From an uncultured Gemmatimonadaceae bacterium (GTDB lineage: Bacteria > Gemmatimonadota > Gemmatimonadetes > Gemmatimonadales > Gemmatimonadaceae): a DNA stretch of 64,000 nt. This document shows positions 1 through 64,000 of the stretch, piece after piece. Location of the stretch: assembly GCA_963781585.1 (NCBI GenBank), contig CAWAGQ010000004.1, forward strand, positions 224,001 through 288,000. The letters run 5' to 3'. The translations under genes and the position numbers were made by a program. The notes beneath the pieces were generated by a model that was given only the letters and a program-made list of their open reading frames with translations, was not told the DNA's origin and made no database searches. Positions within the stretch are counted from its first letter, which is position 1. The number at the start of each line of letters is the position of its first letter.

Positions 1-284
1 GCCACGGCCTCGAGGTCCTGCGGCGTTTCGGAACCGAGCCTGCGCCATTCGGTCATCGGAACCAGCCGGAATCCTGGCTGCCCGTTCACCTCCATTCGTT
101 CGTAGTACGAGGGCGTCTCTATTCCCTGAACCGTCTGGATGAGCGTGTAGTTGTTCACGCCGTTCCAGCGTTCGATCTGCCTGGTTCGCGCCGTCGCGAG
201 AATCGACTGTGCGGTCTGCGGACGGGCCTCTTGCGGCAGGAGCATGACCAGGCCCAGGACTGACAGGGCAGTGTGGCGGCGCAT
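1..284 (-). CDS. Hypothetical secreted protein, partial (runs off window start)
   Basis: ATG at 284 preceded by AGGAGG RBS; reads MRRHTALSVLGLVMLLPQEARPQTAQ..., signal-peptide-like; open to the window edge. Confidence 0.6.
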   Translation of the reverse strand, partial: MRRHTALSVLGLVMLLPQEARPQTAQSILATARTRQIERWNGVNNYTLIQTVQGIETPSYYERMEVNGQPGFRLVPMTEWRRLGSETPQDLEAV

Positions 285-474
285 GAGACGATCCTCCTGG
301 TAGTCCGTGCGAATGGGATGCTTCGCATCCTTCAACGGATTCCCGGGTGCAACTCCGCCACACGGCGGCCTCAACCCCCGCGGTTGACCGGCGCCCGCCG
401 CTGTTTCGGGCGCCTTCGTCCGGGTAGTTTTGGACGTGCCCGCGGCGGGCCCATTTCACTCTGGAAACGCTGTC

Positions 475-1683
475 ATGACCGATACAACCCGCATTCCCGT
501 CATCGTTGGCGCGGCGCGCACCCCGATCGGGCGGTACCTGGGCGGCCTCGCGACGCTCCCGGCGCCTGACCTCGGAGGCATCGCGATTCGCGAGGCCGTA
601 CGGCGCAGCGGCGTCCCGGCTGCCGACATCCGCGAAGTCATCTTGGGAAACGTGCTGCAGGGTGGTGTGGGACAGGCCCCGGCGCGCCAGGCGCTGATCA
701 AGTCGGGGCTGCCCGCCACGATTTCGGCGGTCACGGTGAACAAGGTGTGTGGCTCCGGACTCAAGGCCGTCATGCTGGCCGCCCAGGCGATCCGGGCCGG
801 GGATCTGGAGGTGGCGGTCGCCGGCGGGCAGGAGTCGATGTCGAACGCGCCGCACTACCTCTACGGCTACCGCTCCGGCATCAAGCTTGGCGACCAGACG
901 ATTGTGGATGGCATGATCCGCGACGGTCTTTGGTGTTCGTTCTGCAACGTGCACATGGGCTCGCACGCCGAGTACACGGCGCGGAAAGCGGGCGTGTCGC
1001 GCGAGCGGCAGGATGCGTTCGCGGTCGAGTCGCATCGGAGGGCGGTTGCCGCCATCGACGCAGGGAAGTTTCGCAACGAGATCGTGCCGGTCGAGATTCA
1101 TGGGAAGCGCGGCACCACCGTAGTGGACACCGACGAGGGCCCCCGCCGCGAGACTACCGTGGAGTCGCTCGCTTCGCTGCGTCCGGCGTTCGGATCGAAG
1201 GACGCGCGCGGCGAGTTGTCGGTGACCGCGGGGAACGCCTCAACGCTGAACGACGGCGCCGCGGCGCTCGTGGTGACGTCGGAGGCATACGCACGGGCGC
1301 ACGATCTGGCGATCCTGGCGCGCATCGACGCCTACGCGACCGGAGCGACCGAGCCGCAGGACCTGTTCTTCGCCCCGATTCGGGCCGTCGGTAACCTGAT
1401 GGCTCGCGAAGGGACAAGCATCGGCGATTACGACCTGATCGAGGCAAACGAGGCCTTCGCGTCCCAGGCGCTGGCCGATGGCGACGGACTGGGCTGGGAC
1501 TGGTCGCGCGTGAACGTGAACGGGGGCGCGATCGCACTCGGCCATCCGATCGGGGCCAGCGGGGCGCGCGTGCTGGTGACGCTGTTGTACGCGTTGATCG
1601 ATCGGGGCAAGAAGCGGGGACTGGCAACCCTCTGTCTCGGCGGGGGCGACGCGGTTGCGCTCAGCGTGACGAGGATCGCGTGA
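475..1683 (+). CDS. Acetyl-CoA C-acyltransferase (thiolase)
   Basis: NKVCGSG active-site Cys motif, [21 protein letters not shown] at 475 chosen. Confidence 0.95.
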
Positions 1684-1798
1684 GACAGCCGGCTCCGTCG
1701 TTTCGCGCACCTGGTCATCGGCGACTCAGTGCGACGCGCTTCGCCATTGGTCTGCGACAGAATAGCGCGTCGACCTGACGGCGGGCGATTCATCGTTC

Positions 1799-2653
1799 AT
1801 GGAGGCACATCCGCCAGACGCCGCCGTCGGTCGCCCGTGGCGTCTGATCATCTTCATGCTCGCCTGCGCCGTCGGCGTACTTGGTCTGCGGCTTCTGTTC
1901 AGTCCACTGGCGGGCAGAGTGGGGCCGATTGGCGGAGTGTCGTTCGTTTCGCACGCCTATGTGTGGACATTGGCCGGAGGGCTGCTGATCGGCCATGCCT
2001 GGACGTTTCGTCTGGTGGAGCCTCGCGGCTGGGGGTACGCGGGGTTGGGGCGACAGGCGATGCGACCTGGAGTGGTGGTGGCGGGACTCATCCTGGGGGC
2101 TGCCGCCATCGGGATTCCATCGCTGACCCTCCTCGGCGTCGGCTGGCTCCAGGTGCAGCACGCCGATGCGGGGAGCCCGGGTTCGGCCGCACTGGGACTG
2201 GCGGCTTTGCTGTTGCCGGCCTCACTCTGGGAAGAACTGCTCATGCGCGGGTTCTTCTTCGCCGTTCTGCGGGAGGTGTGGGGGCCGTGGCGGGCGATAT
2301 TGGCGACCAGCGTCCTCTTTGGCCTGATGCACCTGCAGAACGCCGAGGCCACGTCACAGTCGGTCGCGATGGTGGCGCTGGCAGGGGTCTTTCTCGGCAT
2401 GGTCTTGGTGACCACGGGAAGCCTGTACGCGGCGTGGGCGGCGCATTTCGCGTGGAACTTCGTGCTGGCCGCGGTGCTTCACGCGACGTTGAGCGGACTG
2501 ACGCTGCCGGCGCCCGGCTATCGGATGGTGGATGCGGGGCCTGACTGGGCGACGGGTGGTGCGTGGGGCCCGGAAGGTGGTTTCTTCGCGGCCGCCGGGA
2601 TGGCGGCGGGGATCCTCATCCTGTATCGACTGCGGCTTCGCCGCGGGGAGTGA
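1799..2653 (+). CDS. CPBP family intramembrane glutamic endopeptidase (CAAX/Abi)
   Basis: EELLMRG, FGLMH and AHFAWN motifs; multiple TM segments. Confidence 0.9.
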   Translation: MEAHPPDAAVGRPWRLIIFMLACAVGVLGLRLLFSPLAGRVGPIGGVSFVSHAYVWTLAGGLLIGHAWTFRLVEPRGWGYAGLGRQAMRPGVVVAGLILGAAAIGIPSLTLLGVGWLQVQHADAGSPGSAALGLAALLLPASLWEELLMRGFFFAVLREVWGPWRAILATSVLFGLMHLQNAEATSQSVAMVALAGVFLGMVLVTTGSLYAAWAAHFAWNFVLAAVLHATLSGLTLPAPGYRMVDAGPDWATGGAWGPEGGFFAAAGMAAGILILYRLRLRRGE

Positions 2654-2659
2654 AAGGAC

Positions 2660-3511
2660 ATGGCGGATCACGTGGCGGTGGTGGGCGCGGGCCAGATGGG
2701 GAACGGCATCGCGCACGTGTTCGGGCTTCACGGATTTCCGGTGACGATGGTGGACGTATCGTCGGAGGCGGTGGCCAGGGGTCGCGCGGCGATCGAGGCG
2801 AACCTGGCGCGGCAGGTGAAGAAGGGGATCGTCGATGCGGACACGCGGAACGCCGTCCTGGAACGCATCGGGGGGAGCACCGATCTGTCGAGCGTGGCGG
2901 AGGCCACGATTGTGGTCGAGGCGGCGACGGAGGACGAGGACCTCAAGTACCGCCTGTTCGCCGATCTCGACCGGCAGGCGCCGGCCGGGGCGATCCTGGC
3001 CACGAATACGAGCTCCATCTCCATCACGGCGATCGGCGCCCACACCGGTCGTCCCGATCGGGTGATCGGCATGCACTTCATGAATCCGGTGCCGGTGATG
3101 CAGCTGGTGGAGGTGATCCGGGGCCTGGCCACCAGCGACCAGACCACCCAGCGGGTGCTGGATCTCGCCGCTTCGTTAGGCAAGACGCCGGTGGAGGTCC
3201 ACGATGCCCCCGGCTTCGTCGCGAACCGGATCCTGATGCCGATGATCAACGAGGCCGCCTACTGCCTGATGAACGGGGTGGCCGGGGCTGATGCCATCGA
3301 CACGGTGATGAAGCTCGGGATGAATCATCCGATGGGTCCGCTCGCCCTCGCCGACCTTATCGGGCTCGACACCTGCGTGGCGATTCTCGAGGTGCTTCAG
3401 CGGGGGCTCGGCAGCGACAAGTACGCACCGTGCCCGCTGCTGCGCCAATACGTCGCCGCCGGCTGGTTAGGCAGGAAGAGCGGGCGGGGATTCCATTCCT
3501 ATGCCAAATGA
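2660..3511 (+). CDS. hbd: 3-hydroxybutyryl-CoA dehydrogenase
   Basis: GAGQMG Rossmann motif, ATNTSSISIT, GMHFMNP, PMGPL motifs. Confidence 0.93.
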   Translation: MADHVAVVGAGQMGNGIAHVFGLHGFPVTMVDVSSEAVARGRAAIEANLARQVKKGIVDADTRNAVLERIGGSTDLSSVAEATIVVEAATEDEDLKYRLFADLDRQAPAGAILATNTSSISITAIGAHTGRPDRVIGMHFMNPVPVMQLVEVIRGLATSDQTTQRVLDLAASLGKTPVEVHDAPGFVANRILMPMINEAAYCLMNGVAGADAIDTVMKLGMNHPMGPLALADLIGLDTCVAILEVLQRGLGSDKYAPCPLLRQYVAAGWLGRKSGRGFHSYAK

Positions 3512-3523
3512 CCGCGTGACGAC

Positions 3524-4687
3524 ATGTCCTGGGCGCTGATTCCCCTTACCGAGCAGCAGCGCGCCGTGCAGGATGCGGCGCGCGAATTTGCGCGCACCGA
3601 AATTGCGCCCTTCTCCGATGCCTGGGATCGCGAGGCGTGCTTCGAACCTGCGCTCGTTCCCAAACTCGCCGCGCTCGGACTCCTGGGCATGATGATCCCG
3701 GAAGCCTACGGCGGGCTGGGCCTCGACACCTCCACCTATCTCGTGGCGCTCGAGGAGATCGCCGCGGTCGATGCCTCGGTGGCCGTGCTGATGAGCGTGC
3801 ACAATTCGCTGCCGGCCCAGATGATCACGCGGTTCGGCACTGAAGAGCAGAAGGAGCACTTTCTCCGCCCGATGGCGAGCGGTGAAATGCTGGGCGCGTT
3901 TGCCCTGTCCGAGCCGGATGCGGGCTCCGACGCCGCGAACATCGCAACCCGCGCGGTGCTGGAGGGCGATCACTGGATCCTCAACGGCACCAAAGCGTGG
4001 GTGTCGAGCGGAAGCCATGCCGGCGTCATCCTGACGCTGGCCCGCACCGACCAGCCGGGTGATCGCCGCGGCCCGCGCGGAATCGGCGCCTTCCTCGTCA
4101 CACCGGATGCACCCGGATTCGCGGTCGGCAAGAAGGAAAACAAGATGGGACTCAGGGCGTCGCCCACCGTGCAGCTGGTGTTCGAAAACCTGCGCCTGCC
4201 GCGGACCAACCTGCTTGGTGATCCGACCAAGGGCTTTGTGTACGCCATGCAGTCGCTCGAGCACGGCCGACTGGGCATCGCCGCCCAGGCCATCGGCATC
4301 GCAAGGGCGGCGCTGGAGCATTCGGTGTCGTATGCGGCCGAGCGAAGGCAGTTCGGCAAGCCGATCAAGGAGTTCCAGGCGATTCAGTTCAAGTTGGCGG
4401 ACATGGCCATGCGCATCACGGCCTCCCGCGCCCTGTTGTACGCGGCGGCCGCGGCGAAGGACCGTGGCGAACCCACGACGCAGTTCAGCGCGATGAGCAA
4501 GCTGATGGCGAGCGAGACCGCCATGTGGGTGACCACGCAGGCGATCCAGATATTCGGCGGCTACGGATACGTCAAGGAATATCCCGTGGAGCGGTTGTTC
4601 CGGGACGCCAAAGTCACCGAGATCTACGAGGGAACCTCGGAAATCCAGCGCATCGTGATCGCGCGGGAGCTGTATGCGAGGACCTGA
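3524..4687 (+). CDS. Acyl-CoA dehydrogenase
   Basis: FALSEPDAGSD, RRQFGKPI, QIFGGYGY, IYEGTSEIQR motifs. Confidence 0.95.
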   Translation: MSWALIPLTEQQRAVQDAAREFARTEIAPFSDAWDREACFEPALVPKLAALGLLGMMIPEAYGGLGLDTSTYLVALEEIAAVDASVAVLMSVHNSLPAQMITRFGTEEQKEHFLRPMASGEMLGAFALSEPDAGSDAANIATRAVLEGDHWILNGTKAWVSSGSHAGVILTLARTDQPGDRRGPRGIGAFLVTPDAPGFAVGKKENKMGLRASPTVQLVFENLRLPRTNLLGDPTKGFVYAMQSLEHGRLGIAAQAIGIARAALEHSVSYAAERRQFGKPIKEFQAIQFKLADMAMRITASRALLYAAAAAKDRGEPTTQFSAMSKLMASETAMWVTTQAIQIFGGYGYVKEYPVERLFRDAKVTEIYEGTSEIQRIVIARELYART

Positions 4688-4794
4688 GGATTACGATCCG
4701 TGGTCGTGCACCCGGAGCATCCCGCACTCAGCGCCGCGCATTCAGCTTCGAGCAATGACCTGACCACCCACCGCTTCCACCATAACCTGCGCCG

Positions 4795-5868
4795 ATGAAG
4801 GTCTTCGATCTCCTCTCCGAGATGGGCCACGAACAACTCGTGATGTGCCACGACAAGTCGTGTGGCTACCGCGGCATCATCGCCATCCACGATACGACCC
4901 TCGGCCCGGCGCTGGGTGGAACCCGGTTCTGGAACTACCGGACCGACGACGAGGCGATCGTCGACGGACTCCGGCTGGCGAAGGGCATGACCTACAAGAA
5001 CGCCGTGGCCGGCCTGAATCTGGGTGGCGGCAAGGCGGTGATCATTGGCGACAACCGCACCACGCGACGGGAGATGCTGTTCCGCGCGCATGGGCGATTC
5101 GTGGAGTCGCTCGGCGGCCGATACATCACTGCCGAGGACGTCGGCACCACGAGCGCCGACATGGACTTCGTCCACATGGAGACCGAATACGTTGCGGGGC
5201 TGACGACCCGGTCAGGCGATCCCTCGCCGGTCACCGCGCGGGGCGTGTTCCGGGCGATTCAGGCGGCGGCGCATGAGCGCTGGGGAAGCGACGGGGTGGC
5301 CGGGAAGACGGTCGCCGTCCAGGGACTTGGACACGTGGGATATTTCCTGTGCCGGGAACTGCACGGGGCGGGCGCACGGCTCATCGTCACGGATATCGAT
5401 GCGGCCAAAGTCGAGCGCGCCGTGGCCGACTGCGGCGCCCGCGCGGTGAGTGCCGACGAGATCTATGCCGTGCCAGCCGACATCTTCTCGCCGTGCGCGT
5501 TAGGCGGCGTGCTGAACGACGATACCATTCCCCGCCTGCAGGTCGAAATCGTCGCCGGCGGCGCCAACAACCAGTTGCTCGAGGAACGGCATGGCGACGT
5601 GCTCGAGCAGCGGGGTATCCTGTATGCCCCCGACTTCGTCGCCAATGCCGGCGGCGTGATCAATGTGTACGGCGAGATCGCCGGGTGGACCGCGCCACGC
5701 GCGTTGCGCAAGGCCGACGAGATCTACCAGACCATGCTGGGCGTGTTCGAGATCGCGCGCGAGCAGAGGGTCCCGACCCACCTGGCCGCCGACCGGCTTG
5801 CAGAGCGACGGCTGAACGCGGTTGGCGGCCTGGTGCGCACCTGGCCCCAATGGCCGCGCAAGAGTTGA
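4795..5868 (+). CDS. Leucine dehydrogenase (Glu/Leu/Phe/Val dehydrogenase family)
   Basis: GPALGGTR, GMTYKNA, GGGKAVI, TAEDVG, GGANNQL motifs. Confidence 0.93.
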   Translation: MKVFDLLSEMGHEQLVMCHDKSCGYRGIIAIHDTTLGPALGGTRFWNYRTDDEAIVDGLRLAKGMTYKNAVAGLNLGGGKAVIIGDNRTTRREMLFRAHGRFVESLGGRYITAEDVGTTSADMDFVHMETEYVAGLTTRSGDPSPVTARGVFRAIQAAAHERWGSDGVAGKTVAVQGLGHVGYFLCRELHGAGARLIVTDIDAAKVERAVADCGARAVSADEIYAVPADIFSPCALGGVLNDDTIPRLQVEIVAGGANNQLLEERHGDVLEQRGILYAPDFVANAGGVINVYGEIAGWTAPRALRKADEIYQTMLGVFEIAREQRVPTHLAADRLAERRLNAVGGLVRTWPQWPRKS

Positions 5869-5982
5869 CCCGGGGAGCCGGCGACCGGGCCGCGACACCG
5901 CACTCCCCCGGTTCCGGGCTCGCGAGTACGTTCGAGGGGATGCGCCTGTCGCGCTATGTACCCACTCTCCACTCGTGGACCG

Positions 5983-6432
5983 ATGTCTGAAGTAATCCCC
6001 ATCGCATCCGATCACGCCGGTTTCGAGATGAAGCAGAAGCTGGAGGCCCATCTGCGCGCGCTCGGTTTCCAGGTCGACGACCTCGGCGCCGAAACCGCGG
6101 CCGCCTCCGACTACCCCGACTACGCCCACCCGCTCGCCAGGATGGTCTCCAGAGGCGACGTGAAAAGGGGCGTGCTGCTGTGCGGAACCGGTGTCGGCAT
6201 GGCGATGGCCGCCAATCGCCATCCCAATGTGCGGGCGGCGGTCGTCTGGTCGCCCAAGGTGGCCGAGCTTACGAGACGCCATAACGACGCCAACGTCCTG
6301 GTGCTTCCAGCACGCTGTCTGTCCGAGGCGGAGGGTGAGGAGATTCTCGACGTCTTTCTCCGAACGGGATTCGACGGCGGACGCCACGAACGCCGGGTCG
6401 AGAAGATCGAAACCGAGGAGGCGCACGCATGA
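5983..6432 (+). CDS. rpiB: Ribose-5-phosphate isomerase B
   Basis: [32 protein letters not shown] motifs. Confidence 0.95.
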
Positions 6433-7721
6433 GCGACTGGCACGAATGGGACCGATGTCCGCCGGGCCCCGCTCTCCGCGAGGCCGACCCCCAGGTGGCG
6501 CGCCTCATCGACCGCGAAATCGAACGGCAGTCCGACGGGCTCGAGCTGATCGCCAGCGAGAACTTCGTGTCGCCAGCCGTACTCGAAGCCCTTGGCTCGC
6601 CGCTGACCAACAAGTATGCCGAAGGTCTGCCGCGCAAGCGTTACTATGGCGGGTGTGAGGTGGTGGACGAGCTCGAGCAGCTCGCGATCGATCGCGCCAA
6701 GGCCTTGTTCGGTGCCGAGCACGCCAATGTCCAGCCGCACTCGGGCGCCTCGGCGAACTTTGCGGCTTGCTTCGCCTTCCTGAAGCCGGGTGAGACGCTC
6801 CTCGGCCAGGACCTCTCGCAGGGCGGGCACCTCACCCATGGATCGCCGGTGAACTTCTCGGGGATTCTCTACCGGGCGGTGCACTACGGGGTGAACGATC
6901 TCGGCTACATCGACTACGACGCGTTGCGCGATATCGCTCGCCGGGAGCGGCCGCGCCTGATTCTCGCTGGCGCCAGCGCCTATCCCCGGTTCATCGATTT
7001 CGCGGCGTTCGCGGAAGTGGCGGCCGAAGTGGGGGCGGTTCTGATGGTGGATATGGCACACATCGCCGGGCTCATCGCCACCGGTCTTCATCCCTCGCCG
7101 GTACCCCACGCCGATGTCGTGACCAGTACGACGCACAAGACACTTCGCGGGCCGCGCGCCGGTCTCATTCTCTGTCGTGCCGCGCACGCCAAGCTGATCG
7201 ACAAGGCGGTGTTCCCGGGTTCCCAGGGCGGGCCGCTCGAACACGTCATCGCGGCCAAGGCCGTGGCGTTCCGCGAAGCGGCGGAGCCGTCGTTCCGGGA
7301 CTACTGCGCGCAGGTGGTCGCCAATGCCCGTGCGCTCGGAGACGGGCTGTCCGAGCGGGGATACCACCTGGTCTCCGGCGGAACCGACAACCATCTGTTG
7401 CTGGTGGACCTTCGCAACAAGGGGCTCACCGGCAAGGCGGCGGAGCAGGCGCTGGACCGTGCCGGCATCACCGTGAACAAGAACACCGTTCCCCGCGAGA
7501 CGCAGTCGCCGTTCGTGACCAGTGGGGTGCGGATCGGGACCCCGGCGCTCACCACCCGGGGCATGAAGACGGACGAGATGCGGCGCATTGCCGGCATGAT
7601 GGACCGGGTGCTGGCCGCGCCTAACGACGAACTCGTGGCCACCGAGGTGCGCACCGAGGTAAAGGAAATGACGGCGGCGTTCCCGCTCTACCCCGCGCCC
7701 ACCGCTATCGCAGCGGACTGA
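6429..7721 (+). CDS. glyA: Serine hydroxymethyltransferase
   Basis: [34 protein letters not shown]-lysine motif; ATGA overlap with rpiB. Confidence 0.97.
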
Positions 7722-7805
7722 CTTGCCGGCGCCGACCTTCCGCCGACGCGGCGCTGCAGTATCTTGCCCGCTCCAGAACGCGGCGGGCGTACTCCCGGAG
7801 GACCG

Positions 7806-8441
7806 ATGGCGATTCGACTTGGTGACGAGGCCCCCGATTTCTCGGCCGACACGACCCTCGGCCCCGTTCAGTTCCACGACTGGAAGCGGGGCAGCTGGGC
7901 CGTTCTCTTCTCGCATCCGAAGGACTTCACGCCAGTCTGCACCACCGAGCTGGGGCGGGTCGCGGCGCTCAAGCCGGAATTCGAGAAGCGGAATTGCAAG
8001 GTGATCGGGCTGAGCGTTGATCCCGTCGAGTCCCACCTGAAGTGGGAGAAGGACATTACCGACGTCACCGGGAATACCGTCAACTTCCCGATGATCGGCG
8101 ATCCGGACCGCACGATCGCCACGCTCTACGACATGATCCATCCGAATGCCAACGATTCGCAGACGGTCCGCTCGGTGTTCGTGATCGGCCCTGACAACAA
8201 GGTGAAGCTGATGCTCACCTATCCCGCCAGCACCGGGCGCAACTTCGACGAGATCGTGCGCATCCTCGATGCGGTGCAGCTCACCGCCGACTATGCCGTG
8301 TCGACGCCGGCGGACTGGAAGCCGGGCGACGACGTGATCATCGCACCCGCGGTTTCGGACGATGACGCGCGGAAGAAGTTCCCCAAGGGATTCGTGGCGA
8401 AGAAGTCCTACCTGCGCGTCACGCCGCAGCCGAATCTCTGA
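7806..8441 (+). CDS. 1-Cys peroxiredoxin (Prx6 type)
   Basis: FSHPKDFTPVCTTE and YPASTGRNFDE motifs; GGAGG RBS. Confidence 0.93.
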   Translation: MAIRLGDEAPDFSADTTLGPVQFHDWKRGSWAVLFSHPKDFTPVCTTELGRVAALKPEFEKRNCKVIGLSVDPVESHLKWEKDITDVTGNTVNFPMIGDPDRTIATLYDMIHPNANDSQTVRSVFVIGPDNKVKLMLTYPASTGRNFDEIVRILDAVQLTADYAVSTPADWKPGDDVIIAPAVSDDDARKKFPKGFVAKKSYLRVTPQPNL

Positions 8442-8493
8442 CGCCGCCGCCGGATCCGCGCCGCGCCCGGCCGCCGCTGCGCGGCGAGCGCGC

Positions 8494-9423
8494 CTAACGC
8501 ATGAAGACGCTGCGCGCCACGAACCAGGCGTTCGCCGGCCGCTCGGCAAGGCGCCGCATGTACCACGGGAACCACTGGCTGCCGTAGCTGATCAGGCAGC
8601 GAACCGCGCGCCCCTCGGCGGCCAGCGACCGCTGCTCGGTGGACCGAATGCCGTACAGCATGTGGATCTCGTAGCCTCCGGGTCCCACGTTCAGTCGGGC
8701 GGCCCGGGCCACCAGGTGGCGGATGATATTCAGGTCGTGCGTTCCGAATACCGGGAACGCGGCGTCGGCCGCTGCCGCGTTCAACAACCGCTCGCCGACC
8801 GAAATGTACTGGGCATCCACGTCCTTCTTCGACGGAAAGGCCGCGTCGGGAGGTTCAGCGTAAGCGCCCTTCACCAGCCGGATCCAGGGCCGCACCTCGA
8901 GCAGCGCCTCCACGTCCTGCGGCGTGCGCCGCAGGTATGCCTGCAGGCAGACCCCCACCGGTTCGTACCGCTCACGGAGCTGTCGATACAGCGACAGCGT
9001 CCGGTCCACGTACGTCGAGTCCTCCATGTCGATCCACAGCTGGCTCCCGGTGGCCGTCGCCTTGGCGGCCAGCGCCGCGAGGTGGTCGAGGCAGACGTCA
9101 AACGAGAGGTCGAGGCCCAGCTGAGTGGGCTTTACCGAAATGACCGCGGGCAGTCCCGCGCGTTGGACCAGGTCGTACGCTTCCAGGTAGTGATCGCGAA
9201 CGCCGTCGGCCTGCGATTCGCCCGTGAGGGTCTCCCCCAGTCGCGTAATGACGGATCCGATGCGCACGCCGGTGAGTTGCCTGGCGGCGGCCAGCGCATC
9301 GGCGAGCTCCTCGCCGGGCATGAATCGCTTGAGGGCGCGGCGCGCGAACGGCCGCCGCATGAACCGGTGCGCGAGCCACGGGCTCTTCGAGGCGCGCAGG
9401 AAGACACTTCGGGCGATGGACAT
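8494..9423 (-). CDS. Proline dehydrogenase (monofunctional)
   Basis: SVKPTQLG, IDMED, LQAYLRR, RLVKGAY, GTHD, YMRRLAERPAN motifs; start MSIARS at 9423. Confidence 0.92.
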   Translation of the reverse strand: MSIARSVFLRASKSPWLAHRFMRRPFARRALKRFMPGEELADALAAARQLTGVRIGSVITRLGETLTGESQADGVRDHYLEAYDLVQRAGLPAVISVKPTQLGLDLSFDVCLDHLAALAAKATATGSQLWIDMEDSTYVDRTLSLYRQLRERYEPVGVCLQAYLRRTPQDVEALLEVRPWIRLVKGAYAEPPDAAFPSKKDVDAQYISVGERLLNAAAADAAFPVFGTHDLNIIRHLVARAARLNVGPGGYEIHMLYGIRSTEQRSLAAEGRAVRCLISYGSQWFPWYMRRLAERPANAWFVARSVFMR

Positions 9424-9434
9424 GCGAGGGGGAC

Positions 9435-10580
9435 TCAGGCCTTCGGGATGGCTTTCTGCGGATCCAGGAACGGCTTCGGCACCACCGTCGCCGCGCGTTC
9501 GCCGACCAGCGGCACAGCAATCGTGAGGCCGGTTCCCATGGTCGCATAGGCGGCCGGTATCATCGCGTAGCCGAGGTTCTTCTTCAGGCGCGGTGACCAG
9601 ATCGCCGACGTCACCCGGCCGATCGGCACGCCACCCGCCACCACCGCCCACTTCGAGTCGTTGAACCCGAGCGGATCCCCTGCGATCTCGATGCCGACCA
9701 GTTTCCTGCTCACCCCGCGCGCGCGAACGGCGTCGAGCGCTTCTTTCCCGATATACGCCGCGGACTTGTTCGCGTCCACGAGCCAGTCGAGGCCCACCTC
9801 GTAGAGGTTGTCCTGGAGCGTGATGTCGGCGCCCCAATTGAGTATTCCCGCCTCGATCCGGCGGATGTCCGAGGGACCGGTGGGCCGGATCTGGTGCGGC
9901 TTGCCCGCCTCCATGATGCGCTCCCACAGCGCGTCGCCACGGCTGCCGTCGCGGAGGTACACCTCGAATCCCACTTCGCCCGTCCATCCGGTCCGCGTCA
10001 CGACCACCGGCACGCCGTCGAGCGATGCCTCGAAGAAATGGTAGTACTTGAGCGCGTTCACGCGGTCGCCGAACAGCGCCTGGGCCACCTCCCGCGACTT
10101 CGGGCCCTGCAGCTGAAGCGGCGAAACATCCGGCTCGCTCAGGGTGACCATCATCCCCGAGTTCAGCGCCACGCCGCGCGCCCAGAGCAGAACATCGCTG
10201 TCGGCGAGTGCCAGCCAGAAGTGGTTTTCGCCGAGGCGCAGAAGGACGGGGTCGTTGATGACCCCGCCGTCGGCCGCGGTGATCGCCACGTATTTTCCCT
10301 GACCCACGGCGCAGCGGCTCAGGTCGCGCGGCGTCAGCATGTTCACGAACGCGAAGGCGTCGGGCCCGGTTATCTCGACCTGACGTTCCACGGCCACGTC
10401 CCACAGTGTGACGTGATTGATGAGGTGCCAGTACTCCGCCTCGAGGTCGTCGAAGCGGATGGGGAAGAGCATGTGGTTGTAGACGGTGTACGCCTTCGCG
10501 CCCCAACGCTGCGTGGCCTCGAAGAACGGACTGCGGCGCAGCCGGGCGCCGCGCTGCACGAGAGCCATGTCGAACGTCAT
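9435..10580 (-). CDS. GcvT-family aminomethyltransferase/demethylase, DmdA-like
   Basis: YTVYNHM, LWDVAVERQVEITGPDA, INDPVLLRL, TRTGWTGEVGFE, RRIEAG motifs. Confidence 0.85.
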   Translation of the reverse strand: MTFDMALVQRGARLRRSPFFEATQRWGAKAYTVYNHMLFPIRFDDLEAEYWHLINHVTLWDVAVERQVEITGPDAFAFVNMLTPRDLSRCAVGQGKYVAITAADGGVINDPVLLRLGENHFWLALADSDVLLWARGVALNSGMMVTLSEPDVSPLQLQGPKSREVAQALFGDRVNALKYYHFFEASLDGVPVVVTRTGWTGEVGFEVYLRDGSRGDALWERIMEAGKPHQIRPTGPSDIRRIEAGILNWGADITLQDNLYEVGLDWLVDANKSAAYIGKEALDAVRARGVSRKLVGIEIAGDPLGFNDSKWAVVAGGVPIGRVTSAIWSPRLKKNLGYAMIPAAYATMGTGLTIAVPLVGERAATVVPKPFLDPQKAIPKA

Positions 10581-10593
10581 TGCAACCCGACTC

Positions 10594-11109
10594 CTACAAG
10601 TAGCGGGCCATCGCCATTGACGCGACAGCCAGCAGCAGAAACACGCCCACGATGCGGGCGCTCAGCGCTGCCCGCACTCGAAAGACCTGCGCTTCGACCA
10701 GGCGTGCCGCGCGCGTGGACTCGTCCGCGATCTGTGGGAGCGCGCGCATGATCGCCCAGATCCGTACCGCCGAAGGACGCATCACCCCCATGCCGACGAA
10801 GAAGGCGACGAGTGCACACGCGGCGCCGAAGCTCATTGTGCGCCCCAACGCCGATCGCATCCAGAGCGAGCTGAATCCCGATGACACCACCCACATCAGC
10901 CGCAGTCCGGCCAGGATGGTCACGGCGGCGACGATCGGCAGGACCGTCAGGTAGCGGCGGGCGAAGAGCTGGATCATGACCTTCCCGCCCTCGGGTCCGG
11001 CGGCCCGAATGCTCGGTTCCAGGTAGGTCACGAAGAAGAAGATCGTGCCGGCCCAGTAGACGCCCAGCACGATATGCACGATGCGAAGGGTGACCAGTTC
11101 CGCGTGCAT
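10594..11109 (-). CDS. Four-TM membrane protein, unknown function
   Basis: Hydrophobic helices; HIVLGVYWAG; GGAG RBS. Confidence 0.75.
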   Translation of the reverse strand: MHAELVTLRIVHIVLGVYWAGTIFFFVTYLEPSIRAAGPEGGKVMIQLFARRYLTVLPIVAAVTILAGLRLMWVVSSGFSSLWMRSALGRTMSFGAACALVAFFVGMGVMRPSAVRIWAIMRALPQIADESTRAARLVEAQVFRVRAALSARIVGVFLLLAVASMAMARYL

Positions 11110-11318
11110 GCACGCTCCGGGTTTCGATCAGGTATCCGCGGCAGATTGGACGGCCCGCCACATGCAGGGTGGGCGCATCGAGCGCGGAACATACACCGGA
11201 ACCGGGACGATGCCAGCCGCCGACGCGCCTGCGGGGCTCGGGAGCACACGATGCTGGCGCGCCTCGCGCGCGAATCCGGCGGTGCCCCGCGGCGGAGGGA
11301 GCTGGCGGCGCAGTGGCC

Positions 11319-11750
11319 CTAGCGGTCCTGCTCGCGCGGCCGGGCAGTGTAGCACCACGCTTCGCCCTCCAACACCGTGTCGCCCGCCTGATTGGTGACC
11401 TTTACCGCCAGCTGCGTCACCGGCTTGGTGGGGTGCACGTGCAGCACTTCGACGTCCGCCGTGATCGAGTCACCGACGTAGACCGGGGCGGTGAACTTCC
11501 AGCTCTGGCTCAGGAACACCGTTCCCGGGCCGGGCAGATCCATCGCCACCAGCGCGTGCAGGAGACCAGTCGTTAGGCCGCCCTGCGTGATGAGACGTCC
11601 GAACCGCGTTCCGGCGGTAAAGGCCTGGTCGAAGTGCAGGGGGTTGCGGTCGCCGGTCAGCTGCGCGAACGCTTCCACGTCGCCCGCCGTGATGGTGGCG
11701 CTCCGCGAGGCGCGATCGCCCACGCGCGGCGGGCCGGCCGGCTCCGTCAC
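11319..11750 (-). CDS. MaoC family dehydratase
   Basis: FAQLTGDRNPLHFD, LPGPGTVFLSQ, FTAPVYVGD motifs; GTG start overlaps the upstream stop. Confidence 0.9.
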   Translation of the reverse strand: MTEPAGPPRVGDRASRSATITAGDVEAFAQLTGDRNPLHFDQAFTAGTRFGRLITQGGLTTGLLHALVAMDLPGPGTVFLSQSWKFTAPVYVGDSITADVEVLHVHPTKPVTQLAVKVTNQAGDTVLEGEAWCYTARPREQDR

Positions 11751-12694
11751 TCCTCGGGCGGGCCACCGGCCCGCGCGACCTGGTCGGTCTTGATCTTCGC
11801 CGCGTCGAACCGGCGCGCACTCGCCAGCATCTTGTCGATCGTCTCGTCGAAGTCCGCTACCGCCCGTCGCTGGAACCGGAGCGGGTTGATACGTGCCACT
11901 ACGAACGCCCGCAGGTACGGGCTCTCGAACCCGCGCTTCTTGAGTAACGCCACGGCCTCGCTCACCGCCTCGTTCAGTTCCAGCAGCTTGGCCGCACGCG
12001 CCCGCCGCGTCTCCAGGGCAGTGGGCAACCTGGACGCCAGGAACTTGTCGCAGCGCTTGAGGACGCTGTGATACGCGCCGCCGGCGAAGCGCCCGTTCTG
12101 CTGGTAGCACAGCCCGAGTGTGATCAGTGCCGGCTCCTCGAACTCGGCAGAGAACTCCTTCTCCGGGCGGTCGTCCAGGGCCGCCAGCCCCTCGGCGAGC
12201 CGCGACACTTCGAGCGCGCGCTCCCGCAGGTTGTGCGCCTTCTCGGTGTTGAGCAGCAGGATGCGATGCGCCACTTCCGGCTCGGGAACGACGATAGCCA
12301 CGATGGACTTCGCGCCCAGTTCGCGCATCGCGCCCAGACGATGGTGCCCGTTAGGCGTCCAGTACTGCCCATCGTCGGCCGGCACGGCGACGATCGGATC
12401 GAGGTAGCGGTCGAGCCGGTCGATCGCCGACGACAACCGCTGCACGTGCAGTGCCGACAGGTCCCGCTGATACGGCGTGGGCGCCACCTTCGCGAGCGGA
12501 AGCGCGGCCAGCACCTGCCAGTGACCGCCAAGCGGGTCGCGGTAAGTGGCCAGGACATCACCGCCGTCGGCCATGACGCGCTCGGCCAGCCGCTGAATGG
12601 TGGCCGGCGGTTCCGCGGTGGCGAGCCGTCGCGCGTCGAGCCCCCGGGATGCGGCGGGGACCGCTGTCTTTCGTTTGCGTCGGACGGCGGGCAT
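11747..12694 (-). CDS. ParB/Srx N-terminal domain-containing protein
   Basis: PTPYQRDLS, PIVAV, TPNGHHRLGA ParB-like motif. Confidence 0.8.
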   Translation of the reverse strand: MPAVRRKRKTAVPAASRGLDARRLATAEPPATIQRLAERVMADGGDVLATYRDPLGGHWQVLAALPLAKVAPTPYQRDLSALHVQRLSSAIDRLDRYLDPIVAVPADDGQYWTPNGHHRLGAMRELGAKSIVAIVVPEPEVAHRILLLNTEKAHNLRERALEVSRLAEGLAALDDRPEKEFSAEFEEPALITLGLCYQQNGRFAGGAYHSVLKRCDKFLASRLPTALETRRARAAKLLELNEAVSEAVALLKKRGFESPYLRAFVVARINPLRFQRRAVADFDETIDKMLASARRFDAAKIKTDQVARAGGPPEE

Positions 12695-12748
12695 GATGTG
12701 GCAGGAGTATCGAGTGGTGCCGGGCCGCGTGCAACCCCTGGGACCACC

Positions 12749-13180
12749 CTAGATCTCGCCCTGACGCAACAGGCGCGCGCATGCATGCACTCCGCCCAGA
12801 TCGAGTCCCAACCAGGAGGCCGCTTCCGGCCAGGTGCGGAAGACCGCGAACCGCGCGCCGCTCGGCTGCACCGAAACGAGGATGTCGATCATCCGCGCGG
12901 TGGCGTACACCAGGTCCGAAGACGCCACCACCGCTGTTGGAACCGAGCCCACCAGGTCGGCGCCGGTCGCGACCTGCGCCGCGAGCGCTTCCACATCGGC
13001 CGCGGGCATCTCGAGTTCGTGGAGCGCGGACGAGTCGACCACGTGCGCGGCCGCGCCGCGCACCAGGGGATCATCGGCGCGGCGCCGACGCAACTGCGCG
13101 ATCTCGCCGAACGAAACCTTCCCCCAGTAGCACGTCAGGAGGATCCGCTCGCCCTGCCGATATCGGTACTCAGCTCCCAC
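12749..13180 (-). CDS. Hypothetical protein (STAS/SEC14-like fold possible)
   Basis: Co-oriented ORF; TAVVASSDLVYATARM...FRTWPEAASWL pattern. Confidence 0.55.
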   Translation of the reverse strand: MGAEYRYRQGERILLTCYWGKVSFGEIAQLRRRRADDPLVRGAAAHVVDSSALHELEMPAADVEALAAQVATGADLVGSVPTAVVASSDLVYATARMIDILVSVQPSGARFAVFRTWPEAASWLGLDLGGVHACARLLRQGEI

Positions 13181-13226
13181 GCCCGTGCCTCCCGGCCATC
13201 GTGCCGCACGACAGAAGGACCGCTCG

Positions 13227-13865
13227 TCACGACCCGACGTCACGGACCGCATCGGCCAGCGCAAGCCAGGCCGCCAGCGCCGCGGACTTCTCGTCCGCCC
13301 GCCACGGTGATCCGACCCTCCCCCCGATATCGGCGAGCGCCCGCCGGATGCCCCGGTCGCCGCGCTTCAGCCGCCTGACCGCCACGTGCATCAGCTCTTT
13401 CGCGGCGAACGTCGCGGGCTCGAGGCCCGCCGCACACACCCCGTCCTCCACAATCGTCCGGAAGAAGTGTCCTTCCTCCGCGTGCGCGCGAATATGCTCG
13501 TTGGCGATCGTCGAAGGGTCGATCAGACTTCCGGCCACGACGCCGGCACCGCACAGATCCCGGCCGGACGACCGGTATTCGCGAAACAGCCTCGCCAACT
13601 GCCCCCGCGCGTGAGTCTCTGCCACCCGGCGCAACCGTGCGACATCACGCGCGGCGGCAGCCCGGTGCACGCCGAGCGCCGCGTGGTAGGGCTGCGCTGA
13701 TGCGGGAACATCGGGATCGGACAGCTCCACCACACGCCGATCGGCGATCGCGGGCTCGTCGTCGGTCAGTCGCAACAGCACGACGACGCACCGTCCCGAT
13801 TTGACGCGGAACCCGGCGGCCCACCGGCCGGACTCCAGCGCCACCCGGCCGCGTTTGGACGCCAT
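13227..13865 (-). CDS. Hypothetical protein
   Basis: GFRVKSG, QPYHAA, HIRAHAEEG, GSPWRADEK; coherent ORF in a co-oriented run. Confidence 0.7.
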   Translation of the reverse strand: MASKRGRVALESGRWAAGFRVKSGRCVVVLLRLTDDEPAIADRRVVELSDPDVPASAQPYHAALGVHRAAAARDVARLRRVAETHARGQLARLFREYRSSGRDLCGAGVVAGSLIDPSTIANEHIRAHAEEGHFFRTIVEDGVCAAGLEPATFAAKELMHVAVRRLKRGDRGIRRALADIGGRVGSPWRADEKSAALAAWLALADAVRDVGS

Positions 13866-14050
13866 TGAATCGGTCCTCCCTTGTGCACCTGCGGCACTCC
13901 GTCGGTCATCCACGTCGGGGCCGGCGCGTCCTTCAGGTAGTGGTCGAAGAACTGCTTCATCCGCACCTGGAAGTCCTTCTGGTTTTCCTTCTTCGCCAGG
14001 TGATGCGGTTCGTCCGGATAAGAGAGGAAGATCACTTGCTAACCGTTGCG
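13864..14050 (-). pseudogene. Orphan copy of the 3' end of the S9 peptidase gene
   Basis: Encodes IFLSYPDEPHHLAKKENQKDFQVRMKQFFDHYLK...GGPIQ, near-identical to 15945-16131 with mostly synonymous differences. Confidence 0.9.
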
Positions 14051-14126
14051 GCTCGTGCGGGCGCGTCGGCGAGTCGGAACTGACCAGCGCCCTCGGCAGC
14101 GGTCCGAGTATCTCTCACCGGCGCCT

Positions 14127-15290
14127 TCAGAACGTGTAACGACGCAAGTACTGCAATCCGTCCTCGTCCACTCGTACGACGTAGATGGACCGCGGCCCGA
14201 AACCCACCACGTGACAATGCTGTGGAAGGATCACTCGTTCCACGAGACGGCCATCGCGGGCCAGCACGTCGTACATCGGCGGGTCGTCCACCGATCTGGC
14301 TCGCCGAATCCACAGTCGGCCATCCGGTGCGAACAGCAGCGCGTCATGAAGGAACGGCGGGAAGCCCGTTGGCCATCGGACTGGTCGTCCTGCACTCGGA
14401 GACCTCGTCATGGCGCGTGTGGCTCTTTTCGACCCTTCAGGGACGATGACGGCTTCGGTCGGCGAACTCAGCTCAGCCAGCCACTGCTTTTTGTCCTCCT
14501 CCGTAACCCGCACGCGTTCGTATGCGATCACGGGACCGTCCAACCGCCGGCCGCGCTCGAAGTACGTGACGCGATATGGATCGACCGACATCACGGCCAC
14601 GCGGCCGTCAGGTGCCACAATCCACTGATCACTGCTTCCGAAGCCGGGTATCTCCGATCTTGGCCGAACGGCGTGGCCACGACTCCCCGGCACAGGTTGG
14701 AAACCCAGGGCCGGATCTCGCATGAATGCCACCGTATCTCGGCGCCAGGTATTCAGGTCCAGTCGCTCGATCGGGGACGAATCGGACTGGGGCGTCGGAC
14801 CATTCGGCTGCATGCGTACGCCACCCAGCAAGTGATAGACGCTGTCGGCCGTGTCGCTCGCCGCAGGCACGACCAGCCTGGCTCCCGTCGCCGTATTAGC
14901 GCCAGCTCCCGCGCCGAGAAGGGTGATAATCGAGCCGATCTCCCCATGCGCGCTGACCGTAAGGAGCCTTTCGTTGCCCGCGTCGTAAACCGCGAGTTTC
15001 CGAACGCTCAAGGGCAGGAGTTGATTCGGACGGACGTACTCGCCGGGACCGCTTCCCGAGCGTCCAAGTTGTGTCACGCTTCCCTGAGCGAGGTCTACTA
15101 GGCGCAGCAACCATTCCCGCTTGTCGAGCAGCACGAGACGACCGTCTGCCAGCTCCCGGACGGCATCGACCTGCGTGAACCCCTCGGGCAGTTCAACGTC
15201 CGGCTTGGAAAGTGTGCGCGTGGCAACGTGCTGATGAGCCGATAGAACGGTCGATATGATCGCGACGCACGCGACGAAGTTGGTACGCAT
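14127..15290 (-). CDS. Secreted beta-propeller-like hypothetical protein
   Basis: Signal peptide; GRSGSGPGEY, APDGRLWI, YDVLARDG repeats typical of 6-bladed propellers. Confidence 0.75.
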   Translation of the reverse strand: MRTNFVACVAIISTVLSAHQHVATRTLSKPDVELPEGFTQVDAVRELADGRLVLLDKREWLLRLVDLAQGSVTQLGRSGSGPGEYVRPNQLLPLSVRKLAVYDAGNERLLTVSAHGEIGSIITLLGAGAGANTATGARLVVPAASDTADSVYHLLGGVRMQPNGPTPQSDSSPIERLDLNTWRRDTVAFMRDPALGFQPVPGSRGHAVRPRSEIPGFGSSDQWIVAPDGRVAVMSVDPYRVTYFERGRRLDGPVIAYERVRVTEEDKKQWLAELSSPTEAVIVPEGSKRATRAMTRSPSAGRPVRWPTGFPPFLHDALLFAPDGRLWIRRARSVDDPPMYDVLARDGRLVERVILPQHCHVVGFGPRSIYVVRVDEDGLQYLRRYTF

Positions 15291-15711
15291 GATTCACCGC
15301 CTGATTCCGGTGCACTTGATGAGGACCGAAGGCATTGGCAGAACACGAGCGTGTGCTTGAGATCCAGATGCCCAGCCGTCCATGGCATGACCCCGCGGAC
15401 CGACGCCAATCGCGTACCAGACGCGCGTGGCGCACTACTTCGACCGATTGTGCCGCACGGCACCGTGGCTTGCACTGCGGACATCGCGTCGTGAATCCGG
15501 CCCTCAATCGCGATGGAAGCGCACCCATCGTCTCGCCGGGGAAACAAAGCCTGGATGATCGCGCTGCTATTCATCGGACGTCATTCGGTGGTGCCCGCTA
15601 CAGCGACTTGACAGGAGCGCCGACCAGTTTACTGGCATCGCTTGTCAACACCACGACGCTCCCCCTAAAGCAAATTGCACGCACGAGTCACGTGCGCGGG
15701 TGCCGCGAAAC

Positions 15712-15908
15712 TAGTCCTGATGGACATAAATATATGAACGTATTCTCTGGACTTCTGGAGTCGCGCGTGGCACCCTTCCGTGACCTGGAGGGAGAAATGC
15801 CACGAGAGAGTCCTTTTGTGGTTCGCCTGTCCCGCGAGGAGCGGCGCATCCTCCAGCGGGCTGCACTCGTCGCGCTTCCAACCAGTTCTACGCCAGTGCC
15901 GAGGACTA
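15712..15908 (+). mobile_element. Possible internally deleted IS630-like relic
   Basis: TAGTCCT...AGGACTA inverted ends including TA; short ORF from 15797 (MPRESPFVVRLSREERRIL) resembles IS630 transposase N-termini. Confidence 0.4.
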
Positions 15909-15942
15909 CTGCACAGTCCTGAGGGCAGCATGAGCCGAAGGG

Positions 15943-18882
15943 CTATTGAATCGGTCCTCCCTTGTGTACCTGCGGCACTCCGTCGGTCATCCACTGCGGG
16001 GCGGGAGCCCCCTTCAGGTAGTGGTCGAAGAACTGCTTCATGCGCACCTGGAAGTCCTTCTGGTTTTCCTTCTTCGCCAGGTGATGCGGCTCGTCCGGAT
16101 AGGAGAGGAAGATCACCTGCTTGCCGTTGCGCCGCGCGGCGTTGAAGAACTGCAGGCCTTCGACCCAGTCCACCGCGCCATCCGCCGTTCCCTGCAGAAT
16201 CAGAAACGGCGTCTTGATGTTGCGCACATTGTAGACGGGGGACTGGCTCTCGTAGAGATCGTGTGAATTCCAGGGCGTGACGTTGTCTCCCATGCGCACC
16301 TGACCCACTTCGGTGATGCCCTGCTGGACGGTCCCCGTCTGCTTGTAGAGTTCGTCGTAGAAACTGATGAGGTTCGTGGGCGGAGCGCCGGTCACGACGG
16401 CGGCAAAGATGTCGGTCTGTGTGAGGATGTACGACGACTGATATCCACCCCAGCTGTGTCCCTGCAGCCCGATGTGGGCCGGATCCGCATAGCCGAGGGC
16501 GATCACCTTCTTCACCGCCGCCGTCACGCAGTCCACCGCCGAGGTCCCCGGTTTGCCGATCTCGTAGACCACGTCGGGCTGCAGCACCAGGTAGCCATCG
16601 CTGGCGTACTCCGACATGTGTGGCCGATCGTCGTACACCGGCATCGAGAACGAGTGATGCGTGTTCGACATGATCTCGTAGAAATAGACCAGCATCGGGT
16701 ACTTCTTCCCGGGTTGGTAACCGGCGGGGAGGGTGAGGGTAGCCTGGAGGCGCCGTCCCTTCGAGTTCTTGTAATCGATGAGTACCTTCGAGCCCCAGGC
16801 GTACTCGCTCAGTTGCGGGTTGGCGTCGGTGACCCTGGTCGGGTTGCTGTATGACGTCGAAGCCACCCAGTAGTCGGGAAACTCGTTGAAGGTCTGCTCG
16901 GTGTAGAGCACGCGGTCGGCCTCGGACGCCTTCTGCGGAGTCCCGAACTGTTTGTCCTCCCAGCGAAGGGGCGCCGGCGCCTGACCCGGCGCGACACGCC
17001 AGAATCCTGTCTTCTTGGTCCACTCGCCGTACGCCGACAGAGTGAGCGGCTGGCTCAGATCGATTCCCGCGTCCTCCGCGCTGCCTCCGCCAAAGCCCCC
17101 GCCGCGGCCGCCGCGACCGCCCGCACCATAGCGCACCAGATGGAATTCGATTTGCTGCGCCGCCCCGATGCCCCTGGTGAGGTTCACGGCCTTGCCGCCA
17201 TCGAGCGGGAGCTGCCACAGATCGTACTTGTCGTACAGCAATACGGAGTGTCCGTCCTTCGACCATCCTGCCACGCCGAACACCGGCTTCTCGTAGTCGT
17301 GGTCGTCTTCGTCGTTCACGAAGCTTCGACCGGCGGCCGCATCCACCGCGATCGCCTTGCCGGACTCCAGATCGTACGCCATGACGTGCTTGTTCTGGAG
17401 GTAGAGGAACCACCGCCCGTCGGGCGAGATGCCCATCGTGCGCGTGAGCTTCGACGCAATTGGTGTCCGCTCCCCGGTCTCGAGACTCACCCGGTAGTAG
17501 TCGGCGTGCCCCCCACTCCACGCCACCTCACCACGGTAGGTCGTATCGTTCCGCCCCACCGCCCACTTCCCGTTAGGCGAGGTGGACAGGGTGCGCATGG
17601 CGCTGTCCGCCAGCACCAGGAATCGTCCGGAACCCACCAGCAGCTCGCCGGGATAGGTTGCGCGCCGCTCCTGCTGCAGACGCACCATCTGTACTGATTG
17701 CGGTTCGGCATCCTTCCAGTGCCAGACATCCACGTTGGCCCTGGGTTCCTCGCTGCGTGGTGGCTCGGGCTCCTGTTCCTTCACTCCCACGAAGATACGG
17801 GCGCCGTCCGCACTCCAGCGCGGCGGCGTGAACTCGCTGATCACCATCCCCTTTGGGAAGGCCGCGTCGTGCGAGGGATCATACGTCAGATTCCGCGAAC
17901 CTGTCGTGCCGAGGGCCGTCCACGCGAGGAGTGTGTTGTCCTTCTGGCGGTTGGCGCGCTGCTTTTCGCCACGCAGGACGGCGAGGTTCGATCCCGAGTC
18001 ACTCCACGCCAGTTGATCGTAGTCTGCCGCGGCTCCATCCAGAGTCTGCGCGAGGCCGCTCGCGAGCTCGAGCAGATAGATCCCGTTGCCGAGCCGACTG
18101 GTGGCGTCGACCGTGTAGGCGAGCAGGCGGCCCGCGTCGTCGAAGTCGTACTGGACGACGTTGCCGACGTTGCGGATCGTCCCGGTGGAGAGGTCGCGCA
18201 CGAGGAGATCGGTGCCCTGTACACTCGTGTCCGCCCCGGCAGCCCGGTTGAGGCGCACAGCCAGCCAGTGCGATCCCTTGGAGAACTGGAATCCGGCAGG
18301 ATTCGGAACGCTGAACTTGGCGCCGTTCGTCAGATCCAGCAGTTCCAGCCGCCGCTGACCACGGCCTCCGCTGCCCCCTCCGGGAGCCCCGCGGCCCGGA
18401 CTCTGCGCGCCTGGCGGCACGGCGCCGCGGCTCCCGCGCCCGCTCGCGCCGGGTGCCGGCGTCGGCGGATTCACGTAGTACGCCACCCAGTGCGAATCGT
18501 CGGAGAACTGCGGTCCTCCGCCGCCGCCCCCGCCACCGAAGCCGCCGCCGCGACCGCCGCCGGCCGGAGCGCCAACGGACGTGGAGTACACCGTGGTCCC
18601 GTCCAACTGCTTCACGAAGAGCGTCGCGTCGCCATCGTTGGGTTGATACGTGTAGGTGACCCACTTGCCATCCGCCGACAGCGACGCCGCGGTAATGCGG
18701 TTCCATGTCGCGTAGTCGCTCAGCCCCAGAACCTTCAGGCTCGGTGACGCCGCCCTTGCGGTCGTCGCGACGGTCGCAACGCGCGCGCTTTGTTGAGCGC
18801 GTGCAGACCGTCCAGGCGCGATCCAGGCAACCAAGGCGAAAACCAGCGGCCAACGTGATGACGAGCGACGCATGGGACGCAT
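15943..18882 (-). CDS. S9 family (prolyl oligopeptidase-like) secreted peptidase
   Basis: GHSWGG nucleophile motif, GTADGAV Asp, EPHH His; N-terminal propeller and signal peptide. Confidence 0.93.
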   Translation of the reverse strand: MRPMRRSSSRWPLVFALVAWIAPGRSARAQQSARVATVATTARAASPSLKVLGLSDYATWNRITAASLSADGKWVTYTYQPNDGDATLFVKQLDGTTVYSTSVGAPAGGGRGGGFGGGGGGGGPQFSDDSHWVAYYVNPPTPAPGASGRGSRGAVPPGAQSPGRGAPGGGSGGRGQRRLELLDLTNGAKFSVPNPAGFQFSKGSHWLAVRLNRAAGADTSVQGTDLLVRDLSTGTIRNVGNVVQYDFDDAGRLLAYTVDATSRLGNGIYLLELASGLAQTLDGAAADYDQLAWSDSGSNLAVLRGEKQRANRQKDNTLLAWTALGTTGSRNLTYDPSHDAAFPKGMVISEFTPPRWSADGARIFVGVKEQEPEPPRSEEPRANVDVWHWKDAEPQSVQMVRLQQERRATYPGELLVGSGRFLVLADSAMRTLSTSPNGKWAVGRNDTTYRGEVAWSGGHADYYRVSLETGERTPIASKLTRTMGISPDGRWFLYLQNKHVMAYDLESGKAIAVDAAAGRSFVNDEDDHDYEKPVFGVAGWSKDGHSVLLYDKYDLWQLPLDGGKAVNLTRGIGAAQQIEFHLVRYGAGGRGGRGGGFGGGSAEDAGIDLSQPLTLSAYGEWTKKTGFWRVAPGQAPAPLRWEDKQFGTPQKASEADRVLYTEQTFNEFPDYWVASTSYSNPTRVTDANPQLSEYAWGSKVLIDYKNSKGRRLQATLTLPAGYQPGKKYPMLVYFYEIMSNTHHSFSMPVYDDRPHMSEYASDGYLVLQPDVVYEIGKPGTSAVDCVTAAVKKVIALGYADPAHIGLQGHSWGGYQSSYILTQTDIFAAVVTGAPPTNLISFYDELYKQTGTVQQGITEVGQVRMGDNVTPWNSHDLYESQSPVYNVRNIKTPFLILQGTADGAVDWVEGLQFFNAARRNGKQVIFLSYPDEPHHLAKKENQKDFQVRMKQFFDHYLKGAPAPQWMTDGVPQVHKGGPIQ

Positions 18883-19280
18883 CCTCACAAGGGAATCGAG
18901 CGCGGAGTTGAAAGAGCGGACGGGCAAACGGCAACCGGGCCAAAGGCCAAATGGCACATCGCGGCGAATCTAAGCTGCGCGTTGCGAGGCCCTTGTGCGA
19001 GAGGCGATTACTCTTTGGCACGGACGCGGCCCGGTCGCGCGGGGGACTCCTGCATATCCTCCGACCGCACTCGGCTCGTGGCTGATTGGCGGCCAGTTGG
19101 CGGGTGGGCTGGTTACCCTCGAACGGAACTGCGTCTCGCGCGTAGGTTACCTGCCGGCGACGGCGATCCAGCTATGGCGGCCCTGCACTTTGGTCGGTCC
19201 GTGTGTCATGCTGGACAGTATTTGCTCCGTCCGGCATGTTGGCCGGCCGTGGATGGTCTGATAATTCCTCTCTTCCTCGC

Positions 19281-21758
19281 ATGACTGAAGCGCACTCGCA
19301 TTCCGTTCCCGCGCCGTCAGAATCGAGCCGCGCGCTCCCGCTTCTGCTTCTGCTCTTTGTGGGTAGCGGGTTGGCCGCACTCATCTATGAAGTGGTGTGG
19401 TTCCAGCTTCTGGTGCTGGTCATCGGGTCGACCGCTGTGTCACTGGGCGTGGTCCTGGCGACGTACATGGGCGGACTCTGCATCGGGAGCCTGGCGCTTC
19501 CCCGATTCGTCTCGCCCCGCAAACACCCCCTGCGCATCTACGCGCTGATCGAATTGGGCATCGGTGTCATCGGCATGGTCGTTCTCTTCGCCGTCCCCTT
19601 CCTCGGACATCTTTATTCCGGCGCCGGGGCGCAGGGATTTTCAGGAATCGTGCTGCGTGCAGTGGTCTGCGCGATCTGTCTGCTCCCCCCGACGATCCTG
19701 ATGGGCGCGACGCTCCCCGCCGCGGCCCGTTGGGTCGAGTCCACGCCGCGCGGTGTCTCGTGGCTGGGGCTGCTGTACGGGAGCAATACGGCCGGCGCGG
19801 TCATCGGCAGTTTGCTCGCCGGGTTCTTCCTGCTCCGTGTCTATGACATGGCGACGGCAACGTTTGTGGCAGCGGCCGTGAACTTCATCGTCGCCGGCCT
19901 CGCGATCGTCCTGGCACGTCGGACGGCGGGCGGGATCGAGGAGGCCGAGACGACGGCAGACAGCGTGGCTCCAGCGGAGGCCCTCCCGGGCGCGTGGGCG
20001 GTATACGTCACCATCGCGCTTTCCGGCGCCACAGCACTGGGTGCGGAAGTGGTGTGGACGCGACTGCTCTCGCTGATGCTCGGCGCGTCCACGTACACGT
20101 TTTCGATCATCCTCGGTGTGTTCCTCTTCGGCCTCGCGTTCGGAAGCGCGGGAGGATCGTGGCTCGCTCGCCGGCTCACGCAACCCAGAGCCGCCCTCGG
20201 ATGGTGCCAGCTCCTGCAGACCCTCGGTATCATGTGGGCCGCCCTGATGATCGCCGTCGTGCTGCCGTACTGGCCCATCAACCCGTCGCTCGCTCCAAGT
20301 CCCTGGTTCAATATTCATCTCGACCTGACGAAGACCCTGTGGGTCGTTGTGCCCGGCGCGATACTGTGGGGAGCGAGCTTTCCGCTGGCCCTCGCTGCGC
20401 TCGTGTCTCGCGGCGAGGACTCCGGACGGCTGGTGAGCCGCGTGTATGCCGCCAACACTGTCGGCGCAATCCTCGGCGCGCTGGTGTTCAGCCTCGTCAT
20501 GATTCCGTGGTTCGGAACGCATACGGCACAGCGCGTGCTCATCGTGCTGACCACGCTCTCCGCCGTGCTGATGTTCGTCATCGTGATGTTGCCGCGGGCC
20601 GCATCATCGAGCGGTGGTGCGCCCGCGTCGCTCCGTCGGTTCGGTCTCACCTCGAGTCTGATCGCGGTCGGACTCGGCACCTTGCTCGCCATCAAGGTGC
20701 CCGACATCCCGCCGCTGCTCGTCGCGTTTGGCCGATACATGGTCACCTGGATGGGGCAGGTGGACATCCTCTTCACGGGCGAGGGAACGAACTCGTCGAT
20801 CGCCGTGACACAGCTGCACAGCAGCGGGGCGACGCAGTTCCACGTGGCCGGCAAGGTACAGGCGTCGAACCTCACCCAGGACATGCGGCTGCAGCGGATG
20901 CTGGGCCATCTGCCGGCGCTCATCCATCCGGATCCCCAATCGGTCCTGATTGTGGGCTTCGGTGCCGGCGTGACGGCGGGCACGTTCGTGCCGTATCCCG
21001 ACATCCGGAACATCACCATCTGCGAGATCGAGCCGCTCGTGCCACGGACGTCGTCGGTCTACTTCAAGAACGAGAACCGCGACGTCTTTCACGATCCGCG
21101 CACACGCATGGTTTACGATGATGCGCGGAACTACATCTTCACCACGAAAGACAAGTTCGACATCATCACGTCTGACCCACTCGACCCGTGGGTGAAGGGC
21201 GCCGCCACGCTGTACACCCGCGAGCACTTCGAGGCCATCAAGCGGCACCTCAACCCGGGTGGGGTCGTGAGCCAATTCGTCCAGCTCTATGAAAGCAACC
21301 TCGAGGCGGTCAAGAGCGAGGTCGCGACCTTCCTCGATGTCTTTCCGAACGGGACCGTCTGGGCCAACAACATCAATGGCAAGGGGTATGATGTCGTCCT
21401 GCTCGGCACCGTGGAGCCGACCAGGATCGACGTGAATCAGGTGATGGCTCGACTGAACCGGCCGGATTACGCACCGGTCGTGCAGTCCATGCTCGACGTC
21501 GGCTATCAGACGCCCATGGATCTGTTCGCCACCTATTCCGCGAACAAGAGTGACCTCGCCGAATGGCTCCAGGATGCGCAGGTGAATCGCGATCGGAACC
21601 TTCGCCTGCAGTTCCTCGCCGGCCTCGGATTGAACGAGTACAACAGCGAAGGCATCTACGACGACATGGCGCGCTTTCGCAGATTCCCCGAAGGCATGTT
21701 CGTTGCCGACGACGCCTGGTTGCAGCAGCTGCGCAACGCGATGGGATTCTATCCGTAG
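19281..21758 (+). CDS. Fused MFS-like membrane domain / spermidine synthase-like methyltransferase
   Basis: GSGLAALIYEVVW, VLIVGFGAGVT, DDARNY, FDIITSDPLDPW motifs. Confidence 0.88.
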   Translation: MTEAHSHSVPAPSESSRALPLLLLLFVGSGLAALIYEVVWFQLLVLVIGSTAVSLGVVLATYMGGLCIGSLALPRFVSPRKHPLRIYALIELGIGVIGMVVLFAVPFLGHLYSGAGAQGFSGIVLRAVVCAICLLPPTILMGATLPAAARWVESTPRGVSWLGLLYGSNTAGAVIGSLLAGFFLLRVYDMATATFVAAAVNFIVAGLAIVLARRTAGGIEEAETTADSVAPAEALPGAWAVYVTIALSGATALGAEVVWTRLLSLMLGASTYTFSIILGVFLFGLAFGSAGGSWLARRLTQPRAALGWCQLLQTLGIMWAALMIAVVLPYWPINPSLAPSPWFNIHLDLTKTLWVVVPGAILWGASFPLALAALVSRGEDSGRLVSRVYAANTVGAILGALVFSLVMIPWFGTHTAQRVLIVLTTLSAVLMFVIVMLPRAASSSGGAPASLRRFGLTSSLIAVGLGTLLAIKVPDIPPLLVAFGRYMVTWMGQVDILFTGEGTNSSIAVTQLHSSGATQFHVAGKVQASNLTQDMRLQRMLGHLPALIHPDPQSVLIVGFGAGVTAGTFVPYPDIRNITICEIEPLVPRTSSVYFKNENRDVFHDPRTRMVYDDARNYIFTTKDKFDIITSDPLDPWVKGAATLYTREHFEAIKRHLNPGGVVSQFVQLYESNLEAVKSEVATFLDVFPNGTVWANNINGKGYDVVLLGTVEPTRIDVNQVMARLNRPDYAPVVQSMLDVGYQTPMDLFATYSANKSDLAEWLQDAQVNRDRNLRLQFLAGLGLNEYNSEGIYDDMARFRRFPEGMFVADDAWLQQLRNAMGFYP

Positions 21759-21805
21759 TCTGCTGCCCGCCCGGGACTCCCGCGCCGAGCTGAGGGTGTA
21801 GCACC

Positions 21806-22990
21806 ATGGTCGTCACGAAACGCCGCCGCGCCATCATCGTTGGGCTGTCGCTCCTGTGGGCGGCCGGGCTCACGTCCTATGCGCCCACGTCGGGCGGGCT
21901 TCATGCCGCCGCGCTCGCGGGCGTGCCCACCGCCCAGGGCATCCCGGCGCGCCTCAGCGACCCGGTCTTCTGGCGGCTGGTCACCGAGTTCAGCGAGGAA
22001 GGCGGCTTCTTTCAATCCGACAACTTCGTTTCGAACGAGACGACGTATCAGCGGGTGATCCCCGAGCTGCAACGCATGCTGGGCCACGGCGGCGTGTACC
22101 TGGGCGTCGGCCCTGATCAGAATTTCACGTATATCGTGGCGCTGCAGCCGAGACTGTCGTTCATCGTCGACATTCGGCGCGGAGCGCTGCTGCAGCATCT
22201 GCTCTACAAGGCCCTGATCGAGATGTCGCGCGACCGCGCGGACTTCCTTTCGCTCCTGTTTTCGCGCCCACGTCCCCCCGGCGTCTCCGACACGGTATCA
22301 GCAACCGCGCTCCTCAAGGCGTTCTACCTCGAGTCGCCGGACAGCGCGAGCTACTACCGGAATCTCGACGCCGTGAAGAACCGGCTGGTCCGGATGCACG
22401 GATTCGCCCTGACCGGCGATGACTTCGCGAACATGGAGTACGTCTATACCTCTTTCTACAATGCGGGACCGGACATCACGTACAGCTATGGTTCCGGCCG
22501 CGGAGGGTTTGGCGGGCGGGGCATGCCGACGTTCGCGCAACTGATGGTCGAGGACGACGGCACCGGGACGCAACGCAGCTACCTGGCCACCGAAGAGAAC
22601 TTCCGCGTGCTGAGGGACCTGCAGTCGCGAAACCTGATCGTGCCGCTGGTCGGGAATTTCGCCGGACCCAAGGCCATCCGCGCGGTCGGCCAGTACCTGA
22701 AGGAGACTGGCGGCACGGTGAAGGCGTTCTATACCTCCAACGTCGAACAGTATCTGTTCCGCGATCCGGAGCAGTGGCGCGCCTTCTACTCGAGCGTGGC
22801 CGCGCTGCCCATCGACTCGTCGAGCACGTTCATTCGTGCCGCGTTCAACGGGATGGGCGGATTTCGCTCGTCGTACACGTCTCCCGGACCTCGATCGGTC
22901 ACCCTCCTCTGTCCCATCAACGTGCTGGTCAGGGCGTTCTACGACGGCCGCATTCAGCAGTATGGCGACGTGCTGAACATGTCCCGATAG
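21806..22990 (+). CDS. Conserved hypothetical exported protein (methyltransferase-like)
   Basis: SDNFVSNE, YLGVGPDQNFTYI, FYTSNVEQYLF motifs; signal-like N-terminus. Confidence 0.75.
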   Translation: MVVTKRRRAIIVGLSLLWAAGLTSYAPTSGGLHAAALAGVPTAQGIPARLSDPVFWRLVTEFSEEGGFFQSDNFVSNETTYQRVIPELQRMLGHGGVYLGVGPDQNFTYIVALQPRLSFIVDIRRGALLQHLLYKALIEMSRDRADFLSLLFSRPRPPGVSDTVSATALLKAFYLESPDSASYYRNLDAVKNRLVRMHGFALTGDDFANMEYVYTSFYNAGPDITYSYGSGRGGFGGRGMPTFAQLMVEDDGTGTQRSYLATEENFRVLRDLQSRNLIVPLVGNFAGPKAIRAVGQYLKETGGTVKAFYTSNVEQYLFRDPEQWRAFYSSVAALPIDSSSTFIRAAFNGMGGFRSSYTSPGPRSVTLLCPINVLVRAFYDGRIQQYGDVLNMSR

Positions 22991-22991
22991 C

Positions 22992-23022
22992 ACACGGGCG
23001 GGAGACCCACTCCCGCCCGTGT
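22992..23022. terminator. Hairpin between convergent genes
   Basis: ACACGGGCGGGAG-accca-CTCCCGCCCGTGT perfect 13-bp stem. Confidence 0.7.
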
Positions 23023-23056
23023 ACGTGCGCCGCCGGCCTCGCCCAATGTGGCAACC

Positions 23057-26000
23057 CTACCAGCCTGGCATCAGCTGGAAGCCCCACAGCGACGACTTCG
23101 TGGGACGCTGATAGGGATGCGCCCAGTAAGCTTCGAGCACCGCGAACCCGAGCACGTTGAAGCGCGCCGAGATCCCGGTACTGACCAGTGGCACACGGTC
23201 GGTGGTGTGCGAATCGAAGCGCCACGACTCCGGTCGAGACTGGCTCCACGCCGCGCCGACGTCCAGGAAGGGAGATACCTCGAGCGGCAGGAACGGGACG
23301 TTGAGCAGTCCGAAGCGTTCCGTCCCGAAGAGCGGGATACGGAACTCCATGTTGGCCACCGCCAGGCGGGTACCGCTCAGCCGATCGAATTCGGGACACG
23401 ACTGATCGTTCGGGCCGGTGGTGGTGCACTCACTCGGGTCGAAGCTCCAGACGTCGTAGCCGCGGATCAACCCCGGCTGTCCCACGTAGAGCGGATAGAG
23501 ACGGCCGTTGTCGGCATCAGAACCGTATCGCCCGTAACTGATCCCGCGCACGGCAAACGTGAATGGCCGCTTGAAGAAGTAACGCCGGTAGTCGGCGAGC
23601 AGGGTCGTGTAGTTGAGGGAGCCGACATTCGGCGAGACCTCGAAGCGATAGCGTCCGCCCGCAACCGGAGAGGTAAAGCCGAAGAACGAATAGTCGCCCA
23701 CGAACGCCGCCGATGCGGTGGCAAAATTGAGCCCGGTTCCCGCGGGAACTCCGCTCCGGCGCTCGTACACCTGGTTGCCGACATAGTAGAAGCTGTCCAC
23801 TTCGATGTCGAAGCTGATGCGCTGCACGCCGGCACTCAGCTCCAGACGCCGGGTCGTCGAGAGTGGATACTGGGTGATGAACGACAGGTTGTCGAAGAAT
23901 TCACGCTGGATGATCTGGGTGTACACATCCGCCGGGCCCAGATTCGTCTGCGCCACTCCGTAGGTCGCGTAGGCGCCGGCATACGGGACGTGATACGCCT
24001 CGACCCCCCAGTTCCAGCGGTGGGCGCGGTCCAGGTACATCACCTCGCCGCCGATGTCCTTCACGTTCCCCTGTGCCTGCAGCACGGTGTTGAAGATCTT
24101 GTTGCCGAGCATGTCGGAGAACCCCAGGGCCACGCCGCCGGCGAGCCCCGTGCCGTAGGCACCGCCGAACGACACGCCTACCGATGGGCCACCCACATAG
24201 TCGAGCGACAGTGCGCTGCTGTACGGGCGCGACGCTACGTGATGCGTCGCCGGCAGTCCGGTCTTCGGGTCCCGCAATGAACGAAGGACCGTGCTGGTGG
24301 CGACCGCCTCGGCCGGCGGCAGGATGCCCGGCGCGCCATCCGCGAGCGCCACGTTGAGTGACGTGCCGTCCGCCTGCGACGCGCTCATGGTGCGGATGCT
24401 GAACCCCTGCTTGTCGAAGACCGTGAACACGAGGTCCCCCGACTTGCGCGCCACCGAGAGTGTCGGCGAGAGGTAGGTGATGCCGCTCACCCCGGTCGAG
24501 ACCCGCGTCAGGCGGGACACGTCGCCGGTGGACAGCGAATACCGGTAGATGTCGCTCACCCCGTCCTGGTCCGACACGAAGTACAGCGTCCGACCATCGG
24601 GAGCGAATTGCGGATTGATCGACTTCCCCTCGCCGAACCGCGGCAGCAACCGGATCTCGCGCGATCTCAGGTCCAGCAGCGCCAACCGCATCGGGCCGAA
24701 GCGCAGATCCTGGAAATTCGTTTCGGGACCCGCGTCGGTGGTGAACGCCAGCGAGTTCCCGTCCGGGCTCCAGTTGGGCTGCAACTGCGCTTCGCGATCG
24801 TTTGTGAGCTGGGTGGTCTGCCGCGTGCGCAGGTCGTACAGATACAGGTCGCTGATGCCGCCGTGAATTCCGGCAAACGCCAGCCGCTGTCCGTCGGGGC
24901 TCCACGCCGGATCATTCAGCGCGCCTACCCCCGATATTCTGATCCGCTCTTCGATCCCCCCGTTGTCGATCCGCGCCACGTCGATCTCGTTGTCGCCATC
25001 CGCAAAGGTCACGAACGCCAGGCGCGTGCCGTCGGGGGACCAGCTTCCCGATGAACTGATGAAGCTCAGCTCGTCGAAGTGGGCATCACGCGTCACCGTG
25101 GTGATCTGCTTGACTATGCGGCCGGTCGCTGTTTCGGCCACGTACAAGTCCATCCCGAACAGGCTCCGGCTGGAAAAGAACGCCACGTACTTTCCGTCCG
25201 GACTCACCGTCGGCGACACATTCTGGTCGCCGTCCTTCTTCACGACCACCACCGGCTGCCCCACGTCGTTAGGTGCGGCCCGGCCGGCCAGCACCGGACC
25301 GTATTCCTTGCGGATCGCGGCCTTCCATTCCTTGCTGAGGGAATCGGAATTCACGCCCAGCGACCGGGTCAGAGCGCCTTCCCATCCGAGCTGCAGGGCC
25401 GAGCGGAACACCCGGCTCACCATCTCGTCGCCCCACACGCCGCCGATATATGCCCACAATGCCTCCCCGTAGCGGTATGGGAAGTAGCGGGGATCCGTGG
25501 TGAGCTGCTTGATCGAGGGCAGGTCGTCCCGACGCAGCGCGTCGCGCAGCCACATCGCGGTATTCGGATCGTCGCGGCCCAGACTCAGATACTCCGCCAT
25601 GCCCTCGATCAGCCAGAGGGGTATCTGCTCGACGTTCGCGATCCCCCCTCGGGTCGTCTCCGCGATCCGGTACTGGAAGACGTGCACCAGCTCGTGTCCG
25701 AGCACGTGATCGTTATCCGCGTACACGCCGGTGAATGGCATGATGACACGGTCCTTCGCGCCTTCGGTCACGCCGCCCGTGCCCTCGCCAATCAGCCCCT
25801 CGATCACGTTCGACTGCTGAAAGTCGGGCGGATCGGCGTACAGGATGATCGGATTCTTCTCGAATGTGAAATTCAGCAGCGCGCTGTGCCGGGCGTACCA
25901 TCGTTCGGCCATGCGCGCGGCGTCCGCTGTCGCCAGCGATTCGCTCGGATAGAAGAACAGGTTGTAGTGATCGCTCGGAAGAACGCGGAAATTGAACCGG

Positions 26001-26125
26001 TCATACTGAACCTTGTTCCGGCCGAAGGCCTGCGCCTCGGCGGTAGCCGTGCCGATCGACAATGCCATGATTCCCGCGACGACTGCGATGATAGCGTGCG
26101 ACGGACGCCTGCGAGGAGTGCGCAT
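23057..26125 (-). CDS. Zincin-like + TolB/PD40 propeller + Omp85(BamA/TamA)-type barrel protein
   Basis: HELVH and PLWLIEGMAEY, repeated WSPDG, C-terminal IRGYD and barrel strands; start MRTPRRR at 26125. Confidence 0.85.
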   Translation of the reverse strand: MRTPRRRPSHAIIAVVAGIMALSIGTATAEAQAFGRNKVQYDRFNFRVLPSDHYNLFFYPSESLATADAARMAERWYARHSALLNFTFEKNPIILYADPPDFQQSNVIEGLIGEGTGGVTEGAKDRVIMPFTGVYADNDHVLGHELVHVFQYRIAETTRGGIANVEQIPLWLIEGMAEYLSLGRDDPNTAMWLRDALRRDDLPSIKQLTTDPRYFPYRYGEALWAYIGGVWGDEMVSRVFRSALQLGWEGALTRSLGVNSDSLSKEWKAAIRKEYGPVLAGRAAPNDVGQPVVVVKKDGDQNVSPTVSPDGKYVAFFSSRSLFGMDLYVAETATGRIVKQITTVTRDAHFDELSFISSSGSWSPDGTRLAFVTFADGDNEIDVARIDNGGIEERIRISGVGALNDPAWSPDGQRLAFAGIHGGISDLYLYDLRTRQTTQLTNDREAQLQPNWSPDGNSLAFTTDAGPETNFQDLRFGPMRLALLDLRSREIRLLPRFGEGKSINPQFAPDGRTLYFVSDQDGVSDIYRYSLSTGDVSRLTRVSTGVSGITYLSPTLSVARKSGDLVFTVFDKQGFSIRTMSASQADGTSLNVALADGAPGILPPAEAVATSTVLRSLRDPKTGLPATHHVASRPYSSALSLDYVGGPSVGVSFGGAYGTGLAGGVALGFSDMLGNKIFNTVLQAQGNVKDIGGEVMYLDRAHRWNWGVEAYHVPYAGAYATYGVAQTNLGPADVYTQIIQREFFDNLSFITQYPLSTTRRLELSAGVQRISFDIEVDSFYYVGNQVYERRSGVPAGTGLNFATASAAFVGDYSFFGFTSPVAGGRYRFEVSPNVGSLNYTTLLADYRRYFFKRPFTFAVRGISYGRYGSDADNGRLYPLYVGQPGLIRGYDVWSFDPSECTTTGPNDQSCPEFDRLSGTRLAVANMEFRIPLFGTERFGLLNVPFLPLEVSPFLDVGAAWSQSRPESWRFDSHTTDRVPLVSTGISARFNVLGFAVLEAYWAHPYQRPTKSSLWGFQLMPGW

Positions 26126-26364
26126 GGTGAGTTCGGAAAGATGAGTCGGCGAAACGCCCTCGGATACGAGTGTGCGCCTTGTACCCGCGGCACCCGTCAA
26201 AGTGCGGCTCCGCAGCGCGTCGCATCGCATCCGTGGTCTCATACCGTACTCGACACCCGGAGAGCCTCGCACCCTAGGACGCGACGCCGCGATTCCAGAC
26301 AGGCCGACCGGTCGAGCGCGACGAAGCGACGTAGCCGGTCGGTCGATTCGCCCGGCGATGGCGC

Positions 26365-27279
26365 CTACTTCGGCCACTTCGCCCAGAGGCCGCAGAACCC
26401 TGCCTTGTCCGTTCCCTGCAGCGCGTGCACGGCTCCGTTGTACAACGGGTTCATCACTGCCAGCGGTGCCCAATGCGGCTTTCCGTTGGCGACAGTCACG
26501 AACAGCTTGCCGTAGTGCTCGAGGTCGAGCGCGTGACCGGTTTCGTGCAGCGCGACCGCCTCCACGTCGATCAGGGGCCAGAGCGCATCGATCGCCCACG
26601 GCCAGTCGCTGTTGTAATAGGTCTCGGCGAAGAACTCGTCGAACTTGCCGTCGCGGTTGTCGTCCGAGAGGAAGTAGAACGTGAACGTGATCCCCAACCA
26701 ATCTCCCGCGACAATGCTCCCCGGCAACCACCCCGCGTGCGTGAAGTCCGCCGCTGGCGCTGGCGAGCCGCCCATTCCCAGGAGATACCGCACGACCCCG
26801 AGCTCGACGCCCGGCTGGTTGGGCATTCGGGTGATCGGAATGTGTCCGCACGCAAGGCTGTTCCAGGTTCCGACCGCCCGGTCAATGGCCGCGGTTGTCG
26901 CACCCGTCGACGGCCCGCCCGGCGCGCCGTCAACCTGGTCTACCGCATAGGTGAGATATGCGCGCCCACCGCGGCGGGGATCGCCGCTCATCCACCGAAA
27001 CGCGGCCGATTTCCCACCAACCAGCTTGAACAGTACACTGCGCCCCGATGAGTTCGCGCCGACCCACTGAGCCCGTCCCATTCGGTACGCCGCGCCCGAC
27101 GCCGCGAGCTTGTCGTTGACCCGGACCATGATCGTCTGCAGGTCGACGTCCATTTGATCTGTGGCGACAACCGACGCCGATCCGCCGCCACGCGGTGGCC
27201 CGGAGGGATCCACGCAGCCGGACTGAAGCATGGCCACGCAGCACGCAACAGCGAGGGGGCGCAGTGGCGATCTGGACAT
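26365..27279 (-). CDS. Matrixin-like metzincin metalloprotease, possible lipoprotein
   Basis: HETGHALDLEH zinc motif, AVMNP Met-turn, lipobox-like QSGC. Confidence 0.8.
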   Translation of the reverse strand: MSRSPLRPLAVACCVAMLQSGCVDPSGPPRGGGSASVVATDQMDVDLQTIMVRVNDKLAASGAAYRMGRAQWVGANSSGRSVLFKLVGGKSAAFRWMSGDPRRGGRAYLTYAVDQVDGAPGGPSTGATTAAIDRAVGTWNSLACGHIPITRMPNQPGVELGVVRYLLGMGGSPAPAADFTHAGWLPGSIVAGDWLGITFTFYFLSDDNRDGKFDEFFAETYYNSDWPWAIDALWPLIDVEAVALHETGHALDLEHYGKLFVTVANGKPHWAPLAVMNPLYNGAVHALQGTDKAGFCGLWAKWPK

Positions 27280-27432
27280 GAGGTCTCCCGTTAGGCCGTG
27301 GACCGGCGCGTGCGCGCTGTCGTCCCGACAGCGGGGGGATGGGACGCGCGGCGAACAGGTGAAGGAAGCGGCGCGCCCAACCTGCAATGCACTGCATCCG
27401 CCGTCAACGGTGAAGCCCCTCACACGATCGCG

Positions 27433-27849
27433 CTACCCCGCGTCCAGAAACCGCGCCCGGTTCTCGGCGGGCGGGAGGGGACAAGCCTTGAGTCTTCCGA
27501 AGAGCGCGGTCCGATGGCGCGCGACCGCGTCATATGCGGCGTCGCGCCAGGCGTGCGGGATCACTGCCGCGAGGTGCGCGAGCAGGCGCCACGGCTGCCC
27601 CGCGCCGAGCCCGATGGCCAGCACGCCGTCGGAGCGCGTCACAACGGCCTCACGTGCCGTATTGAAGTCACGGACGACGATTACCGAGTCGATCCCGCGC
27701 AAGCCCGGATGGCGAGCGAGCACGGCCTTCGCGATTCCACTGTCCAGTGCGGCGAACGCGAACACCTGACGTCTGTCGCGACGGAGGGCCCAGCGCACGG
27801 ACGCGTTGCAAAGCGCACAGAGATTGTCGTAGAGCACGAGGTTCTGCAC
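27433..27849 (-). CDS. DCC1/DUF393-like thiol-disulfide oxidoreductase
   Basis: YDNLCALC motif; RDAAYDAVARHR. Confidence 0.85.
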   Translation of the reverse strand: MQNLVLYDNLCALCNASVRWALRRDRRQVFAFAALDSGIAKAVLARHPGLRGIDSVIVVRDFNTAREAVVTRSDGVLAIGLGAGQPWRLLAHLAAVIPHAWRDAAYDAVARHRTALFGRLKACPLPPAENRARFLDAG

Positions 27850-28029
27850 CCGGCGAATCCGGTTAAGCGGCTCTAACTAGTATAGTTGTGCGCAGAGCGC
27901 GGGAGGGTGTGCCGGAGCACATGGCAGTTGTGCAGGTATTTGCCTTCACGCATACTGTTGCGTCGAGACCATGAGTCGATCGGGCGTGCCGAGGTGCGGC
28001 CCGTCCCTCCTCGGAGTACGGGAGTGGCA

Positions 28030-28416
28030 GTGGGGACTCTGGCGTTCCGCGATGGCGTAATGGACCAGATCAGAGTGCGCGAGTCTCGCTTCGACGAGTC
28101 CGCGTACGTGTTCGTGCTGATGGCCCTGGAGTTCCTGCAGTCCCGACTGCCGGAGCGCCGACACGTCGACGGCCGTGAGCTGGCGCGTGCCGTGCGTGAC
28201 CTCGCGCTCGAACAGTACGGCGTGATGTCGCGCCTCGTACTCGAGCACTGGGGTCTGCGTTCCACGTCGGACGTTGGGGACGTGGTGTTCGCACTGGTCG
28301 ACGCCGGACTGCTCATGAGTCAGCCGTCCGATACCCGGAGGGATTTCGTCGACGTATACGATTTCGACCAGGCGTTCGGCGCCTCCTATCCGTGGAGTGC
28401 CGGACACCTTGGCTGA
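28030..28416 (+). CDS. Conserved hypothetical protein (Minf_1886-like)
   Basis: AYVFVLMAL, RHVDGREL, HWGLRSTSDVGDVVF pattern; start uncertain. Confidence 0.7.
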   Translation: MGTLAFRDGVMDQIRVRESRFDESAYVFVLMALEFLQSRLPERRHVDGRELARAVRDLALEQYGVMSRLVLEHWGLRSTSDVGDVVFALVDAGLLMSQPSDTRRDFVDVYDFDQAFGASYPWSAGHLG

Positions 28417-28474
28417 CGCCGCGCGGTCCGCACCGCGCAACGGCACAACGGGCGATTCTCGCGAGGAGGCGATC

Positions 28475-28672
28475 GTGGTGCAGGTGACGGAATTGCCGAA
28501 CTGTCGCAAATGCGGAAATGGTCAGCTGCTTCCTCTGAGCGACTACGGTCGTGACGGGGCACCGATCACGTTCAAGGCGTGGGTGTGCAGCAACCCGGAC
28601 TGCGGGTTCAACATCCGGATCGACAACGGCGAGATCAGCTTCGGTCGCGCGCTCGGCCAGTCACACAAGTAA
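28475..28672 (+). CDS. Small zinc-ribbon protein
   Basis: CRKC...CSNPDC; GAGGAGG RBS. Confidence 0.7.
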   Translation: MVQVTELPNCRKCGNGQLLPLSDYGRDGAPITFKAWVCSNPDCGFNIRIDNGEISFGRALGQSHK

Positions 28673-28705
28673 TCGGAGCCGCTCGCCGCGGGCCCGAGGA
28701 GTCCG

Positions 28706-30244
28706 ATGAGCGTGCGCGTGGTTACCGCAGCCCAGTCTGCCTCACGGGACGCGGCCGCGATCGAGGCCGGCACGCCGTCGCGGAGCCTCATGGAGAACGC
28801 CGGCGCCGCTGCTGCCGGCGTCATCAGACGGCGATTCGGACCGCACCTCGGCGATGGCGTAGCGATCTTCGCCGGCCCCGGCAACAATGGCGGCGACGCC
28901 TGGGTGGTGGCCCGGCACCTGGCGGCATCCGGTTGTGCCGTACGCGTGGTAGAGGCCGGCGAGAGCCGTACCGGCGATGCCGCCGCGGCCCGCCAGGCGG
29001 CGCTGGGCCATGTCTCGTTAGGCGATCCCACAGGACGCGAACGCGTGGTGGTCGATGGGCTCCTCGGGACGGGGTCGCGCGGTGCGCCGAGGGGGCCGGT
29101 TGCCGGCGCGGTGGACCGCGTGCGCCGCCTGCGCGCCGATGGCGCTGCCGTGGTGGCACTGGACGTTCCCACCGGCATCGACGCGTCGAACGGCGCCGCG
29201 GCCGGAAACGTCGATGCCGACGTGACCGTGACGTTCGGCGCGATCAAGCGCGGGCACCTCGTGGCGCGCGGCCAATGCGGCGCCGTGGTCGTGGTCGACA
29301 TCGGACTTGGTGACTGCGCGGAGCTCGACGACGGCGCTCCCCGGTTGATCGACGAGGCCTGGGTCGCCGGGCGTATCCCGCCGATTCCGGCTGAGGCACA
29401 CAAGGGAGTTCGGCGGCGCATTGCCATCGCAGGGGGTGGCGCGGGCATGGCCGGCGCCTGCATCCTCGCCGCGCGGGCCGCCATGCGAAGCGGCGTCGGG
29501 ATGGTGCGACTGGTCGTCGAGAAGGCGTCCCTCGCTGCCGTGCAGAGCGCGGCGGTCGAGGCCACCGCCGCCACCTGGCCGATGGCCGATGCCGGATTCG
29601 GGAGCCAGGTCGCCGACTATGCCCACGCCGTGCTTGCGGGTCCCGGCCTGGGTCATGCGGCCGCGCAGCGTGCCTTCCTGGAGCAACTGCTCACCGCATG
29701 GCGCGGCCCGACGGTGCTCGACGCGGACGCGCTCAACATCTTCGCCGGCGAGGTGCCCGCGCTGGCGCGCCTCCTCGGCGGCCGGCCCACCATCATCACA
29801 CCGCACCCGGGCGAGCTGGGACGCCTGATCGGACTTTCCACGGACGAGGTGGTGACCCAACGATTCGAGGTGGGGAAGGAAATCGCACGCGACCTGCGCG
29901 CCGTGGTACTGCTGAAAGGCGTGCCGACGGTGGTGTTCGCCCCGGATGGCGAGATCCTCGTGAGCGCGGCGGGAACACCGGCGCTGGCCGCGGCCGGGAG
30001 CGGGGACGTGCTTGGCGGCATCGTGACGACCCTGCTGGCGCAGAGCGGCGAGGCGTTCATCAGCGCTGCGTGCGCGGCATGGGCGCACGGGCGCGCGGCT
30101 GAACTGGCCAACGCCGGACGCCCTGTGCGCGGCGTCGTCCTCGACGACGTCGTTGGCGCGCTGGCGGACGTCTGGCGCTTCGATGGGGCGCGGCCCGAAC
30201 CGCCGGTGATGGCCGAGCTGCCGCGGGTGGGCGATGGGCCGTGA
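28706..30244 (+). CDS. nnr: Bifunctional NAD(P)H-hydrate epimerase/dehydratase
   Basis: LMENAG, GPGNNGGD, DVPTG, LDADAL, TPHPGE, AGSGDVL motifs. Confidence 0.93.
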   Translation: MSVRVVTAAQSASRDAAAIEAGTPSRSLMENAGAAAAGVIRRRFGPHLGDGVAIFAGPGNNGGDAWVVARHLAASGCAVRVVEAGESRTGDAAAARQAALGHVSLGDPTGRERVVVDGLLGTGSRGAPRGPVAGAVDRVRRLRADGAAVVALDVPTGIDASNGAAAGNVDADVTVTFGAIKRGHLVARGQCGAVVVVDIGLGDCAELDDGAPRLIDEAWVAGRIPPIPAEAHKGVRRRIAIAGGGAGMAGACILAARAAMRSGVGMVRLVVEKASLAAVQSAAVEATAATWPMADAGFGSQVADYAHAVLAGPGLGHAAAQRAFLEQLLTAWRGPTVLDADALNIFAGEVPALARLLGGRPTIITPHPGELGRLIGLSTDEVVTQRFEVGKEIARDLRAVVLLKGVPTVVFAPDGEILVSAAGTPALAAAGSGDVLGGIVTTLLAQSGEAFISAACAAWAHGRAAELANAGRPVRGVVLDDVVGALADVWRFDGARPEPPVMAELPRVGDGP

Positions 30245-30281
30245 CAGCGGGCCCGGGGCACCTGACCGGGAGTCGTTAGGC

Positions 30282-31244
30282 ATGACCGATCGAACGCCGG
30301 TGGCATCGGGGAACGTCCCGATGGGCCCGGGCCGCGAATTCGACCTCATTCGCGAGCTGGCCGCGCGGTGGGGCGAACGCGCCCGTGGCATCGGCGACGA
30401 CGCCGCGGTACTGGACGTTCCCCCCGGCAGTCACCTTGTGGCGAGCACCGACACGTCGGTGGAAGGCGTGCATTTTCGCCGCGTCTGGCTCACTCCGCGC
30501 GAAATCGGCTATCGCTGCTGCGCGGCTGCCCTGAGCGACCTGGCCGCGATGGCCGCGGCGCCGCTGGGCATGCTCGTGGCGCTGACCGTATCCCCCGACT
30601 GGCTCGCCCACGCCGGGTCCCTCGCCGATGGGATGGGAGATGCGGCGGCCGCCGAGCGGTGTCCGATCGTTGGCGGCGACGTCACCGCTGGCGATCGCCT
30701 GAGCCTGACGGTCACGGTGCTCGGCCACGCATCCAGGCCGGTCGGGCGACGTGGAGCGCGTCCCGGCGACGCGCTATTCGTCACCGGGCGCCTGGGTGGA
30801 CCAGGAGCGGCGCTGGCCGCGCTGCGAGCCGGTCAGAGCCCGTCGCCGCCGCACCGCGAGCGCTTCGCGCATCCGGTGCCGCGCATTGGCGAAGCGCGCT
30901 GGCTGGCTGAGCGCGGCGCCACGGCGATGATCGACATCTCCGACGGACTGTCGTCGGAGTTGCGTCATCTGGCGGCCGCCGGAGTGGTCGCCCTGGACAT
31001 CGACCTCGACACCATGCCCGTCGTGGACGACGTGCTGACGCGCGATGCGGCCGTGAGTGGCGAGGAGTACGAGCTGCTCTGTGCGGCTCCGCCGGACATC
31101 GACACCGCGGCGTTCGGCCGGACATTCGGTATCCCGCTTACGATGGTGGGTCGTGTGGCGGCCGACCGTGGGCCCGAGGTTCGCGTGACGCAGGGAGGTC
31201 GTCGCGTTGACCTCCCGGGGGGGTACGATCAGCTTTCGGGGTAA
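30282..31244 (+). CDS. thiL: Thiamine-monophosphate kinase
   Basis: EFDLI, GIGDDAA, LSDLAAM, GGD, IDISDGL, GEEYEL motifs. Confidence 0.93.
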   Translation: MTDRTPVASGNVPMGPGREFDLIRELAARWGERARGIGDDAAVLDVPPGSHLVASTDTSVEGVHFRRVWLTPREIGYRCCAAALSDLAAMAAAPLGMLVALTVSPDWLAHAGSLADGMGDAAAAERCPIVGGDVTAGDRLSLTVTVLGHASRPVGRRGARPGDALFVTGRLGGPGAALAALRAGQSPSPPHRERFAHPVPRIGEARWLAERGATAMIDISDGLSSELRHLAAAGVVALDIDLDTMPVVDDVLTRDAAVSGEEYELLCAAPPDIDTAAFGRTFGIPLTMVGRVAADRGPEVRVTQGGRRVDLPGGYDQLSG

Positions 31245-32098
31245 TGCGAACGGTCCTGGTGGTGCTCGCGCTGATCGTACTCACGCCACTGCTTGGATCG
31301 CTCGTGATCGTGGCGGCGTTGCTGGGGGTGAAGGATCGCGAGGGGGGCGTATTCGAGTGGGCGCCGCGCCTGTGGTCGAAGTCGCTGCTGGCCATGGCGG
31401 GAGTGCGGGTGGTCCTGCACGATGCGCACCGCATGGATCGCTCCGAACCGCGCATCTACGTCTCGAACCACGTCAGCTGGTTCGACGTGCTGACGCTGGC
31501 CGCCGTGCTGCCGCGGTACAAGTTCGTGGGAAAGGCGGAGCTCTTCCGCATTCCGCTCTTTGGGGCCGCGGCGCGGGCCACCGGGATGGTCCCCATCGAG
31601 CGGGCGAATCGGAAGGCGGCCTTTCACTCGTACGAGGTGGCGGCCTCCCGCATCCGGGGAGGGGCGTCGGTTGTCGTGTTTCCCGAGGGAACGCGCGGCC
31701 GCACGTACGCGCTGCGGCCATTCAAGAAGGGCCCGTTCGTTCTCGCCGCTTCGGCACAGGCGCCGATCATTCCGACCGTGGTGCACGGGACCATTCACGT
31801 GCTTCCCCGTGGTTCATTGCGCGCGCGCGCCGGGACCATCCACGTGCGGTTTCTCGAGCCCATTGCAACCAGCGGCATGACGTACGACGACCGCGATCGT
31901 CTGTCGGTCGAATGCTGGGACCGGATGGCGGAAGCGCTTCGCCGCGAGTACGGTGTGGACAGCGTGTCGCCTCACGAAGAGAATGATCAGGAGAACGGGA
32001 GGCGGACGATGTCGGGAAGAGCCAGGGGAGTAGGGAGGGGGAGGGACCGAGCGAAGAATCCGGCCACCGTCGATCCGCCGCGTTCGAGCGAGACCTAG
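31244..32098 (+). CDS. plsC: 1-acyl-sn-glycerol-3-phosphate acyltransferase
   Basis: NHVSWFD, FPEGTR, PFKKG motifs. Confidence 0.9.
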   Translation: MRTVLVVLALIVLTPLLGSLVIVAALLGVKDREGGVFEWAPRLWSKSLLAMAGVRVVLHDAHRMDRSEPRIYVSNHVSWFDVLTLAAVLPRYKFVGKAELFRIPLFGAAARATGMVPIERANRKAAFHSYEVAASRIRGGASVVVFPEGTRGRTYALRPFKKGPFVLAASAQAPIIPTVVHGTIHVLPRGSLRARAGTIHVRFLEPIATSGMTYDDRDRLSVECWDRMAEALRREYGVDSVSPHEENDQENGRRTMSGRARGVGRGRDRAKNPATVDPPRSSET

Positions 32099-33427
<1,329 letters not shown>

Positions 33428-33520
33428 CCGCACGAATGGGGTCGCGCGACGCCCCGCGCCTGTGCGCCGGGGACTTTCTGCTGACGCGGCCGTGGTGCCC
33501 CCGACTCGCGTTCCCTCGTC

Positions 33521-33820
33521 ATGAAACGCTACGTCGTCTGGTCCGCAATCGCCCTGGCCGTGCTACTGGCGGTCCAGTGGGGAGAATACTCCACGCTCGA
33601 TCTCGTGCGGCAGCGCACGCGCTCGAACGAGCTCGAGCACGCGATCGACTCGCTCAAGCACGATGTGGATTCGCTGGCCCGGCTCAAGCAACGCATCCTC
33701 ACCGATCCGGCCACGCAGGAACGCATCGCGCGCGAGGATTTCGGGATGGTGCGTGGCGATCACGAGTTGTTGTATCGGTTCGCGGACCGCGATTCGGCCG
33801 CGCCCAAGTCACGACGCTGA
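33521..33820 (+). CDS. ftsB: Septum formation initiator (FtsB/DivIC family)
   Basis: N-terminal TM, coiled coil, ERIAREDFGM; downstream of eno. Confidence 0.8.
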   Translation: MKRYVVWSAIALAVLLAVQWGEYSTLDLVRQRTRSNELEHAIDSLKHDVDSLARLKQRILTDPATQERIAREDFGMVRGDHELLYRFADRDSAAPKSRR

Positions 33821-33834
33821 CGTCGGTTGCGGTC

Positions 33835-33862
33835 TTGACTTGAACGCGTGGGCTTCTAGATT
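33835..33862 (+). promoter_or_regulatory. Sigma70-like promoter for tRNA-fMet
   Basis: TTGACT-16bp-TAGATT immediately upstream of the tRNA. Confidence 0.55.
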
Positions 33863-33874
33863 CACGGACACTGA

Positions 33875-33948
<74 letters not shown>

Positions 33949-33977
33949 CTGTCGCCAATCGACTGAGGCGATCTGTC

Positions 33978-34008
33978 AACGGGGCGCCCCTCCACGGGGC
34001 GCCCCGTT
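33978..34008. terminator. Bidirectional hairpin
   Basis: AACGGGGCGCCCC-tccac-GGGGCGCCCCGTT between the tRNA and a convergent gene. Confidence 0.7.
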
Positions 34009-34020
34009 AGGCTTCAGGGC

Positions 34021-34494
34021 TCAATTCCCCTGCACACCCGCCAGGAAGAACGTCACCTTGTTTCCCTGGGCGAAAGGCACGAAACCCTTGCCCGCCATCG
34101 CGACGAGCCGTTGCGCGAGCAGCGGGTCGCTGCATGTGACCGAAAGCCCGATGATCTCCTGTTGCGCCGGATTGCCCGGCGTCCCCGAGCTGAGTCCCCA
34201 ATCCTCGTAGTCGTACTCGTAGTCCGGATGGGTGAACGGGAAGTTTGCGGGAAGCAGGTTCACGAGCTCGGCCGGAACAATCCCCGGCCCGGTCTCCGGC
34301 GGCCAGGCATTGTTTTCCGTGTACGCCGTGTACGTGGCAAGCCTGATGGTATGCACATCGCTGACGATTGCTCCGGCGATGGCCCGTCGCTTCATGTCGG
34401 TGTAGCGCGGTAGCGCGATACGGGCCAACAGACCGATGATGATCATGACGACCAGGAGCTCCACGATCGTGAATCCGCGTCGCGTCCGCATCAC
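34021..34494 (-). CDS. Prepilin-type N-terminal cleavage/methylation protein (pilin/pseudopilin)
   Basis: RRGFTIVELLVVMIIIGLLA class III signal peptide. Confidence 0.9.
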   Translation of the reverse strand: MMRTRRGFTIVELLVVMIIIGLLARIALPRYTDMKRRAIAGAIVSDVHTIRLATYTAYTENNAWPPETGPGIVPAELVNLLPANFPFTHPDYEYDYEDWGLSSGTPGNPAQQEIIGLSVTCSDPLLAQRLVAMAGKGFVPFAQGNKVTFFLAGVQGN

Positions 34495-34973
34495 GGGGCC
34501 CCCGAAAGGATCTGCAGCGACGGGCCGAGGAACTCGGCGTTGCGCATGTTCGACAAGTAGGAGATACGTTTGCCGTTGGCCTCAGTCGAGAGTTCGAAGG
34601 TGGTATCGGATCCGCGGACGTACGCGAGTCCCGTGCTGTCGACGAACGCCGCGGCCAGCGATCGCGGCAGCATTCCGTGCGAACGTCGGAATGACCGAAT
34701 GCGTTCGCCCGCCAGAAAGAGCGTCATGCGAGCGCCGGCGTCCACCTGGTCCGGCGAGACACCTGGCGCGGTCGGGCCGTAGAACGACGGCAGGATCCAG
34801 ACGGCGGCGCAGGCGACAAACGCCAGCACCCCGAGAACCTTCCGCGGTCGTTGCGTTCTCTCGACGGCCGACTTCTCGGCGAGTTCGAGTTTCTTCTCGT
34901 CGAAAAACTCGCCGACGAGCGCACGAACCGTGTCCTGTGACTGCGGCGAACCGGACGGCGGCGGCTGATTCAC
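34491..34973 (-). CDS. Hypothetical single-TM protein
   Basis: One TM segment; stop overlaps the pilin start; start uncertain. Confidence 0.6.
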   Translation of the reverse strand: MNQPPPSGSPQSQDTVRALVGEFFDEKKLELAEKSAVERTQRPRKVLGVLAFVACAAVWILPSFYGPTAPGVSPDQVDAGARMTLFLAGERIRSFRRSHGMLPRSLAAAFVDSTGLAYVRGSDTTFELSTEANGKRISYLSNMRNAEFLGPSLQILSGAP

Positions 34974-35293
34974 AGTTGATTGGGAGGACGCGTGTGCAGT
35001 GCACACGTCGTATGGAAATCGTGCGCAAACTCGACCTCAGGAGACTGCGCACCATGGGCCTTCGTCACGATCTGCGCCCGCGTATGCCGCTGCCCGAGCG
35101 AGAGTTAGACTTTAGACGGCTATAGTCTGGCGGGTTGTGGCGCCGGGGAGATTGGTAGTCCCACCGGGCTGCCACGAGGGGATCGCAGGCCCGCTCATGC
35201 CCTTGCCCGTCCTGCCTCGCGGCGGGCTCTCATGCCGAATGCGAAGACGCGGTTGGTATCGGAGGCTTCGCGCCGTTATCGTCAGACCGGACT

Positions 35294-35367
35294 GGCAGGG
35301 TAGCTCAGGTGGTTAGAGCACGGCACTCATAATGCCGGGGTCGTGGGTTCGAGTCCCACCCCTGCTA
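35294..35367 (+). tRNA. tRNA(CAT), probably elongator tRNA-Met; integration target
   Basis: GGCAGGG/CCCTGCT acceptor stem, CGGCA-CTCATAA-TGCCG anticodon arm, GTTCGAGTC T-loop; Ile2 identity not excluded. Confidence 0.92.
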
Positions 35368-36626
35368 TTCGGAAGCCGCGGGCCCGCACCGGGTTGGCGG
35401 CTTTCCTCGTTAGGTGCCCCGGTTTTCGGTACCACCGGTGGTACCTCAGCCGACCGCGTCGGGCGCTTCGGATCAAGCTCCGCGGCGATCCGTTCCCAGC
35501 GATCGCGCTCGTCGGAGCGTGGCGCGTACCGGCCATACACGGTGGCCACCATCTGCACGTTGGCGTGGCCCAGCTGGCGCGCGACGAGTTCGTAGGGCGT
35601 GCCGGCGCGGATCGCCCGGATGGCGTAGAAGTGCCGCGCGTCGTGCAGCCGATGGGGCGCAAGCTCGAGTGCCGTGAGCGTCTCGCGGTGGACGTCGCCG
35701 GCGTGCCATCGATCGATGCCACGGAAGAGTCGCTCTCCCGGCGTCAGCCGGCGGACGTGGGTCTCGAGGTACGGCCAGGCCCACTCGGCGACCCGGACGA
35801 CGCGATCGCGCGCGTGCGCCTTCGTGCCGCGGGCGCGCACCTCGCGTCGGCCGACGTCCACGTCGGCATCGCTGCAGCGGAGCGCCGCCGAGATCTCGAC
35901 ACCGGCGCCGTACAGCAGCGCGAAGAGCGCGCGGTACGGCTTCCGCGCGTGCTCGACAATGCGCACCACGTCCTGGTGCACGAGCTCCACGACCCGAGGC
36001 CGCCCGGGTGGCGGAGCCGCGACGTCGCGCGCGGGGTTCGTCGTCAAGACGCCGACCTGGACGAGGTAGCCGGCGAAGCTCTGCACGGCGGCCAGGTACT
36101 TCCGGCGCGTTGATCCGGTGATCGGGCGTGATGCAGGATCCGGCCGACGTCGGGATTTCGCACGCGTCGATGCCTTTCGCTTCTGCGGGAGCGTGCTTCG
36201 CTCGGCGAGCCAGCGCGCGATCGCCGGCGCCGTGAATTCTGCGCGCGGGAACACACCGCCCTCGGGCATCAGCGTGCGCAGATGCGCCAGGTAGTGCGTG
36301 CGCGTATCTGGCCGAATCCGGTCCATCAGCCACTCTTGCCAGCGCTCCACGTGCTCAGCCAGGTCAACCTCCTCGAGGCGACCGCGCAGACCCTCGAGAT
36401 CGTTCTCGCGGTACGCGTCGAAGAGCGCACCGAGCGAGAGCGTGCCGTCGACGACCGCGCCCAGGAGATCCCACTCGCGCCGGCCCTTCGGCCCCAGCAC
36501 CTCGAGCATGCGCTCCATTGCCATCGCAGTGGGTTTGTGCGTCGTGCCCGTGGAACGCTTCACCCAGCCATGCGGGGTCGGCACAGCCAGAAACCAGGTC
36601 GGACGGTCGGTGCGCTTGTACACCAT
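35313..36626 (-). CDS. int: Tyrosine recombinase/integrase
   Basis: HDARH, QLGHA and VYGRY box II motifs; adjacent to attL and reads through it into the tRNA antisense. Confidence 0.92.
   Translation of the reverse strand: MVYKRTDRPTWFLAVPTPHGWVKRSTGTTHKPTAMAMERMLEVLGPKGRREWDLLGAVVDGTLSLGALFDAYRENDLEGLRGRLEEVDLAEHVERWQEWLMDRIRPDTRTHYLAHLRTLMPEGGVFPRAEFTAPAIARWLAERSTLPQKRKASTRAKSRRRPDPASRPITGSTRRKYLAAVQSFAGYLVQVGVLTTNPARDVAAPPPGRPRVVELVHQDVVRIVEHARKPYRALFALLYGAGVEISAALRCSDADVDVGRREVRARGTKAHARDRVVRVAEWAWPYLETHVRRLTPGERLFRGIDRWHAGDVHRETLTALELAPHRLHDARHFYAIRAIRAGTPYELVARQLGHANVQMVATVYGRYAPRSDERDRWERIAAELDPKRPTRSAEVPPVVPKTGAPNEESRQPGAGPRLPNSRGGTRTHDPGIMSAVL
35325..35372 (+). repeat. attL core, 48-bp direct repeat
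   Basis: ACTCATAATGCCGGGGTCGTGGGTTCGAGTCCCACCCCTGCTATTCGG identical to 53093-53140. Confidence 0.97.
35428..35445. promoter_or_regulatory. Candidate integrase arm-type/accessory site (left)
   Basis: GGTACCACCGGTGGTACC palindrome, 17/18 identical to 52989-53006. Confidence 0.55.
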
Positions 36627-36629
36627 GCG

Positions 36630-36878
36630 TTAGGCGCTCCGTTGGACGGCGTTCCTCGTGTGCCAGCGCGCCATCCAGGCGCGCACGTCGCGGGGATCGT
36701 ATCGCACGAGCGGCTGGCCCTTGGTGCCGGTACCAGGGAGCAGCACCTTCGGGCAGCCGCTCTCCCGAAGATAACGAGTACTGACGCGGAGAAAGGCGGC
36801 GGCTTCCTTCTGCGTCCAGAGGCCTTCCGCCGGCGACGTCTCGGCGCCGCGGAGCGAGCGGTCGACGGCGACCGTCAC
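36630..36878 (-). CDS. Excisionase-like HTH protein
   Basis: LWTQKEAAAFLRVSTRYL...VRYDPRDVRAW pattern directly upstream of int; GTG start. Confidence 0.8.
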   Translation of the reverse strand: MTVAVDRSLRGAETSPAEGLWTQKEAAAFLRVSTRYLRESGCPKVLLPGTGTKGQPLVRYDPRDVRAWMARWHTRNAVQRSA

Positions 36879-37609
36879 GGCGCGGCCCCGCGTGTGCAGC
36901 TTATGGGGGCGCACCCCACCGGATAATTCCGGGTGCACCCCGACGGCTGGCCCGCCCCGAGGTAGGGCTCCGGTGGGCCGGGAGGGTTCGGGAGATGGAC
37001 TGCGTGCGGCGCCGGATCCGGCACCGCCGGGTGCGTCGCCAAGGGCGGCGATGGATCCGCGAGCCCGATCAAGGCAGCATGACACTGCTCGAGCACCGCT
37101 GCGCAGTCTTCGTAGAACGCGGTCCAGCGCTCGTGCCAAGCCGCATCCCCCAGGTACTCGCACGGCGGGCGATCGGATGCTGACTGGTATTCCGACTTCG
37201 TTATCGCCGCCATCCAGAACCGGTGGCACTCCGCATCCTCCAGCATTTGCGGCACCAGCGCCAATGCTCGCGCTGCGAGATCTCGGAGTGGAGCGCCGCC
37301 GACAGCAGCCGGCGCGATCGGGGCGGTGGCACTGGCGCTCACCTGACGAGGCCCCGCGGATGGAGGAGCGCGCCGCGCGTGAGGAGTCCCGAGCCGCCAA
37401 GGGCCGCCAGGCTCGGCCCCGGGGAGCTCCCGCGGCCCGGCGCCGATCGTGGATCGCCCCGCAGAACCCGAGCGAGCGGCGAGTGGTCCGCTCCTTAGGC
37501 GTGGCATGGGAACGCGCTGCTCGCGCCGCCTGGCCTTGAGCCGCCGGGGCGGTCCTCGGTGATCCGCCTCGAGGAAGGCTGGGGTGGACCCGCAGGCCGG
37601 CGCCCTCAT
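36875..37609 (-). CDS. Hypothetical protein
   Basis: Start and stop overlap both neighbours (ATGA/GTGA-type coupling). Confidence 0.5.
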   Translation of the reverse strand: MRAPACGSTPAFLEADHRGPPRRLKARRREQRVPMPRLRSGPLAARSGSAGRSTIGAGPRELPGAEPGGPWRLGTPHARRAPPSAGPRQVSASATAPIAPAAVGGAPLRDLAARALALVPQMLEDAECHRFWMAAITKSEYQSASDRPPCEYLGDAAWHERWTAFYEDCAAVLEQCHAALIGLADPSPPLATHPAVPDPAPHAVHLPNPPGPPEPYLGAGQPSGCTRNYPVGCAPISCTRGAAP

Positions 37610-38106
37610 GCGAGCGCCACCTCGTATTCCGGAGGTGGCGCGACCGGCTCGAACTGTTCCGATGGCGGAGGCGGACGGCGTCCCGCTGCGGCCCGCTGCA
37701 GCAGCTCCCGGCGCGCGGGGTGATCCCAATCCAAGGGCACCAGAACCCACGAGAGATGCCGGCGCGGATCCCGCCGGTACTGCTCTTCCAGATGCCATTG
37801 ACGTGCCGTCTCAATGTCGAGCGGACCGGAGGCGAGGCCCGGATTGTTCGCACGCGTCGCCACGTAGCAGATCGCCCAGGTCACGGCATCCGGAACGGGG
37901 TACTCCGCCCGAGTGCCGCGCCGCCGAACCGGCAGGCCCTTTCGCGCCCAGTTGCGCAGCGTCTGGTCGGTGACGCCGAACGTCTTGCACATCACGTCCT
38001 GGGAGAGGTGCGCGGGGCGCCGGGGCGAGCGCGCAATTGGCGCGTGCAGCGTTAGGCTCGCGAACGGACTCGGCCTGGGCTGGCGGCGCTGGCGAGGCGT
38101 GCTCAT
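37606..38106 (-). CDS. Lambda gpNu1-like small terminase / Rpp-like DNA-binding protein
   Basis: FGVTDQTLRNWARKGLPV...YPVPDAVTW matches the Nu1 winged-HTH pattern (FGASIRTIQNWQEQGMPV...YDSAAVIKW). Confidence 0.72.
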   Translation of the reverse strand: MSTPRQRRQPRPSPFASLTLHAPIARSPRRPAHLSQDVMCKTFGVTDQTLRNWARKGLPVRRRGTRAEYPVPDAVTWAICYVATRANNPGLASGPLDIETARQWHLEEQYRRDPRRHLSWVLVPLDWDHPARRELLQRAAAGRRPPPPSEQFEPVAPPPEYEVALA

Positions 38107-38163
38107 CTCACCGGTGCCCACAAACCAAAAGGGTGCGTGCGGGCCGCCGTACAGAAGCCGATT

Positions 38164-38205
38164 GGGGTTCTCGGTCCCCCGGTGAAGACCTTCCAGGGAG
38201 GACCC
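38164..38205 (-). other. Candidate cos site (cosQ + cosN-like)
   Basis: Minus strand GGGTCCT (lambda cosQ sequence) followed about 19 bp later by GGGG-ACCGAGAA-CCCC, just upstream of the Nu1-like gene. Confidence 0.5.
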
Positions 38206-38260
38206 GCGGCCCCCTCGGGGGCCCCTCGTCCGCGGACAAGTCCGCGCATGGTCCGCGGAC

Positions 38261-38461
38261 TCATCGGGGAACTCCGAGCGCGCCCGGACGCTCGCCGTCG
38301 CCGCGAACCGCGACCAGGGGGGCGCAGTCGCAGATGCCGAGCCCGGCGAGCATCGCGCAGCCGGCGTCGTGGTGCACGTCGACCTGGATGACTTGGCCGG
38401 GCCGCAGCTCCAGCGCCCGGAGTAGCTCCAACGCGATCGGCATGTAGGCCGGTAGCTTCAT
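38261..38461 (-). CDS. Small Cys/His-rich hypothetical protein
   Basis: HHDAGC...CDCAP; start overlaps the helicase stop. Confidence 0.6.
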   Translation of the reverse strand: MKLPAYMPIALELLRALELRPGQVIQVDVHHDAGCAMLAGLGICDCAPLVAVRGDGERPGALGVPR

Positions 38462-39612
38462 GCGCCCTCCGCCAATGCCAGACGCGTCGCCTCTGGCTCG
38501 CTGAGCAGCCCCGGATTCTCTCCTTCTAGCAGCCCGCCGGCTCCGTCGCGGAGTCCAGCGTCTTGCCGGACAGTCCGTAGTCCGGGTCTTAGAGACCCGG
38601 ATACGGACGAACTACTGTCCGAGCAGTCAGACGCCCGAATGTCCGCGAACCGTTCGCGAACGGTTCGCGAACCGATTTCGAGACCCAGCTGAGTGATACC
38701 GGAAGGGGTGGGGTACCATTTCCCATCCCTGTTCTCGGCAACGAGTTCCCGCTTGATGAGCTCAGCCTTGATGGCGTAGAATCTCGTCTTGCCGATGCCG
38801 GATCGGTTCAGCCACTCCGTGGGCTTCAACGCGCGCGCGGATTCGTGCAAAGCGGCCAAAACGGTTCGCGAACCGATTTCTAATGTTCCGGCTCCCGTCG
38901 CACGCTCCACGACGACTGAATCGCCGCGGCTCACGAGCTCGAGCAGAAGCGGATCTCCGGGCTGGAAATCCCGTGCCTTCACCACGGCGAGCTTCACCGT
39001 TGATCGGCCCATCCGCTCGACCGACATCACCACGTCCGCGCGCCCGCGGAAGGCCGAGGAGCCTCGCTCTCGGCTCCCTTCCCAGCCCGCATGGTGGTTG
39101 ATCAGGGCCGCGCAGCCGAGGGCGAGCTGCAGCCGGCCGACGCCGTGCAGGAATTCCCCGAAGTGTTGTGCGGAGTTTTCATCGAAGCCCGGGGGCGCGG
39201 TGGCGGCGAGCGTATCGATGATCACCAGGGCCGGTCTGAAATGCGCGGCCTCGAGCGCGGCCAGGAGCTCTGCGATTCCTTCGGGGAGGTGGAAGGCCAC
39301 CGGCTCCCCGAGATAGCGCACGCGTTCCAGGTTGCAGCTCTCGTGCGCGCTAATCCACGCCTGGACGCGCGAGGGGATGCCGCCGAAGCCCTCGGCGATG
39401 ACGTACAGCACGGACGAGGGGCCCGCTATCGGGAGCCCGGCGAATGAGCGCCCAGTGGCGATGCTGTGGCCCATGCCGATCAGCAGGTGCGTCTTCCCGA
39501 CGCCCGACGCGCCGTACATGACATGTAGGCAGCCCTCGAATACGAAGCCCGGGAGCAGCGCCGGAATCGGCTTGGCGTCGGCAAGGAGCTCCTCGGCGGT
39601 AATCAGTTTCAT
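38458..39612 (-). CDS. RepA/AAA_25-type SF4 helicase with C-terminal wHTH
   Basis: Walker A GASGVGKT, AEG, IIDTLA Walker B, DENS, HHAG, RGSSAF motifs. Confidence 0.9.
   Translation of the reverse strand: MKLITAEELLADAKPIPALLPGFVFEGCLHVMYGASGVGKTHLLIGMGHSIATGRSFAGLPIAGPSSVLYVIAEGFGGIPSRVQAWISAHESCNLERVRYLGEPVAFHLPEGIAELLAALEAAHFRPALVIIDTLAATAPPGFDENSAQHFGEFLHGVGRLQLALGCAALINHHAGWEGSRERGSSAFRGRADVVMSVERMGRSTVKLAVVKARDFQPGDPLLLELVSRGDSVVVERATGAGTLEIGSRTVLAALHESARALKPTEWLNRSGIGKTRFYAIKAELIKRELVAENRDGKWYPTPSGITQLGLEIGSRTVRERFADIRASDCSDSSSSVSGSLRPGLRTVRQDAGLRDGAGGLLEGENPGLLSEPEATRLALAEGA
38641..38880. repeat. Iteron-like repeats (candidate replication origin)
   Basis: GT(T/C)CGCGAAC at 38641, 38652 and 38663 (11-bp period); 21-bp exact repeat at 38659-38679 and 38860-38880. 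Confidence 0.6.
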
Positions 39613-39878
39613 CGCCCGCTCCTCAGCACGGGCCGAATCGAACTCGCGCGCCGCGAGCCGCCTGATGATTGGCGAGCTTCGCGTCGGGCCAGCTCTAGCT
39701 CGAGTGCGTTCAAGCCTCGCGTTAGGATGCCGAGGAGGACCGGGCCCCGGTGCGGCGCTGGCTTCCTCGCGACGTCGACGAGCCAGGCGCGCATGACCAG
39801 GCGCCGTCGCTCGAGCTCGGTGGTCGGGCCTGACGCGTAGGCCCGCAGGGCGGCTTCTCGTGCCGCGTCGTCGATCAT
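39609..39878 (-). CDS. Hypothetical protein
   Basis: Co-oriented; stop overlaps the helicase start. Confidence 0.5.
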   Translation of the reverse strand: MIDDAAREAALRAYASGPTTELERRRLVMRAWLVDVARKPAPHRGPVLLGILTRGLNALELELARREARQSSGGSRRASSIRPVLRSGR

Positions 39879-39924
39879 GCCCGCACGCTCCACGTTGCCT
39901 TTCCCCGCACGCAAGGGGGCCGCC

Positions 39925-40167
39925 TCATTTCGCGGCTCTCTGCGCGAGCTCCGCCTTCGCGCGCTGGAGCGCCGCGATCAGCTCGTCGAGGCGGTGCGGC
40001 GGAACCGTGACGCCCTTGCGCGTGGGGTGCCATCCCCCGTCGGCGGCGCGGAAATACGTCCGCACGTCGACGAATTGGGCGTCCTTGTATCGCCCCACCT
40101 GAATCTGCAGCCGCTCGCCGTCGCGGCCCTTCGCGATGACGGCCAGAGGCGCCGCGGTGTCGCTCAT
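39925..40167 (-). CDS. PC4/YdbC-like ssDNA-binding protein
   Basis: YKDAQFVDVRTYF...WHPTRKGVTV PC4 signature. Confidence 0.88.
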   Translation of the reverse strand: MSDTAAPLAVIAKGRDGERLQIQVGRYKDAQFVDVRTYFRAADGGWHPTRKGVTVPPHRLDELIAALQRAKAELAQRAAK

Positions 40168-40493
40168 CGCGACCCCCCGACTCGATCGAGAGCGCGGCGC
40201 AGCTCCCGCAGTTCATTCGCGCGGAAGTTGAGGCCCCTCCTCGTCGGCAGCCACTTGCCATCGGTGGTCTTGAAGAACTGGCGAAACCCAATCTGACGGA
40301 CTCCCTTGAAAGTCCCGACCGTCAGCCAGATTTGGGTCGTCTCGTCGCGCGGGAAGCGCGCGAGGATGCGCAGCGGACTCGCGGGGGCAGGCGCGGGCAG
40401 ATTCCCTCGCGGGGGGCTGGCGCGCCGCGAGGCATCGTGTCTACTTTTCAAACGCTCAGGTTGCATGTTGACCAGAGTGGTTTGTGGATTCAT
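40164..40493 (-). CDS. Second PC4-like protein
   Basis: FKGVRQIGFRQFF...WLPTRRGLNF PC4-like signature. Confidence 0.78.
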   Translation of the reverse strand: MNPQTTLVNMQPERLKSRHDASRRASPPRGNLPAPAPASPLRILARFPRDETTQIWLTVGTFKGVRQIGFRQFFKTTDGKWLPTRRGLNFRANELRELRRALDRVGGSR

Positions 40494-40539
40494 GTCGCGC
40501 GCCCCCGCGGATGCCATCGTCGGGGGCGCGGTGCTTTTT

Positions 40540-41313
40540 CTAGCCTTTAGCGCCCGTGACCATCGGCGCGTATCCGGGCGTGACGCGCGGCCCCGTCGGC
40601 GTACCCGGCTTCTCCGACGCCGATTTCTGCTCGCGGCGGACGACGCGACGCGGCGCCGCATCCGGACCGCCCGGGTTGCGCGTGCGGTGGTAGAAGGGCT
40701 GCGCCACCCCACCGCCTAAGCTCGGCGGCGATGTGAGATCCGGAATCAGCACGCTGTCGTCATACCTGAGCATTCGCTCATGGCCACGGATGATTTCGAC
40801 ATCCTCGCCTTCCAGCACATCGTCCAGCTCTGCGGCTCGGCCGGATTTCTTGACGGCATAGTACAGGCGGTCTTCCTCGCTTAACGCGGCCTTGTCGCTG
40901 GCGAGCGCAACGCCCACGGCACGCAGCATCATCTGGTGCTCGACGGCCGCCCGGTACCGGGCGGTCCGCATGGCGCGGTACGCTGCGATGTCGACGTCTT
41001 CAGTCGCCCTCTTCAGCTCGGCTTCGCTCGCCGCGAGTCGCTGCTCGGCTGCGCGCCGGCGGATTTCGAGGCGCCGGATCTCGTCGCCGAGGCTCCGAAT
41101 CTCGCTATCGCGGGCCGGCAGATGGAGGGGCACCTCCTGCTGCAGATCCGCCTGCAGCTGCTTCTCCGCTTGCGCGTGGCGCTCCTTCGCGGCGGCAAGC
41201 TCCGCGTCGATGTCCGCGAGCCGGTGTCGCGCCTTCTCGACGTCGGCAGCGGGGGTCTCGACGTCTGCTCTGCCGGCGTCGGCGTGCGCTCGTGCGGTGC
41301 GTGCTTGACTCAT
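40540..41313 (-). CDS. Coiled-coil hypothetical protein
   Basis: Heptad-rich Ala/Glu/Arg N-terminal half. Confidence 0.65.
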   Translation of the reverse strand: MSQARTARAHADAGRADVETPAADVEKARHRLADIDAELAAAKERHAQAEKQLQADLQQEVPLHLPARDSEIRSLGDEIRRLEIRRRAAEQRLAASEAELKRATEDVDIAAYRAMRTARYRAAVEHQMMLRAVGVALASDKAALSEEDRLYYAVKKSGRAAELDDVLEGEDVEIIRGHERMLRYDDSVLIPDLTSPPSLGGGVAQPFYHRTRNPGGPDAAPRRVVRREQKSASEKPGTPTGPRVTPGYAPMVTGAKG

Positions 41314-41354
41314 CTGTGGACCTATTGGCGGGAAGGAAAGTGAGAGCGCGCCGC

Positions 41355-41984
41355 CTAACGCGAGCCGAGCGCGCCGGTTCGTTCCGGGAAGAAGCTGGCG
41401 GCCCGGCGTTCGATCGGGTCAGGAGAGTCCGGCCGCGCGAAGCCCGGGTGCGCGAGGGCGTGGCTTTCCTCCACCAGCTGATCCTCCCGGCTCAGGCGAT
41501 CGCGTTCCGCCCGGAGATCCGCGGCCAGGATCCTCGGGCAGGTTCCGGCGCTCAGCGCTAGGTCAAAAAGCGGCCGGAGACGCGGATCGGGGAATTGGCG
41601 CGCGAGCGCCTCGAAGGCGGCGCGCCTGCGCGCTGCTTTCTCTGCTGCCGTCGGAGGGGCCGGCGCCGGCGCGGCGGCATGCATGGGGGGCACCGCTACC
41701 GCCACCGCTTCTGGCTTTGGGCGCGGCGCTGGCGCCGGCTTTGCCGACGGCACCTGGCACCGTGGGGTAGCCGATGACGGGGTGCGGAGCGCGAGCGCCA
41801 ATCGGGCTCGTGCGTGTGGTCCGTCATCACCCGCGTGCAGGAAGGCTTCGACGCGCCTGGCCATCGCGAAGACCTCGAGCGGGTCGCTGGCTAGACGCGC
41901 GCGCACGGCGGCGACGTCGATCTCCCGGACGAAAACCAGGCCTTCGTTCACCAGGGCGAGCGCGGAGCGAGCGTCCTCGATCAT
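41355..41984 (-). CDS. Hypothetical protein
   Basis: Start overlaps the upstream stop; Pro/Ala linker. Confidence 0.55.
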   Translation of the reverse strand: MIEDARSALALVNEGLVFVREIDVAAVRARLASDPLEVFAMARRVEAFLHAGDDGPHARARLALALRTPSSATPRCQVPSAKPAPAPRPKPEAVAVAVPPMHAAAPAPAPPTAAEKAARRRAAFEALARQFPDPRLRPLFDLALSAGTCPRILAADLRAERDRLSREDQLVEESHALAHPGFARPDSPDPIERRAASFFPERTGALGSR

Positions 41985-42199
41985 CGGACGCCCCCCGCAC
42001 CTGCCATGGGCCGCAGATGCGAAAACGAGTCACTATCCCGGAGCGCATTGAGCACGGTGCGGCGGATGAAGTAGCGTTGTCCGACCGTTCCCTCAACGAT
42101 CACGCCCGCGACGTTGCCGAGCTGCATTTGTCGGAGGAGACGCTCGCGGCTCATCCGCAGCTCGAATGCGGCGCGACTGATGGGTACGAGATCATCCAT
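41981..42199 (-). CDS. AlpA/Xis-like small HTH protein
   Basis: ISRAAFELRMSRERL HTH; first gene of the leftward operon, divergent from the repressor. Confidence 0.6.
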   Translation of the reverse strand: MDDLVPISRAAFELRMSRERLLRQMQLGNVAGVIVEGTVGQRYFIRRTVLNALRDSDSFSHLRPMAGAGGVR

Positions 42200-42291
42200 G
42201 GAGAGACCCCTTGACGGTTATGCGCGCGGCAATAGCTTTACGTGTGCAGCGTATACATCGCGTGCCATCAACGTAGACGAGAGCGTACACA

Positions 42292-42999
42292 ATGGCAAGG
42301 GGAGAACTTCTGGAAGACTCTTTGCGCGAACGCCTGGCGCAGCTGGTGAGAGCACGGTACCCGGACAGCGTCAACCGGGCTGCGCGTTCCATCGGCATTC
42401 CACAGCCGACACTGCACAGCATTCTTTCGGGAAGAACGGCCGAACCCCGGGTGCCCATCGTGCAGAAGATCGCTGCGCATTTCGGCGTCACGATCGATTG
42501 GTTGCTCACTGGCAGCGGCAATGCCGAAGCGCCCGAACACTCCGGACGGCCGACGCCACATTCCGAGCGAGCGCTGCAGGCCGTGGATCTGAATCCGCGC
42601 CTCCTCGGCCAATGGCTGAATTCCGTGCCAGGCGTACTCCACTCCGTCTTTCAGGTGATTGACCGAGAGCGTCTCATCGGAGACTATCCGAAGGGAACGA
42701 CGACGCAGGCCGTGGCCACGGTGAAGCGGCGCCAGGCGAATGAGTATCTCGATCGGTCCCTGGCCTTGGCCATCGAGGTTCTGATTCTGGAGCGCGGCCC
42801 GGAGCGCGCCCGTGAAGCACTGTCCCGCCCCGATGTGCTCGCGGCCCTCTCGCATTTGAGAGTCGATACGCCCGGGCCGACCGTCGAGGAAGTGGAGCAC
42901 TGGCGTAGCTATATCGATCAGGCCCCGAACTCGACCGGCGCGTCCGTAGGATCCCTTAGCCCGCGCCGCCGGAAGCACTCGCCGAAAAGAAAGCGTTAG
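42292..42999 (+). CDS. XRE-family repressor
   Basis: SVNRAARSIGIPQPTLHSILSG...IAAHFGVTIDWLLTG HTH_3 pattern. Confidence 0.85.
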   Translation: MARGELLEDSLRERLAQLVRARYPDSVNRAARSIGIPQPTLHSILSGRTAEPRVPIVQKIAAHFGVTIDWLLTGSGNAEAPEHSGRPTPHSERALQAVDLNPRLLGQWLNSVPGVLHSVFQVIDRERLIGDYPKGTTTQAVATVKRRQANEYLDRSLALAIEVLILERGPERAREALSRPDVLAALSHLRVDTPGPTVEEVEHWRSYIDQAPNSTGASVGSLSPRRRKHSPKRKR

Positions 43000-43007
43000 G
43001 CGCACGC

Positions 43008-43328
43008 TCAGGGGGCGAGCCTCGGGCCCATCGGGTCGATGCGATCGAGGTGCTGCTCGAGCCACGCGATCGCGTCGAGCACGTCCTCGTACTCCCAGCT
43101 GCGGCCCTCACCCCACCAGGGCAGCGTGAGCTCCGCGATGACAACGCCGGTCGACGTCCGCGCCGCCAGGCGCGTGAGACCGCCGGCGGCCGGCAGCTGC
43201 ACCACGCCGCGCTCGCCTGGCCAGTCGCGCCCCTCGGGCTGATCCCCGGCGTCCGCCCGCTCGACGAGCGAGACCGTCCTCCGCCGATGCTTCACTCCCG
43301 CGTTGTTGCTGGGCAGGCTCTCGCCCAT
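43008..43328 (-). CDS. Hypothetical protein
   Basis: ORF downstream of the ImmA-like gene; start uncertain. Confidence 0.45.
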   Translation of the reverse strand: MGESLPSNNAGVKHRRRTVSLVERADAGDQPEGRDWPGERGVVQLPAAGGLTRLAARTSTGVVIAELTLPWWGEGRSWEYEDVLDAIAWLEQHLDRIDPMGPRLAP

Positions 43329-43356
43329 CCCATGATCCCCGCGCCTCCGGAAGCGG

Positions 43357-43860
43357 TTACTTCGCGGCATGATCCGCCCCCGTTACATCGCGCCGCGTGG
43401 AGTCAACGGAGGCCGCGCCCGTGCCGCCGTGCTGCCCCGCCAGGAGGCGATCGACAAAGAGATCGGCTTCCACCTCGACTTGCGCATCGATCGTGGCACT
43501 GCGGGCCGGCGCGGCGTCGCCAACGTGGTTCAGCGCAATGTGCGCGAGCTCGTGGAGCACGGTGCGGACCAGGGCTGCTCCGCTGAGCTGCACGTGCACC
43601 AGGATCACGGCGACACCGCCGGCGGCGAAGACGAGCCCGGGTCGCGGGAGCGGCGCGCGGATCAGCACGATGCGTTCGCGCTCGAGCACCGCGATGAGGC
43701 TGGCGATGGTGATCTCACGGCGGAACTCCGGGTGCCGCTGGCGCCACGCTTCGACGGCCAGGCGCACGGTCAGCACGCGCGGCCGCAGCCGGCGCAGCGG
43801 CTCTCTGGGGAACGGGACGAGCGCCGACGTCGGCGCCGTGTACGGGACTGCGGTGGCCAT
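43357..43860 (-). CDS. ImmA/IrrE family metallo-endopeptidase
   Basis: RTVLHELAH HExxH plus EVEADLF motif. Confidence 0.82.
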   Translation of the reverse strand: MATAVPYTAPTSALVPFPREPLRRLRPRVLTVRLAVEAWRQRHPEFRREITIASLIAVLERERIVLIRAPLPRPGLVFAAGGVAVILVHVQLSGAALVRTVLHELAHIALNHVGDAAPARSATIDAQVEVEADLFVDRLLAGQHGGTGAASVDSTRRDVTGADHAAK

Positions 43861-43992
43861 GAGGATCCCCTCCGGACTGGTGGCGCCCGGAGGCCCGCCC
43901 GCGCTACCTTACGCGCGCAGGCCCTCGGGTCTGTGGGGAGCCAGTCGGAGATCCTTCCTGGGAGACACCGGCTGGCTCTTTCTATGCCGGAG

Positions 43993-44039
43993 ATTATACG
44001 CAAAAGCGAATTGCGTCAATATGCAGCTTTGCGTATAGT
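43993..44039. promoter_or_regulatory. Back-to-back divergent promoters with an inverted-repeat operator
   Basis: + strand TTGCGT-17-TATAGT; - strand TTGACG-15-TATAAT; TATACGCAAA...TTTGCGTATA inverted repeat. Confidence 0.7.
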
Positions 44040-44047
44040 GCAGTCCC

Positions 44048-44272
44048 GTGAGTCCGATCCGCCTCCGACTGCGCGAGCTCCGCGAAGCGAAGGGCCTCTC
44101 ACAACAGGCCCTGGGAGAGCGCGCCGGCGTCCGCCAGGCGACGATCTCGCAGCTCGAATCTGGACGCAAGCAGCGACTCGATTTCGGAATCCTCGAGCGT
44201 CTCGCCGACGCTCTCGGCGTGGAACCGGGCGAGCTCCTCGAGCGGGACGGGAAGCGGAAACGGGCTCGTTGA
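44048..44272 (+). CDS. Small XRE-family HTH regulator
   Basis: LRELREAKGLSQQALGERAGVRQATISQLESG; near-leaderless GTG start. Confidence 0.9.
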   Translation: MSPIRLRLRELREAKGLSQQALGERAGVRQATISQLESGRKQRLDFGILERLADALGVEPGELLERDGKRKRAR

Positions 44273-44275
44273 AAG

Positions 44276-45040
44276 ATGGCCGACATCAGTAGGGCCCTTG
44301 TTGAATCAGTCGCGCGTGGCCTGGACGTCGCGCACGAATTCCTGGATGGGGTCGAGGATCTCGGCGGACACATCGGGCTGATCCAAAAAGCCTTCAACGG
44401 TGTCCAGCAAGCACGTCTGAGGCGCTTTCTGCGCGCATTGGCTGCGCGGGAGCAGGAATTGACCGATGAAGAACGGGAGCAGCTCTACAAGCGACTCGAC
44501 ACGAGAGCTGGCAGGGAGCTCCTGGTTGACGCAGTCGACGCAGTCATCCGAACGAATTCGAAGCGCGCGGCCGCCGCTCTCGGACTCCTTATCGGGGATC
44601 CTTCCGGTGAGCGGTTCAATCCGAGCTTCCGGCGTAATGCGTGCGAGGCTCTGCGCGGACTCTCAGACGACCAGGTTGACCTTTTTCTCGCGTTGCTCCG
44701 AATAGCGCGCGAAGTACCGCAGCAATCTCAACGCACGATTCAGGGCGACGAATACGTAACGGACATTGGCATTTGGCACGCTGCGGCAAACGCCCAAGGG
44801 GTCAGCCTCCTCATTCAGCCCTTATACGCAAGACTCGGCCTAGACCCTTGGACTATCAGAAGTCGCACAAATCAGTTGATCACGCGCGGGCTCTTATTGC
44901 CGGACGTAGGGACGCGCGTGGACACCCAAGAATATCTGACTTTCGCATTCGGTGGCGAGTCCCTCCTGTTCGAGGATCTCTTCGTACGCGCTCGAGGCGC
45001 GATCGGTCCCGACGGAGATGACAGCGAACTCTCGAGGTGA
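44276..45040 (+). CDS. Hypothetical cargo protein (possible Abi-alpha-like defence protein)
   Basis: Co-transcribed with the XRE gene; atypical codons; helical N-terminus and wHTH-like C-terminus. Confidence 0.6.
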   Translation: MADISRALVESVARGLDVAHEFLDGVEDLGGHIGLIQKAFNGVQQARLRRFLRALAAREQELTDEEREQLYKRLDTRAGRELLVDAVDAVIRTNSKRAAAALGLLIGDPSGERFNPSFRRNACEALRGLSDDQVDLFLALLRIAREVPQQSQRTIQGDEYVTDIGIWHAAANAQGVSLLIQPLYARLGLDPWTIRSRTNQLITRGLLLPDVGTRVDTQEYLTFAFGGESLLFEDLFVRARGAIGPDGDDSELSR

Positions 45041-45211
45041 TCGGACGAGGATTCGGACGCCTCCCGCTGCTCCAGATCTGGGACCGGCTGGACTGTATGG
45101 GGGGAAGGAGGAGAGGGGGGTCTGTACGCACAGGGAGCACTCCGGCCATCCCTCCACTGGCTCATCCCCAGGTTGCCAACGGCACTGCCACCACGTCACG
45201 TTACTTAGCGA

Positions 45212-46051
45212 ATGCCCGCACCACTTGTCGCCCCCGACTCCCTGCAGATCAGGCGCTCTGCATTTGCCCAGATCTACAGTCGACCTATTGAGATCCAGCG
45301 CGCCGAGGCTCTTGCGTTCTATGAGCTGATCACTCGAGACATCGGGCACTTTCCCGAGATGCTGAACCAGCCAACCGGGCTCGTGTTCAAGCGGCGCGCC
45401 GGCCAACACGTCTCGGAGGTACAGGTGAATCGCGTGAACATCGCCGGCCAACCACGTGGACCAGCGCCTGCGGCAACTCGGTTTCTATTTGCAGAGACGG
45501 GATCGACGCGCCCCGTCTCCGAGTTCAGCGCCGAAGTGGCTGCTGCGGTGGAGGCCTTCCGATCGAAGTGGCACAGCGTCGGCCGGGTCACGGTGACGGA
45601 GGTGTCCTTTCAAGCCACTGTCGCTGTGAACCACCCGGAGGGGTCAATGGGCTTCATCCGAGAGAGACTGGTCCCATCCGCAAACGACAAGGCACATCTC
45701 GGGCGCGATTTCCCAATCGCCCAAGTGAGGCTGACTGCTCCGCTCCAGCTCATCGCCGAGGGCGGACAGAGCGAGCCGCGTCATATACTCGACGATGCCG
45801 AAATCAGCCTGAGGTTGGAGCCCTTCGCCGAGGACCCCCGTTTCCTCTGGCTCGAATCCATTTATAAGTGGCCCCTTGTCCAGATGAGCCTGCAGGATGT
45901 GCCCATACCCGATGACGTTCGTTCAAGTCTCCCCCTCGGCCGCTCTCTGGAAGTCAATCAGAGCGAACGTGAAACGACTAGCTACATCACTGCGGGCTAC
46001 AACTATGTGAACAACAATGTCACCCCGTACCTCCAAGCGCTGGGTCGCTGA
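45212..46051 (+). CDS. Hypothetical cargo protein
   Basis: 279-aa ORF, lower GC than host genes. Confidence 0.65.
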   Translation: MPAPLVAPDSLQIRRSAFAQIYSRPIEIQRAEALAFYELITRDIGHFPEMLNQPTGLVFKRRAGQHVSEVQVNRVNIAGQPRGPAPAATRFLFAETGSTRPVSEFSAEVAAAVEAFRSKWHSVGRVTVTEVSFQATVAVNHPEGSMGFIRERLVPSANDKAHLGRDFPIAQVRLTAPLQLIAEGGQSEPRHILDDAEISLRLEPFAEDPRFLWLESIYKWPLVQMSLQDVPIPDDVRSSLPLGRSLEVNQSERETTSYITAGYNYVNNNVTPYLQALGR

Positions 46052-46071
46052 TTCTCCGGGAGACGCTTCGA

Positions 46072-46368
46072 ATGTCAACCCTTACCAGTGCAAACCCGCT
46101 CGAGGTGTCCATGTCTGAATCTGGCGGGATGTTGCCAGTGCCGATCTTGGTCCTCGCCCTTTCGCTGCAGGGAGTCACGATCACCGACGCTCGGCCGCCG
46201 ATGGCGGTCGCACCCGCAGCCCTTCCAATCGGCGCGGCGACGCAGGGAGGCGATGCCCTGTCGTTTGCAGATGACGACCTCATGCCGGTCGGTCTCTCGA
46301 CCATGGAGCTGGCTGCCATGGCCCGCGGTCGTATGGGCGGAGACGCGAATCACATGCTCGACATCTGA
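46072..46368 (+). CDS. Small hypothetical protein
   Basis: Fills the gap between two co-oriented cargo genes; start uncertain. Confidence 0.4.
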   Translation: MSTLTSANPLEVSMSESGGMLPVPILVLALSLQGVTITDARPPMAVAPAALPIGAATQGGDALSFADDDLMPVGLSTMELAAMARGRMGGDANHMLDI

Positions 46369-46379
46369 CCAACGGGAGG

Positions 46380-46836
46380 CCTGTCCCCCTGTTCGAAGAT
46401 GCCAGCGGTCCGCTCTCACAGGGGGACCTCTTTCTCGTCGGACTGGGACGAGGACCGCGCGACACGATTGGGTGCGGTCCTTGTCTTGAATCATTCGTGC
46501 GAGCTTGACAAATCCGCCGTGGACTTGGTCCTCGTCGCGCGCGTGATCCCTCGCATGGGAACGGACCCGGGACTATGGGGCGACATCCAGCGCGGTCGAG
46601 TGTGGCACGCCTTGCTCGCGGAGGGACTGATGCCGGAGGCTTGGATCAGTCTCCGGGAAATCCTTCCCATATCGAAAGCGGTGCTGATAGAACGGATTGC
46701 ACGCAGAAGGCTTACTCTTACAGAATCCGGTCGCCTCGCGCTGGCCGAGAAGGTGTTCCAGTGGCTCACTAGGAGCTTGCCGCCCGCCAAGCGCGGCCCA
46801 CAGCTCTCATTTCCTATCACCGATCCCCGGCCGTAG
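46380..46836 (+). pseudogene. PemK/MazF-like hypothetical protein, apparently frameshifted near 46434
   Basis: LSQGDLF in one frame and VLVLNHSCELDK...VLVARV in the next frame. Confidence 0.5.
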
Positions 46837-46922
46837 TCCAACACGGGTAGCCGCCGCCGGTGCGATCTTCCGCTCCGCGACCGATGGGGTAGGTTCCGAA
46901 GCAGTCCCGTCATGGAGCGCCG

Positions 46923-47303
46923 GTGCCACGACCCTCGCTGAGGCCCACCTGGACCGAGCAGGCCCTCCGCCTGATCGGATGGGTCACGGTCATCGTGTCG
47001 ATCTTCGCGGGCATGGCATGGCTCGCGAATTCTGGCTCCGATCCCGCGGCCGCGGCATACGGCGTCGCTGCAATGCTCGTCGGGCTCTGCGCGGCGCCGG
47101 TGACGTTCGCGCTCGCGGAGATCCTCGAGCGATTGCGCCTCACTCAGGAGCGCGCGCTGCAGTCCGAGTGGGATCGCGAGCATCCGAGGTCCGAGACGCC
47201 GCCGCCGGCGACCAGGCGCGATAGAGAGCGGAGCAGGGAAGCACCGGTGCCGGCACCGGCACCTGCGCGTCAGCCAGATGCAGCCCCGCGGCGATTCCGC
47301 TGA
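46923..47303 (+). CDS. Two-TM membrane protein
   Basis: Two hydrophobic helices; GGAG RBS. Confidence 0.65.
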   Translation: MPRPSLRPTWTEQALRLIGWVTVIVSIFAGMAWLANSGSDPAAAAYGVAAMLVGLCAAPVTFALAEILERLRLTQERALQSEWDREHPRSETPPPATRRDRERSREAPVPAPAPARQPDAAPRRFR

Positions 47304-47759
47304 GGCGACGTTAGGCATAGCATGTCGAGAACCGCTCCGGCGTTCCCAGGCTGTGGCCTGATCCCTCTTTGCCTCCCAAGGAGCTCAGGATGCCGGTGGC
47401 TTTGGGGGACCAGGCGAGTCCGGATGGCACTTTTTCCGCTTCTTCCCGGACCCGCACCCGCATCCGGCGCAACGGGTGGGCCCCGACACAAAGAGCGCTC
47501 CTGGCCGGCGAACGCGGTCCCGGGTCCGGCATCGGCGGCTTTACGATCTGCAGGACCTCGCCCGCGCGGCGACGTTCTGGGAGACGCGAATGCCCGGCGT
47601 GCCATCGGCGCTGCGTATCGACATTGAACGCCTGGTGCAGCTGACGGCGCCATCTCCTGGCCGCACGAGGGGGTGAGCTCTCCGCCGTCCCACGGCCCGT
47701 ACCATTGGCATTGCCCGAAAGTCGCCCGGGGCCGTCGGGGGACCCGGCGAGATCGGGCC

Positions 47760-48092
47760 TCAGGCGTGATCGTGCGAAGCCGGGGCGGGTGTCGGCGTCG
47801 CGGCGAGCGGTGAAGCTGCCGGCGCGGGGTCCCGGGAAAAATGAAGGCGGTACTCGCGGGTCCGGCGGTCTGGTGACGCCTGCGCCTCGAGGTAGCCGGC
47901 GCCGCTGAGGCGACGCAGCGCGACGCTCGCCGTGGACTCGCTCACCACGGCCAGGCGCGCGACGACGACGAGCTTCACGTGCCGGAACTCCACGAAGTCG
48001 AGCACGTCGCTGATCGCGAGGAGCACGCGCACATCCGCGGCCCGGAGCTCCGGCGCGCCGGCGGCCTGGGCGATCGCCGGAAAGAGCGTCAC
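47760..48092 (-). CDS. Small winged-HTH protein
   Basis: VARLAVVSESTASVALRRLSGAGYL pattern; starts 1 nt after the tape-measure-like gene stop. Confidence 0.65.
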   Translation of the reverse strand: MTLFPAIAQAAGAPELRAADVRVLLAISDVLDFVEFRHVKLVVVARLAVVSESTASVALRRLSGAGYLEAQASPDRRTREYRLHFSRDPAPAASPLAATPTPAPASHDHA

Positions 48093-48093
48093 G

Positions 48094-51000
48094 TTAGGCC
48101 CTGGCTGTCATGCCCAGCGTGCGCAGATCATCATCGTTGATCTCTGCGATCGCCTTCCGGATCTGGCGCGCCAGCTCCTTCGAGACCTTGTCGGCAGCGC
48201 CGCGCGCGTCGGCTGGGACGCCATCGAAGCGCACGTTGAGCGTCGTCGTAATCTGGGGGGCGAAGACGGAGCCGCTGCGGCCGACGCTCATCGCGATCGC
48301 GGCCGTCGTCGTTGAGGGCAGCGCGGGCGGCTGGACCGGGCCGAGCGTGAGGCGTGGTAGGCCGATCGGCGCGAAGGCGGGTGCCGCGGGCAGGCCCGCG
48401 TCCTGCTTGGCGAATTCCACCAGCTGCCGCGTGAGGGCCACGAGCGTGCGCTGGTAGTCGAGGAGGCGATCCCCTTGGATGGCGGTGAGCTGCGGGGTGC
48501 CACTCAGGACTTCCGTGCCGGCGCCCGCCGCGGCAGTCACGCCCTGGCTGACCGCGCTCGGGATCGCGCGGATGGCGTCCAGGATCTGGAGGATCGCCTG
48601 CTGCGTCGTCTTGTCGGTGGTGCGTTCGCCGAGGGCTATGAGCTGCTGCTCCAAGGCGGCGCGCCCGCCAGCGGTCGTCACATCCGCTCCGGCCGTCACG
48701 GCCGCGAGCTCCGGCGTCACTTTGCCCAGGGCCTGGACCGTGCGCACCGCCTTCTCGATCGGGTCGGTGATGTTCTCGAGATGGAGCCCGAAGCTCAACG
48801 CATCCGCGGCACTCTGCAGACTATTCGCCGCCTCGGCGGCGGCAGTGTCGAGCGTGCCCAATGCGGCCACGAGCGCGTCGATCTGCTCGGTCGTCAACCC
48901 CTCGAGCTGGAAACCGCCCGCCCGCAGGTCATCGAAGAACCGACGGATTCGATCGTCGGCCTGCTGCACGCCGGCCGCCGTCGTGAGGTCGATGCCGTCG
49001 AAGAGATGCGCGAACGCCGGGAATGCTGCTTTGAACCCGTCGACCTTGGCGGCGAACTTCGCGATCGGATCGGTGATGTGATCAAACTCGATGGTGAGGT
49101 CCGATCGACTGAGGATACGCTGCGCCGCGTCGGCGGCCTCCTGGTCCGCCCGGTCCAACAGGCTGAGAATGAAGGTGATGCCGTCAGCGAATGGCTGCTC
49201 CGCCGCCGTGATGCCATCCTTCGCGATCTCCGCGTAGTCGGCGCGGAGGCGCTTGCGGAGTTCATCGCGCGCGGCCGGATCCAGCGGATTGAAGGAGCCC
49301 AAGCCCTCCGTGAGCGACGCGAATCCTTCGGGCAGTTTGAAGTTCGCCAAGGACTGCGTGATCTGATCGCTGACAGAGGTCCCGAGGACCTCAAAGCCGG
49401 TGCGGATATTGTTGAAGGCGTCGTTCACATGCGACGCCAGCTCATCGGCCGCAGCCGCGCCGGCATCGAAGCTGTCAGATAATCCCCCGATCGCCTGCAA
49501 CTGCGCCTTCTCGGCCTCCGTCAGGATGCCATCCGCGAGCATACCCTCGATGATCGGCTTGATCGATTTCCTGAATGCGTCGCGCGAGGAGAAGTCGATC
49601 TGCGCCGCGAGCTCCGGGAAGTCCTTCGTGAAGGCCTCGACGGCCTTCTTCGTCGCCTCGTCGACCGAGAGCACGCCGTACTTGACGCCCACCGCGAACA
49701 CGTCGAGCGAGCCGCTGAACGCATCGGCCGCGAGCTGCGCCGCATTCTCGAGGGAATGGATCCCGTCGATGATGTCTGAGATCGCCTGCAGGAATTCGTC
49801 TGGGGAAAGGTTGCCGAGCTGGCTCAGGTCCAGCTGGCCGATGTTGTCGACCAGGCCCGCGAGCCGCGTGATTGCTTCACTGCGCCCGGCCTGCGTCGTG
49901 AGGTCGAGCCCGGAGAGCGCCTGCTGGATCGCGCTCGAGCCGCCCGCGGCGGCGTCCGTCGCCGCGGCGATCGTCGCGGTCACCTTCTTGAGTTCCCCAT
50001 CCCATCCCGTGAAGGCCTCGGGCTGCGCCTTGATGTCGATGTCGAGGCGTTTGAGCGCCCCGCTCCAGCTCTTCAGGATCTGCTCGAGCTGGAAGGTCTT
50101 GATCGCGGCCTGCAGCGCCTTGAACTCCGACACCAGCGGCGGGTTGCTGAGCCCCACGCCGAAGCTCTGGGCCGCCTTCTTGAGGTCATCCAGGCCGATG
50201 CCGGCCGCATGCAGCGCGGCGAGCAGATCCGCGGACGTGGTGATCGGGCCTGTAACGAAGCGCCCCTGCCCGCCGCCTAACGTTCCGACGTCGAAGCGCG
50301 TCTGGGTGAGCGACAGGTCGCGGATTGCCGCGGTCTTCGCCGGCGTGGTGGTGAGCTGGATCGCTGCGACCAGCCCGTCGCGGAGATCGCGCAGCCGCTC
50401 GTTGTTCTCCTTCAGGATGCGGTCGTGCTCCACATCGGCCGGCGATTTCCCGAAGAGCCCACCGATCGTGCCGGCCAGGGCGATGCCGCCACCGAGGATC
50501 TGGCTCAGGCCGGGCAGCGCCGAGACGATCCCACCTCCGGTCGAGAAGAGCTGACTGAGTCCGCCGGCGCTCTTCGCCAGGCTGCTGATCTCGCGGAAGC
50601 CGTCGACGAGCTGCACGACGGATCCGAGGACCTTGGTGATCGCGTCGTCGGCGCCGAGTAGAGCGGACGCGATGCCGAAGGCGGCCTTCGCGGCGTCACC
50701 CAGATGCTGTCCCAGCGTGGCCGCCTGCTGGTTCCCTTCGAAGTAGGCGTCGACTTCGTCCTGCTTCGCCTTCGCGATGCGCTGGCCCAGGTCCGCGATC
50801 GCCGTCTCGAGGGTCAGCCGCTCCTTGTCGAATTCGGCGCCCTTGCCGGAGAGCGCCGCCAGGCGATCGGCCAGATCCGCCTGCTGACGCTGCAGCTCAG
50901 GGAGCTCGATGCCAATGTCTTTCGACTTCGCGATCGCCTTGTTCGCGTCCTCGATCGCCGCCGTCGTGTCGATCAGGCTCTGCTCAGCATCCTCGAGCTG

Positions 51001-52371
51001 CTGGCGTTGCTCGTCGGTGATGAAGGGATTGTCGGCCAGCTCCCGCTTCAAGTCGGCGAGCGCGAGCTGCATGTCATCGACGGCGGTGGTGGTGAGCGCC
51101 GCGCGCAGCTTCTCGAATTGCTCCGCCGCCTTGTCCGCGCTCAGCTGCGTGAGCTGCGTGCGCACACCGACCGATCGGGCCTCGATGTCCGCGAAGGCCT
51201 TCGTCGTCTCCGTGGTGGGCCGCTTGATGTCCTGGAAGCGCTGGCGAAGATCGCGCATCGCGCGGTCGTAGTCGTCGAGCGATACGTTGCCCTTGGCCGC
51301 GCGCTCGGCCAGGTCGTTGAACGCGTCGGAGAGTTCGCGCGTGGCCTTCGCGGTCGCTGCCTGCTGCTCGGCCAGCGCTTTTGGATCGGCGGCCGTGATC
51401 TTGATCGCCTGACGTTCCGGCCGCTGCTGCACCCCTGGCTGCTGCACGCGGGCGACGATGTCGGCGAACTCCTCCTGCAGCGGCCGCGCCTTGTCCTCGA
51501 GCTCCTGGAGCGCCTGCTGCAGGGCGCCGAGCACGAAGATATTCCGCTGCCGGATCGCCGTATCGATCTCCGCCTTCTTGGCCGCGATCTTCTGCTCGAG
51601 GAGATCGAGGCTGTCGTCGAACTGGTTGGCCGGCGTGCCCTGACGAATGATCTGCGCGCGCGCGGTGAGGCCGGTGACATCCCCGCGGTTCTGCAGCTCG
51701 TCGAGCGCGGCCTTGGCCTTCTGCTTCGTCTCTTCGATTTCGCGGCGCGCCCGCGTGAAGAATTCGAGAATGGCCTGTCCCGCGATGGCCACGGATCCGA
51801 CGATCACGCCGCCGGAGCCGAAGGCGAAGGCGAGACTGCTCACGGTGGTGAGCAGCGTGCGTGCGGCCTGGCCACCCACCTTCCCGGTGCGGCTCATGGT
51901 TTCCGCGGCGCTGGCGATCGCGATCGCGGCGCCGGCGTATCGATCCCGAGTCACACTGGCCGCCAGTCCCTGCGCCTTGAATCCCTCGACCGCAGCGAGG
52001 CCCGCCGTGCGTTGGGCGCCGAGCGCCGGCACCAACCCGGCCGTGGCGCGCTCGATTCCGGCCGTCGCACGCGCGGCCTGCGTCTCGATCCGGATCCGCT
52101 CATCGAGCGTGAGGTTCCCCGCCTGCAGCGCCTTCTGCAGCTGCCCCTCCGCGGCCACGAGCTGCTTGAGCGATTGGGCGCGGGTGCCCTCGAGCTCCGC
52201 GCCGGCCGACAGCCGCGTGATCCGGTTCGCGATCGCGTCGATACCGGCGGCCGATTGCTTGGCCGAGACCTCGATCGAGCGGAAGGCGGTGCTCGCCTTC
52301 GCGGAGAGCTGCTCCAGCGCGCGGCTATCGGCGACCACCTCGACCATGAGCTTCTGCGGGATAGTTGCCAT
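48094..52371 (-). CDS. Phage tail tape-measure-like protein (1425 aa)
   Basis: N-terminal LMVEVVADSRAL, Ala-rich helical/coiled-coil body, Gly-rich hydrophobic segments, internal DLTTxAG repeats, C-terminal APQITTTLNV...ELARQI. Confidence 0.8.
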   Translation of the reverse strand: MATIPQKLMVEVVADSRALEQLSAKASTAFRSIEVSAKQSAAGIDAIANRITRLSAGAELEGTRAQSLKQLVAAEGQLQKALQAGNLTLDERIRIETQAARATAGIERATAGLVPALGAQRTAGLAAVEGFKAQGLAASVTRDRYAGAAIAIASAAETMSRTGKVGGQAARTLLTTVSSLAFAFGSGGVIVGSVAIAGQAILEFFTRARREIEETKQKAKAALDELQNRGDVTGLTARAQIIRQGTPANQFDDSLDLLEQKIAAKKAEIDTAIRQRNIFVLGALQQALQELEDKARPLQEEFADIVARVQQPGVQQRPERQAIKITAADPKALAEQQAATAKATRELSDAFNDLAERAAKGNVSLDDYDRAMRDLRQRFQDIKRPTTETTKAFADIEARSVGVRTQLTQLSADKAAEQFEKLRAALTTTAVDDMQLALADLKRELADNPFITDEQRQQLEDAEQSLIDTTAAIEDANKAIAKSKDIGIELPELQRQQADLADRLAALSGKGAEFDKERLTLETAIADLGQRIAKAKQDEVDAYFEGNQQAATLGQHLGDAAKAAFGIASALLGADDAITKVLGSVVQLVDGFREISSLAKSAGGLSQLFSTGGGIVSALPGLSQILGGGIALAGTIGGLFGKSPADVEHDRILKENNERLRDLRDGLVAAIQLTTTPAKTAAIRDLSLTQTRFDVGTLGGGQGRFVTGPITTSADLLAALHAAGIGLDDLKKAAQSFGVGLSNPPLVSEFKALQAAIKTFQLEQILKSWSGALKRLDIDIKAQPEAFTGWDGELKKVTATIAAATDAAAGGSSAIQQALSGLDLTTQAGRSEAITRLAGLVDNIGQLDLSQLGNLSPDEFLQAISDIIDGIHSLENAAQLAADAFSGSLDVFAVGVKYGVLSVDEATKKAVEAFTKDFPELAAQIDFSSRDAFRKSIKPIIEGMLADGILTEAEKAQLQAIGGLSDSFDAGAAAADELASHVNDAFNNIRTGFEVLGTSVSDQITQSLANFKLPEGFASLTEGLGSFNPLDPAARDELRKRLRADYAEIAKDGITAAEQPFADGITFILSLLDRADQEAADAAQRILSRSDLTIEFDHITDPIAKFAAKVDGFKAAFPAFAHLFDGIDLTTAAGVQQADDRIRRFFDDLRAGGFQLEGLTTEQIDALVAALGTLDTAAAEAANSLQSAADALSFGLHLENITDPIEKAVRTVQALGKVTPELAAVTAGADVTTAGGRAALEQQLIALGERTTDKTTQQAILQILDAIRAIPSAVSQGVTAAAGAGTEVLSGTPQLTAIQGDRLLDYQRTLVALTRQLVEFAKQDAGLPAAPAFAPIGLPRLTLGPVQPPALPSTTTAAIAMSVGRSGSVFAPQITTTLNVRFDGVPADARGAADKVSKELARQIRKAIAEINDDDLRTLGMTARA

Positions 52372-52377
52372 CGCCGG

Positions 52378-52950
52378 TCACTCCAGCGGGAGAAGGGAGG
52401 ACTGCGCTCGATTGCCGAAGATCATCAGCAGTTTCAGATAGTCCTGGACCGCCTTGAATCGCTGGAGGGCCAGGAGCGCGGTCTCGGGCCCGATCATGGC
52501 GCCCTCGTGGAGCGCCTGGGTGGCGCGCTCAAGATCGCTGATCCCCTGGTGAATCACCCGAATGCTGGCGCCGATTACGCCCGCCAAGTCGACGAGTCGC
52601 GCCTCCTCGGCCGGCGTTCGCCCGGGCCTCGCCGCCAGCCGGCGATAGTGCTCGTTCTGTTCGAGCAGGCGCCCCCCCCCGAGCTGCGCCGAGAGCCGCA
52701 TGACCCCCTCATGCCCGAGGACGGCCCCGATGGTCTTGTCGAGTGATCGGAGCGCTGAGGCCCGCTCTGCGTCGTTGAGGGTCGCATCCTCGGGCGTCGC
52801 GGGGGCCGTGAAGACCTGCCGGATCCGGCCGAGCTCCGCGAGCATCTGATCGGCGAGCTGCTCGCGGTAGGCGAAGGCGGCCTCGGTGAACTCGCGCAGC
52901 AGCGCGGGCTCGATGCCCGGAAAGATCGGCGGCGTCCGCGGCGCGATCAT
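52378..52950 (-). CDS. Hypothetical helical protein upstream of the tape-measure-like gene
   Basis: Co-oriented, 6-nt gap to the next gene. Confidence 0.6.
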   Translation of the reverse strand: MIAPRTPPIFPGIEPALLREFTEAAFAYREQLADQMLAELGRIRQVFTAPATPEDATLNDAERASALRSLDKTIGAVLGHEGVMRLSAQLGGGRLLEQNEHYRRLAARPGRTPAEEARLVDLAGVIGASIRVIHQGISDLERATQALHEGAMIGPETALLALQRFKAVQDYLKLLMIFGNRAQSSLLPLE

Positions 52951-52988
52951 CGACCCGCGGTCGCTCGACGTCCGAGGCGCGGCCACCT

Positions 52989-53006
52989 GGTACCACGGGT
53001 GGTACC
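52989..53006. promoter_or_regulatory. Candidate integrase arm-type/accessory site (right)
   Basis: GGTACCACGGGTGGTACC, matches 35428-35445. Confidence 0.55.
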
Positions 53007-53092
53007 ACAACTTGCGCTGCGCACTGCCGCATCACGCCGCGTCATTCCTCGTTTTCCCCCGGAGCGGCACTTTCCCCCTCGGGGTCGACGCG

Positions 53093-53140
53093 ACTCATAA
53101 TGCCGGGGTCGTGGGTTCGAGTCCCACCCCTGCTATTCGG
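53093..53140 (+). repeat. attR core, 48-bp direct repeat (3' half of the tRNA)
   Basis: Identical to 35325-35372. Confidence 0.97.
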
Positions 53141-53170
53141 GAGCCGCCATCCGGTGACGGATGGCGGCTC
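53141..53170 (+). terminator. Hairpin after attR (probable original tRNA terminator)
   Basis: GAGCCGCCATCCG-gtga-CGGATGGCGGCTC; second hairpin AACCCCGCCTGG/CCAGGCGGGGTT at about 53213-53241. Confidence 0.7.
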
Positions 53171-53456
53171 CGTCCTTTCCGCCCACGTTAGGCAGCCGGA
53201 AGCGCACGCGAAAACCCCGCCTGGACTTGCCAGGCGGGGTTGGTCCTTCGTGCCCGGCGTGCGACGTCGCGGAGGCAGCCGCGGACGCCGGGGGAAAGAC
53301 CGCCGGGTCACGATGGACCGTGTGAGACCGCCGATCGACACCGGAAGATCGCAGACCTCCACCCGAGGGACGGGACCGGTGCCCGGGTCAGCGCTGTTCC
53401 TTCGACACCGCGATCGTCGCGCGGTTCCGTTCCGACCCCTTTGGCGGCTCCGGCAG

Positions 53457-54146
53457 TCACCGGTGCCGGCGAGCCCCTCGGCGCTGATGAAATAGCGGAG
53501 GCTTCCACACGCGCATGCCTCCCAGAAACGCGTTGGCATTTTCACCCCGGCGGGCATGCGGAGGCAGCCTCCGCAGTCGTCGCGCATTTCCCCCCCCGAT
53601 GACCACGTAGTCGGACACCAGCGCCTCGCGCAGCTTGGTCGCGACCCGATGCACGTGCGCCTCCCAGCGCTTCCTCCCCATCCGCTCCAGCCCGCGCTCG
53701 CCGAGGTAGTCCTCGTAGGTCTTGCCATTCTTGTATGGAAGATGCGCCAGCTCCAGAGCGTCGACGTGGCCATCGTGCACCGCGGCGATGCCGAGGCCCG
53801 TCCCAAGGCCGAGAAACAGCATGCGCCCTCCCCGATAGCTGCCGAGGGCCTGCATCGCCGCGTCGTTGAGAATGCGCACCGGCCTGCCGAACGCGCGCTC
53901 GAAGTCGAAGCGCACCCATCCCGTCCCGAGGTTGGCCGGATCCTGCAACGGGCGCCCATGTACTACCGGCCCGGGATAGCCGATGGTCACCACGTCGTAC
54001 TTCCAGTCTCCGGTTGCCTGTCTCACGTCGCGCACCATGTCGGCCGCTGTGTACCTGGGACCCGAATCGATTTTCACCGGGTTGCGGCGTCCGGTGGCGA
54101 GCACCTTGACGTGCGACCCCCCAACGTCGATGACCAGGACTCTCAT
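53457..54146 (-). CDS. ROK-family polyphosphate glucokinase-like protein
   Basis: [31 protein letters not shown] motifs. Confidence 0.88.
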
Positions 54147-55519
54147 CGCGGGTCGTTCCACCCGCCGACATCGGCAGTGAGGCGATCGGCTTCACCCGGT
54201 CCCCAGCTGTTCCGGTCGTACAGGATCGGTGGAGGCGACGCGGCCAGCAGCGGATCCACGATCGCCCACGCCGCTTCCACCGCGTCCTGCCTCGCGAACA
54301 GGGTCGCGTCACCTTCCATCGCATCGCCCAGCAGGCGCGCGTAGGCGTCCATCTCATCGGTCGATGGATGCCGCAGGAACGACAGCTCGAGTGCCTCCCC
54401 CGCCATCGCCTCACCGGGTCGCTTGCCGCTGGCGCCTAACGCGATTGCCACATCGGGGCCCAGCCGGAACCGGACGTAGTTTCCCATTACCGGTGCCGCT
54501 TCGTGGAACACCACCTGCGGCGGCTCGCGCAGTTCCACTAGGACTTCGGTGGCGGTGGTTGCGAGACTCTTCCCGGCACGCACGAAAAACGGCACCCCGG
54601 ACCAGCGCCAGGATTCCACACGGAGCTGCAACGCGGCATAGGTCGGCACGTTGGAGTCGGGGGCGACGCCGGGTTCATCCCGGTACCCCCGAAACTGCCC
54701 CAGGACCAGGTGCTCGGGCGAGATCGGTGGAATGCTGCGCAGAATCTTGGCCTGCTCGTCGCGGATCGCCTCGGTGTATGAACTGCTCGGTGGTTCCATG
54801 GACAGGAATCCGACCACCTGCAGCAGGTGGTTCTGGATCACATCGCGCACCACCCCCACCTCTTCGTAGAACTTGCCGCGCCCCTCCACGCCGAACCGCT
54901 CGGCCATGGTGATCTGCACGTTCTCCACATAATGCCGGTTCCAGATCGGCTCGAGGAAGGCGTTGGCGAAGCGGAAGTAGAGCAGGTTCTGCACCGCTTC
55001 CTTGCCGAGGTAGTGATCGATGCGAAAAACATCGTCCTCGGAAAACCGGCGGTGCAGGGCCGTATTCAGCTCGCGCGCCGAGGCGAGGTCGCGGCCGAAC
55101 GGCTTTTCGACCACCACCCGCGCTCCATCCGCGCAGCCCGCCGCGCACAACCCCTCGATGACGGTCTCGAACAGCGAGGGCGGGATGGCGAGGTAATGCA
55201 GGGGACGCTGCGCGGCGCCTAACGCTTCCCGGATTCGCTGGTAGGTGGCTGGGTCCCGATAGTTGCCCTGCACGTAGCGCAACGCACCCGCCAGCGTTCC
55301 GAAGGCCGGCTCCTTTACCCCGCCGCCGAACTCCGCGATGCTCGAACGGGCACGCTCCACGAGCTGCTCGCTCGTGAACGTCGAGCTGGCGACGCCGATC
55401 ACCGGAACGCTCAGCGCACCGCGCGCGGCCATCGACTGGAGCGCCGGGAAGATCTTCTTGTACGCCAGGTCGCCGGTGGCGCCGAAGAACACCAGCGCAT
55501 CGGAGCGCGCACGGCTCAT
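54143..55519 (-). CDS. zwf: Glucose-6-phosphate 1-dehydrogenase
   Basis: [29 protein letters not shown] motifs. Confidence 0.97.
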
Positions 55520-56532
55520 GACGCGGGACGCTCGAGGTGACCGCCGAACGCGAACCGGAGCGCCGATAGCATCCGGTTCTGGAAATCGGCCTCGCCGCGC
55601 GACGAAAAGCGCTGGAACAGGGAGGCGGCCAGCACGTGCGCGGGAACCGACAGGTCGTTCGCGGCCGCGAGGGTCCAGCGCCCCTCTCCGGAGTCCGACA
55701 CGCGTCCGTCGAAGCGGTCCAGCGACGGATCCGCCGCCAGAGCCTGTGCCGAAAGGTCGAGCAGCCAGGAGGCCACCACACTGCCGCGCCGCCAGACTTC
55801 CGCGATCTCGGCGATGTCGAACTCGTATCGATAGAGGTCCGGATCGCGCAGCGGCGACGTCTCGGCGTCAGCCGGCCGCGGGTGGGCGCCTGCGCCGGCA
55901 TGGGCGAGGATGTTGAATCCCTCCGCGTAGGCCGCCATCAGTCCGTACTCAATGGCGTTGTGCACCATCTTCACGAAGTGGCCGGCGCCTGGGCCTCCGC
56001 AGTGCAGGTATCCCAGGTTGGCTGTGCCGCGCGCGGGCGGGCGCCCGGGAGTTTCCGGCGCCGCAGCCGCGCCCGGCGCCAGCGCCGCCAGAATCGGCTC
56101 CACTCGCCTCACCACCGTGCCATCTCCGCCAATCATGAGGCAGTAGCCGCGCTCCAGCCCCCACACTCCGCCGCTCACGCCACAGTCCAGGTAGTGAATG
56201 CCGCGGGCGCCGAGTCGCCTGGCGCGCTCGATGTCGTCGACAAAATGCGAATTCCCACCATCGACGACGATGTCGCCCTCGTCCAGATGCGACGCCAGCT
56301 CGTCCACCGCCGCGTCGACCGCCGCGGCTGGCACCATCATCCACACGAGCCGGGGACGGGAAAGCGCCTGGACGAACTTCTCGAGCGACGACGCGCCCAC
56401 GGCACCTTCGGACGCCAGTTTCCGGACAGACTCGGCGGCGCGGTCGTACACGACGCACTTGTGCCCCTGTCGCTGCAATCGCCGGACCATCGACGCCCCC
56501 ATGCGGCCGAGTCCGATCATCCCGAGCTCCAT
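55516..56532 (-). CDS. gnd: 6-phosphogluconate dehydrogenase (decarboxylating, short type)
   Basis: [37 protein letters not shown] motifs. Confidence 0.95.
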
Positions 56533-56748
56533 CTCCACCTCCTGTCTTTCGGAACGCGCGCGCCACGGCTATCGCGACGACCTGCCACGCCGCCAGTCGA
56601 TTCCGCGAACCCACCCCGCGCGCCGTCCACTTCCCAATCGTTAGGTGTGCCCGACGCGCGAACCTCGCATCGACCCGGGTCGCGCCGTCTGCAGTTACCT
56701 TAATACAACGCGTGCCCCGCGGTGCGGGCCGCCCGACTCAGCAGCCTC

Positions 56749-57477
56749 ATGACCGAGCAGAACGCAGAGATCGTAGTAGCGGCGGCCCCGGTGCTGGCCG
56801 ACATCTTCGCCCGACGCTGCGCCTCCCTCGCCGCCGACGCCATCGCGGCGCGCGGTGCCTTCTCGCTCTTTCTGCCGGGTGGCTCCGTGGCGCGAGCTTT
56901 TCTGCCAGCGCTGGCGGCTGCCTCCGTGCCGTGGCGGAAGGTCGACATGTTCTGGATCGACGAGCGCGCCGTGGGCGCCAGCGATCCCGACTCCAACTTC
57001 GGGCTCGTGCGGCGACTGATCGGGGGTCGCGCCGCGATTGCGGACTCGCGCCTGCACCCCATGCATGGGGAGGCCGACGATCTCGACGCCGAAGCCGACG
57101 CGTATGCGCGGGAGCTCGAGGAGACGCTCGGCCGTCCTCCGCAGGCGGATCTCGTGCTGCTCGGCGTCGGCGAGGACGGGCACGTGTGCTCGCTCTTTCC
57201 CGGCGCGCCCGCGCTGCAGGAACGGACGCGCTGGGTTGTGGCGGTCACCGATGCCCCCAAGCCGCCGCCGCGCCGGCTAACGATCACCGTGCCGGTGCTG
57301 GAGGCTGCGCGCGCCGTCTGCGTCGCCGCCTTTGGAGGGGCCAAGGCCGGTCCCATCGCCGCTGCCATTCGCGGGCACTATCCGTCGTTGCCCCTGACGC
57401 GCGCCCTGCGCGGGGCGGGCGCAACGTGCGTGTTGCTCGACGATGAGGCGGCATCGGGGCTCGCAGCGCGGGCGTGA
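56749..57477 (+). CDS. pgl: 6-phosphogluconolactonase
   Basis: GGS, DERAV...DSN, LGVGEDGHVCSLFP, PKPPPRRLT motifs. Confidence 0.92.
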   Translation: MTEQNAEIVVAAAPVLADIFARRCASLAADAIAARGAFSLFLPGGSVARAFLPALAAASVPWRKVDMFWIDERAVGASDPDSNFGLVRRLIGGRAAIADSRLHPMHGEADDLDAEADAYARELEETLGRPPQADLVLLGVGEDGHVCSLFPGAPALQERTRWVVAVTDAPKPPPRRLTITVPVLEAARAVCVAAFGGAKAGPIAAAIRGHYPSLPLTRALRGAGATCVLLDDEAASGLAARA

Positions 57478-57807
57478 TCCTGTAGCCACGTACATACCAC
57501 GGGCCGGTCTGGTTCGCGATCCAGAAGTCGCTGCCGGCGAATCGCTTCAGCCAGCCCGAGGGTCATCAACCGGGGCGGTCACGACGGGCGACCAGGGGAA
57601 TCCGCCTACGGCCCGCCGGAGCCGCAAGGGGCCAGCAATTCCCCCAAGTTGTCCCTCACCGCACCGTCGATCGGGAGACGGAAAGGACCGCTCGATCGTC
57701 AACCTTGCTGTCGCGACCCCCTTCCCATGCCGGGGGCGGCGGGTGTAAACATCTTCTCTCCACAAGCGGGCCCGTCGGTGGACGCCCCACCCCATTCCTC
57801 TCTCCGT

Positions 57808-58324
57808 ATGCCACAGCAGAATCGACACGCATCGAAGAACGGCGCGCCATCCGGCGACGTGGAGGCACCTGATCCGCGCGCCACGGCCGATCGTCTGTTT
57901 CGGACCGCGACCGAGTCGGTCCGTCAGCGAGAGCGGTACGCGCGTCTGGTGGAGAGCGGGGCGGACGAGCGGGAACAGGGCGCCGCACTCCGCGTCGCCT
58001 GCCTCTGCGACGAGATCCTGCTCGAAGAGTGTGCGCGCTTACGAGAAGCTGGCGGTCCTGAATGCAGCGCAACCGCGCGATCCGTGGTGGCACCACGCGA
58101 ATTCGCTGTGGCACGCCTGCCGGGAATACGAGCGCCGGCACCACAACTGTGAGGAGAGCGCGCGTCGGGTGAGCTCGCGCCGGGCGGAGAGGTTCGGCGA
58201 GCTGGCGCTCGAATTCGATCTGGAGGCTTCCGCGCTCCTGGCGTTGAAGCTCTCCCTGACAGGCTACCACAAGACCGCTCCCTACGCCGCATTGCCGGAG
58301 CGGCCGCCGACCTTCGTCGCCTAA
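57808..58324 (+). pseudogene. Hypothetical protein split by an apparent frameshift near 58030
   Basis: MPQQNRH...CDEILLEE continues in another frame as VRAYEK...WWHHANSLWHACREY. Confidence 0.6.
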
Positions 58325-58658
58325 CGCGACGTCCGACGGTGGGCGTCCCGCGCCAGGCGTGGGGCCGTTCGACGCTCGTCAGTCGCCGCTCCGTCATCAC
58401 CCGCATCGCTCGGATGCGTGGGCTCGACCCTGTCGCTGGATCCCCGCCCGCGGGCGCTCGCTCCGCCGTCGGGGACCGGACGCGCGCCGGACGTCGTTTC
58501 GCAGCGTCCCCGGCCGGCTGACCCGTCACGGACTACGCTTCGGCTCGACCGGACAGCGCTGGCATGTTGCGCACCGTACGTACTCCTGTGGATCTTCGCG
58601 GTAGAGCGCGAAGCGCGCGAAATCGGCAGCGCGGCGAAACGAATCCGCGGAGCGGCGG

Positions 58659-60953
58659 TTGGACGCAATCTTCCGGTTCCTCTTCAAGTATCAGCCCGTT
58701 GTGTTCGAACGGGGGCACCTGGCGTTTGCCTGGCCACTCCCCCCACTCCTGTTGTCGCTCCTGGGAGCTGCCGCGATCGGCGTCGGAACCTGGCTCTACC
58801 TCCGACCGCGGTCGTCGCTTGCGCCGCGGGATCGGTGGAGCCTCGCGGCGTTGCGGGCCACCGCGCTCGCCGTGCTGGTGGTCTGTCTCGCCAGACCCAT
58901 TCTCGTAGTCTCCACGGCCATTCCGCAGCGAAACGTCGTCGGCGTGGTGATCGACGATTCGCGGAGCATGCGCATCCCCGATGTGCAGCAACTTCCGCGA
59001 GGCGACTACGCCTGGCACGAATTCGGAGGGCCTGACAGCGCGCTCTACAAGGCGCTGGCCAAGCGCTTTCAGGTTCGCTTCTTCCGCACCTCGGGAGCGG
59101 GAGGGCGTGCCGACGACCTCGCGGGTCTCGACTTCACCGGCGCCCGAACGCATCTCGCGACGGCGCTCCTCCGTGCCGAGGAAGAGCTGGCGGGAGCGCC
59201 GGTCGCGGGGATGATCCTGGTGTCCGACGGCGCCGACAACACCGCCACCATGCCCGGCGCGACGCCCATGCTCGAGCAGCTGCTGGGCCTCCGCGCGCGA
59301 CGGATCCCGGTGTACGCCATCGGCGTCGGCTCGCAGCGATTCGACAAGGACATAGAGGTGTCGCGCGTGGACGTGCCACGCACGGTGCTCCGGAACGCGT
59401 CACTGCTCCTGGACGCAGTCGTGACTCAGCGCGGCTACGCCGGCGCCAAGGTGCCCCTCATCGTCGAGGACTCCGGTCGCATTGTGGCGTCTCGCGAGAT
59501 TACCCTCCCGAAGGACGGCGAGGCCGCGGTGGTCAGCGTCCGGATCCCCACGAGCGAACGAGGGGCCCGGACACTGCGGGTTCGGGTGCCGAACCAGCCC
59601 AGCGAGCTGGTGCGCGAGAACAACGAGCGTTCCGCGCTCGTCGTGGTGCGTGATCGGCGGGAGAAGATCCTGTATGTCGAAGGCGAGCCCCGCCCAGAGC
59701 TGAAGTTCATCCGCCGCGCCATCGAGAACGACGAGAACCTCCAACTCGTCACGCTCCTCCGATCCGCGAAGGAGAAGTTCTATCGGATGAGCGTCGACGA
59801 CAGCCTGGAGCTGGCGACCGGTTTTCCCAAGACGCGCGAGGAGCTTTTCAGCTATCGCGGTGTGGTGTTGGGCAGTTTGGAGGCGAGCTTCTTCACGGTC
59901 GATCAGCTGCGGATGCTCTCTGATTTCGTGAGCGTGCGGGGGGGCGGCCTGTTGACCCTGGGTGGCCGGCGGGCCTACGCCGAGGGAGGCTACGCTGCGA
60001 GCGCGCTCTCTGATGCACTGCCCATCGAGCTTGGCGAGCCGGGGGAATACGCGGATTCGGGTGCCATGGAGGTGCAGGTGGTCCCCACGGCCGCGGGGGC
60101 CTCCCACCCGGCCACCCAGATCGCGTCGAGTGACTCGGCGACCGCGCGACAGTGGAAGGTGATGCCGCGGCTGACCATGGTGAACGAGATCGGGCGCCCC
60201 AAACCGGGCGCGACGGTTCTGCTGGAAGGGACGTCGGACAACGGGCGTCGAGAACCGGTATTGGCGTTTCAACGATACGGACGCGGGAAGGCGATCGCCT
60301 TTACGGCGCAGGACTCGTGGCTCTGGCAGATGCACGCCAGCATCGCGGTCGAGGACCAGTCGTTCGAGACGTTCTGGCGACAGGTGCTTCGCTGGTTGGT
60401 GAGCGACGTTCCGGACCGCGTCGATGTGCTTGCGGCAGACGGCGGCGCCGTGGACGAGGCGTCGCGGATACAGGTCATCGTCAGTGATTCCGCCTTCCTG
60501 CGCGCCAACGGTGCCTCGGTCCGCGCGGAAGTCGTGGCTCCGTCGGGCCAACGGTCGCAGCTGCCATTCGAATGGGCCACAGAGCGGGACGGTGAATACC
60601 GCGCGTCGCTCGTCCCGGCGGAGAATGGTGTGCATGAGGTGCGCGTTTCTGCCGTCCTTGGCAAGGACACGCTTCGCGCGGAACCGGCGTTCGTGCGCGT
60701 GGCCGAACCTACTGCGGAGTATTTCGGGGCACAGCTTCGACCGTCGCTGCTCCGCCAGATCGCGGACGAAACCGGTGGCAAGTACTACCCCGCGGCGGGG
60801 GCCTCACAGGTTGCCGAGGACATCGTATACAGCGCGAGCGGTGCGACCGTGGTGGAGCGCAAGGATCTCTGGGACATGCCGATCCTGTTCCTGGTACTCA
60901 TTGGAGTAGCCGCGTGTGAATGGCTGTATCGGCGTCGTCGGGGGATGGTGTAG
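58659..60953 (+). CDS. Membrane protein with vWA-like and glutamine-amidotransferase-like domains
   Basis: IDDSRSM and VSDGADN MIDAS-like motifs, ENN, RGGGLLTLGG, YGRGK, EWLYRRRRG end. Confidence 0.85.
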   Translation: MDAIFRFLFKYQPVVFERGHLAFAWPLPPLLLSLLGAAAIGVGTWLYLRPRSSLAPRDRWSLAALRATALAVLVVCLARPILVVSTAIPQRNVVGVVIDDSRSMRIPDVQQLPRGDYAWHEFGGPDSALYKALAKRFQVRFFRTSGAGGRADDLAGLDFTGARTHLATALLRAEEELAGAPVAGMILVSDGADNTATMPGATPMLEQLLGLRARRIPVYAIGVGSQRFDKDIEVSRVDVPRTVLRNASLLLDAVVTQRGYAGAKVPLIVEDSGRIVASREITLPKDGEAAVVSVRIPTSERGARTLRVRVPNQPSELVRENNERSALVVVRDRREKILYVEGEPRPELKFIRRAIENDENLQLVTLLRSAKEKFYRMSVDDSLELATGFPKTREELFSYRGVVLGSLEASFFTVDQLRMLSDFVSVRGGGLLTLGGRRAYAEGGYAASALSDALPIELGEPGEYADSGAMEVQVVPTAAGASHPATQIASSDSATARQWKVMPRLTMVNEIGRPKPGATVLLEGTSDNGRREPVLAFQRYGRGKAIAFTAQDSWLWQMHASIAVEDQSFETFWRQVLRWLVSDVPDRVDVLAADGGAVDEASRIQVIVSDSAFLRANGASVRAEVVAPSGQRSQLPFEWATERDGEYRASLVPAENGVHEVRVSAVLGKDTLRAEPAFVRVAEPTAEYFGAQLRPSLLRQIADETGGKYYPAAGASQVAEDIVYSASGATVVERKDLWDMPILFLVLIGVAACEWLYRRRRGMV

Positions 60954-60955
60954 GA

Positions 60956-61991
60956 ATGATGCGGCGTGCAGGAAAACGGTGGTGCTCGGTCGCGTTCCCG
61001 TCGATAGCGTTGCTGTCAGGGGGGGGGCCCCGGGCCGTCGTGGCCCAGGCGCCGCCGCGCGTTTTCGTGCTCATCGTGACCGGGGCCAGCGGCGAGCCAC
61101 GCTTCGCGACGATGTTTCACGCGCAGGCGATGGCCCTGCGCGCAGCGGCGACCACCCGGCTGGGGGTTCCCGACTCGATGGTGACCTACCTCTCCGAGGA
61201 CCCCGGCCGCGATCCGCGCGCCATCAGCGGCCGCTCAACACGCGAGGGCGTCTCTCAGGCCATCGAGGCCATCGCGTCGCGCGCGCATCCCGGGGACGAC
61301 GTGCTGATCCTCCTGCTCGGTCACGGCAGCGCGCAGAACGACCAGTCCCGATTCAACTTGCCAGGGCCGGACTTGACGGCCGCTGACTTCTCCACCCTGC
61401 TCGGCCGCTTGTCGGCGCAACACCTCGCGTTCGTCGATGCCTCGAGCTCGAAGTGGTGACTTCATCAAGCGCGTCTCCGCCCCGGGACGGATTGTGGTGA
61501 CCGCTACCAAGACGGGGTTCGAGGGCAACGAAACGCTGTTCGGACAGCACTTCGTCGAAGCCTATGCGAAGGATGGCGCCGACACCGACAAGGATGGCCG
61601 CGTTTCCCTCCTCGAGGCATTTCTGTACGCGCGCCGCGAGGTGCAGCGCGAGTACGAGCAGTCGAACCGGCTGCAAACCGAGCACGCCATGCTCGATGAC
61701 GACGGAGACGGCGTGGGCCACGCCGACCCGGGGGACAAGGGCCCCGACGGGCTGTTGGCGCGTTCCTTCTTCCTCGCACCGGCTGGCGGCGTTGCCGCGG
61801 CGCTCGCAGGCGATCCACGGGCCACCGAGCTGTTGAACACGCAGCGGGTTCTGCAGTCCCATATCGATTCGTTGCGGCGCCTCCAGGCCACCATGAAGGA
61901 AGAGGACTATCACGCGGCACTCGATCCGCTGCTCCTGAAGCTGGCCGAAACGACTCAGGCGCTTCGCGCACTCGAGGCGAAGAAGCCGTGA
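60956..61991 (+). pseudogene. Caspase/C13-like fold exported protein with an apparent frameshift near 61450
   Basis: LLGHGS...FNLPGPD...ASSS continues in another frame as SGDFIKRVS...ADTDKDGRVSLLEAF. Confidence 0.7.
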
Positions 61992-64000
61992 TGCTGCGCC
62001 TGCTACTCCGACTCGTACCCTGCGCCGTCGCCCTCGCGGTGGCGCCGGTGGCATGCGCACAGGAAACCCCCGGCGGTGTGCTGCGCGCGGCGCGTGAGGC
62101 GCTTGGCACCGGACACTACGCCGATGCGGTCACCGCGGCGCGGCGGGCGATGGCCGCGGATAGCGCCGACTCGGCGCCGGTCCGGACACTGGCCGCGGCG
62201 CTCGCCGCGACCGGCAAGTACAGCGAGGCGGAAGACGCCCTCCTCGCCTTCACGACGACGCATCCCCGCAACCCGGATGCCTGGAATGACCTCGGTGAAC
62301 TGCAGCGGACGCGTGGGCGGCTTGCCCAGGCCGAGGCTTCGTTCCGCCGGGCCATCACCGGGTCGGCGCGTGATTCGCTCACCGCCGTGCTGAATCTCGC
62401 CAGACTGCGGTTCGACCGCGGCGAGGTCGATGAGGCGATGCGCGAGTTCGACCGGTTCATCGACATCTACAACAACCGCCGGGCCCATCTCACCGCGAGC
62501 GAACTGGCTGCGGTGGCCGAAGCGTGCCGGTACCTCGGGCGCAACAACCCGGAGCTCTTCAAGGACGCATTGCGGGCATACGATGACGCCATCGCGGCCG
62601 ACTCCGCCGCGCTCGAACCGCGTGTGCGGCTGGCCGAACTTTTCCTGGAGAAGTATCAGCCGGGCGACGCCGAAGCGACCCTGGCGGCGGTGCTGAAGGC
62701 GAATCCGAACCACGCGGGCGCGCTGCTCGTCATGGCGCGCACCCGATACTTCAACGACGGGTCCGACGCCACCCGCTATCTGCAGCGCAGTCTGGAGGTC
62801 AACCCGGTATCGGCGGACGCCCGCGCCTTTTCGGCGCTCCTGCTCATCGATCTCGAGCGCTACGACGAGGCCGCGGAGGAGGCGCGACGCGGGCTGGCGG
62901 TCGATTCCACGGCTCCGGGCCCTTCGATCGCCCTCGCCGCCGCACTGTACTTGAAGGGAGATACAGCCGCGTTCCAGACCGTGATGGCAGAGGTGCACGC
63001 GCGTGAACCCCGATCAGCGGAGGCGGAGGCGACCCTGGCGGAGGTTGCGGCTCGCAACCGGTTGTATGCGGAGGCGGTGGACTTCGCCCGGGCCGCGGTG
63101 GCGCGCGACGGGAAGGCGGCCGGTGCGCTGGCCACGCTGGGAATTAACGCGCTTCGCCTGGGCGACATCCAACAGGCGCGCGACGACCTGGAGCGAGCCT
63201 TCGCGCTCGACCCGTACAACGTCTGGGCCAAGAACACGCTCGACATGCTCGACACGTTCAAGGACTACGCCGACGTGCATACGCCCCGGTTCGAGCTGGT
63301 GATCGAGAACAAGGACGCTCCGGTGATTTCGCTGTACGCCGAGGCGCTGGCCGAACAGGCGTACGATTCGCTCGCCGCGCGCTACCAGTTCCGTCCGGCC
63401 ACGCCGGTGCGTGTGGAGTTCTACCGCAGCCACGACGATTTCTCGGTGCGCACCGTGGGACTCGGCGGGCTGGGAGCGCTGGGTGTCACGTTCGGCCGTG
63501 TGGTGGCAATGGATTCTCCGGCCGCGCGCAAAGTCGGCGAGTTCAACTGGGGCTCCACACTCTGGCACGAGCTGGCCCATGTTTTCACGTTAGGCAGGAG
63601 CGCCAACCGGGTTCCCCGCTGGTTCGCCGAGGGGCTGTCGGTCTACGAGGAGCGTCGCGCGCGCCCGGCATGGGGGGAGGACGCGTCACCGCTCTTCTTC
63701 GCGGCGTACAAGGGTGGCCAGCTGCCGCGGGTGAGCCGGATGAACGACGGGTTCATGCGTCCCGCCTTCCCGGCCCAGGTGGTCCTCTCCTACTACCAGG
63801 CGTCGCTTGTCTGCCAGATGATCGAGGAGGAGCACGGCATCGGCGCCATTCGCGCCATGCTCGACGGGTATCGCAACGGCAGGACCACCGAGCAGTTGTT
63901 CCATGACGTGCTCCGCACCGATCCGGCGGCGTTCGACGACCACTTCGACAACTGGGTCGGCCAGCACTTCGGGCGGGAGCTGGCCAGCGTCAAGCCAATG
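61991..64000 (+). CDS. TPR-repeat protein with a peptidase MA-like domain, partial (runs off window end)
   Basis: ATG at 61991 with signal peptide; TPR-like helices; in-frame WHELAHVF (His codon at 63566) and PRWFAEGLSVYEE. Confidence 0.85.
   Translation, partial: MLRLLLRLVPCAVALAVAPVACAQETPGGVLRAAREALGTGHYADAVTAARRAMAADSADSAPVRTLAAALAATGKYSEAEDALLAFTTTHPRNPDAWNDLGELQRTRGRLAQAEASFRRAITGSARDSLTAVLNLARLRFDRGEVDEAMREFDRFIDIYNNRRAHLTASELAAVAEACRYLGRNNPELFKDALRAYDDAIAADSAALEPRVRLAELFLEKYQPGDAEATLAAVLKANPNHAGALLVMARTRYFNDGSDATRYLQRSLEVNPVSADARAFSALLLIDLERYDEAAEEARRGLAVDSTAPGPSIALAAALYLKGDTAAFQTVMAEVHAREPRSAEAEATLAEVAARNRLYAEAVDFARAAVARDGKAAGALATLGINALRLGDIQQARDDLERAFALDPYNVWAKNTLDMLDTFKDYADVHTPRFELVIENKDAPVISLYAEALAEQAYDSLAARYQFRPATPVRVEFYRSHDDFSVRTVGLGGLGALGVTFGRVVAMDSPAARKVGEFNWGSTLWHELAHVFTLGRSANRVPRWFAEGLSVYEERRARPAWGEDASPLFFAAYKGGQLPRVSRMNDGFMRPAFPAQVVLSYYQASLVCQMIEEEHGIGAIRAMLDGYRNGRTTEQLFHDVLRTDPAAFDDHFDNWVGQHFGRELASVKPM

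Follow-up and report, generated by a model that had tools for sequence, protein, structure and literature searches.

Satellites with tape-measure genes of their own, and a probable further case

A satellite that supplies its own tape-measure protein (TMP) is not categorically new; the kind was first described in 2025–2026. In Vibrio cholerae, the PLEs (satellites of phage ICP1) build chimeric tails in which the TMP, the tail assembly chaperone and the baseplate hub are their own, and TMP incorporation is documented by western blots, by mass spectrometry and by tail length in the accessible sections of the report (PMC12987554, Nature 2026). The same sections mention putative tmp genes in PLE-like elements and cf-PICIs. 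The EPIPs of Mycolicibacterium aichiense are satellites of ~11 kb with a TMP that is linked to altered tail length; they also have a serine integrase, a TerS-type gene and annotated genes for a major capsid protein, scaffold, head-tail adaptor and stopper (PMC12822802, bioRxiv Dec 2025).

The locus described here is a 17.8-kb island within 64,000 nucleotides of a contig from an uncultured Gemmatimonadaceae bacterium (the window, to which all coordinates refer). We put the probability that it is a PICI-like satellite supplying its own TMP at roughly 60%. A preliminary description of this DNA had stated that PLEs are reported to bring a TMP of their own, correctly so by the accessible sections of PMC12987554, and had named no earlier description of the architecture in this lineage. 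The wider impression of an undescribed architecture was overstated, because both PLEs, as covered in those sections, and EPIPs carry their own TMP; the novelty lies in the lineage (Gemmatimonadaceae) and in the minimal gene set.

Like the PLEs, as far as the accessible sections describe them, the island would be an integrated, capsid-less satellite with its own TMP gene and a small gene directly upstream, in the chaperone position. Substitution of the TMP in helper tails, which those sections report as demonstrated for PLEs, is proposed for the island. The hosts differ (Vibrio versus Gemmatimonadota), and a sequence relation is not expected. The helpers of the island are probably temperate phages with lambda-like heads, in contrast to the lytic myovirus exploited by PLEs. 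No baseplate hub-like family was detected among the island ORFs (Pfam, PHROGs), its chaperone is a candidate by position only, and its PICI-like backbone includes a repressor of the cI type together with an ImmA-like protease. With the EPIPs the island would share a small satellite genome and the combination of a TMP with a TerS-type gene, the latter a candidate by its HTH in the island. Assignment to the EPIPs was considered and rejected, the island being 17.8 kb long with a tyrosine (PF00589) rather than a serine recombinase, and no capsid, scaffold, adaptor or stopper gene having been found in it by profile searches or tblastn.

The closest backbone is that of the PICIs, with which the island has in common an integrase at a tRNA site, an Xis-like gene, a switch with a repressor, a helicase for replication, a size within the 10–18 kb class and accessory cargo of a variable kind (defence-like in a sister island in a same-genus genome); a DNA-binding protein that is TerS-like in its HTH is a candidate for a further common feature. 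Classical PICIs have no virion structural gene, whereas the island has a TMP; cf-PICIs have genes for capsid, portal and terminase, none of which was found in it. Gene order differs from that of PICIs and SaPIs as well, in that the replication genes of the island stand between int and the switch, which are 5.6 kb apart.

Boundaries and gene content of the island

The island is delimited by a 48-bp repeat that corresponds to the 3′ part of a tRNA-Met gene, the two cores being exactly identical in a repeat search (Table 1). They lie within a 60-nt direct repeat of 95% identity (35320–35379 and 53088–53147) at a spacing of 17,768 bp. The first 30 nt of the core occur in exactly two copies in the 5.7-Mb assembly. 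As in PICIs, an integrase gene stands at one end, between flanking att repeats. Nothing closely related to the island over its full length was recovered.

Table 1. Features of the island and their positions in the window (E-values follow the family names).
Feature	Position	Strand	Evidence and remarks
tRNA-Met(CAT), complete	35293..35368	+	ARAGORN; 3′ part 35325–35368 within attL core 35325–35372
Tyrosine integrase, 437 aa	35313..36626	-	PF00589 3.1e-9; phrog_1 5.9e-32; 3′ end overlaps attL
Xis-like HTH gene, ~80 aa	36630..36872	-	phrog_66 1.2e-4; coding potential
Stretch without convincing coding frame	36873..37600		Frame plots
171-aa protein, Nu1/MerR-type N-terminal HTH (TerS-like DNA-binding domain only)	37606..38121	-	phrog_57 5.3e-7
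AAA_25 (RepA/DnaB-like) replicative helicase, 384 aa	38458..39612	-	PF13481 1.6e-25; phrog_2850 7.3e-31; phrog_906 5.5e-27
Palindromic GTTCGCGAAC motifs and exact 21-nt repeat	38648..38880		Candidate origin or operator sites, 3′ part of helicase ORF
Two tandem PC4-like (ssDNA-binding fold) genes	39925..40712	-	PF02229 5.3e-12 and 6.9e-8
Genes of 257, 209 and 72 aa	40540..42199	-	Coding scores
HTH_3 (cI-like) repressor, 235 aa	42292..42999	+	PF01381 3.5e-7; phrog_3037 2.8e-11
120-aa gene and 167-aa ImmA/IrrE-like metalloprotease	43008..43860	-	phrog_1914 2.8e-5; Peptidase_M78 0.006, below cut-off
Lower-GC (63%) cargo	43870..47700		Likeliest genes 44276–45040(+), 45212–46051(+)
Winged-helix (MarR-like) protein, 110 aa	47760..48092	-	MarR_2 0.0024, HTH_27 0.0031, both below cut-off; coding score 0.19
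TMP homologue (P0001), 1425 aa, intact	48094..52371	-	Homologues, genomic context of relatives, coiled-coil rich
All-helical orphan protein, 190–210 aa	52378..53010	-	Candidate chaperone by position only
attR, displaced copy of tRNA-Met 3′ end	53093..53140	+	Identical to 35325–35372

The integrase shares 44% identity with the one that occupies this tRNA-Met in G001, a genome of the same genus, and the Xis-like gene is 65% identical over 57 aa to a 67-aa Xis-like gene next to that integrase. The Xis-like part comprises the last ~80 codons of a 407-aa ORF (36630–37853), for which no homologue was found, and is the only convincingly coding part there; the ORFs within the adjoining noncoding-like stretch matched no family in profile searches. 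In the 171-aa protein, the phrog_57 TerS match aligns residues 39–107 with positions 13–92 of a 199-position profile and so covers the HTH only; MerR matched at 4.9e-4, below the cut-off, and the ORF aligns pairwise with the N-terminus of a prophage TerS ORF (G067) at an E-value of 1e-4. The PC4-like genes correspond to 39925–40167 and the 3′ part of 40164–40712. Between ~38415 and 38730 the GC fraction is 0.60–0.62 and the coding signal is weak or frame-inconsistent.

The 72-aa ORF is divergent to the repressor, in the cro position. The island contains both a divergent switch and a replication module (AAA_25 helicase and candidate ori repeats) of the kind expected in PICIs. The 257-, 209- and 72-aa genes matched no family above threshold in Pfam, PHROGs, PADLOC or NCBIfam. 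The ImmA/IrrE-like protease has the motif HELAH, with HExxH at residue 103. The cargo region likewise had no match in these four collections. Its 275-aa and 279-aa ORFs are orphans by homologue searches, the AF2 model of the latter (pLDDT 31) was unusable, and the ORFs at 46075–47653 are ambiguous in strand by coding scores. Coding potential, scored with a codon model that had been trained on the genome itself, was poor at 36873–37600 and ~46075–47700, which makes the gene content of these parts uncertain; coding is doubtful over ~4.5 kb of the island.

Most elements named in the preliminary description are borne out by these data: the exact 48-bp att repeats (two genome copies, the left one in tRNA-Met), a discrete integrase-bearing island, the integrase itself, the helicase and the divergent repressor/HTH switch. 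Three of its claims needed narrowing. Its Xis-like gene holds by the profile match and the G001 relative and is confined to the short end of the long ORF, and its Nu1-like gene is Nu1-like in the N-terminal HTH only. Its statement that all core ORFs are intact holds for the 1425-aa ORF, which is full length, and is doubtful for the two poorly coding stretches.

No capsid, portal or TerL gene was found among the island ORFs with Pfam, PHROGs, NCBIfam and PADLOC, in searches that covered 23–27 ORFs and 13 alternative ORFs, and a tblastn search with 50 such proteins specific to the lineage (head, tail and TerL-like) gave no match in the island. The claimed absence of these genes was supported, and the possibility that some island ORFs are remnants of them, raised at the same time, found nothing in its favor by either approach. 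PICIs are expected to have no virion structural or lysis genes; the TMP homologue breaks this rule, and no other structural gene was found.

The preliminary description had suggested looking for a lambda-like cos siphovirus prophage in the host. No helper-type prophage was found in its genome, a MAG of 93.5% completeness and 7.2% contamination, which had no match to PF05065, PF10145, phrog_15, phrog_29 or phrog_21, nor to lineage-specific head or tail proteins. Among phages elsewhere that carry a TMP of the P0001 family, one has a Nu1/GpA-type terminase (G067, TerS and TerL) and two have a GpA-type TerL (G112, G138); a further genome (G229) encodes homologues of these TerLs.

The tape-measure homologue and its upstream neighbor

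Judged by its sequence relationships, the 1425-aa gene is a TMP homologue, as had been proposed. It has 327 homologues at E≤1e-3, and its ORF is open and full length compared with them, with M1 and A2 conserved. Its codon score of 0.41 is the highest of the region (host G6PD, 0.33), and the gaps to the flanking ORFs are no more than 6 nt and 1 nt, the 1 nt lying between its stop codon and the winged-helix gene. The protein is rich in coiled coils and has two Gly/Ala-rich hydrophobic segments (residues 173–206 and 615–633). P0001 itself matches no TMP family in Pfam or PHROGs, its family matches being weak coiled-coil ones. PF10145 is carried by 10 of the 36 best homologues scanned, by one of three in another set and by one of 50 weaker ones. 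The C-terminal ~1000 residues of P0001 (~290–1350) are homologous to the C-terminal parts of these PF10145-bearing TMPs; residues 399–873, for example, are 33% identical to one of them (P0006, E 6e-52).

Membership in the PF10145 PhageMin_Tail family was rejected, as the domain is unmatched and a different N-terminal module of ~290 aa takes the place of its core. This module has no detectable relation to PF10145 (hhalign probability 0.8%). It also occurs in phage-borne relatives, including those in G067, G229, G178 and L167. P0001 thus resembles PF10145 TMPs in its homologous C-terminal part, coiled-coil composition, hydrophobic Gly/Ala segments and the gene position of its relatives, and differs in its N-terminal module.

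Of 12 other contexts examined, 10 place a P0001 homologue within a phage head or tail module or next to one. Head genes are nearby in six (G144, G067, G112, G138, G229 and IMG/VR contig L043) and tail genes only in three (L167, G178, G180), and one homologue at a contig end (G259) is flanked only by a gene of the A3 family on its upstream side and by a scaffold-like one downstream. In a broad sense P0001 therefore fits the description of a tape measure: it is a long helical protein with hydrophobic segments whose relatives occupy the TMP slot of tail modules.

The stop codon of the 190-aa upstream ORF lies 6 nt from the TMP start codon. Its model is all-helical at low confidence (pLDDT 62.6), and the protein had no family match and no Foldseek match at E≤1e-3. 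In seven examined phage-type contexts (G144, G112, L043, G178, G229, G259, L167) the TMP is preceded by a ~300-aa family that is absent from the island and has no similarity to the 190-aa protein (hhalign probability 0.2%).

Related islands and competing explanations

In G001, the flanks of the island are 57 kb apart. The first element at the same tRNA-Met contains the related integrase and Xis, a TerS (phrog_1482 1.7e-18, a clearer match than that of the 171-aa protein), a primase and a repressor, followed by methyltransferase and helicase cargo that is defence-like; no head genes and no TMP were found in it. At 27.58 and 29.36 kb, G001 has tandem remnants with the att and int end of this island. 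Two further tRNA-bounded, TMP-bearing islands exist in the phylum. One (G002:C35) is 16.3 kb long, is bounded by a 44-bp tRNA-Asn repeat, and carries genes for a P4-type integrase, an AlpA-like HTH and a DUF5906 primase as well as a TerL-like gene; its TMP, of 1602 aa, is intact. The other (G303:C9), 18.5 kb long with a 44-bp tRNA-His repeat, contains an integrase, an AAA_25 homologue of the helicase described here, a TerL-like gene and TMP-like ORFs split across three frames, which indicates that TMP genes of this kind can decay.

With an integrase, a module for replication and a switch, yet a single gene for a part of the virus particle, the island probably parasitises a helper phage. The TMP and the lack of capsid genes would also fit a satellite or defence island that uses the TMP mainly as a weapon, a non-cognate ruler that poisons or mis-measures the tails of infecting phages and protects the host population. 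The same-site element of G001 has its defence-like cargo where this island has the TMP, so the slot holds accessory cargo, and in PLE11 satellite interference acts on tail assembly (PMC12987554, accessible sections). However, those sections name Rta as the PLE interference factor and assign the TMP to transmission. PADLOC gave no family above noise for any island ORF, and a full-length 1425-aa ruler with conserved ends exceeds the needs of a decoy. We regard use primarily as a weapon as unlikely.

It also seems improbable that the island is a decaying or domesticated prophage remnant, in which int, att and a stray TMP outlasted the loss of transfer. TMP homologues elsewhere are mostly in prophages, parts of the island lack a coding signal, and the broken G303 ORFs, the tandem remnants in G001 and the failure to see a helper in the host genome are all compatible with decay. 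Yet the profile searches and tblastn found no head, tail or lysis remnant, the att copies are identical, and the TMP gene is both uninterrupted and the best codon-adapted of the region. In the excised circle, the TerS-like gene and the TMP operon would stand on either side of int/attP, an arrangement that a simple internal deletion of a TerS…TMP late operon would not yield. Moreover, the same-site relative in G001 is itself a capsid-less island and not a prophage, which speaks against the deletion derivative envisaged in the preliminary description; a defective prophage is unlikely on these grounds. A phage-independent integrative element, whose long coiled-coil protein with membrane segments has a role outside the virion, would accord with the lack of a TMP family match, the weak coiled-coil matches and the distinct N-terminal module of P0001. 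But relatives with the same module occupy the TMP slot of phage tail modules, and profile searches of the island ORFs revealed no genes for conjugation or another mode of transfer; we consider this explanation very unlikely.

As a PICI-like satellite supplying its own TMP, the island would combine a PICI-like backbone (tyrosine integrase, Xis, Nu1-type HTH, AAA_25 helicase with candidate origin, PC4-like pair and repressor/ImmA-like protease) with a sole recognisable virion gene, the TMP, which may have been captured from tailed phages of Gemmatimonadaceae. Derepression and excision would produce a circle in which int-attP adjoins the rightmost operon, with its genes for the 190-aa protein, the TMP and the winged-helix protein. 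The TMP could then enter tails assembled from tube, hub and fibre proteins of the helper, as in PLEs, and the small Nu1-like DNA-binding protein may steer packaging into helper capsids. Tail length follows a rule of ~0.15 nm per residue, by which a ruler of 1425 residues would specify a tail of roughly 200 nm.

Boundaries and gene content of the island

The best-supported reading of the island, to which we assign a probability of roughly 0.6, is that of a satellite that would supply its own tape-measure protein (TMP), a reading drawn from sequence comparison. The exact 48-bp att repeats of the preliminary description lie within a longer direct repeat found in a repeat search of the window, and the first 30 nt of the core occur exactly twice in the assembly of the window's own genome, G000 (5.7 Mb, 17 contigs, 93.5% complete, 7.2% contamination). 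The 17.8-kb element is thus lodged in the 3′ end of a complete tRNA-Met(CAT) gene, whose 3′ part forms the left att copy, and a second copy marks the right end. Chromosomal sequence with the host G6PD gene follows on the right. Among the best matches to this G6PD are MAGs labelled Gemmatimonadota and Gemmatimonadaceae (73–74%), next to MAGs with other labels (73–75%), and the TMP of the same-family genome G067 comes from a Gemmatimonadaceae MAG, in line with a host of that family. The GC content of the island (67.7%) matches that of its flanks (65.7% and 68.2%), with a lower value (63.3%) in a 3.8-kb stretch at 43.9–47.7 kb.

Features of the island and its surroundings (window coordinates unless a contig is named)
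Feature	Coordinates	Strand	Evidence or remark
Second tRNA-Met(CAT) gene	33875-33949		1.3 kb upstream of the att-site tRNA-Met
tRNA-Met(CAT), complete	35293-35368		3′ part is the left att copy
60-nt direct repeat	35320-35379 and 53088-53147		95% identity
48-bp att core	35325-35372 and 53093-53140		identical copies
Tyrosine integrase	35313-36626	−	PF00589 3.1e-9; phrog_1 5.9e-32
407-aa ORF with Xis-like end	36630-37853		phrog_66 1.2e-4
Stretch between Xis-like and TerS-like genes	36873-37600		~0.7 kb
171-aa protein with Nu1-type HTH	37606-38121	−	N-terminal HTH vs phrog_57 TerS 5.3e-7, profile 13-92 of 199; MerR below cut-off
AAA_25 helicase	38458-39612	−	1.6e-25
Palindromic motif, three copies	within 38641-38890		3′ part of helicase ORF
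Exact 21-nt repeat	38659-38679 and 38860-38880		3′ part of helicase ORF
Tandem PC4-like genes (PF02229)	39925-40167 and 40164-40712	−	5.3e-12 and 6.9e-8; 37% identity between the pair
HTH_3 repressor	42292-42999	+	3.5e-7; phrog_3037 2.8e-11; divergent 72-aa ORF opposite
ImmA/IrrE-like protein	43357-43860	−	weak matches; HELAH motif
Low-GC cargo piece (273 nt)	43995-44264		70% identical to G000:C4:662296-662565, ~400 kb off on the same contig
Stretch without clear coding frame	~46075-47700
Winged-helix protein (weak)	47760-48092	−	below cut-off
TMP homologue P0001, 1425 aa	48094-52371	−
ORF upstream of TMP gene	52378-53010	−	stop 6 nt from TMP start codon
G6PD	54143-55519		right flank
Phage partner family members (alignment A3)	L024:17453-18385; L030:16688-17554; L043:7702-8538; L040:2873-3814

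Family searches (Pfam, PHROGs, NCBIfam and PADLOC) with 23–27 candidate and 13 alternative ORFs returned no capsid, portal or TerL match, as had been claimed, and none to tail-tube or lysis proteins. The integrase, the helicase and the repressor are likewise borne out by Pfam and PHROG matches, and a divergent 72-aa ORF faces the repressor. The Nu1-like gene is upheld in part, its TerS match being confined to the N-terminal HTH. Coding potential was assessed with frame plots and with a codon model for which 545 long G000 ORFs were the training set. The Xis-like gene has an excisionase-type match, but only the last ~80 codons of the 407-aa ORF code, so that this ORF is unconvincing as one whole gene; its coding end is 65% identical to a 67-aa gene beside the integrase of the same-genus genome G001. 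The claim that all core ORFs are intact holds for the TMP gene, which is open and, like the ORF upstream of it, as well adapted as the host G6PD gene (codon scores 0.41, 0.30 and 0.33, respectively), but is uncertain for two stretches without a clear coding frame. One of these, which separates the Xis-like gene from the TerS-like gene, contains long ORFs on either strand, no coherent frame and no homologues; the matching slot in G001 is filled by a 386-aa TerS.

The remaining ORFs gave few leads. A comparison of four unfamiliar island ORFs with PDB sequences yielded nothing meaningful, homologue searches found no relatives of the 275-aa and 407-aa ORFs, and viral-contig searches with the helicase and with the 210-aa ORF found none either. 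The 279-aa ORF has marginal matches in just two of 400 other genomes and an unusable AF2 model (pLDDT 31). In the ESM Atlas the 407-aa and 190-aa ORFs scored 0.80–0.88, with excisionase-like leads for the former only.

The tape-measure homologue and its upstream neighbor

P0001 itself matched no TMP family in Pfam or PHROGs, nor did tblastn with the TMP find a match in 50,697 phage records, and P0001 alone retrieved no related locus from the genome contigs. A full-library search returned 327 homologues at E≤1e-3, of which 145 reach E≤1e-10 and 49 reach E≤1e-30. PF10145 (PhageMin_Tail) is present at residues ~90–280 in 10 of the 36 best homologues scanned, as well as in one of three homologues from the first search and one of 50 weaker ones, and weak TMP PHROGs were found in three of 47 homologues scanned. 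In the PF10145-bearing homologues the alignment with P0001 starts only near its residue 290 (P0006, for example, is 33% identical to residues 399–873, E 6e-52), no Pfam family is present in homologues whose alignment also covers the N-terminal ~290 residues of P0001, and the two types of N-terminal module are unrelated in a profile-profile comparison (probability 0.8%). Given this pattern, the alignments place P0001 in a lineage of TMPs that have a different N-terminal module instead of the PF10145 core. The protein is rich in Ala, Leu and Gly, with hydrophobic Gly/Ala segments at residues 173–206 and 615–633. Comparisons with the PDB, among them one with a profile of the 16-row alignment A1, and with SMC-type models yielded nothing beyond coiled-coil noise, and a search with the smaller alignment A2 found one locus in viral contigs and one short contig in metagenome contigs. 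Many TMP homologues (P0012–P0031 and others) give small PF10410 (DnaB_bind) matches with no significant stretch, which probably reflect a short repeated helical motif (ITDPxEK-like) rather than a primase domain.

Among the 401 genomes of the phylum that were scanned with a 16-member profile of the family, 17 have a match at E≤1e-10, G000 included. Twelve contexts beyond the window were examined, those of G236 (two), G399, G011, G367, G420, G213, G248 and the weak G013 match being left out. Ten are whole or partial structural modules of phages, and the other two are small islands with tRNA-derived repeats (G002 and G303). TerL, portal and major head genes lie upstream of the TMP gene in G144, G067, G112 and G138; protease and decoration protein genes are also present in the last three, head-morphogenesis, scaffold, adaptor and neck genes in G144, and a downstream Dit gene in G138. 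G229 carries TerL, portal, protease, decoration and MCP genes homologous to those of these four prophages. The order in IMG/VR contig L043 is portal, MCP, adaptor, neck and TMP (phrog_991 2.7e-22), and that in L167, which was retrieved with P0013 and is a contig of a Gemmatimonadaceae MAG, is neck, a 487-aa protein, a 314-aa protein, TMP and then tail proteins. The best GTDB match (G178, 6.8e-168) is on a contig of only 5,981 bp, where the upstream ORFs are 55–75% identical to those of L167. In G180 the TMP gene is flanked on both sides by tail proteins. Together with the PF10145-bearing homologues, these contexts confirm the tape-measure affinity proposed for the large virion-type gene.

Directly 5′ of the TMP gene in G144, G112, L043 and G178 is an unannotated family of ~280–340-aa proteins (alignment A3), which tblastn also places upstream of TMP in G229, L167 and, at a contig end, G259, for a total of seven examined phage-type contexts. 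This partner family has no Pfam or PHROG match and may be a new family of tail assembly chaperones. It is absent from the island, where the same position is held by an orphan ORF that shows no relation to it and has no Atlas lead. The orphan codes in a single frame throughout, and a G/GT-type frameshift is thereby ruled out. Its AF2 model is all-helical and of low confidence (pLDDT 62.6), with no Foldseek match in the PDB at E≤1e-3. The position of the ORF makes a role as a putative chaperone plausible.

Deletion derivative, satellite and related islands

The island could in principle be a prophage that has lost its head genes, as TMP homologues otherwise lie mostly in prophages. The same-site locus in G001 argues against this origin. 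There the left flank runs up to C25:245662 and the right flank resumes at C25:302438, with 57 kb inserted between them. The first element, of ~27 kb, starts at the same tRNA-Met with an integrase 44% identical to that of the island, followed in order by a 67-aa Xis-like protein, the 386-aa TerS (phrog_1482 1.7e-18), a 542-aa primase, and a repressor with a cro-like gene. It carries a methyltransferase and a helicase as defence-like cargo, and neither a head gene nor a TMP. Because this element is capsid-less and shares the backbone, the homologous locus is another island with other cargo and not the full prophage that would have refuted the preliminary description. Two remnants of the att and integrase end of the island follow, with further att copies at 27.58 kb (97% identity) and 29.36 kb (91%); they identify the G001 tRNA-Met site as a hotspot of tandem accretion. 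The order predicted for the excised circle (TerS-like, Xis, int, attP, 190-aa ORF, TMP) is also not one that would arise from a phage late operon by simple internal deletion.

Other small capsid-less islands occur in the phylum. In G002:C35, a 16.3-kb island bounded by a 44-bp exact repeat ending in tRNA-Asn encodes a P4-type integrase, HTH_17, a DUF5906 primase, a TerL-like protein (phrog_2 5.1e-25), a 77-aa neck-protein match and an intact TMP of 1602 aa, with ~30% identity between its N-terminus and PF10145-bearing proteins. The 18.5-kb island of G303:C9, bounded by a 44-bp tRNA-His repeat, has an integrase, DnaB pieces, a TerL-like gene, an AAA_25 protein homologous to the helicase of the window's island, and TMP-like ORFs spread over three different frames. 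A second small island of G000 (C13:116000-125000) adjoins tRNA-Leu and contains an integrase, a PrimPol/AAA_25 primase-helicase, HTH_17, a 508-aa TerL-like protein (phrog_5902 9.3e-19; phrog_2 5e-17) and then a DUF4238 gene. No TMP was seen in it; its TerL-like family is common to the TMP-bearing islands of G002 and G303 (24–31% identity). Helicase homologues occur in 16 of 401 genomes (a count that includes the unpublished G216), with a P0001-family TMP also present only in G000 and G303, and PF10145 is absent from the five genomes with the closest helicase relatives.

Satellites that supply a TMP are a recently established kind, and the island would embody no new principle; what is new is the phylum and the minimal gene set. 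According to PMC12987554, the TMP, chaperone and hub of the Vibrio satellites known as PLEs replace those of phage ICP1 in chimeric tails, which agrees with the earlier statement that PLEs bring their own TMP, and both PLE-like elements and cf-PICIs are reported to have putative tmp genes. The EPIP satellites of Mycolicibacterium, ~11 kb in size, encode a TMP and have tails of greater length (PMC12822802). Satellite manipulation of helper tails was shown only in 2025–2026, for PLEs and, as a second case, EPIPs. To call the architecture undescribed in general would be an overstatement; for the lineage that the preliminary description named, no paper in the library searched links “Gemmatimonad” with “phage satellite”. 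With the TMP as sole virion gene on a PICI-like backbone, the island would be a more minimal form than PLEs or EPIPs, and it suggests that tail manipulation by satellites extends to a distant soil phylum that is uncultured.

A wider and clearly more tentative reading is that Gemmatimonadaceae harbor a so far undescribed family of satellites that integrate at tRNA genes and combine an int-Xis-TerS-helicase/primase-switch backbone with a slot for exchangeable cargo, occupied here by a ruler with an orphan helical protein in place of the ~300-aa partner of the seven phage-type contexts. The slot can hold defence genes, as in G001, or a bare tail ruler, as in the island and, on other backbones, in G002 and G303. 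If so, no satellite would have been known in Gemmatimonadota before them, and a TMP with a novel chaperone would suffice to re-measure or re-key a helper tail. The TMP family with the PF10145-replacing module, the unannotated phage partner family and the orphan candidate chaperone are all testable.

Helper, packaging and repeated motifs

The lambda-like cos siphovirus prophage sought as helper was not found in the G000 MAG, which contains no match to PF05065, PF10145, phrog_15, phrog_29 or phrog_21. Tblastn of 50 lineage-specific head, tail and TerL-like proteins against G000 returned only the TerL-like gene of C13 and a protease that looks cellular, and the genome has no paralogues of island proteins. 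The prophage of G067, a genome of the same family, carries the same TMP family together with a Nu1-type TerS (phrog_57) and a GpA-type TerL (phrog_15); the TerLs of G112 and G138 are also of GpA type, and G229 has homologues of those TerLs. Terminases of this kind would fit the Nu1-type HTH protein of the island. When the island was compared by blastn with all the phage contexts retrieved, no shared non-coding (cos-like) segment emerged.

A promoter and terminator scan was at chance level. Towards its 3′ end, where GC is lower, the helicase ORF contains the palindromic motif GTTCGCGAAC three times and an exact 21-nt repeat, which are candidates for replication-origin iterons or operator sites.

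Follow-up and report, generated by a model that had tools for sequence, protein, structure and literature searches.

The integrase gene of an integrative element of a Gemmatimonadaceae bacterium reads through the whole of the element's attachment site and stops inside the host tRNA gene that serves as target, and integration exchanges the C-terminal end of the encoded protein (Int). This recombination-dependent swap of the Int C terminus is real, and we put at roughly 0.6 the probability that it amounts to a selected, state-dependent change in Int function. That the change is specifically one of protein stability, a degron switch, is a tentative proposal. The element lies in the window, by which we mean the whole 64-kb stretch of DNA analyzed.

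The attachment site and the integrase reading frame

The features on which the argument turns are given below; positions are those of the window, and features marked unstranded carry no strand assignment.

35293–35368, plus strand: tRNA-Met(CAT), the integration target (ARAGORN)
35313–36626, minus strand: tyrosine integrase ORF, 437 aa, ATG start (ORF list and Pfam)
35313–35324, minus strand: host-encoded end of Int, A-V-L codons and TAA, antisense to the 5' strand of the anticodon stem and to the D-arm; exchanged at excision
35325–35372, unstranded: attL core, an exact 48-bp direct repeat identical to 53093–53140 (repeat search and script)
35371–35405, plus strand: element-borne, terminator-like hairpin inside the int ORF, directly 3' of the rebuilt tRNA (folding)
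35373–53092, unstranded: body of the integrative element (ORF and family-profile matches)
35428–35445, unstranded: P' arm-type site pair, GGTACC twice with a 12-bp period, inside the int ORF (motif search)
52989–53008, unstranded: P arm-type site pair, GTGGTACCA twice with a 12-bp period (motif search)
53035–53041, minus strand: CGCGGCG motif directly beyond the circle-form stop (attP arm comparison)
53042–53092, minus strand: P-arm segment encoding the circle-specific Int end, RVDPEGESAAPGENEE and TGA (in-silico join)
53093–53140, unstranded: attR core, the displaced 3' part of the tRNA (repeat search and script)
53140–53171, plus strand: host hairpin that adjoined the tRNA before integration (folding, −33.4 kcal/mol, z −6.39)

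A repeat search returned a direct repeat of 60 nt (35320–35379 and 53088–53147, 95% identity) that contains the exact 48-bp block, and from the spacing of the two copies of this block the element is 17,768 bp long. The exact block begins one base 5' of the anticodon loop and ends 4 nt beyond the tRNA's 3' terminus, and the 3' part of the target tRNA-Met, from the anticodon loop on, is thus supplied by the element. The hairpin that directly follows the rebuilt tRNA folds at −27.4 kcal/mol (z −3.45), a stability that none of 200 shuffles attains, and it fails a strict T-run terminator scan. Besides int, the element carries MerR-like HTH, AAA_25 primase/helicase-like, PC4-like, and HTH_3 repressor-like proteins and a 1425-aa ORF that matches no family; no capsid or tail matches were obtained among the proteins of the element body. 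The MerR-like ORF, at 37606–38121, is a candidate directionality factor for excision. A minus-strand ORF of 305 aa across attR (53042–53959) was considered but not taken for a gene; GC at its three codon positions is 0.57/0.76/0.73.

The Pfam match of Int to PF00589 (Phage_integrase) is confined to residues 216–365 (37.3 bits, cut-off 27.1), leaving some 70 residues C-terminal to the catalytic domain, for which the P' arm, the hairpin, the core, and antisense tRNA sequence provide the codons. Columns that are invariant across 74 homologues include R275, R331, H354, and Y364, with H332 almost invariant; together these five are presumably the catalytic Arg/His/Arg/His and the Tyr nucleophile. 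GC3 falls from 0.8–0.97 in the body of the gene to 0.60–0.67 in the tail, which has no coding-type GC3 signal.

In the integrated state, the ORF crosses arm-type sites, the hairpin that resembles a tRNA terminator, and the entire core and stops in the antisense D-arm. It ends in ...SRGGTRTHDPGIMSAVL, that is, ...DPGIMSAVL, and its TAA stop lies opposite a TTA of GGTTAGAGC, which belongs to the D-loop. The initial annotation had placed the att core inside int, with the frame running across the whole attL core into the tRNA antisense; the ORF and repeat coordinates bear this out and put the core 3' of the catalytic domain. The start codon and the full catalytic domain remain on one side of attL. 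When the left flank of attR, the core, and the int tail were joined by script, the frame ended in ...DPGIMSRVDPEGESAAPGENEE with its stop at 53042–53044, exactly the circle-form end that had been read earlier from the letters. The two states thus encode different predicted ends, ...GIMSAVL when integrated and ...GIMSRVDPEGESAAPGENEE on the circle, as the initial annotation had claimed, the circle form of this element being a prediction from the in-silico junction.

Repeated sequence near the cores is consistent with lambda-like arm-type sites in both the P and the P' arm. All five matches of GGTACCAC in the 64-kb window lie no more than about 105 nt from one or the other core (0.59 expected), and none of 100 shuffles reaches five. 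In a comparison of four elements, in which the repeats are spaced 12 bp apart and the P' pair lies inside the int tail, the P' and P pairs share an element-specific sequence in every case (GGTACC, TGGGTACC, TGGGTACA, and CTGCCGTCCA). Judged by this sequence pattern, the putative arm sites are real. The P' pair of the window encodes EVPPVVPK within Int. Because the GGTACCAC sites cluster at the cores and read-through recurs in many homologues, the att layout is not attributable to chance.

Conservation of the frame and composition of the tails

IMSAVL is the C-terminal end in 81 of the best 120 database homologues; in the same 120, DPGIM is followed by a different tail in 10 more, and one sequence is truncated at that point. 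At the DNA level, read-through was found in 30 of 42 distinct syntenic loci. It is kept at 24 of the 28 loci with at least 55% identity, and lost at the other four: L052 is frameshifted within an A10 run, L087 and L088 are two occurrences of one frameshifted gene, and the site of L035 has decayed. Below 55% identity only 6 of 14 loci read through, and integrases without read-through occur at the same tRNA-Met (L027, L028, L030, and the L004 group). The expectation that homologues would keep the read-through therefore holds for the closer relatives and fails for many of the distant ones, which stop before att. On a quick IQ-TREE tree read-through is patchy, with at least seven changes forced. 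One relative (L021/G105) reads through antisense tRNA-Asn-like sequence, which ARAGORN does not call as a tRNA and which matches the Rfam tRNA family without an acceptor stem; its contig ends 3.2 kb past int.

The linker that separates the catalytic domain from the tRNA contains no in-frame stops, whereas its two alternative frames average 1.0 and 1.97. At least 22 different linker lengths occur among 100 read-through proteins, and all are in frame. By this comparison of sequences, the open frame across attP is evidently maintained by selection.

Tails of the attP type occur naturally, in P0005, P0008, and others, and in the phage contig L131, which encodes a replication initiator, a resolvase, and a terminase and in which int crosses the core with no tRNA adjoining; L079, an integrated relative of L131, ends in SAVL. 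A search of viral contigs with the single Int protein gave no match, and a search with the Int alignment gave four loci, among which only L131 reads through the att core. The 17 attP-type tails comprise 12 that are net acidic, one that is neutral (P0034), and four that are net basic (L131, with the 10-residue RHASARKREG, and P0094, P0046, and P0041). Nine are exactly 17 residues long, with net charges of −5, −3, −1, −4, −3, −3, −5, −3, and −2; they look homologous and so are not nine independent observations. As a control, stop-free 17-mers taken from the window in all six frames have a mean charge of +1.68, with a probability of 0.038 for a charge of −3 or below. In six of seven attP arms examined, no other frame is as acidic as that of int, whose net charge runs from −5 to 0 where the remaining two frames give +1 to +7. 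What is conserved is an acidic, proline-rich composition rather than a motif. The contrast between a nonpolar AVL end and an acidic end, as drawn in the initial annotation, is accordingly kept in the element's own clade and is not universal.

Some properties of the tail may belong to the DNA. The sequence T(A/G)A-CGCGGC, stop codon included, is kept in four attP arms, and in longer tails (P0010, P0034, and L006) the CGCGGC motif is translated as ..RG(T/V)... Since the fixed spacing of 51 nt ends at this conserved motif, the tail length may reflect DNA architecture and not the protein. DNA and RNA functions (arm sites, hairpin, and tRNA) dictate most of the tail sequence.

Possible consequences of the exchange

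Since the frame is kept by selection, the swap very probably serves a difference in Int behavior between the two states, as for IntP and IntX of Mx8. The 3' end of int overprints the whole of attP (P' arm sites, replacement terminator hairpin, 48-bp core, and 51 nt of the P arm), so that recombination in the anticodon-loop region would alter the protein. The integrated copy encodes an Int that ends in three nonpolar residues derived from the host tRNA (...GIMS-AVL), and the excised circle, or a tandem junction, would encode one with a 17-residue proline-rich, acidic tail. The anatomy of the site, its conservation, the maintained frame, and the acidic bias of the tail are established by the sequences; that the swap would have a phenotype, and the direction it would take, we infer. 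The most likely mechanism would be altered Int abundance: the swapped residues would sit at the tip of a long, predicted-disordered tail, where a nonpolar free end is the type of signal recognized by AAA+ proteases and an acidic cap the type that blocks such recognition. Int would then be scarce during the integrated state and stable when it is needed to integrate.

Such a putative degron switch, with unstable integrated Int and stable circle Int, is plausible, although we hold it only tentatively as the specific form of the change. A fuller version, which we consider somewhat unlikely in all its particulars, would have the attP-spanning frame act as a sensor of recombination state, in which a nonpolar degron antisense to the tRNA is masked by the 17-residue acidic cap from the P arm, Int is long-lived only when made from the circle, and the arrangement has long been kept in a clade of Gemmatimonadota phages and small elements, independently of Mx8.

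Support for the degron reading is indirect and consists of the predicted disorder of the tail, the host tmRNA tag, and the scarcity of terminal Leu in host proteins. An AlphaFold2 model of the natural attP-form protein P0008 (mean pLDDT 87.8) has values below 50 for residues 409–452, which predicts that the last 45 or so residues of Int are disordered. The host tmRNA tag is ANNNLALAA, and integrated Int ends in SAVL. According to an excerpt of a review, the LAA variants LVA and AAV still work in Escherichia coli, and DAS weakens ClpX binding. The AVL end differs from the LAA end. Terminal Leu is depleted about 3-fold among the ends of 2,233 likely host ORFs, none of which ends in AVL; because only about two such ends are expected, the zero count is uninformative either way. 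Proteome-wide C-terminal statistics of this kind are too generic to weigh on the degron idea.

Alternatively, the exchange could act on the activity or directionality of Int. An acidic, disordered tail present only on the circle could tune synapsis or the binding of DNA, for instance through electrostatic competition at the surfaces that bind arm or core, and its loss on integration would leave Int less active or differently directed. We judge this rather unlikely, yet it has points in its favor: conservation of the tail as a composition would suit such a role, and, as a review excerpt describes, recombinant Mx8 int escapes inactivation, with its specificity and efficiency altered. The N-terminal part of the P0008 model, which matches no Pfam family, forms two β-strands (residues 11–16 and 21–25) and a helix (31–44) with pLDDT near 96, and together with the paired arm sites this suggests a tunable, lambda-like, arm-dependent reaction. 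Against such a role, the swapped residues lie about 85 residues past the catalytic Tyr, in the segment with pLDDT below 50, with no predicted docking, and the phage L131 does without an acidic tail.

The effect could also lie in RNA, with the passage of ribosomes or transcripts over attP mattering (through polarity or the 3' part of the int mRNA) and the peptide irrelevant and merely kept harmless; on the circle, int may in addition join co-directional genes past attP. Retroregulation from lambda sib is a precedent for a change in the 3' part of an int mRNA. The gene order of the element would allow this, as orf210 (52378–53010) and the 1425-aa ORF are co-directional with int, starting 31 nt past the circle-form stop, and the downstream genes of L131 are co-directional too; the lack of a coding-type GC3 signal in the tail also fits. 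In G273, G070, and G190, however, the first ORF with a coding signature past the P arm lies on the opposite strand, so operon continuity across attP is not general and was set aside as a general explanation. Consensus scans for terminators (both strands) and promoters at both ends of the element found none, the RNA of the P arm folds no better than its shuffles (z −1.71), and a frame-specific acidic bias is not expected of a constraint on RNA. An RNA-level effect is improbable on this evidence.

Equally improbable is neutral overprinting, in which a lost stop let int extend, without consequence, through stop-poor DNA: the G+C content of 64–72%, the patchy read-through on the tree, the ...PAL endings in frame 2 of a few relatives (P0183, P0221, and P0238), and the antisense of tRNA-Met, which happens to be open in the int frame as far as the D-loop while its other two frames stop within the anticodon loop and at the tRNA's 3' terminus, would all permit it, and it is opposed by the retention of the frame at the closer loci, where failures are frameshifts or decay, by the many linker lengths that are all in frame and free of stops, and by tails that are acidic whereas random open frames are basic.

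Comparison with known systems

A state-dependent integrase sequence has so far been documented for the Myxococcus phages Mx8 and Mx9. If the preferred reading of a selected change in Int function is true, the element described here adds a second integrase with a protein sequence set by integration state, one of separate evolutionary origin and far wider distribution. The overprinting is unusually dense, for about 250 nt serve at once as arm sites, tRNA terminator hairpin, 3' half of a tRNA, crossover site, and coding sequence. Because the swapped part is tiny and transplantable (3 residues against 17), the old question of how elements hold Int down when integrated and have it available when free is directly testable. 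For annotation, integrase ORFs of Gemmatimonadota that overlap tRNA genes should not be trimmed as artifacts. A literature search for the same layout elsewhere or in Gemmatimonadota returned only Mx8, SSV, and BPs; most subscription journals lay outside its scope, so the layout may be published.

The initial annotation had cited Mx8 and the mycobacteriophage BPs as precedents. For BPs the parallel is looser than claimed, because there it is the repressor gene 33, and not int, that contains attP, and the polarity runs the other way. Excerpts of the BPs literature describe integration as altering a C terminus that controls proteolysis, with the viral form bearing an ssrA-like tag and unstable and the prophage form truncated and stable. 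BPs and the present element are alike in having attP within a coding sequence, so that integration changes a C terminus. In BPs, however, the unintegrated form carries the nonpolar tag, whereas here the unintegrated end is acidic and the integrated end nonpolar. The HTH_3 repressor-like ORF of the element (42292–42999) lies some 7 kb from att. BPs Int also bears a C-terminal proteolysis signal, one that, by the same excerpts, is apparently not altered by integration.

The archaeal integrases of the SSV type, termed suicidal, likewise have att inside the int ORF. As far as the excerpted accounts go, integration splits int in two in those systems, whereas the present Int keeps its whole catalytic domain and changes at the extreme C terminus only.

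The lambda-type tRNA integrases (sublocation A of the Islander paper, of which we cite an excerpt) share with the element a restored 3' part of the tRNA and a block of identity that starts at the anticodon loop. A further likeness is the paired arm-type repeats in both arms, and a possible one, in the model, is a small N-terminal domain of β-sheet and helix followed by core-binding and catalytic domains. In the usual layout of this type, int stops before the P' arm, as it does in L027, L028, and L030, whereas the ORF of the window continues through the P' arm, the hairpin, and the core and takes in part of the P arm.

The precedent of Mx8 is sound. An excerpt of a review reports that integration gives its int gene a new 3' end and hence a different C terminus, with a proposed role in control of prophage stability, and the Islander excerpt states that the Mx8 and SSV integrases extend across attP. 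Mx8 Int contains an antisense-tRNA-like motif, ...STGLEPV..., near residue 415 of 533. In both Mx8/Mx9 (intP/intX) and the present element, the core lies in the int ORF, past the catalytic domain and in antisense orientation to a tRNA gene. About 115 residues follow the motif in Mx8, and a large segment is therefore exchanged there, whereas in the present Int 3 residues take the place of 17. The hosts belong to different phyla, and the present element is 17.8 kb long and has no recognizable virion genes. Direct BLASTP of Mx8 Int against the Int of the window (E 0.27) detects nothing beyond the superfamily, and tblastn of Int against 50,697 phage records at 1e-5 gave one unrelated match of 29%, with Mx8 not among the matches. 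Within the limits of the BLASTP test, the resemblance appears to be one of design and not of descent. The placement of attP within int thus resembles what is known in kind from Mx8 and is new in its variant form.

The element and its att-spanning integrase gene

ARAGORN identifies two tRNA-Met genes within the window, both on the forward strand (33875-33949 and 35293-35368), and a direct repeat starts at the second of these, with its other copy 17,768 bp rightward. The exact repeat block is 48 bp (35325-35372, identical to 53093-53140) and extends from one base ahead of the anticodon loop to four bases beyond the tRNA 3' end. This is typical of integration at the anticodon loop by an element that carries a replacement for the 3' half of the tRNA. 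The first tRNA-Met(CAT) precedes the target by 1.3 kb, and paired adjacent tRNA-Met genes are also present at several related loci. Named homologues place the host in the Gemmatimonadaceae.

Features of the element
35313-36626, reverse strand: int, 437 aa
35371-35405, strand opposite to int: strong hairpin directly after the rebuilt tRNA (-27.4 kcal/mol, z -3.45)
35428-35445: pair of GGTACC repeats, 12 bp apart, the first part crossed by the int tail in the coding direction
48094-52371, reverse strand: 1425-aa ORF, the largest gene of the element (GC3 0.88, strong coding signature)

Besides int, the 17.8-kb element encodes MerR-like HTH, AAA_25 primase/helicase-like, PC4-like, and HTH_3 repressor-like proteins as well as the 1425-aa ORF, which has no Pfam or PHROG match. 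No match to a virion protein was found in the element.

The Pfam Phage_integrase match to int is confined to residues 216-365. The last ~70 residues are read from the left end of the element, the whole core, and then the antisense of the tRNA 5' half, such that the tail crosses, in coding direction, the GGTACC repeats, the hairpin, and the tRNA 3' half. The stop codon is TAA, the complement of TTA in the D-loop, and the integrated protein ends ...SRGGTRTHDPGIMSAVL. The initial annotation was therefore correct that the ORF reads through the attL core and stops in the tRNA antisense. It was also correct about the end of the circle form: when the DNA left of the right-hand core is joined in silico to the left-hand core, the int frame ends ...DPGIMSRVDPEGESAAPGENEE, with its stop at 53042-53044. 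The host's original hairpin remains at attR (-33.4 kcal/mol, z -6.39). GC3 in the int tail is 0.60-0.67 versus 0.8-0.97 in the gene body; the body's signal is absent from the tail, consistent with its DNA and RNA duties. A 305-aa ORF (53042-53959, reverse strand) crosses attR in the int-tail frame; as it has no coding signature, it was ruled out as a gene and is likely a false call in annotation.

Matches to GGTACCAC number five in the 64-kb window, all at the two element ends (0.59 expected; none of 100 shuffles reaches five). Both ends were located in four elements, the present one and those of genomes G273 (9.4 kb), G070 (about 26.9 kb), and G190 (11.5 kb). Each of the four has its own arm-repeat sequence, shared by the pair in the int tail and a pair in the other arm, 82-103 nt beyond the core; the four arm repeats are GGTACC, TGGGTACC, TGGGTACA, and CTGCCGTCCA. 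By sequence, these pairs behave as arm-type integrase sites, and the int ORF accordingly spans the P' arm (the int side) and the core and extends 51 nt into the P arm.

Conservation of the read-through

Among the best 120 database homologues, 81 end ...IMSAVL, 10 have another tail after ...DPGIM, and one is cut there. The remaining 28 are without the tRNA signature; many are fragments or more distant proteins, the latter (363-385 aa) stopping just past the catalytic domain. A further 146 cluster representatives (50% identity) include 8 that end SAVL, 133 without the tRNA signature, 3 that use the other open antisense frame and end ...PAL, and 2 that read a different antisense tRNA-like sequence. 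Proteins P0128 and P0129 and loci L021/L136 of genome G105 read through antisense tRNA-Asn-like sequence (anticodon loop CTGTTAA; Rfam tRNA match of 52.8 bits that does not include the acceptor stem; no ARAGORN call) and stop in the D-arm.

DNA loci were considered independently of gene calls in 401 family genomes and in genome, metagenome, and viral contigs, with synteny as the sole criterion (an Int C-terminal match with antisense tRNA-Met no more than 330 nt away). Thirty of 42 distinct syntenic loci read through to SAVL. The expectation that homologues keep the read-through holds for relatives with at least 55% identity to the window Int (24 of 28) and fails for most of those below 55% (only 6 of 14 read through). 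Of the four closer relatives that fail, L052 has a one-base slip in a ten-A run, L087 and L088 are two instances of one frameshifted gene, and L035 has a decayed site. The A run of L052, a metagenome contig, lies just past the catalytic domain, and the next frame reads ...DPGIMSAVL; this shift may stem from a sequencing error or a mutation, or may mark a slippery site.

At least 22 linker lengths occur among 100 read-through proteins, and in the read-through loci the int frame of the linker is free of stops, whereas the remaining frames average 1.0 and 1.97 stops. A linker that is highly variable yet never goes out of frame is held open by selection. In a quick tree of 72 rows (from which duplicates, matches under 300 residues, and those interrupted by stops were excluded), the window belongs to a 19-row clade with full support. 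Fourteen of these rows read through, two are truncated at contig ends, two have no nearby tRNA, and one is L052. Read-through is also found in other branches, and at least seven state changes are forced. Read-through is thus stable within clades, but neither universal nor clearly of single origin.

Relatives show other arrangements. At three metagenome contigs (L075, L076, and L077; 46% identity), the tRNA-Met is on the strand of int itself, the reverse of the usual orientation, and the reading frame terminates within the tRNA sense sequence (...RVAQLVRARHS). A C-terminal extension of ~100-130 residues with an HTH-like motif, LGVSDxALRKHL, is present in L004, L007, L029, L036, and L106 and in proteins P0160, P0168, P0192, and P0225. 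In L004, L007, and L029, which have tRNA-Met downstream, the extended int stops about 127 nt short of the tRNA. The extension represents another use of the space between catalytic domain and att.

The two C-termini and the possible effect of their exchange

Tails diverging after ...DPGIM(S) were taken from database proteins, from joins made in silico, and from chromosomal sites at which the first element borders directly on a second one or its remnant (G190, G070, L006, and one locus in G007). Genome G007 is unpublished, and no data from it may appear in print unless its depositors agree; it supplies one of the nine 17-residue tails described below, and the conclusion stands without it. Beyond attR in G190 (L047/L048) and G070 (L045/L046), the DNA encodes the tail of a further integrase, which has arm repeats of its own and ...NSRGG. 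In G070, a third copy of att comes after another 1.8 kb, and behind it is a hairpin region that closely resembles window 35373-35420. Elements thus stack in tandem at this tRNA-Met, and inner integrases gain the P-arm tail of a neighbor.

The proposed contrast between polar and nonpolar ends is borne out in part: the net charge is negative (acidic) in 12 of 17 attP-type tails, zero in 1, and positive (basic) in 4, among them the short tail of phage contig L131. Nine tails are exactly 17 residues long and rich in Pro, Ser, Asp, and Glu, with ends that include DDEE, DDAE, DPEA, ESEA, DAEA, QDAE, and ENEE. Their net charges are -5, -3, -1, -4, -3, -3, -5, -3, and -2, although these tails are evidently homologous and do not represent nine independent observations. 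Control stop-free 17-mers from all six window frames have a mean charge of +1.68, with P(charge <= -3) = 0.038, and in 6 of 7 P arms with DNA the int frame is more acidic than either alternative. The P-arm motif CGCGGC(A/G) is found exactly 51 nt from the core (53035-53041 in the window, and likewise in G273, G070, and L006); it directly follows the stop of 17-residue tails and is translated as RG(T/V) in three longer ones. It is probably a protein-binding site, and its conservation after the stop suggests that the 17-residue length may be set by the DNA.

Contig L131, which encodes a replication initiator, Holliday-junction resolvase, endonuclease, and large terminase, has an int that runs on through a core lacking an adjacent tRNA. 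The nearest relative of L131, the integrated L079, ends SAVL, and the two together provide natural evidence for the existence of both forms of Int.

An AlphaFold2 model of a natural attP-form protein (P0008; 74 aligned homologues; mean pLDDT 87.8, pTM 0.72) is confident over most of its length and shows an N-terminal unit of two strands and a helix, then helical domains for core binding and catalysis, and a long helix (371-399). Confidence collapses from about residue 400 to the end, with pLDDT below 50 for residues 409-452, and the swapped residues are thus predicted to form the loose end of a disordered tail.

The analysis establishes the anatomy, the existence of two alternative ends and their conservation, selection for an open frame, and the acidic bias. 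We favor, with a probability of about 0.6, a selected, state-dependent change of Int function, in which the exchange of tails would alter Int behavior. Within this reading, the single likeliest mechanism, itself tentative, is the recombination-controlled degron switch put forward in the initial annotation. The exchanged residues are only those at the very tip of an unstructured tail, the part of a substrate that AAA+ proteases engage. The host tmRNA tag is canonical and ends LALAA; according to review accounts of the Escherichia coli tag, the last three residues decide recognition, nonpolar variants work, and DAS weakens ClpX binding. Terminal Leu is depleted about three-fold at the ends of 2,233 likely host ORFs, but this is general to protein ends and favors a stability switch only slightly. 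Nearly as likely, and still doubtful, is an effect of the swap on activity or directionality, of the kind reported for the prophage form of Mx8 Int. It is improbable that the run-on across attP acts at the RNA level: genes beyond attP are co-directional with int in the window and L131, but G273, G070, and G190 do not fit. Pure neutrality of the overprinting is just as improbable.

Comparison with known systems

Myxococcus phage Mx8 is the closest system. Review accounts support the cited precedent of an attP within int, with integration giving a new 3' end, and the Islander paper states that Mx8 and SSV integrases extend across attP. The Mx8 Int record (533 aa) contains the antisense-tRNA-like ...STGLEPV... 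at about residue 415, and some 115 residues follow it. No similarity to the present Int is detectable (E 0.27); the two share a design, but membership in one family by descent is not supported. The mycobacteriophage BPs precedent is more distant than the initial annotation implied: attP is in the repressor gene, and it is the viral form that carries the ssrA-like tag, the prophage form being stable. BPs Int bears a proteolysis signal at its C-terminus, and in the text consulted integration is not said to alter this signal. SSV-type integrases are described as split by integration, unlike the present Int.

The literature searched, with most subscription journals outside its scope, contains no account of an attP-within-int layout in Gemmatimonadota and describes no acidic/nonpolar Int tail swap. 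The present arrangement, which confirms the observation in the initial annotation and supports its interpretation in part, is an Mx8-like attP-within-int, set apart by its breadth in a little-studied phylum and further distinguished from Mx8 by a very small, compositionally conserved swapped segment and by dense overlapping functions.

Follow-up and report, generated by a model that had tools for sequence, protein, structure and literature searches.

The 64,000-nt window, from an uncultured Gemmatimonadaceae bacterium, contains a 17.8-kb island (window positions 35320-53147) integrated in a tRNA-Met gene. The tRNA gene itself was located by ARAGORN at 35293-35368 and forms, together with attL, a feature spanning 35293-35372 on the plus strand, while attR at the far border (53093-53140, plus strand) is a duplicated 3' half of the same gene. 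The att direct repeat covers 60 nt with 95% identity, and its longest identical run is a core of 48 nt (35325-35372 and 53093-53140). Directly beside the tRNA lies a tyrosine integrase gene (35313-36626, minus strand; PF00589, E 3.1e-09; phrog_1, E 7.2e-32), followed by a small Xis/HTH-like gene of uncertain start (36630-36900, minus strand) with a weak match to the excisionase family phrog_66 (E 0.0015). This match falls at residues 332-396 of a long ORF (36630-37853) whose C-terminal part is the Xis-like gene, and in this frame a coding signal is seen only over approximately 36630-36850. A 171-aa small-terminase-like protein is encoded at 37606-38121 (minus strand; partial match to phrog_57, terminase small subunit, E 5.3e-07), with its frame supported from 37760 to 38120.

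The remainder of the island carries mainly putative replication and regulation genes. A RepA-like ATPase of the AAA_25 helicase/primase type (38458-39924; PF13481, E 1.1e-25; phrog_2850, E 3.6e-31; phrog_906, E 4e-28) and a PC4-like small DNA-binding protein (39925-40212; PF02229, E 7.3e-12) are both encoded on the minus strand. Further along lie a cI-type HTH repressor (42292-42999, plus strand; PF01381, E 3.5e-07; phrog_3037, E 2.8e-11), a weakly matching ImmA/IrrE-like metalloprotease (43357-43860, minus strand; PF06114, E 0.006, below the cut-off; phrog_1914, E 2.8e-05) and a CapH-like/Cro-type HTH regulator (44048-44272, plus strand; phrog_8, E 4.1e-15; PADLOC capH, E 1.8e-12). The last of these is common to related islands, with 61% identity in G185 and homologues in G002 and G013. 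A stretch of lower GC content, probably cargo, holds a conserved 279-aa protein (45212-46051, plus strand) that has one homologue at 56% identity, no match in Pfam, PHROGs or PADLOC, and an AF2 model with no usable fold (pLDDT 34.6). ORFs without a family occupy 40540-41313, 41355-41984 and 45212-47676, and the stretch 44099-45451 on the minus strand displays in-frame stops and a poor coding signal. In its layout the island is a discrete, att-bounded element with integrase, replication and regulation modules of its own, as is typical of phage satellites.

At the attR end, three genes on the minus strand form an operon. The central one (P0001, 48094-52371) encodes a tape-measure-family protein (TMP) of 1425 aa, a family assignment made by homology via relatives; the ORF is intact, starts with ATG and has a codon-position GC of 0.69/0.47/0.88, which fits real genes in this 67%-GC genome. 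The last gene (47760-48092; GC3 0.85) overlaps the stop region of the TMP gene and encodes a small winged-helix, MarR-like protein (PF12802, E 0.0024; PF13463, E 0.0031; both below the cut-off). The first operon gene, P0002 (52378-52950), encodes 190 aa from its ATG, has a GC3 of 0.88 with one coding frame from 52378 to approximately 52950, and ends 6 nt before the TMP start. Its predicted structure is all-helical, with five helices at low confidence (pLDDT 62.6). Neither a Pfam or PHROG match nor a homologue was found for P0002, and searches of BFVD and PDB with its low-confidence model yielded no similar fold at E ≤ 1e-3. The original prediction placed this gene in the position of a tail assembly chaperone (TAC); the position directly upstream of the TMP gene and the helical character held, while the frame plot gave no sign of an overlapping second frame with coding signal, such as a G/GT-type -1 frameshift would use, and the fold searches gave no supporting match. 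Some known TACs may do without a programmed frameshift, and by its position P0002 is a candidate chaperone. The same prediction had described P0001 as stand-alone, which agrees with our scans: by PHROGs, Pfam and tblastn, no other virion gene could be recognised on the island. No capsid, portal, large terminase (TerL), tube, Dit or Tal gene was recognisable when 39 island ORF translations were compared with PHROGs, 24 of them also with Pfam; tip and baseplate hub genes were likewise not recognisable by the PHROGs scan and tblastn, and a tblastn search of the island with 37 virion proteins from related prophages matched only the TMP gene. What that reader missed was the att-bounded 17.8-kb integrative island around the gene, a context that shifts the biology from that of a prophage tail gene to that of satellite-type cargo.

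The link between P0001 and TMPs runs via homologues only, as no curated TMP model in Pfam or PHROGs matched the protein itself; the sub-threshold matches were unrelated (KIF21A_4th, 0.0063; DnaB_bind, 0.011; phrog_2990, unknown function, 0.001). Residues 399-874 and 1031-1354 align with P0005 at 33% and 28% identity, respectively (E 6e-52). P0005 in turn matches PF10145 (E 3.4e-10) and phrog_167 (E 9.7e-19), and is encoded on a viral contig (locus L010), where it lies between a group of portal, protease, MCP, adaptor and Neck1 genes and Dit. An exhaustive HMMER search with P0001 retrieved 327 representatives at E ≤ 1e-3, 49 of them at E ≤ 1e-30; ten of the 36 best relatives carry PF10145, and none of these 36 has a non-phage coiled-coil family above its cut-off, be it SMC, chemoreceptor or T7SS. 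Matches to P0001 were found in 16 of 401 sampled genomes of the phylum, at 17 places, and the survey of genomic context took in eleven of these places, with G178 covered in part. In five genomes (G144, G067, G138, G258 and G236) portal and MCP genes adjoin the P0001 homologue, which occupies the TMP slot of complete prophages. The designation as tape-measure-like is thereby confirmed by homology over residues 399-1354 to P0005 and by homology to the TMPs of five complete prophages, with homologues that adjoin tail genes and best relatives other than non-phage coiled-coil proteins. Judged by these comparisons, P0001 is a genuine, intact member of the phage tail tape-measure family. With PF10145 TMPs of siphophages and myophages such as P0005 it is homologous over two thirds of its length, and it shares with them a hydrophobic Gly-rich block, G-x-D-x-T and ITDP repeat motifs and a conserved C-terminus; its 1425 aa lie within the family's range of 760-1730 aa. 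Unlike these proteins, P0001 has an N-terminal region of 400 aa that lacks PF10145 and is of a conserved type of its own, common to P0003, P0004 and P0007-P0011, and unlike the canonical members its gene is not adjoined by Dit, Tal or tube genes.

The protein is long, rich in Ala (17.6%) and Leu (10.9%) and predicted to be mostly helical, and it has hydrophobic Gly-rich segments and internal repeats, as TMPs do. In a PDB profile search the only matches were weak and of coiled-coil type, the best with E 1.9e-4. The two Gly-rich hydrophobic stretches that had been reported for an ORF of 1425 aa are present in an intact gene, at residues 172-207 (51751-51858) and 601-641 (50449-50571; Kyte-Doolittle scan and charge-free run), both on the minus strand and found at matching places in P0003, P0004 and P0005. 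The first stretch is 41% identical over 70 aa to a 567-aa protein of the G013 island, and the second is the best conserved block in the TMP family; the family blocks of P0001 are all conserved, up to the C-terminus. The original prediction further proposed degenerate repeats of about 95-100 aa. The repeats proved real and all the quoted motifs are present, but the period is approximately 102 aa, with five tandem units at residues 776-1284 (48520-50046, minus strand). The recurring motifs lie at residues 821, 924, 1026, 1126 and 1228 (spacings of 103, 102, 100 and 102), and ITDPI occurs at residues 1099 and 1201. In single-sequence comparison only units 1, 4 and 5 were clearly alike (z 4.1-8.4; 0 of 200 shuffles equalled the score), with weak likeness for units 2 and 3. 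When hhalign was given profiles built on 13 full-length relatives, each of the 10 unit pairs aligned in register (probability 75.7-98.2%, E 2.4e-5 to 4.5e-14), while a control window of 102 aa just upstream (residues 673-774) gave at most 1% against all five units.

Four further att-bounded islands of 12-18.5 kb, with an integrase and a TMP-like gene and with no portal or MCP match, were found in other genera of the phylum. In these islands the scans took in only ORFs passing a GC3 filter, and a divergent capsid gene could therefore escape notice. The G002 island (16.3 kb, tRNA-Asn) carries TerL and a Neck1-like gene separated by 1.7 kb. The G185 island (17.7 kb, tRNA-Pro) has HTH, RepA-like and terS-like genes in common with the P0001 island, at 61%, 33% (over 314 aa) and 40% (over 40 aa) identity, respectively. 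TerL is also present in the G334 island (12.25 kb, tRNA-Lys), with a TMP-like gene of 445 aa, and in the G303 island (18.5 kb, tRNA-His), with TMP-like genes of 235 and 284 aa; these short genes may be fragments. In G213, a TMP-like ORF of 1016 aa comes immediately after TerL. Five genera show the compact layout of att sites, integrase, replication genes and TMP, with or without TerL, each at another tRNA gene. That these elements make up a family of 12-18-kb tRNA-integrated satellites spread through this little-studied, high-GC phylum, with the TMP and sometimes a TerL directly before it as their only virion genes, is a rather doubtful generalisation.

The explanation that we favour, as somewhat more likely than not, is that the island is a phage satellite carrying its own TMP. 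Parts of satellite type are all found on it, namely an integrase by a tRNA, Xis-like and terS-like genes, a RepA-type helicase, cI/Cro and ImmA/CapH-type switches and a cargo stretch of genes without known function, alongside the family membership, stand-alone context, att sites, repeats and recurring layout reported here. The island would excise during replication of a siphophage or myophage helper in the host, and in the circularised form the P0002-TMP-winged-helix operon would follow immediately after the integrase/replication operon and be read in the same direction. The island TMP, once made, would compete with or replace the helper TMP inside the growing tail tube, leading to chimeric tails that carry island DNA. 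TMP length sets tail length at roughly 0.15 nm per residue. By arithmetic on this general rule, and presupposing a helper phage into whose tails the protein is incorporated, P0001 would specify a tail of approximately 200 nm (1425 x 0.15 nm = 214 nm), in which the five 102-aa repeats may set the length and the two hydrophobic Gly-rich stretches may be membrane-active at ejection. If the phylum-wide family suggested above is real, a swap of the ruler alone, with neither a recognisable chaperone nor a hub, would be enough to claim a helper's tail, and P0002 would represent a TMP chaperone or specificity factor of a new kind. A search of the host's own assembly (93.5% complete) for a helper prophage gave no match to PF05065, PF04860 or PF10145, and eight queries revealed no other TMP-like gene. 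Apart from a protease-like gene and the TerL of a second small island, nothing in this assembly matched the 37 virion proteins from related prophages.

The use of a satellite's own TMP in a helper tail was first shown by experiment in 2025-2026; it is demonstrated for Vibrio PLEs (PMC12987554) and has been proposed for EPIPs (PMC12822802). Vibrio cholerae PLEs (PLE1, PLE4 and PLE11, with helper ICP1) build chimeric tails with their own TMP, and deletion of the PLE tmp gene cuts transduction by 96-99.9% (Nature 2026, PMC12987554). PLEs and the P0001 island are both integrative, carry a full-length TMP of their own and have no recognisable tail tube, sheath or fibres, and a chimeric tail with a length set by the island's TMP would be expected here as well. 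PLEs in contrast encode a recognisable TAC and a hub (BhuB) with the TMP, whereas the P0001 island has an orphan upstream gene and no hub was found; the function of the PLE TMP was shown by experiment, while the P0001 island, in a different host phylum, is known from its genes alone. P0001 is set beside the PLE TMPs by published description only, and searched by itself against viral_contigs it gave no match. The EPIP satellites of Mycolicibacterium aichiense encode a TMP and have tails longer than those of the helper (bioRxiv Dec 2025, PMC12822802). With them the P0001 island shares a small terminase (terS-like on the island), integrase, HTH proteins and TMP, but the EPIP integrase is of the serine type and that of the island of the tyrosine type. 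The conserved EPIP genes listed there include adaptor, stopper, scaffold and major capsid protein, whereas no head or neck gene was found on the island, and EPIPs are known from isolated particles. Putative tmp genes occur in some cf-PICIs (PMC12987554, Extended Data Fig. 10). PICIs and P0001-type islands have in common a size of 12-18 kb, att sites at a tRNA, an integrase, a cI/Cro-type switch, a primase/helicase-type replicon and a terS-like gene; classical PICIs, however, act on capsid size and packaging and not on tails, whereas the P0001 island carries a TMP.

The satellite reading has to be weighed against the possibility that the island is a decayed remnant of a full siphophage or myophage that lost its head and other tail genes, with the TMP as a functionless leftover. 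We regard this as unlikely, though as a serious contender. It would account for the lack of any virion gene besides the TMP, the degraded stretch at 44099-45451, the short TMP-like genes in G334 and G303 and the lack of a detected helper in the host assembly. However, a 4.3-kb ORF without a stop and with a host-like GC3 of 0.88 is unlikely to last in a decaying element, the two copies of the 48-nt att core do not differ, and the genes for integration, replication and regulation are intact; the compact layout recurs at 12-18.5 kb in five genera at five different tRNA genes, and backbone genes are common to two of the islands. An anti-phage decoy, in which the island TMP enters or jams the tail assembly of infecting phages to give wrong-length tails or dead ends, seems improbable. 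The population would gain protection from such a role irrespective of packaging of the island itself. The reading draws on the CapH/ImmA-like stress switches, which elsewhere control defence genes, as well as on the proof, from Rta of PLE11, that satellite defence targets tail assembly through the TMP (PMC12987554). Against it, P0001 and its neighbours had no PADLOC match, and a full-length TMP with all family blocks kept to the C-terminus looks built to function and not just for interference; the decoy role would also be compatible with the island being a satellite.

Two further explanations carry very little weight. The family-less ORFs, and the 279-aa ORF with no predictable fold, leave some room for capsid and tube genes of a complete, very small virus of unrecognised type, but we consider this highly improbable: none of the ORFs outside the annotated genes reaches the length of a portal or large terminase gene, the approximately 13.5 kb left beside the TMP gene are mostly taken up by integration, replication and regulation genes, and in G002 just 1.7 kb separate TerL from the Neck1-like gene. 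Least probable of all, to the point of being negligible, is a non-phage coiled-coil or membrane protein (SMC-like, chemoreceptor-like or a secretion substrate) that resembles TMPs by composition only. It would fit the lack of a curated TMP match and the weak coiled-coil matches in PDB, but is contradicted by the long and specific alignments to TMPs of complete prophages and by the presence of PF10145, and of no SMC, MCP-signal or T7SS family, among the 36 relatives. This candidate was refuted for practical purposes by the homology and context of P0005, the prophage TMPs and the PF10145-bearing relatives.

The integration site was also compared with that of a sister genome (G001), in which a different integrase-bearing element without a TMP occupies the same tRNA-Met; the site is therefore polymorphic. 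The island integrase and that of the G001 element share 44% identity over 448 aa, and for the Xis-like gene the identity with the G001 element is 65% over 57 aa.

The gene claimed in the original prediction was confirmed as an open reading frame of 1425 aa with an ATG start at 48094..52371 (minus strand), and its codon-position GC (0.69/0.47/0.88) is that expected of genuine genes in a window of 67% GC. The product, P0001, did not itself match a curated model: its two Pfam hits stayed below threshold, and in PHROGs it reached a single functionally unassigned family (E 0.001). No relative was found when P0001 alone was searched against viral_contigs, or when genome_contigs and metagenome_contigs were also scanned; for genome_contigs, alignment A1 contained no sufficiently conserved stretch. 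A word-index homologue search gave 3 relatives, a count that understates the family, because, when residues 1-1200 were searched exhaustively by HMMER, the number of representatives was 327 at E <=1e-3, falling to 145 at <=1e-10 and to 49 at <=1e-30. A Pfam scan of the best 36 full-length relatives among 150 matches listed (of the 327 representatives at E <=1e-3) identified the tape measure (TMP) family PF10145 in 10 and a short DnaB_bind-like match at the repeat core in 15, and left 14 without any Pfam match.

The tape measure assignment is strengthened by P0005, a relative that aligns with residues 399-874 (33% identity) and 1031-1354 (28%) of P0001 at E 6e-52, and that matches PF10145 (3.4e-10) as well as seven PHROG tape-measure families (best phrog_167, 9.7e-19). 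The gene for P0005 lies on an IMG/VR contig (locus L010) after the genes for portal, protease, major head protein, adaptor and a Neck1-type protein and before Dit, and thus occupies the canonical TMP slot. The N-terminal 400 residues of P0001 lack PF10145, yet they are conserved in the relatives P0003, P0004 and P0007-P0011, and this conservation extends to the TMP of the complete prophage in genome G067, where the match starts at position 71. The two hydrophobic, charge-free, Gly-rich stretches that had been noted were located at residues 172-207 and 601-641, and P0003, P0004 and P0005 have counterparts at equivalent positions. TMP length sets tail length at roughly 0.15 nm per residue, and by this arithmetic P0001 would specify a tail of ~214 nm, a figure that is as yet unproven.

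The previously described repeat motifs were found at residues 821, 924, 1026, 1126 and 1228 (spacings of 103, 102, 100 and 102), and ITDPI indeed occurs twice, at residues 1099 and 1201. On single sequences, units 1, 4 and 5 were mutually alike (z 4.1-8.4, a score reached in 0 of 200 shuffles) and the remaining seven unit pairs gave z <=2.9, a result that did not change with three-sequence profiles. When the unit profiles were instead cut from A3, an alignment comprising 13 full-length relatives, every one of the 10 possible unit pairs aligned in register with hhalign probabilities of 75.7-98.2%, compared to <=1% against each of the 5 units for an equally sized control window just upstream (residues 673-774). 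The internal repeats are therefore real, and the array spans approximately residues 776-1284, though with a period of ~102 aa and not the 95-100 aa proposed. The core of the repeat (G-x-D-x-T..G and the next helix; residues 815-844, window ~49840-49929) gave short matches, in P0001 and in 15 of the 36 relatives, to the primase helical hairpin that binds DnaB (PF10410). In several cases the match lay above the Pfam whole-protein cut-off; these matches probably reflect a common helix-hairpin shape and not a common function.

The TMP gene lies on an island inserted at a tRNA-Met gene. The region contains two tRNA-Met genes (33875-33949 and 35293-35368), and 60 nt that begin inside the second of these recur at 53088-53147 with 95% identity; the identical att core of 48 nt (35325-35372 = 53093-53140) delimits an island of 17,828 bp, to the right of which follow the host pentose-phosphate genes zwf, gnd-like and pgl. 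The island encodes a tyrosine integrase (35313-36626, minus strand), a terS-like gene (37606-38121; phrog_57, 5.3e-07), a RepA-like AAA_25 ATPase (38458-39924), a cI-type repressor (42292-42999, plus strand) and an ImmA-like gene (43357-43860, minus strand) divergent from a CapH-like HTH (44048-44272, plus strand), and between the att sites there are also a PC4-like protein and, beside the integrase and terS-like genes, an Xis-like HTH. A lower-GC stretch of plus-strand genes without assigned function follows (~44.3-47.7 kb), and the right end is formed by a minus-strand operon of P0002 (52378-52950), the TMP and a small wHTH (47760-48092). None of the 39 island ORF translations searched against PHROGs (24 also against Pfam) matched a capsid, portal, large terminase, tube, sheath, Dit or Tal protein, and tblastn of 37 virion proteins of related prophages against the island matched the TMP gene solely. 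P0001 thus stands alone, as proposed, with no other virion-gene match on the island by PHROGs, Pfam or tblastn. PADLOC, run on 33 island ORFs, returned the CapH-like HTH, two weak matches on 40540-41313 and nothing else. Over 47300-53400, a scan for the sigma-70 consensus in the integrated state yielded no promoter-like sites, and a terminator scan yielded 2 terminator-like sites on the wrong strand, not above chance.

Both island flanks are present on one contig of the same-genus genome G001, where the tRNA-Met is occupied by another element that lacks a TMP and whose integrase shares 44% identity over 448 aa with that of the window's island. This makes the site polymorphic and identifies the 17.8-kb segment as inserted DNA. 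Further att-core copies occur in G001 at ~27.2 and 29.0 kb (local 27181-27259 and 28959-29063), the second 1.8 kb beyond the first and followed by ~28 kb more before the common right flank. The G001 element (L062-L064, G001:C25:245400-303000) measures ~27 kb and includes ORFs of 1049, 616, 542 and 480 aa, none of which matched the phage queries used. In the left flank, ~394 bp at ~34074-34467 (query positions 675-1068) are absent from G001, where the adjoining sequences abut.

Across the phylum, 401 genomes were sampled, and alignment A1 had a match in 16 of them, the window's own genome included; an earlier search had given matches in 3 of 61 relatives. Neighbourhoods were examined for 9 of the 16 matching genomes and part of two more, leaving out G011, G420, G399, G367 and G236:C116; the matches in the last three stop within ~20 nt of a DNA end, and in G178 a 5,981-bp contig ends inside the TMP-like gene. 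Some contexts were of prophage type, with portal and major head protein beside the homologue in G144, G067, G138, G258 and G236:C79, a TerL match additionally in G144, G138 and G236, and a Dit match in G138 and G236. In G180, the 996-aa product of the gene downstream of the homologue is homologous to the large tail proteins that L010 and G144 encode.

Other homologues were located in small-island contexts. In G002, a 16.3-kb island reaching from tRNA-Asn to a 74-nt repeat carries integrase, primase, Xis-like, TerL, Neck1-type and HTH genes together with a 1602-aa TMP with PHROG TMP matches. The islands of G185, G334 and G303 were scanned using ORFs of >=70 aa passing a GC3 filter and E <=1e-5. 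That of G185 (~17.7 kb, tRNA-Pro) carries, besides an integrase, the gene for a TMP-like protein of 963 aa, and has in common with the window's island an HTH (61% identity), a RepA-like protein (33% over 314 aa) and a terS-like gene. The G334 island (12.25 kb, 46-nt exact repeat, tRNA-Lys) encodes an integrase, TerL and a TMP-like protein of 445 aa, and the G303 island (18.5 kb, 44-nt exact repeat, tRNA-His) a helicase, an Xis-like protein, TerL and two short TMP-like ORFs. In G213 (L048, G213:C2, 6635-11083, minus strand), a 1016-aa TMP-like ORF lies 46 nt downstream of a gene for a TerL that shares 48% identity with the one in G334; this TerL-TMP order without a head gene between is unusual and is approached by the G334 and G303 islands. 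G013 encodes a primase/helicase, terS and a 567-aa protein sharing the first hydrophobic block only. The small-island TerLs are interrelated at 24-48% identity. Lone and prophage TMP copies showed 25-33% identity over their common core (12 sequences), and the lone copies are not mutual nearest relatives by BLAST.

To our knowledge, working satellite-encoded tape measures have been shown in Vibrio PLEs only (2026). In mycobacteria, a 2025 preprint proposes a satellite-encoded tape measure for EPIPs, with tails of ~284-385 nm in TMP-bearing satellites compared to 134 nm in the helper (PMC12822802). For Vibrio cholerae, PMC12987554 describes PLEs that encode TMP, chaperone and hub and form chimeric tails with the remaining ICP1 parts, a tail length that tracks PLE TMP length, a 96-99.9% drop in transduction upon tmp deletion, and putative tmp genes in PLE-like elements as well as in some cf-PICIs (Extended Data Fig. 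10). The layout of the present island matches that of the PLEs, and on this analogy we favour, with moderate confidence, reading it as a satellite that would build its TMP into the tail of a helper. Judging from the map, excision and circularisation would place the P0002-TMP-wHTH operon immediately downstream of the early operon's integrase end and in the same orientation, so that TMP expression may be coupled to excision.

A lone tape measure gene might also belong to a decayed prophage remnant. This appears rather doubtful, since the 4.3-kb ORF is intact, as are the att sites, the integrase and the replication parts, and since the compact layout is found again and again, at five distinct tRNA genes. 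A role of the TMP as an anti-phage decoy, which would be compatible with the satellite reading, is given still less weight. That the island is a tiny complete virus is highly improbable. A non-phage coiled-coil protein is the least credible alternative: a PDB profile search of P0001 did return weak coiled-coil matches only (best 1.9e-4), but such families were looked for among the relatives, and SMC, chemoreceptor and secretion-substrate families occurred in none of the 36 best full-length ones by Pfam. On this basis the reading as an SMC, chemoreceptor or T7SS protein was rejected, and the outcome that would have spoken against the original tape measure prediction did not occur.

A helper for the putative satellite was sought in its own assembly (93.5% complete, 17 contigs), and none was found. 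PF05065, PF04860 and PF10145 had no match there, and a search with 8 diverse queries revealed no further TMP-like gene. When the 37 related-prophage virion proteins served as queries, four proteases led to one protease-like gene, three TerLs to another TerL of small-island type on contig C13, and the two TMPs to P0001 itself only. A virulent phage might act as helper, or a helper may simply be absent. The C13 TerL (C13:123467-124993) is 28-30% identical to those of the G303 and G334 islands and belongs to a second small island (G000 C13, ~115.6-128 kb) with a tRNA-Leu and ORFs of 481 and 632 aa, on which no TMP-like gene was found.

P0002 had been proposed as a tail assembly chaperone. It has no family match in Pfam or PHROGs, no homologue, and only unnamed atlas clusters with scores <0.9; its gene has one coding frame and no overlapping coding partner. 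A single-sequence AF2 model showed five helices at low confidence (pLDDT 62.6) and gave no Foldseek matches in BFVD and PDB at E <=1e-3. The chaperone role is unproven and favoured by gene position only. In contrast to the PLEs, the island has a TMP without recognisable chaperone or hub, a minimal case that raises the question of what lets a tail take a foreign ruler. The island would be a satellite with its own tape measure, a recently described kind of element, in an unrelated phylum. That att-bounded islands with an apparently intact, lone TMP occur in five genera of this mostly uncultured phylum suggests that tail manipulation by satellites is widespread. For annotation, a lone TMP gene is no marker of a prophage.

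The lower-GC stretch, with 0.61 GC at 44-46 kb, lies behind the ImmA-like/CapH-like pair and might serve as a cargo or defence operon under stress control; its plus-strand ORFs at 44276-45040, 45212-46051, 46072-46368, 46399-46836, 46923-47303 and 47362-47676 have no Pfam, PHROG or PADLOC match. The 279-aa ORF at 45212-46051 has one homologue (56% identity) and only unnamed clusters in the atlas, and a capsid-fold test on it gave an AF2 model from a 2-sequence alignment with a pLDDT of 34.6, too low to be informative. On the minus strand, 44099-45451 shows a coding-like GC pattern over 44099-45000 but translates poorly, with in-frame stops near 44306, 44663 and 44822, and may be a pseudogene or merely reflect foreign codon usage.
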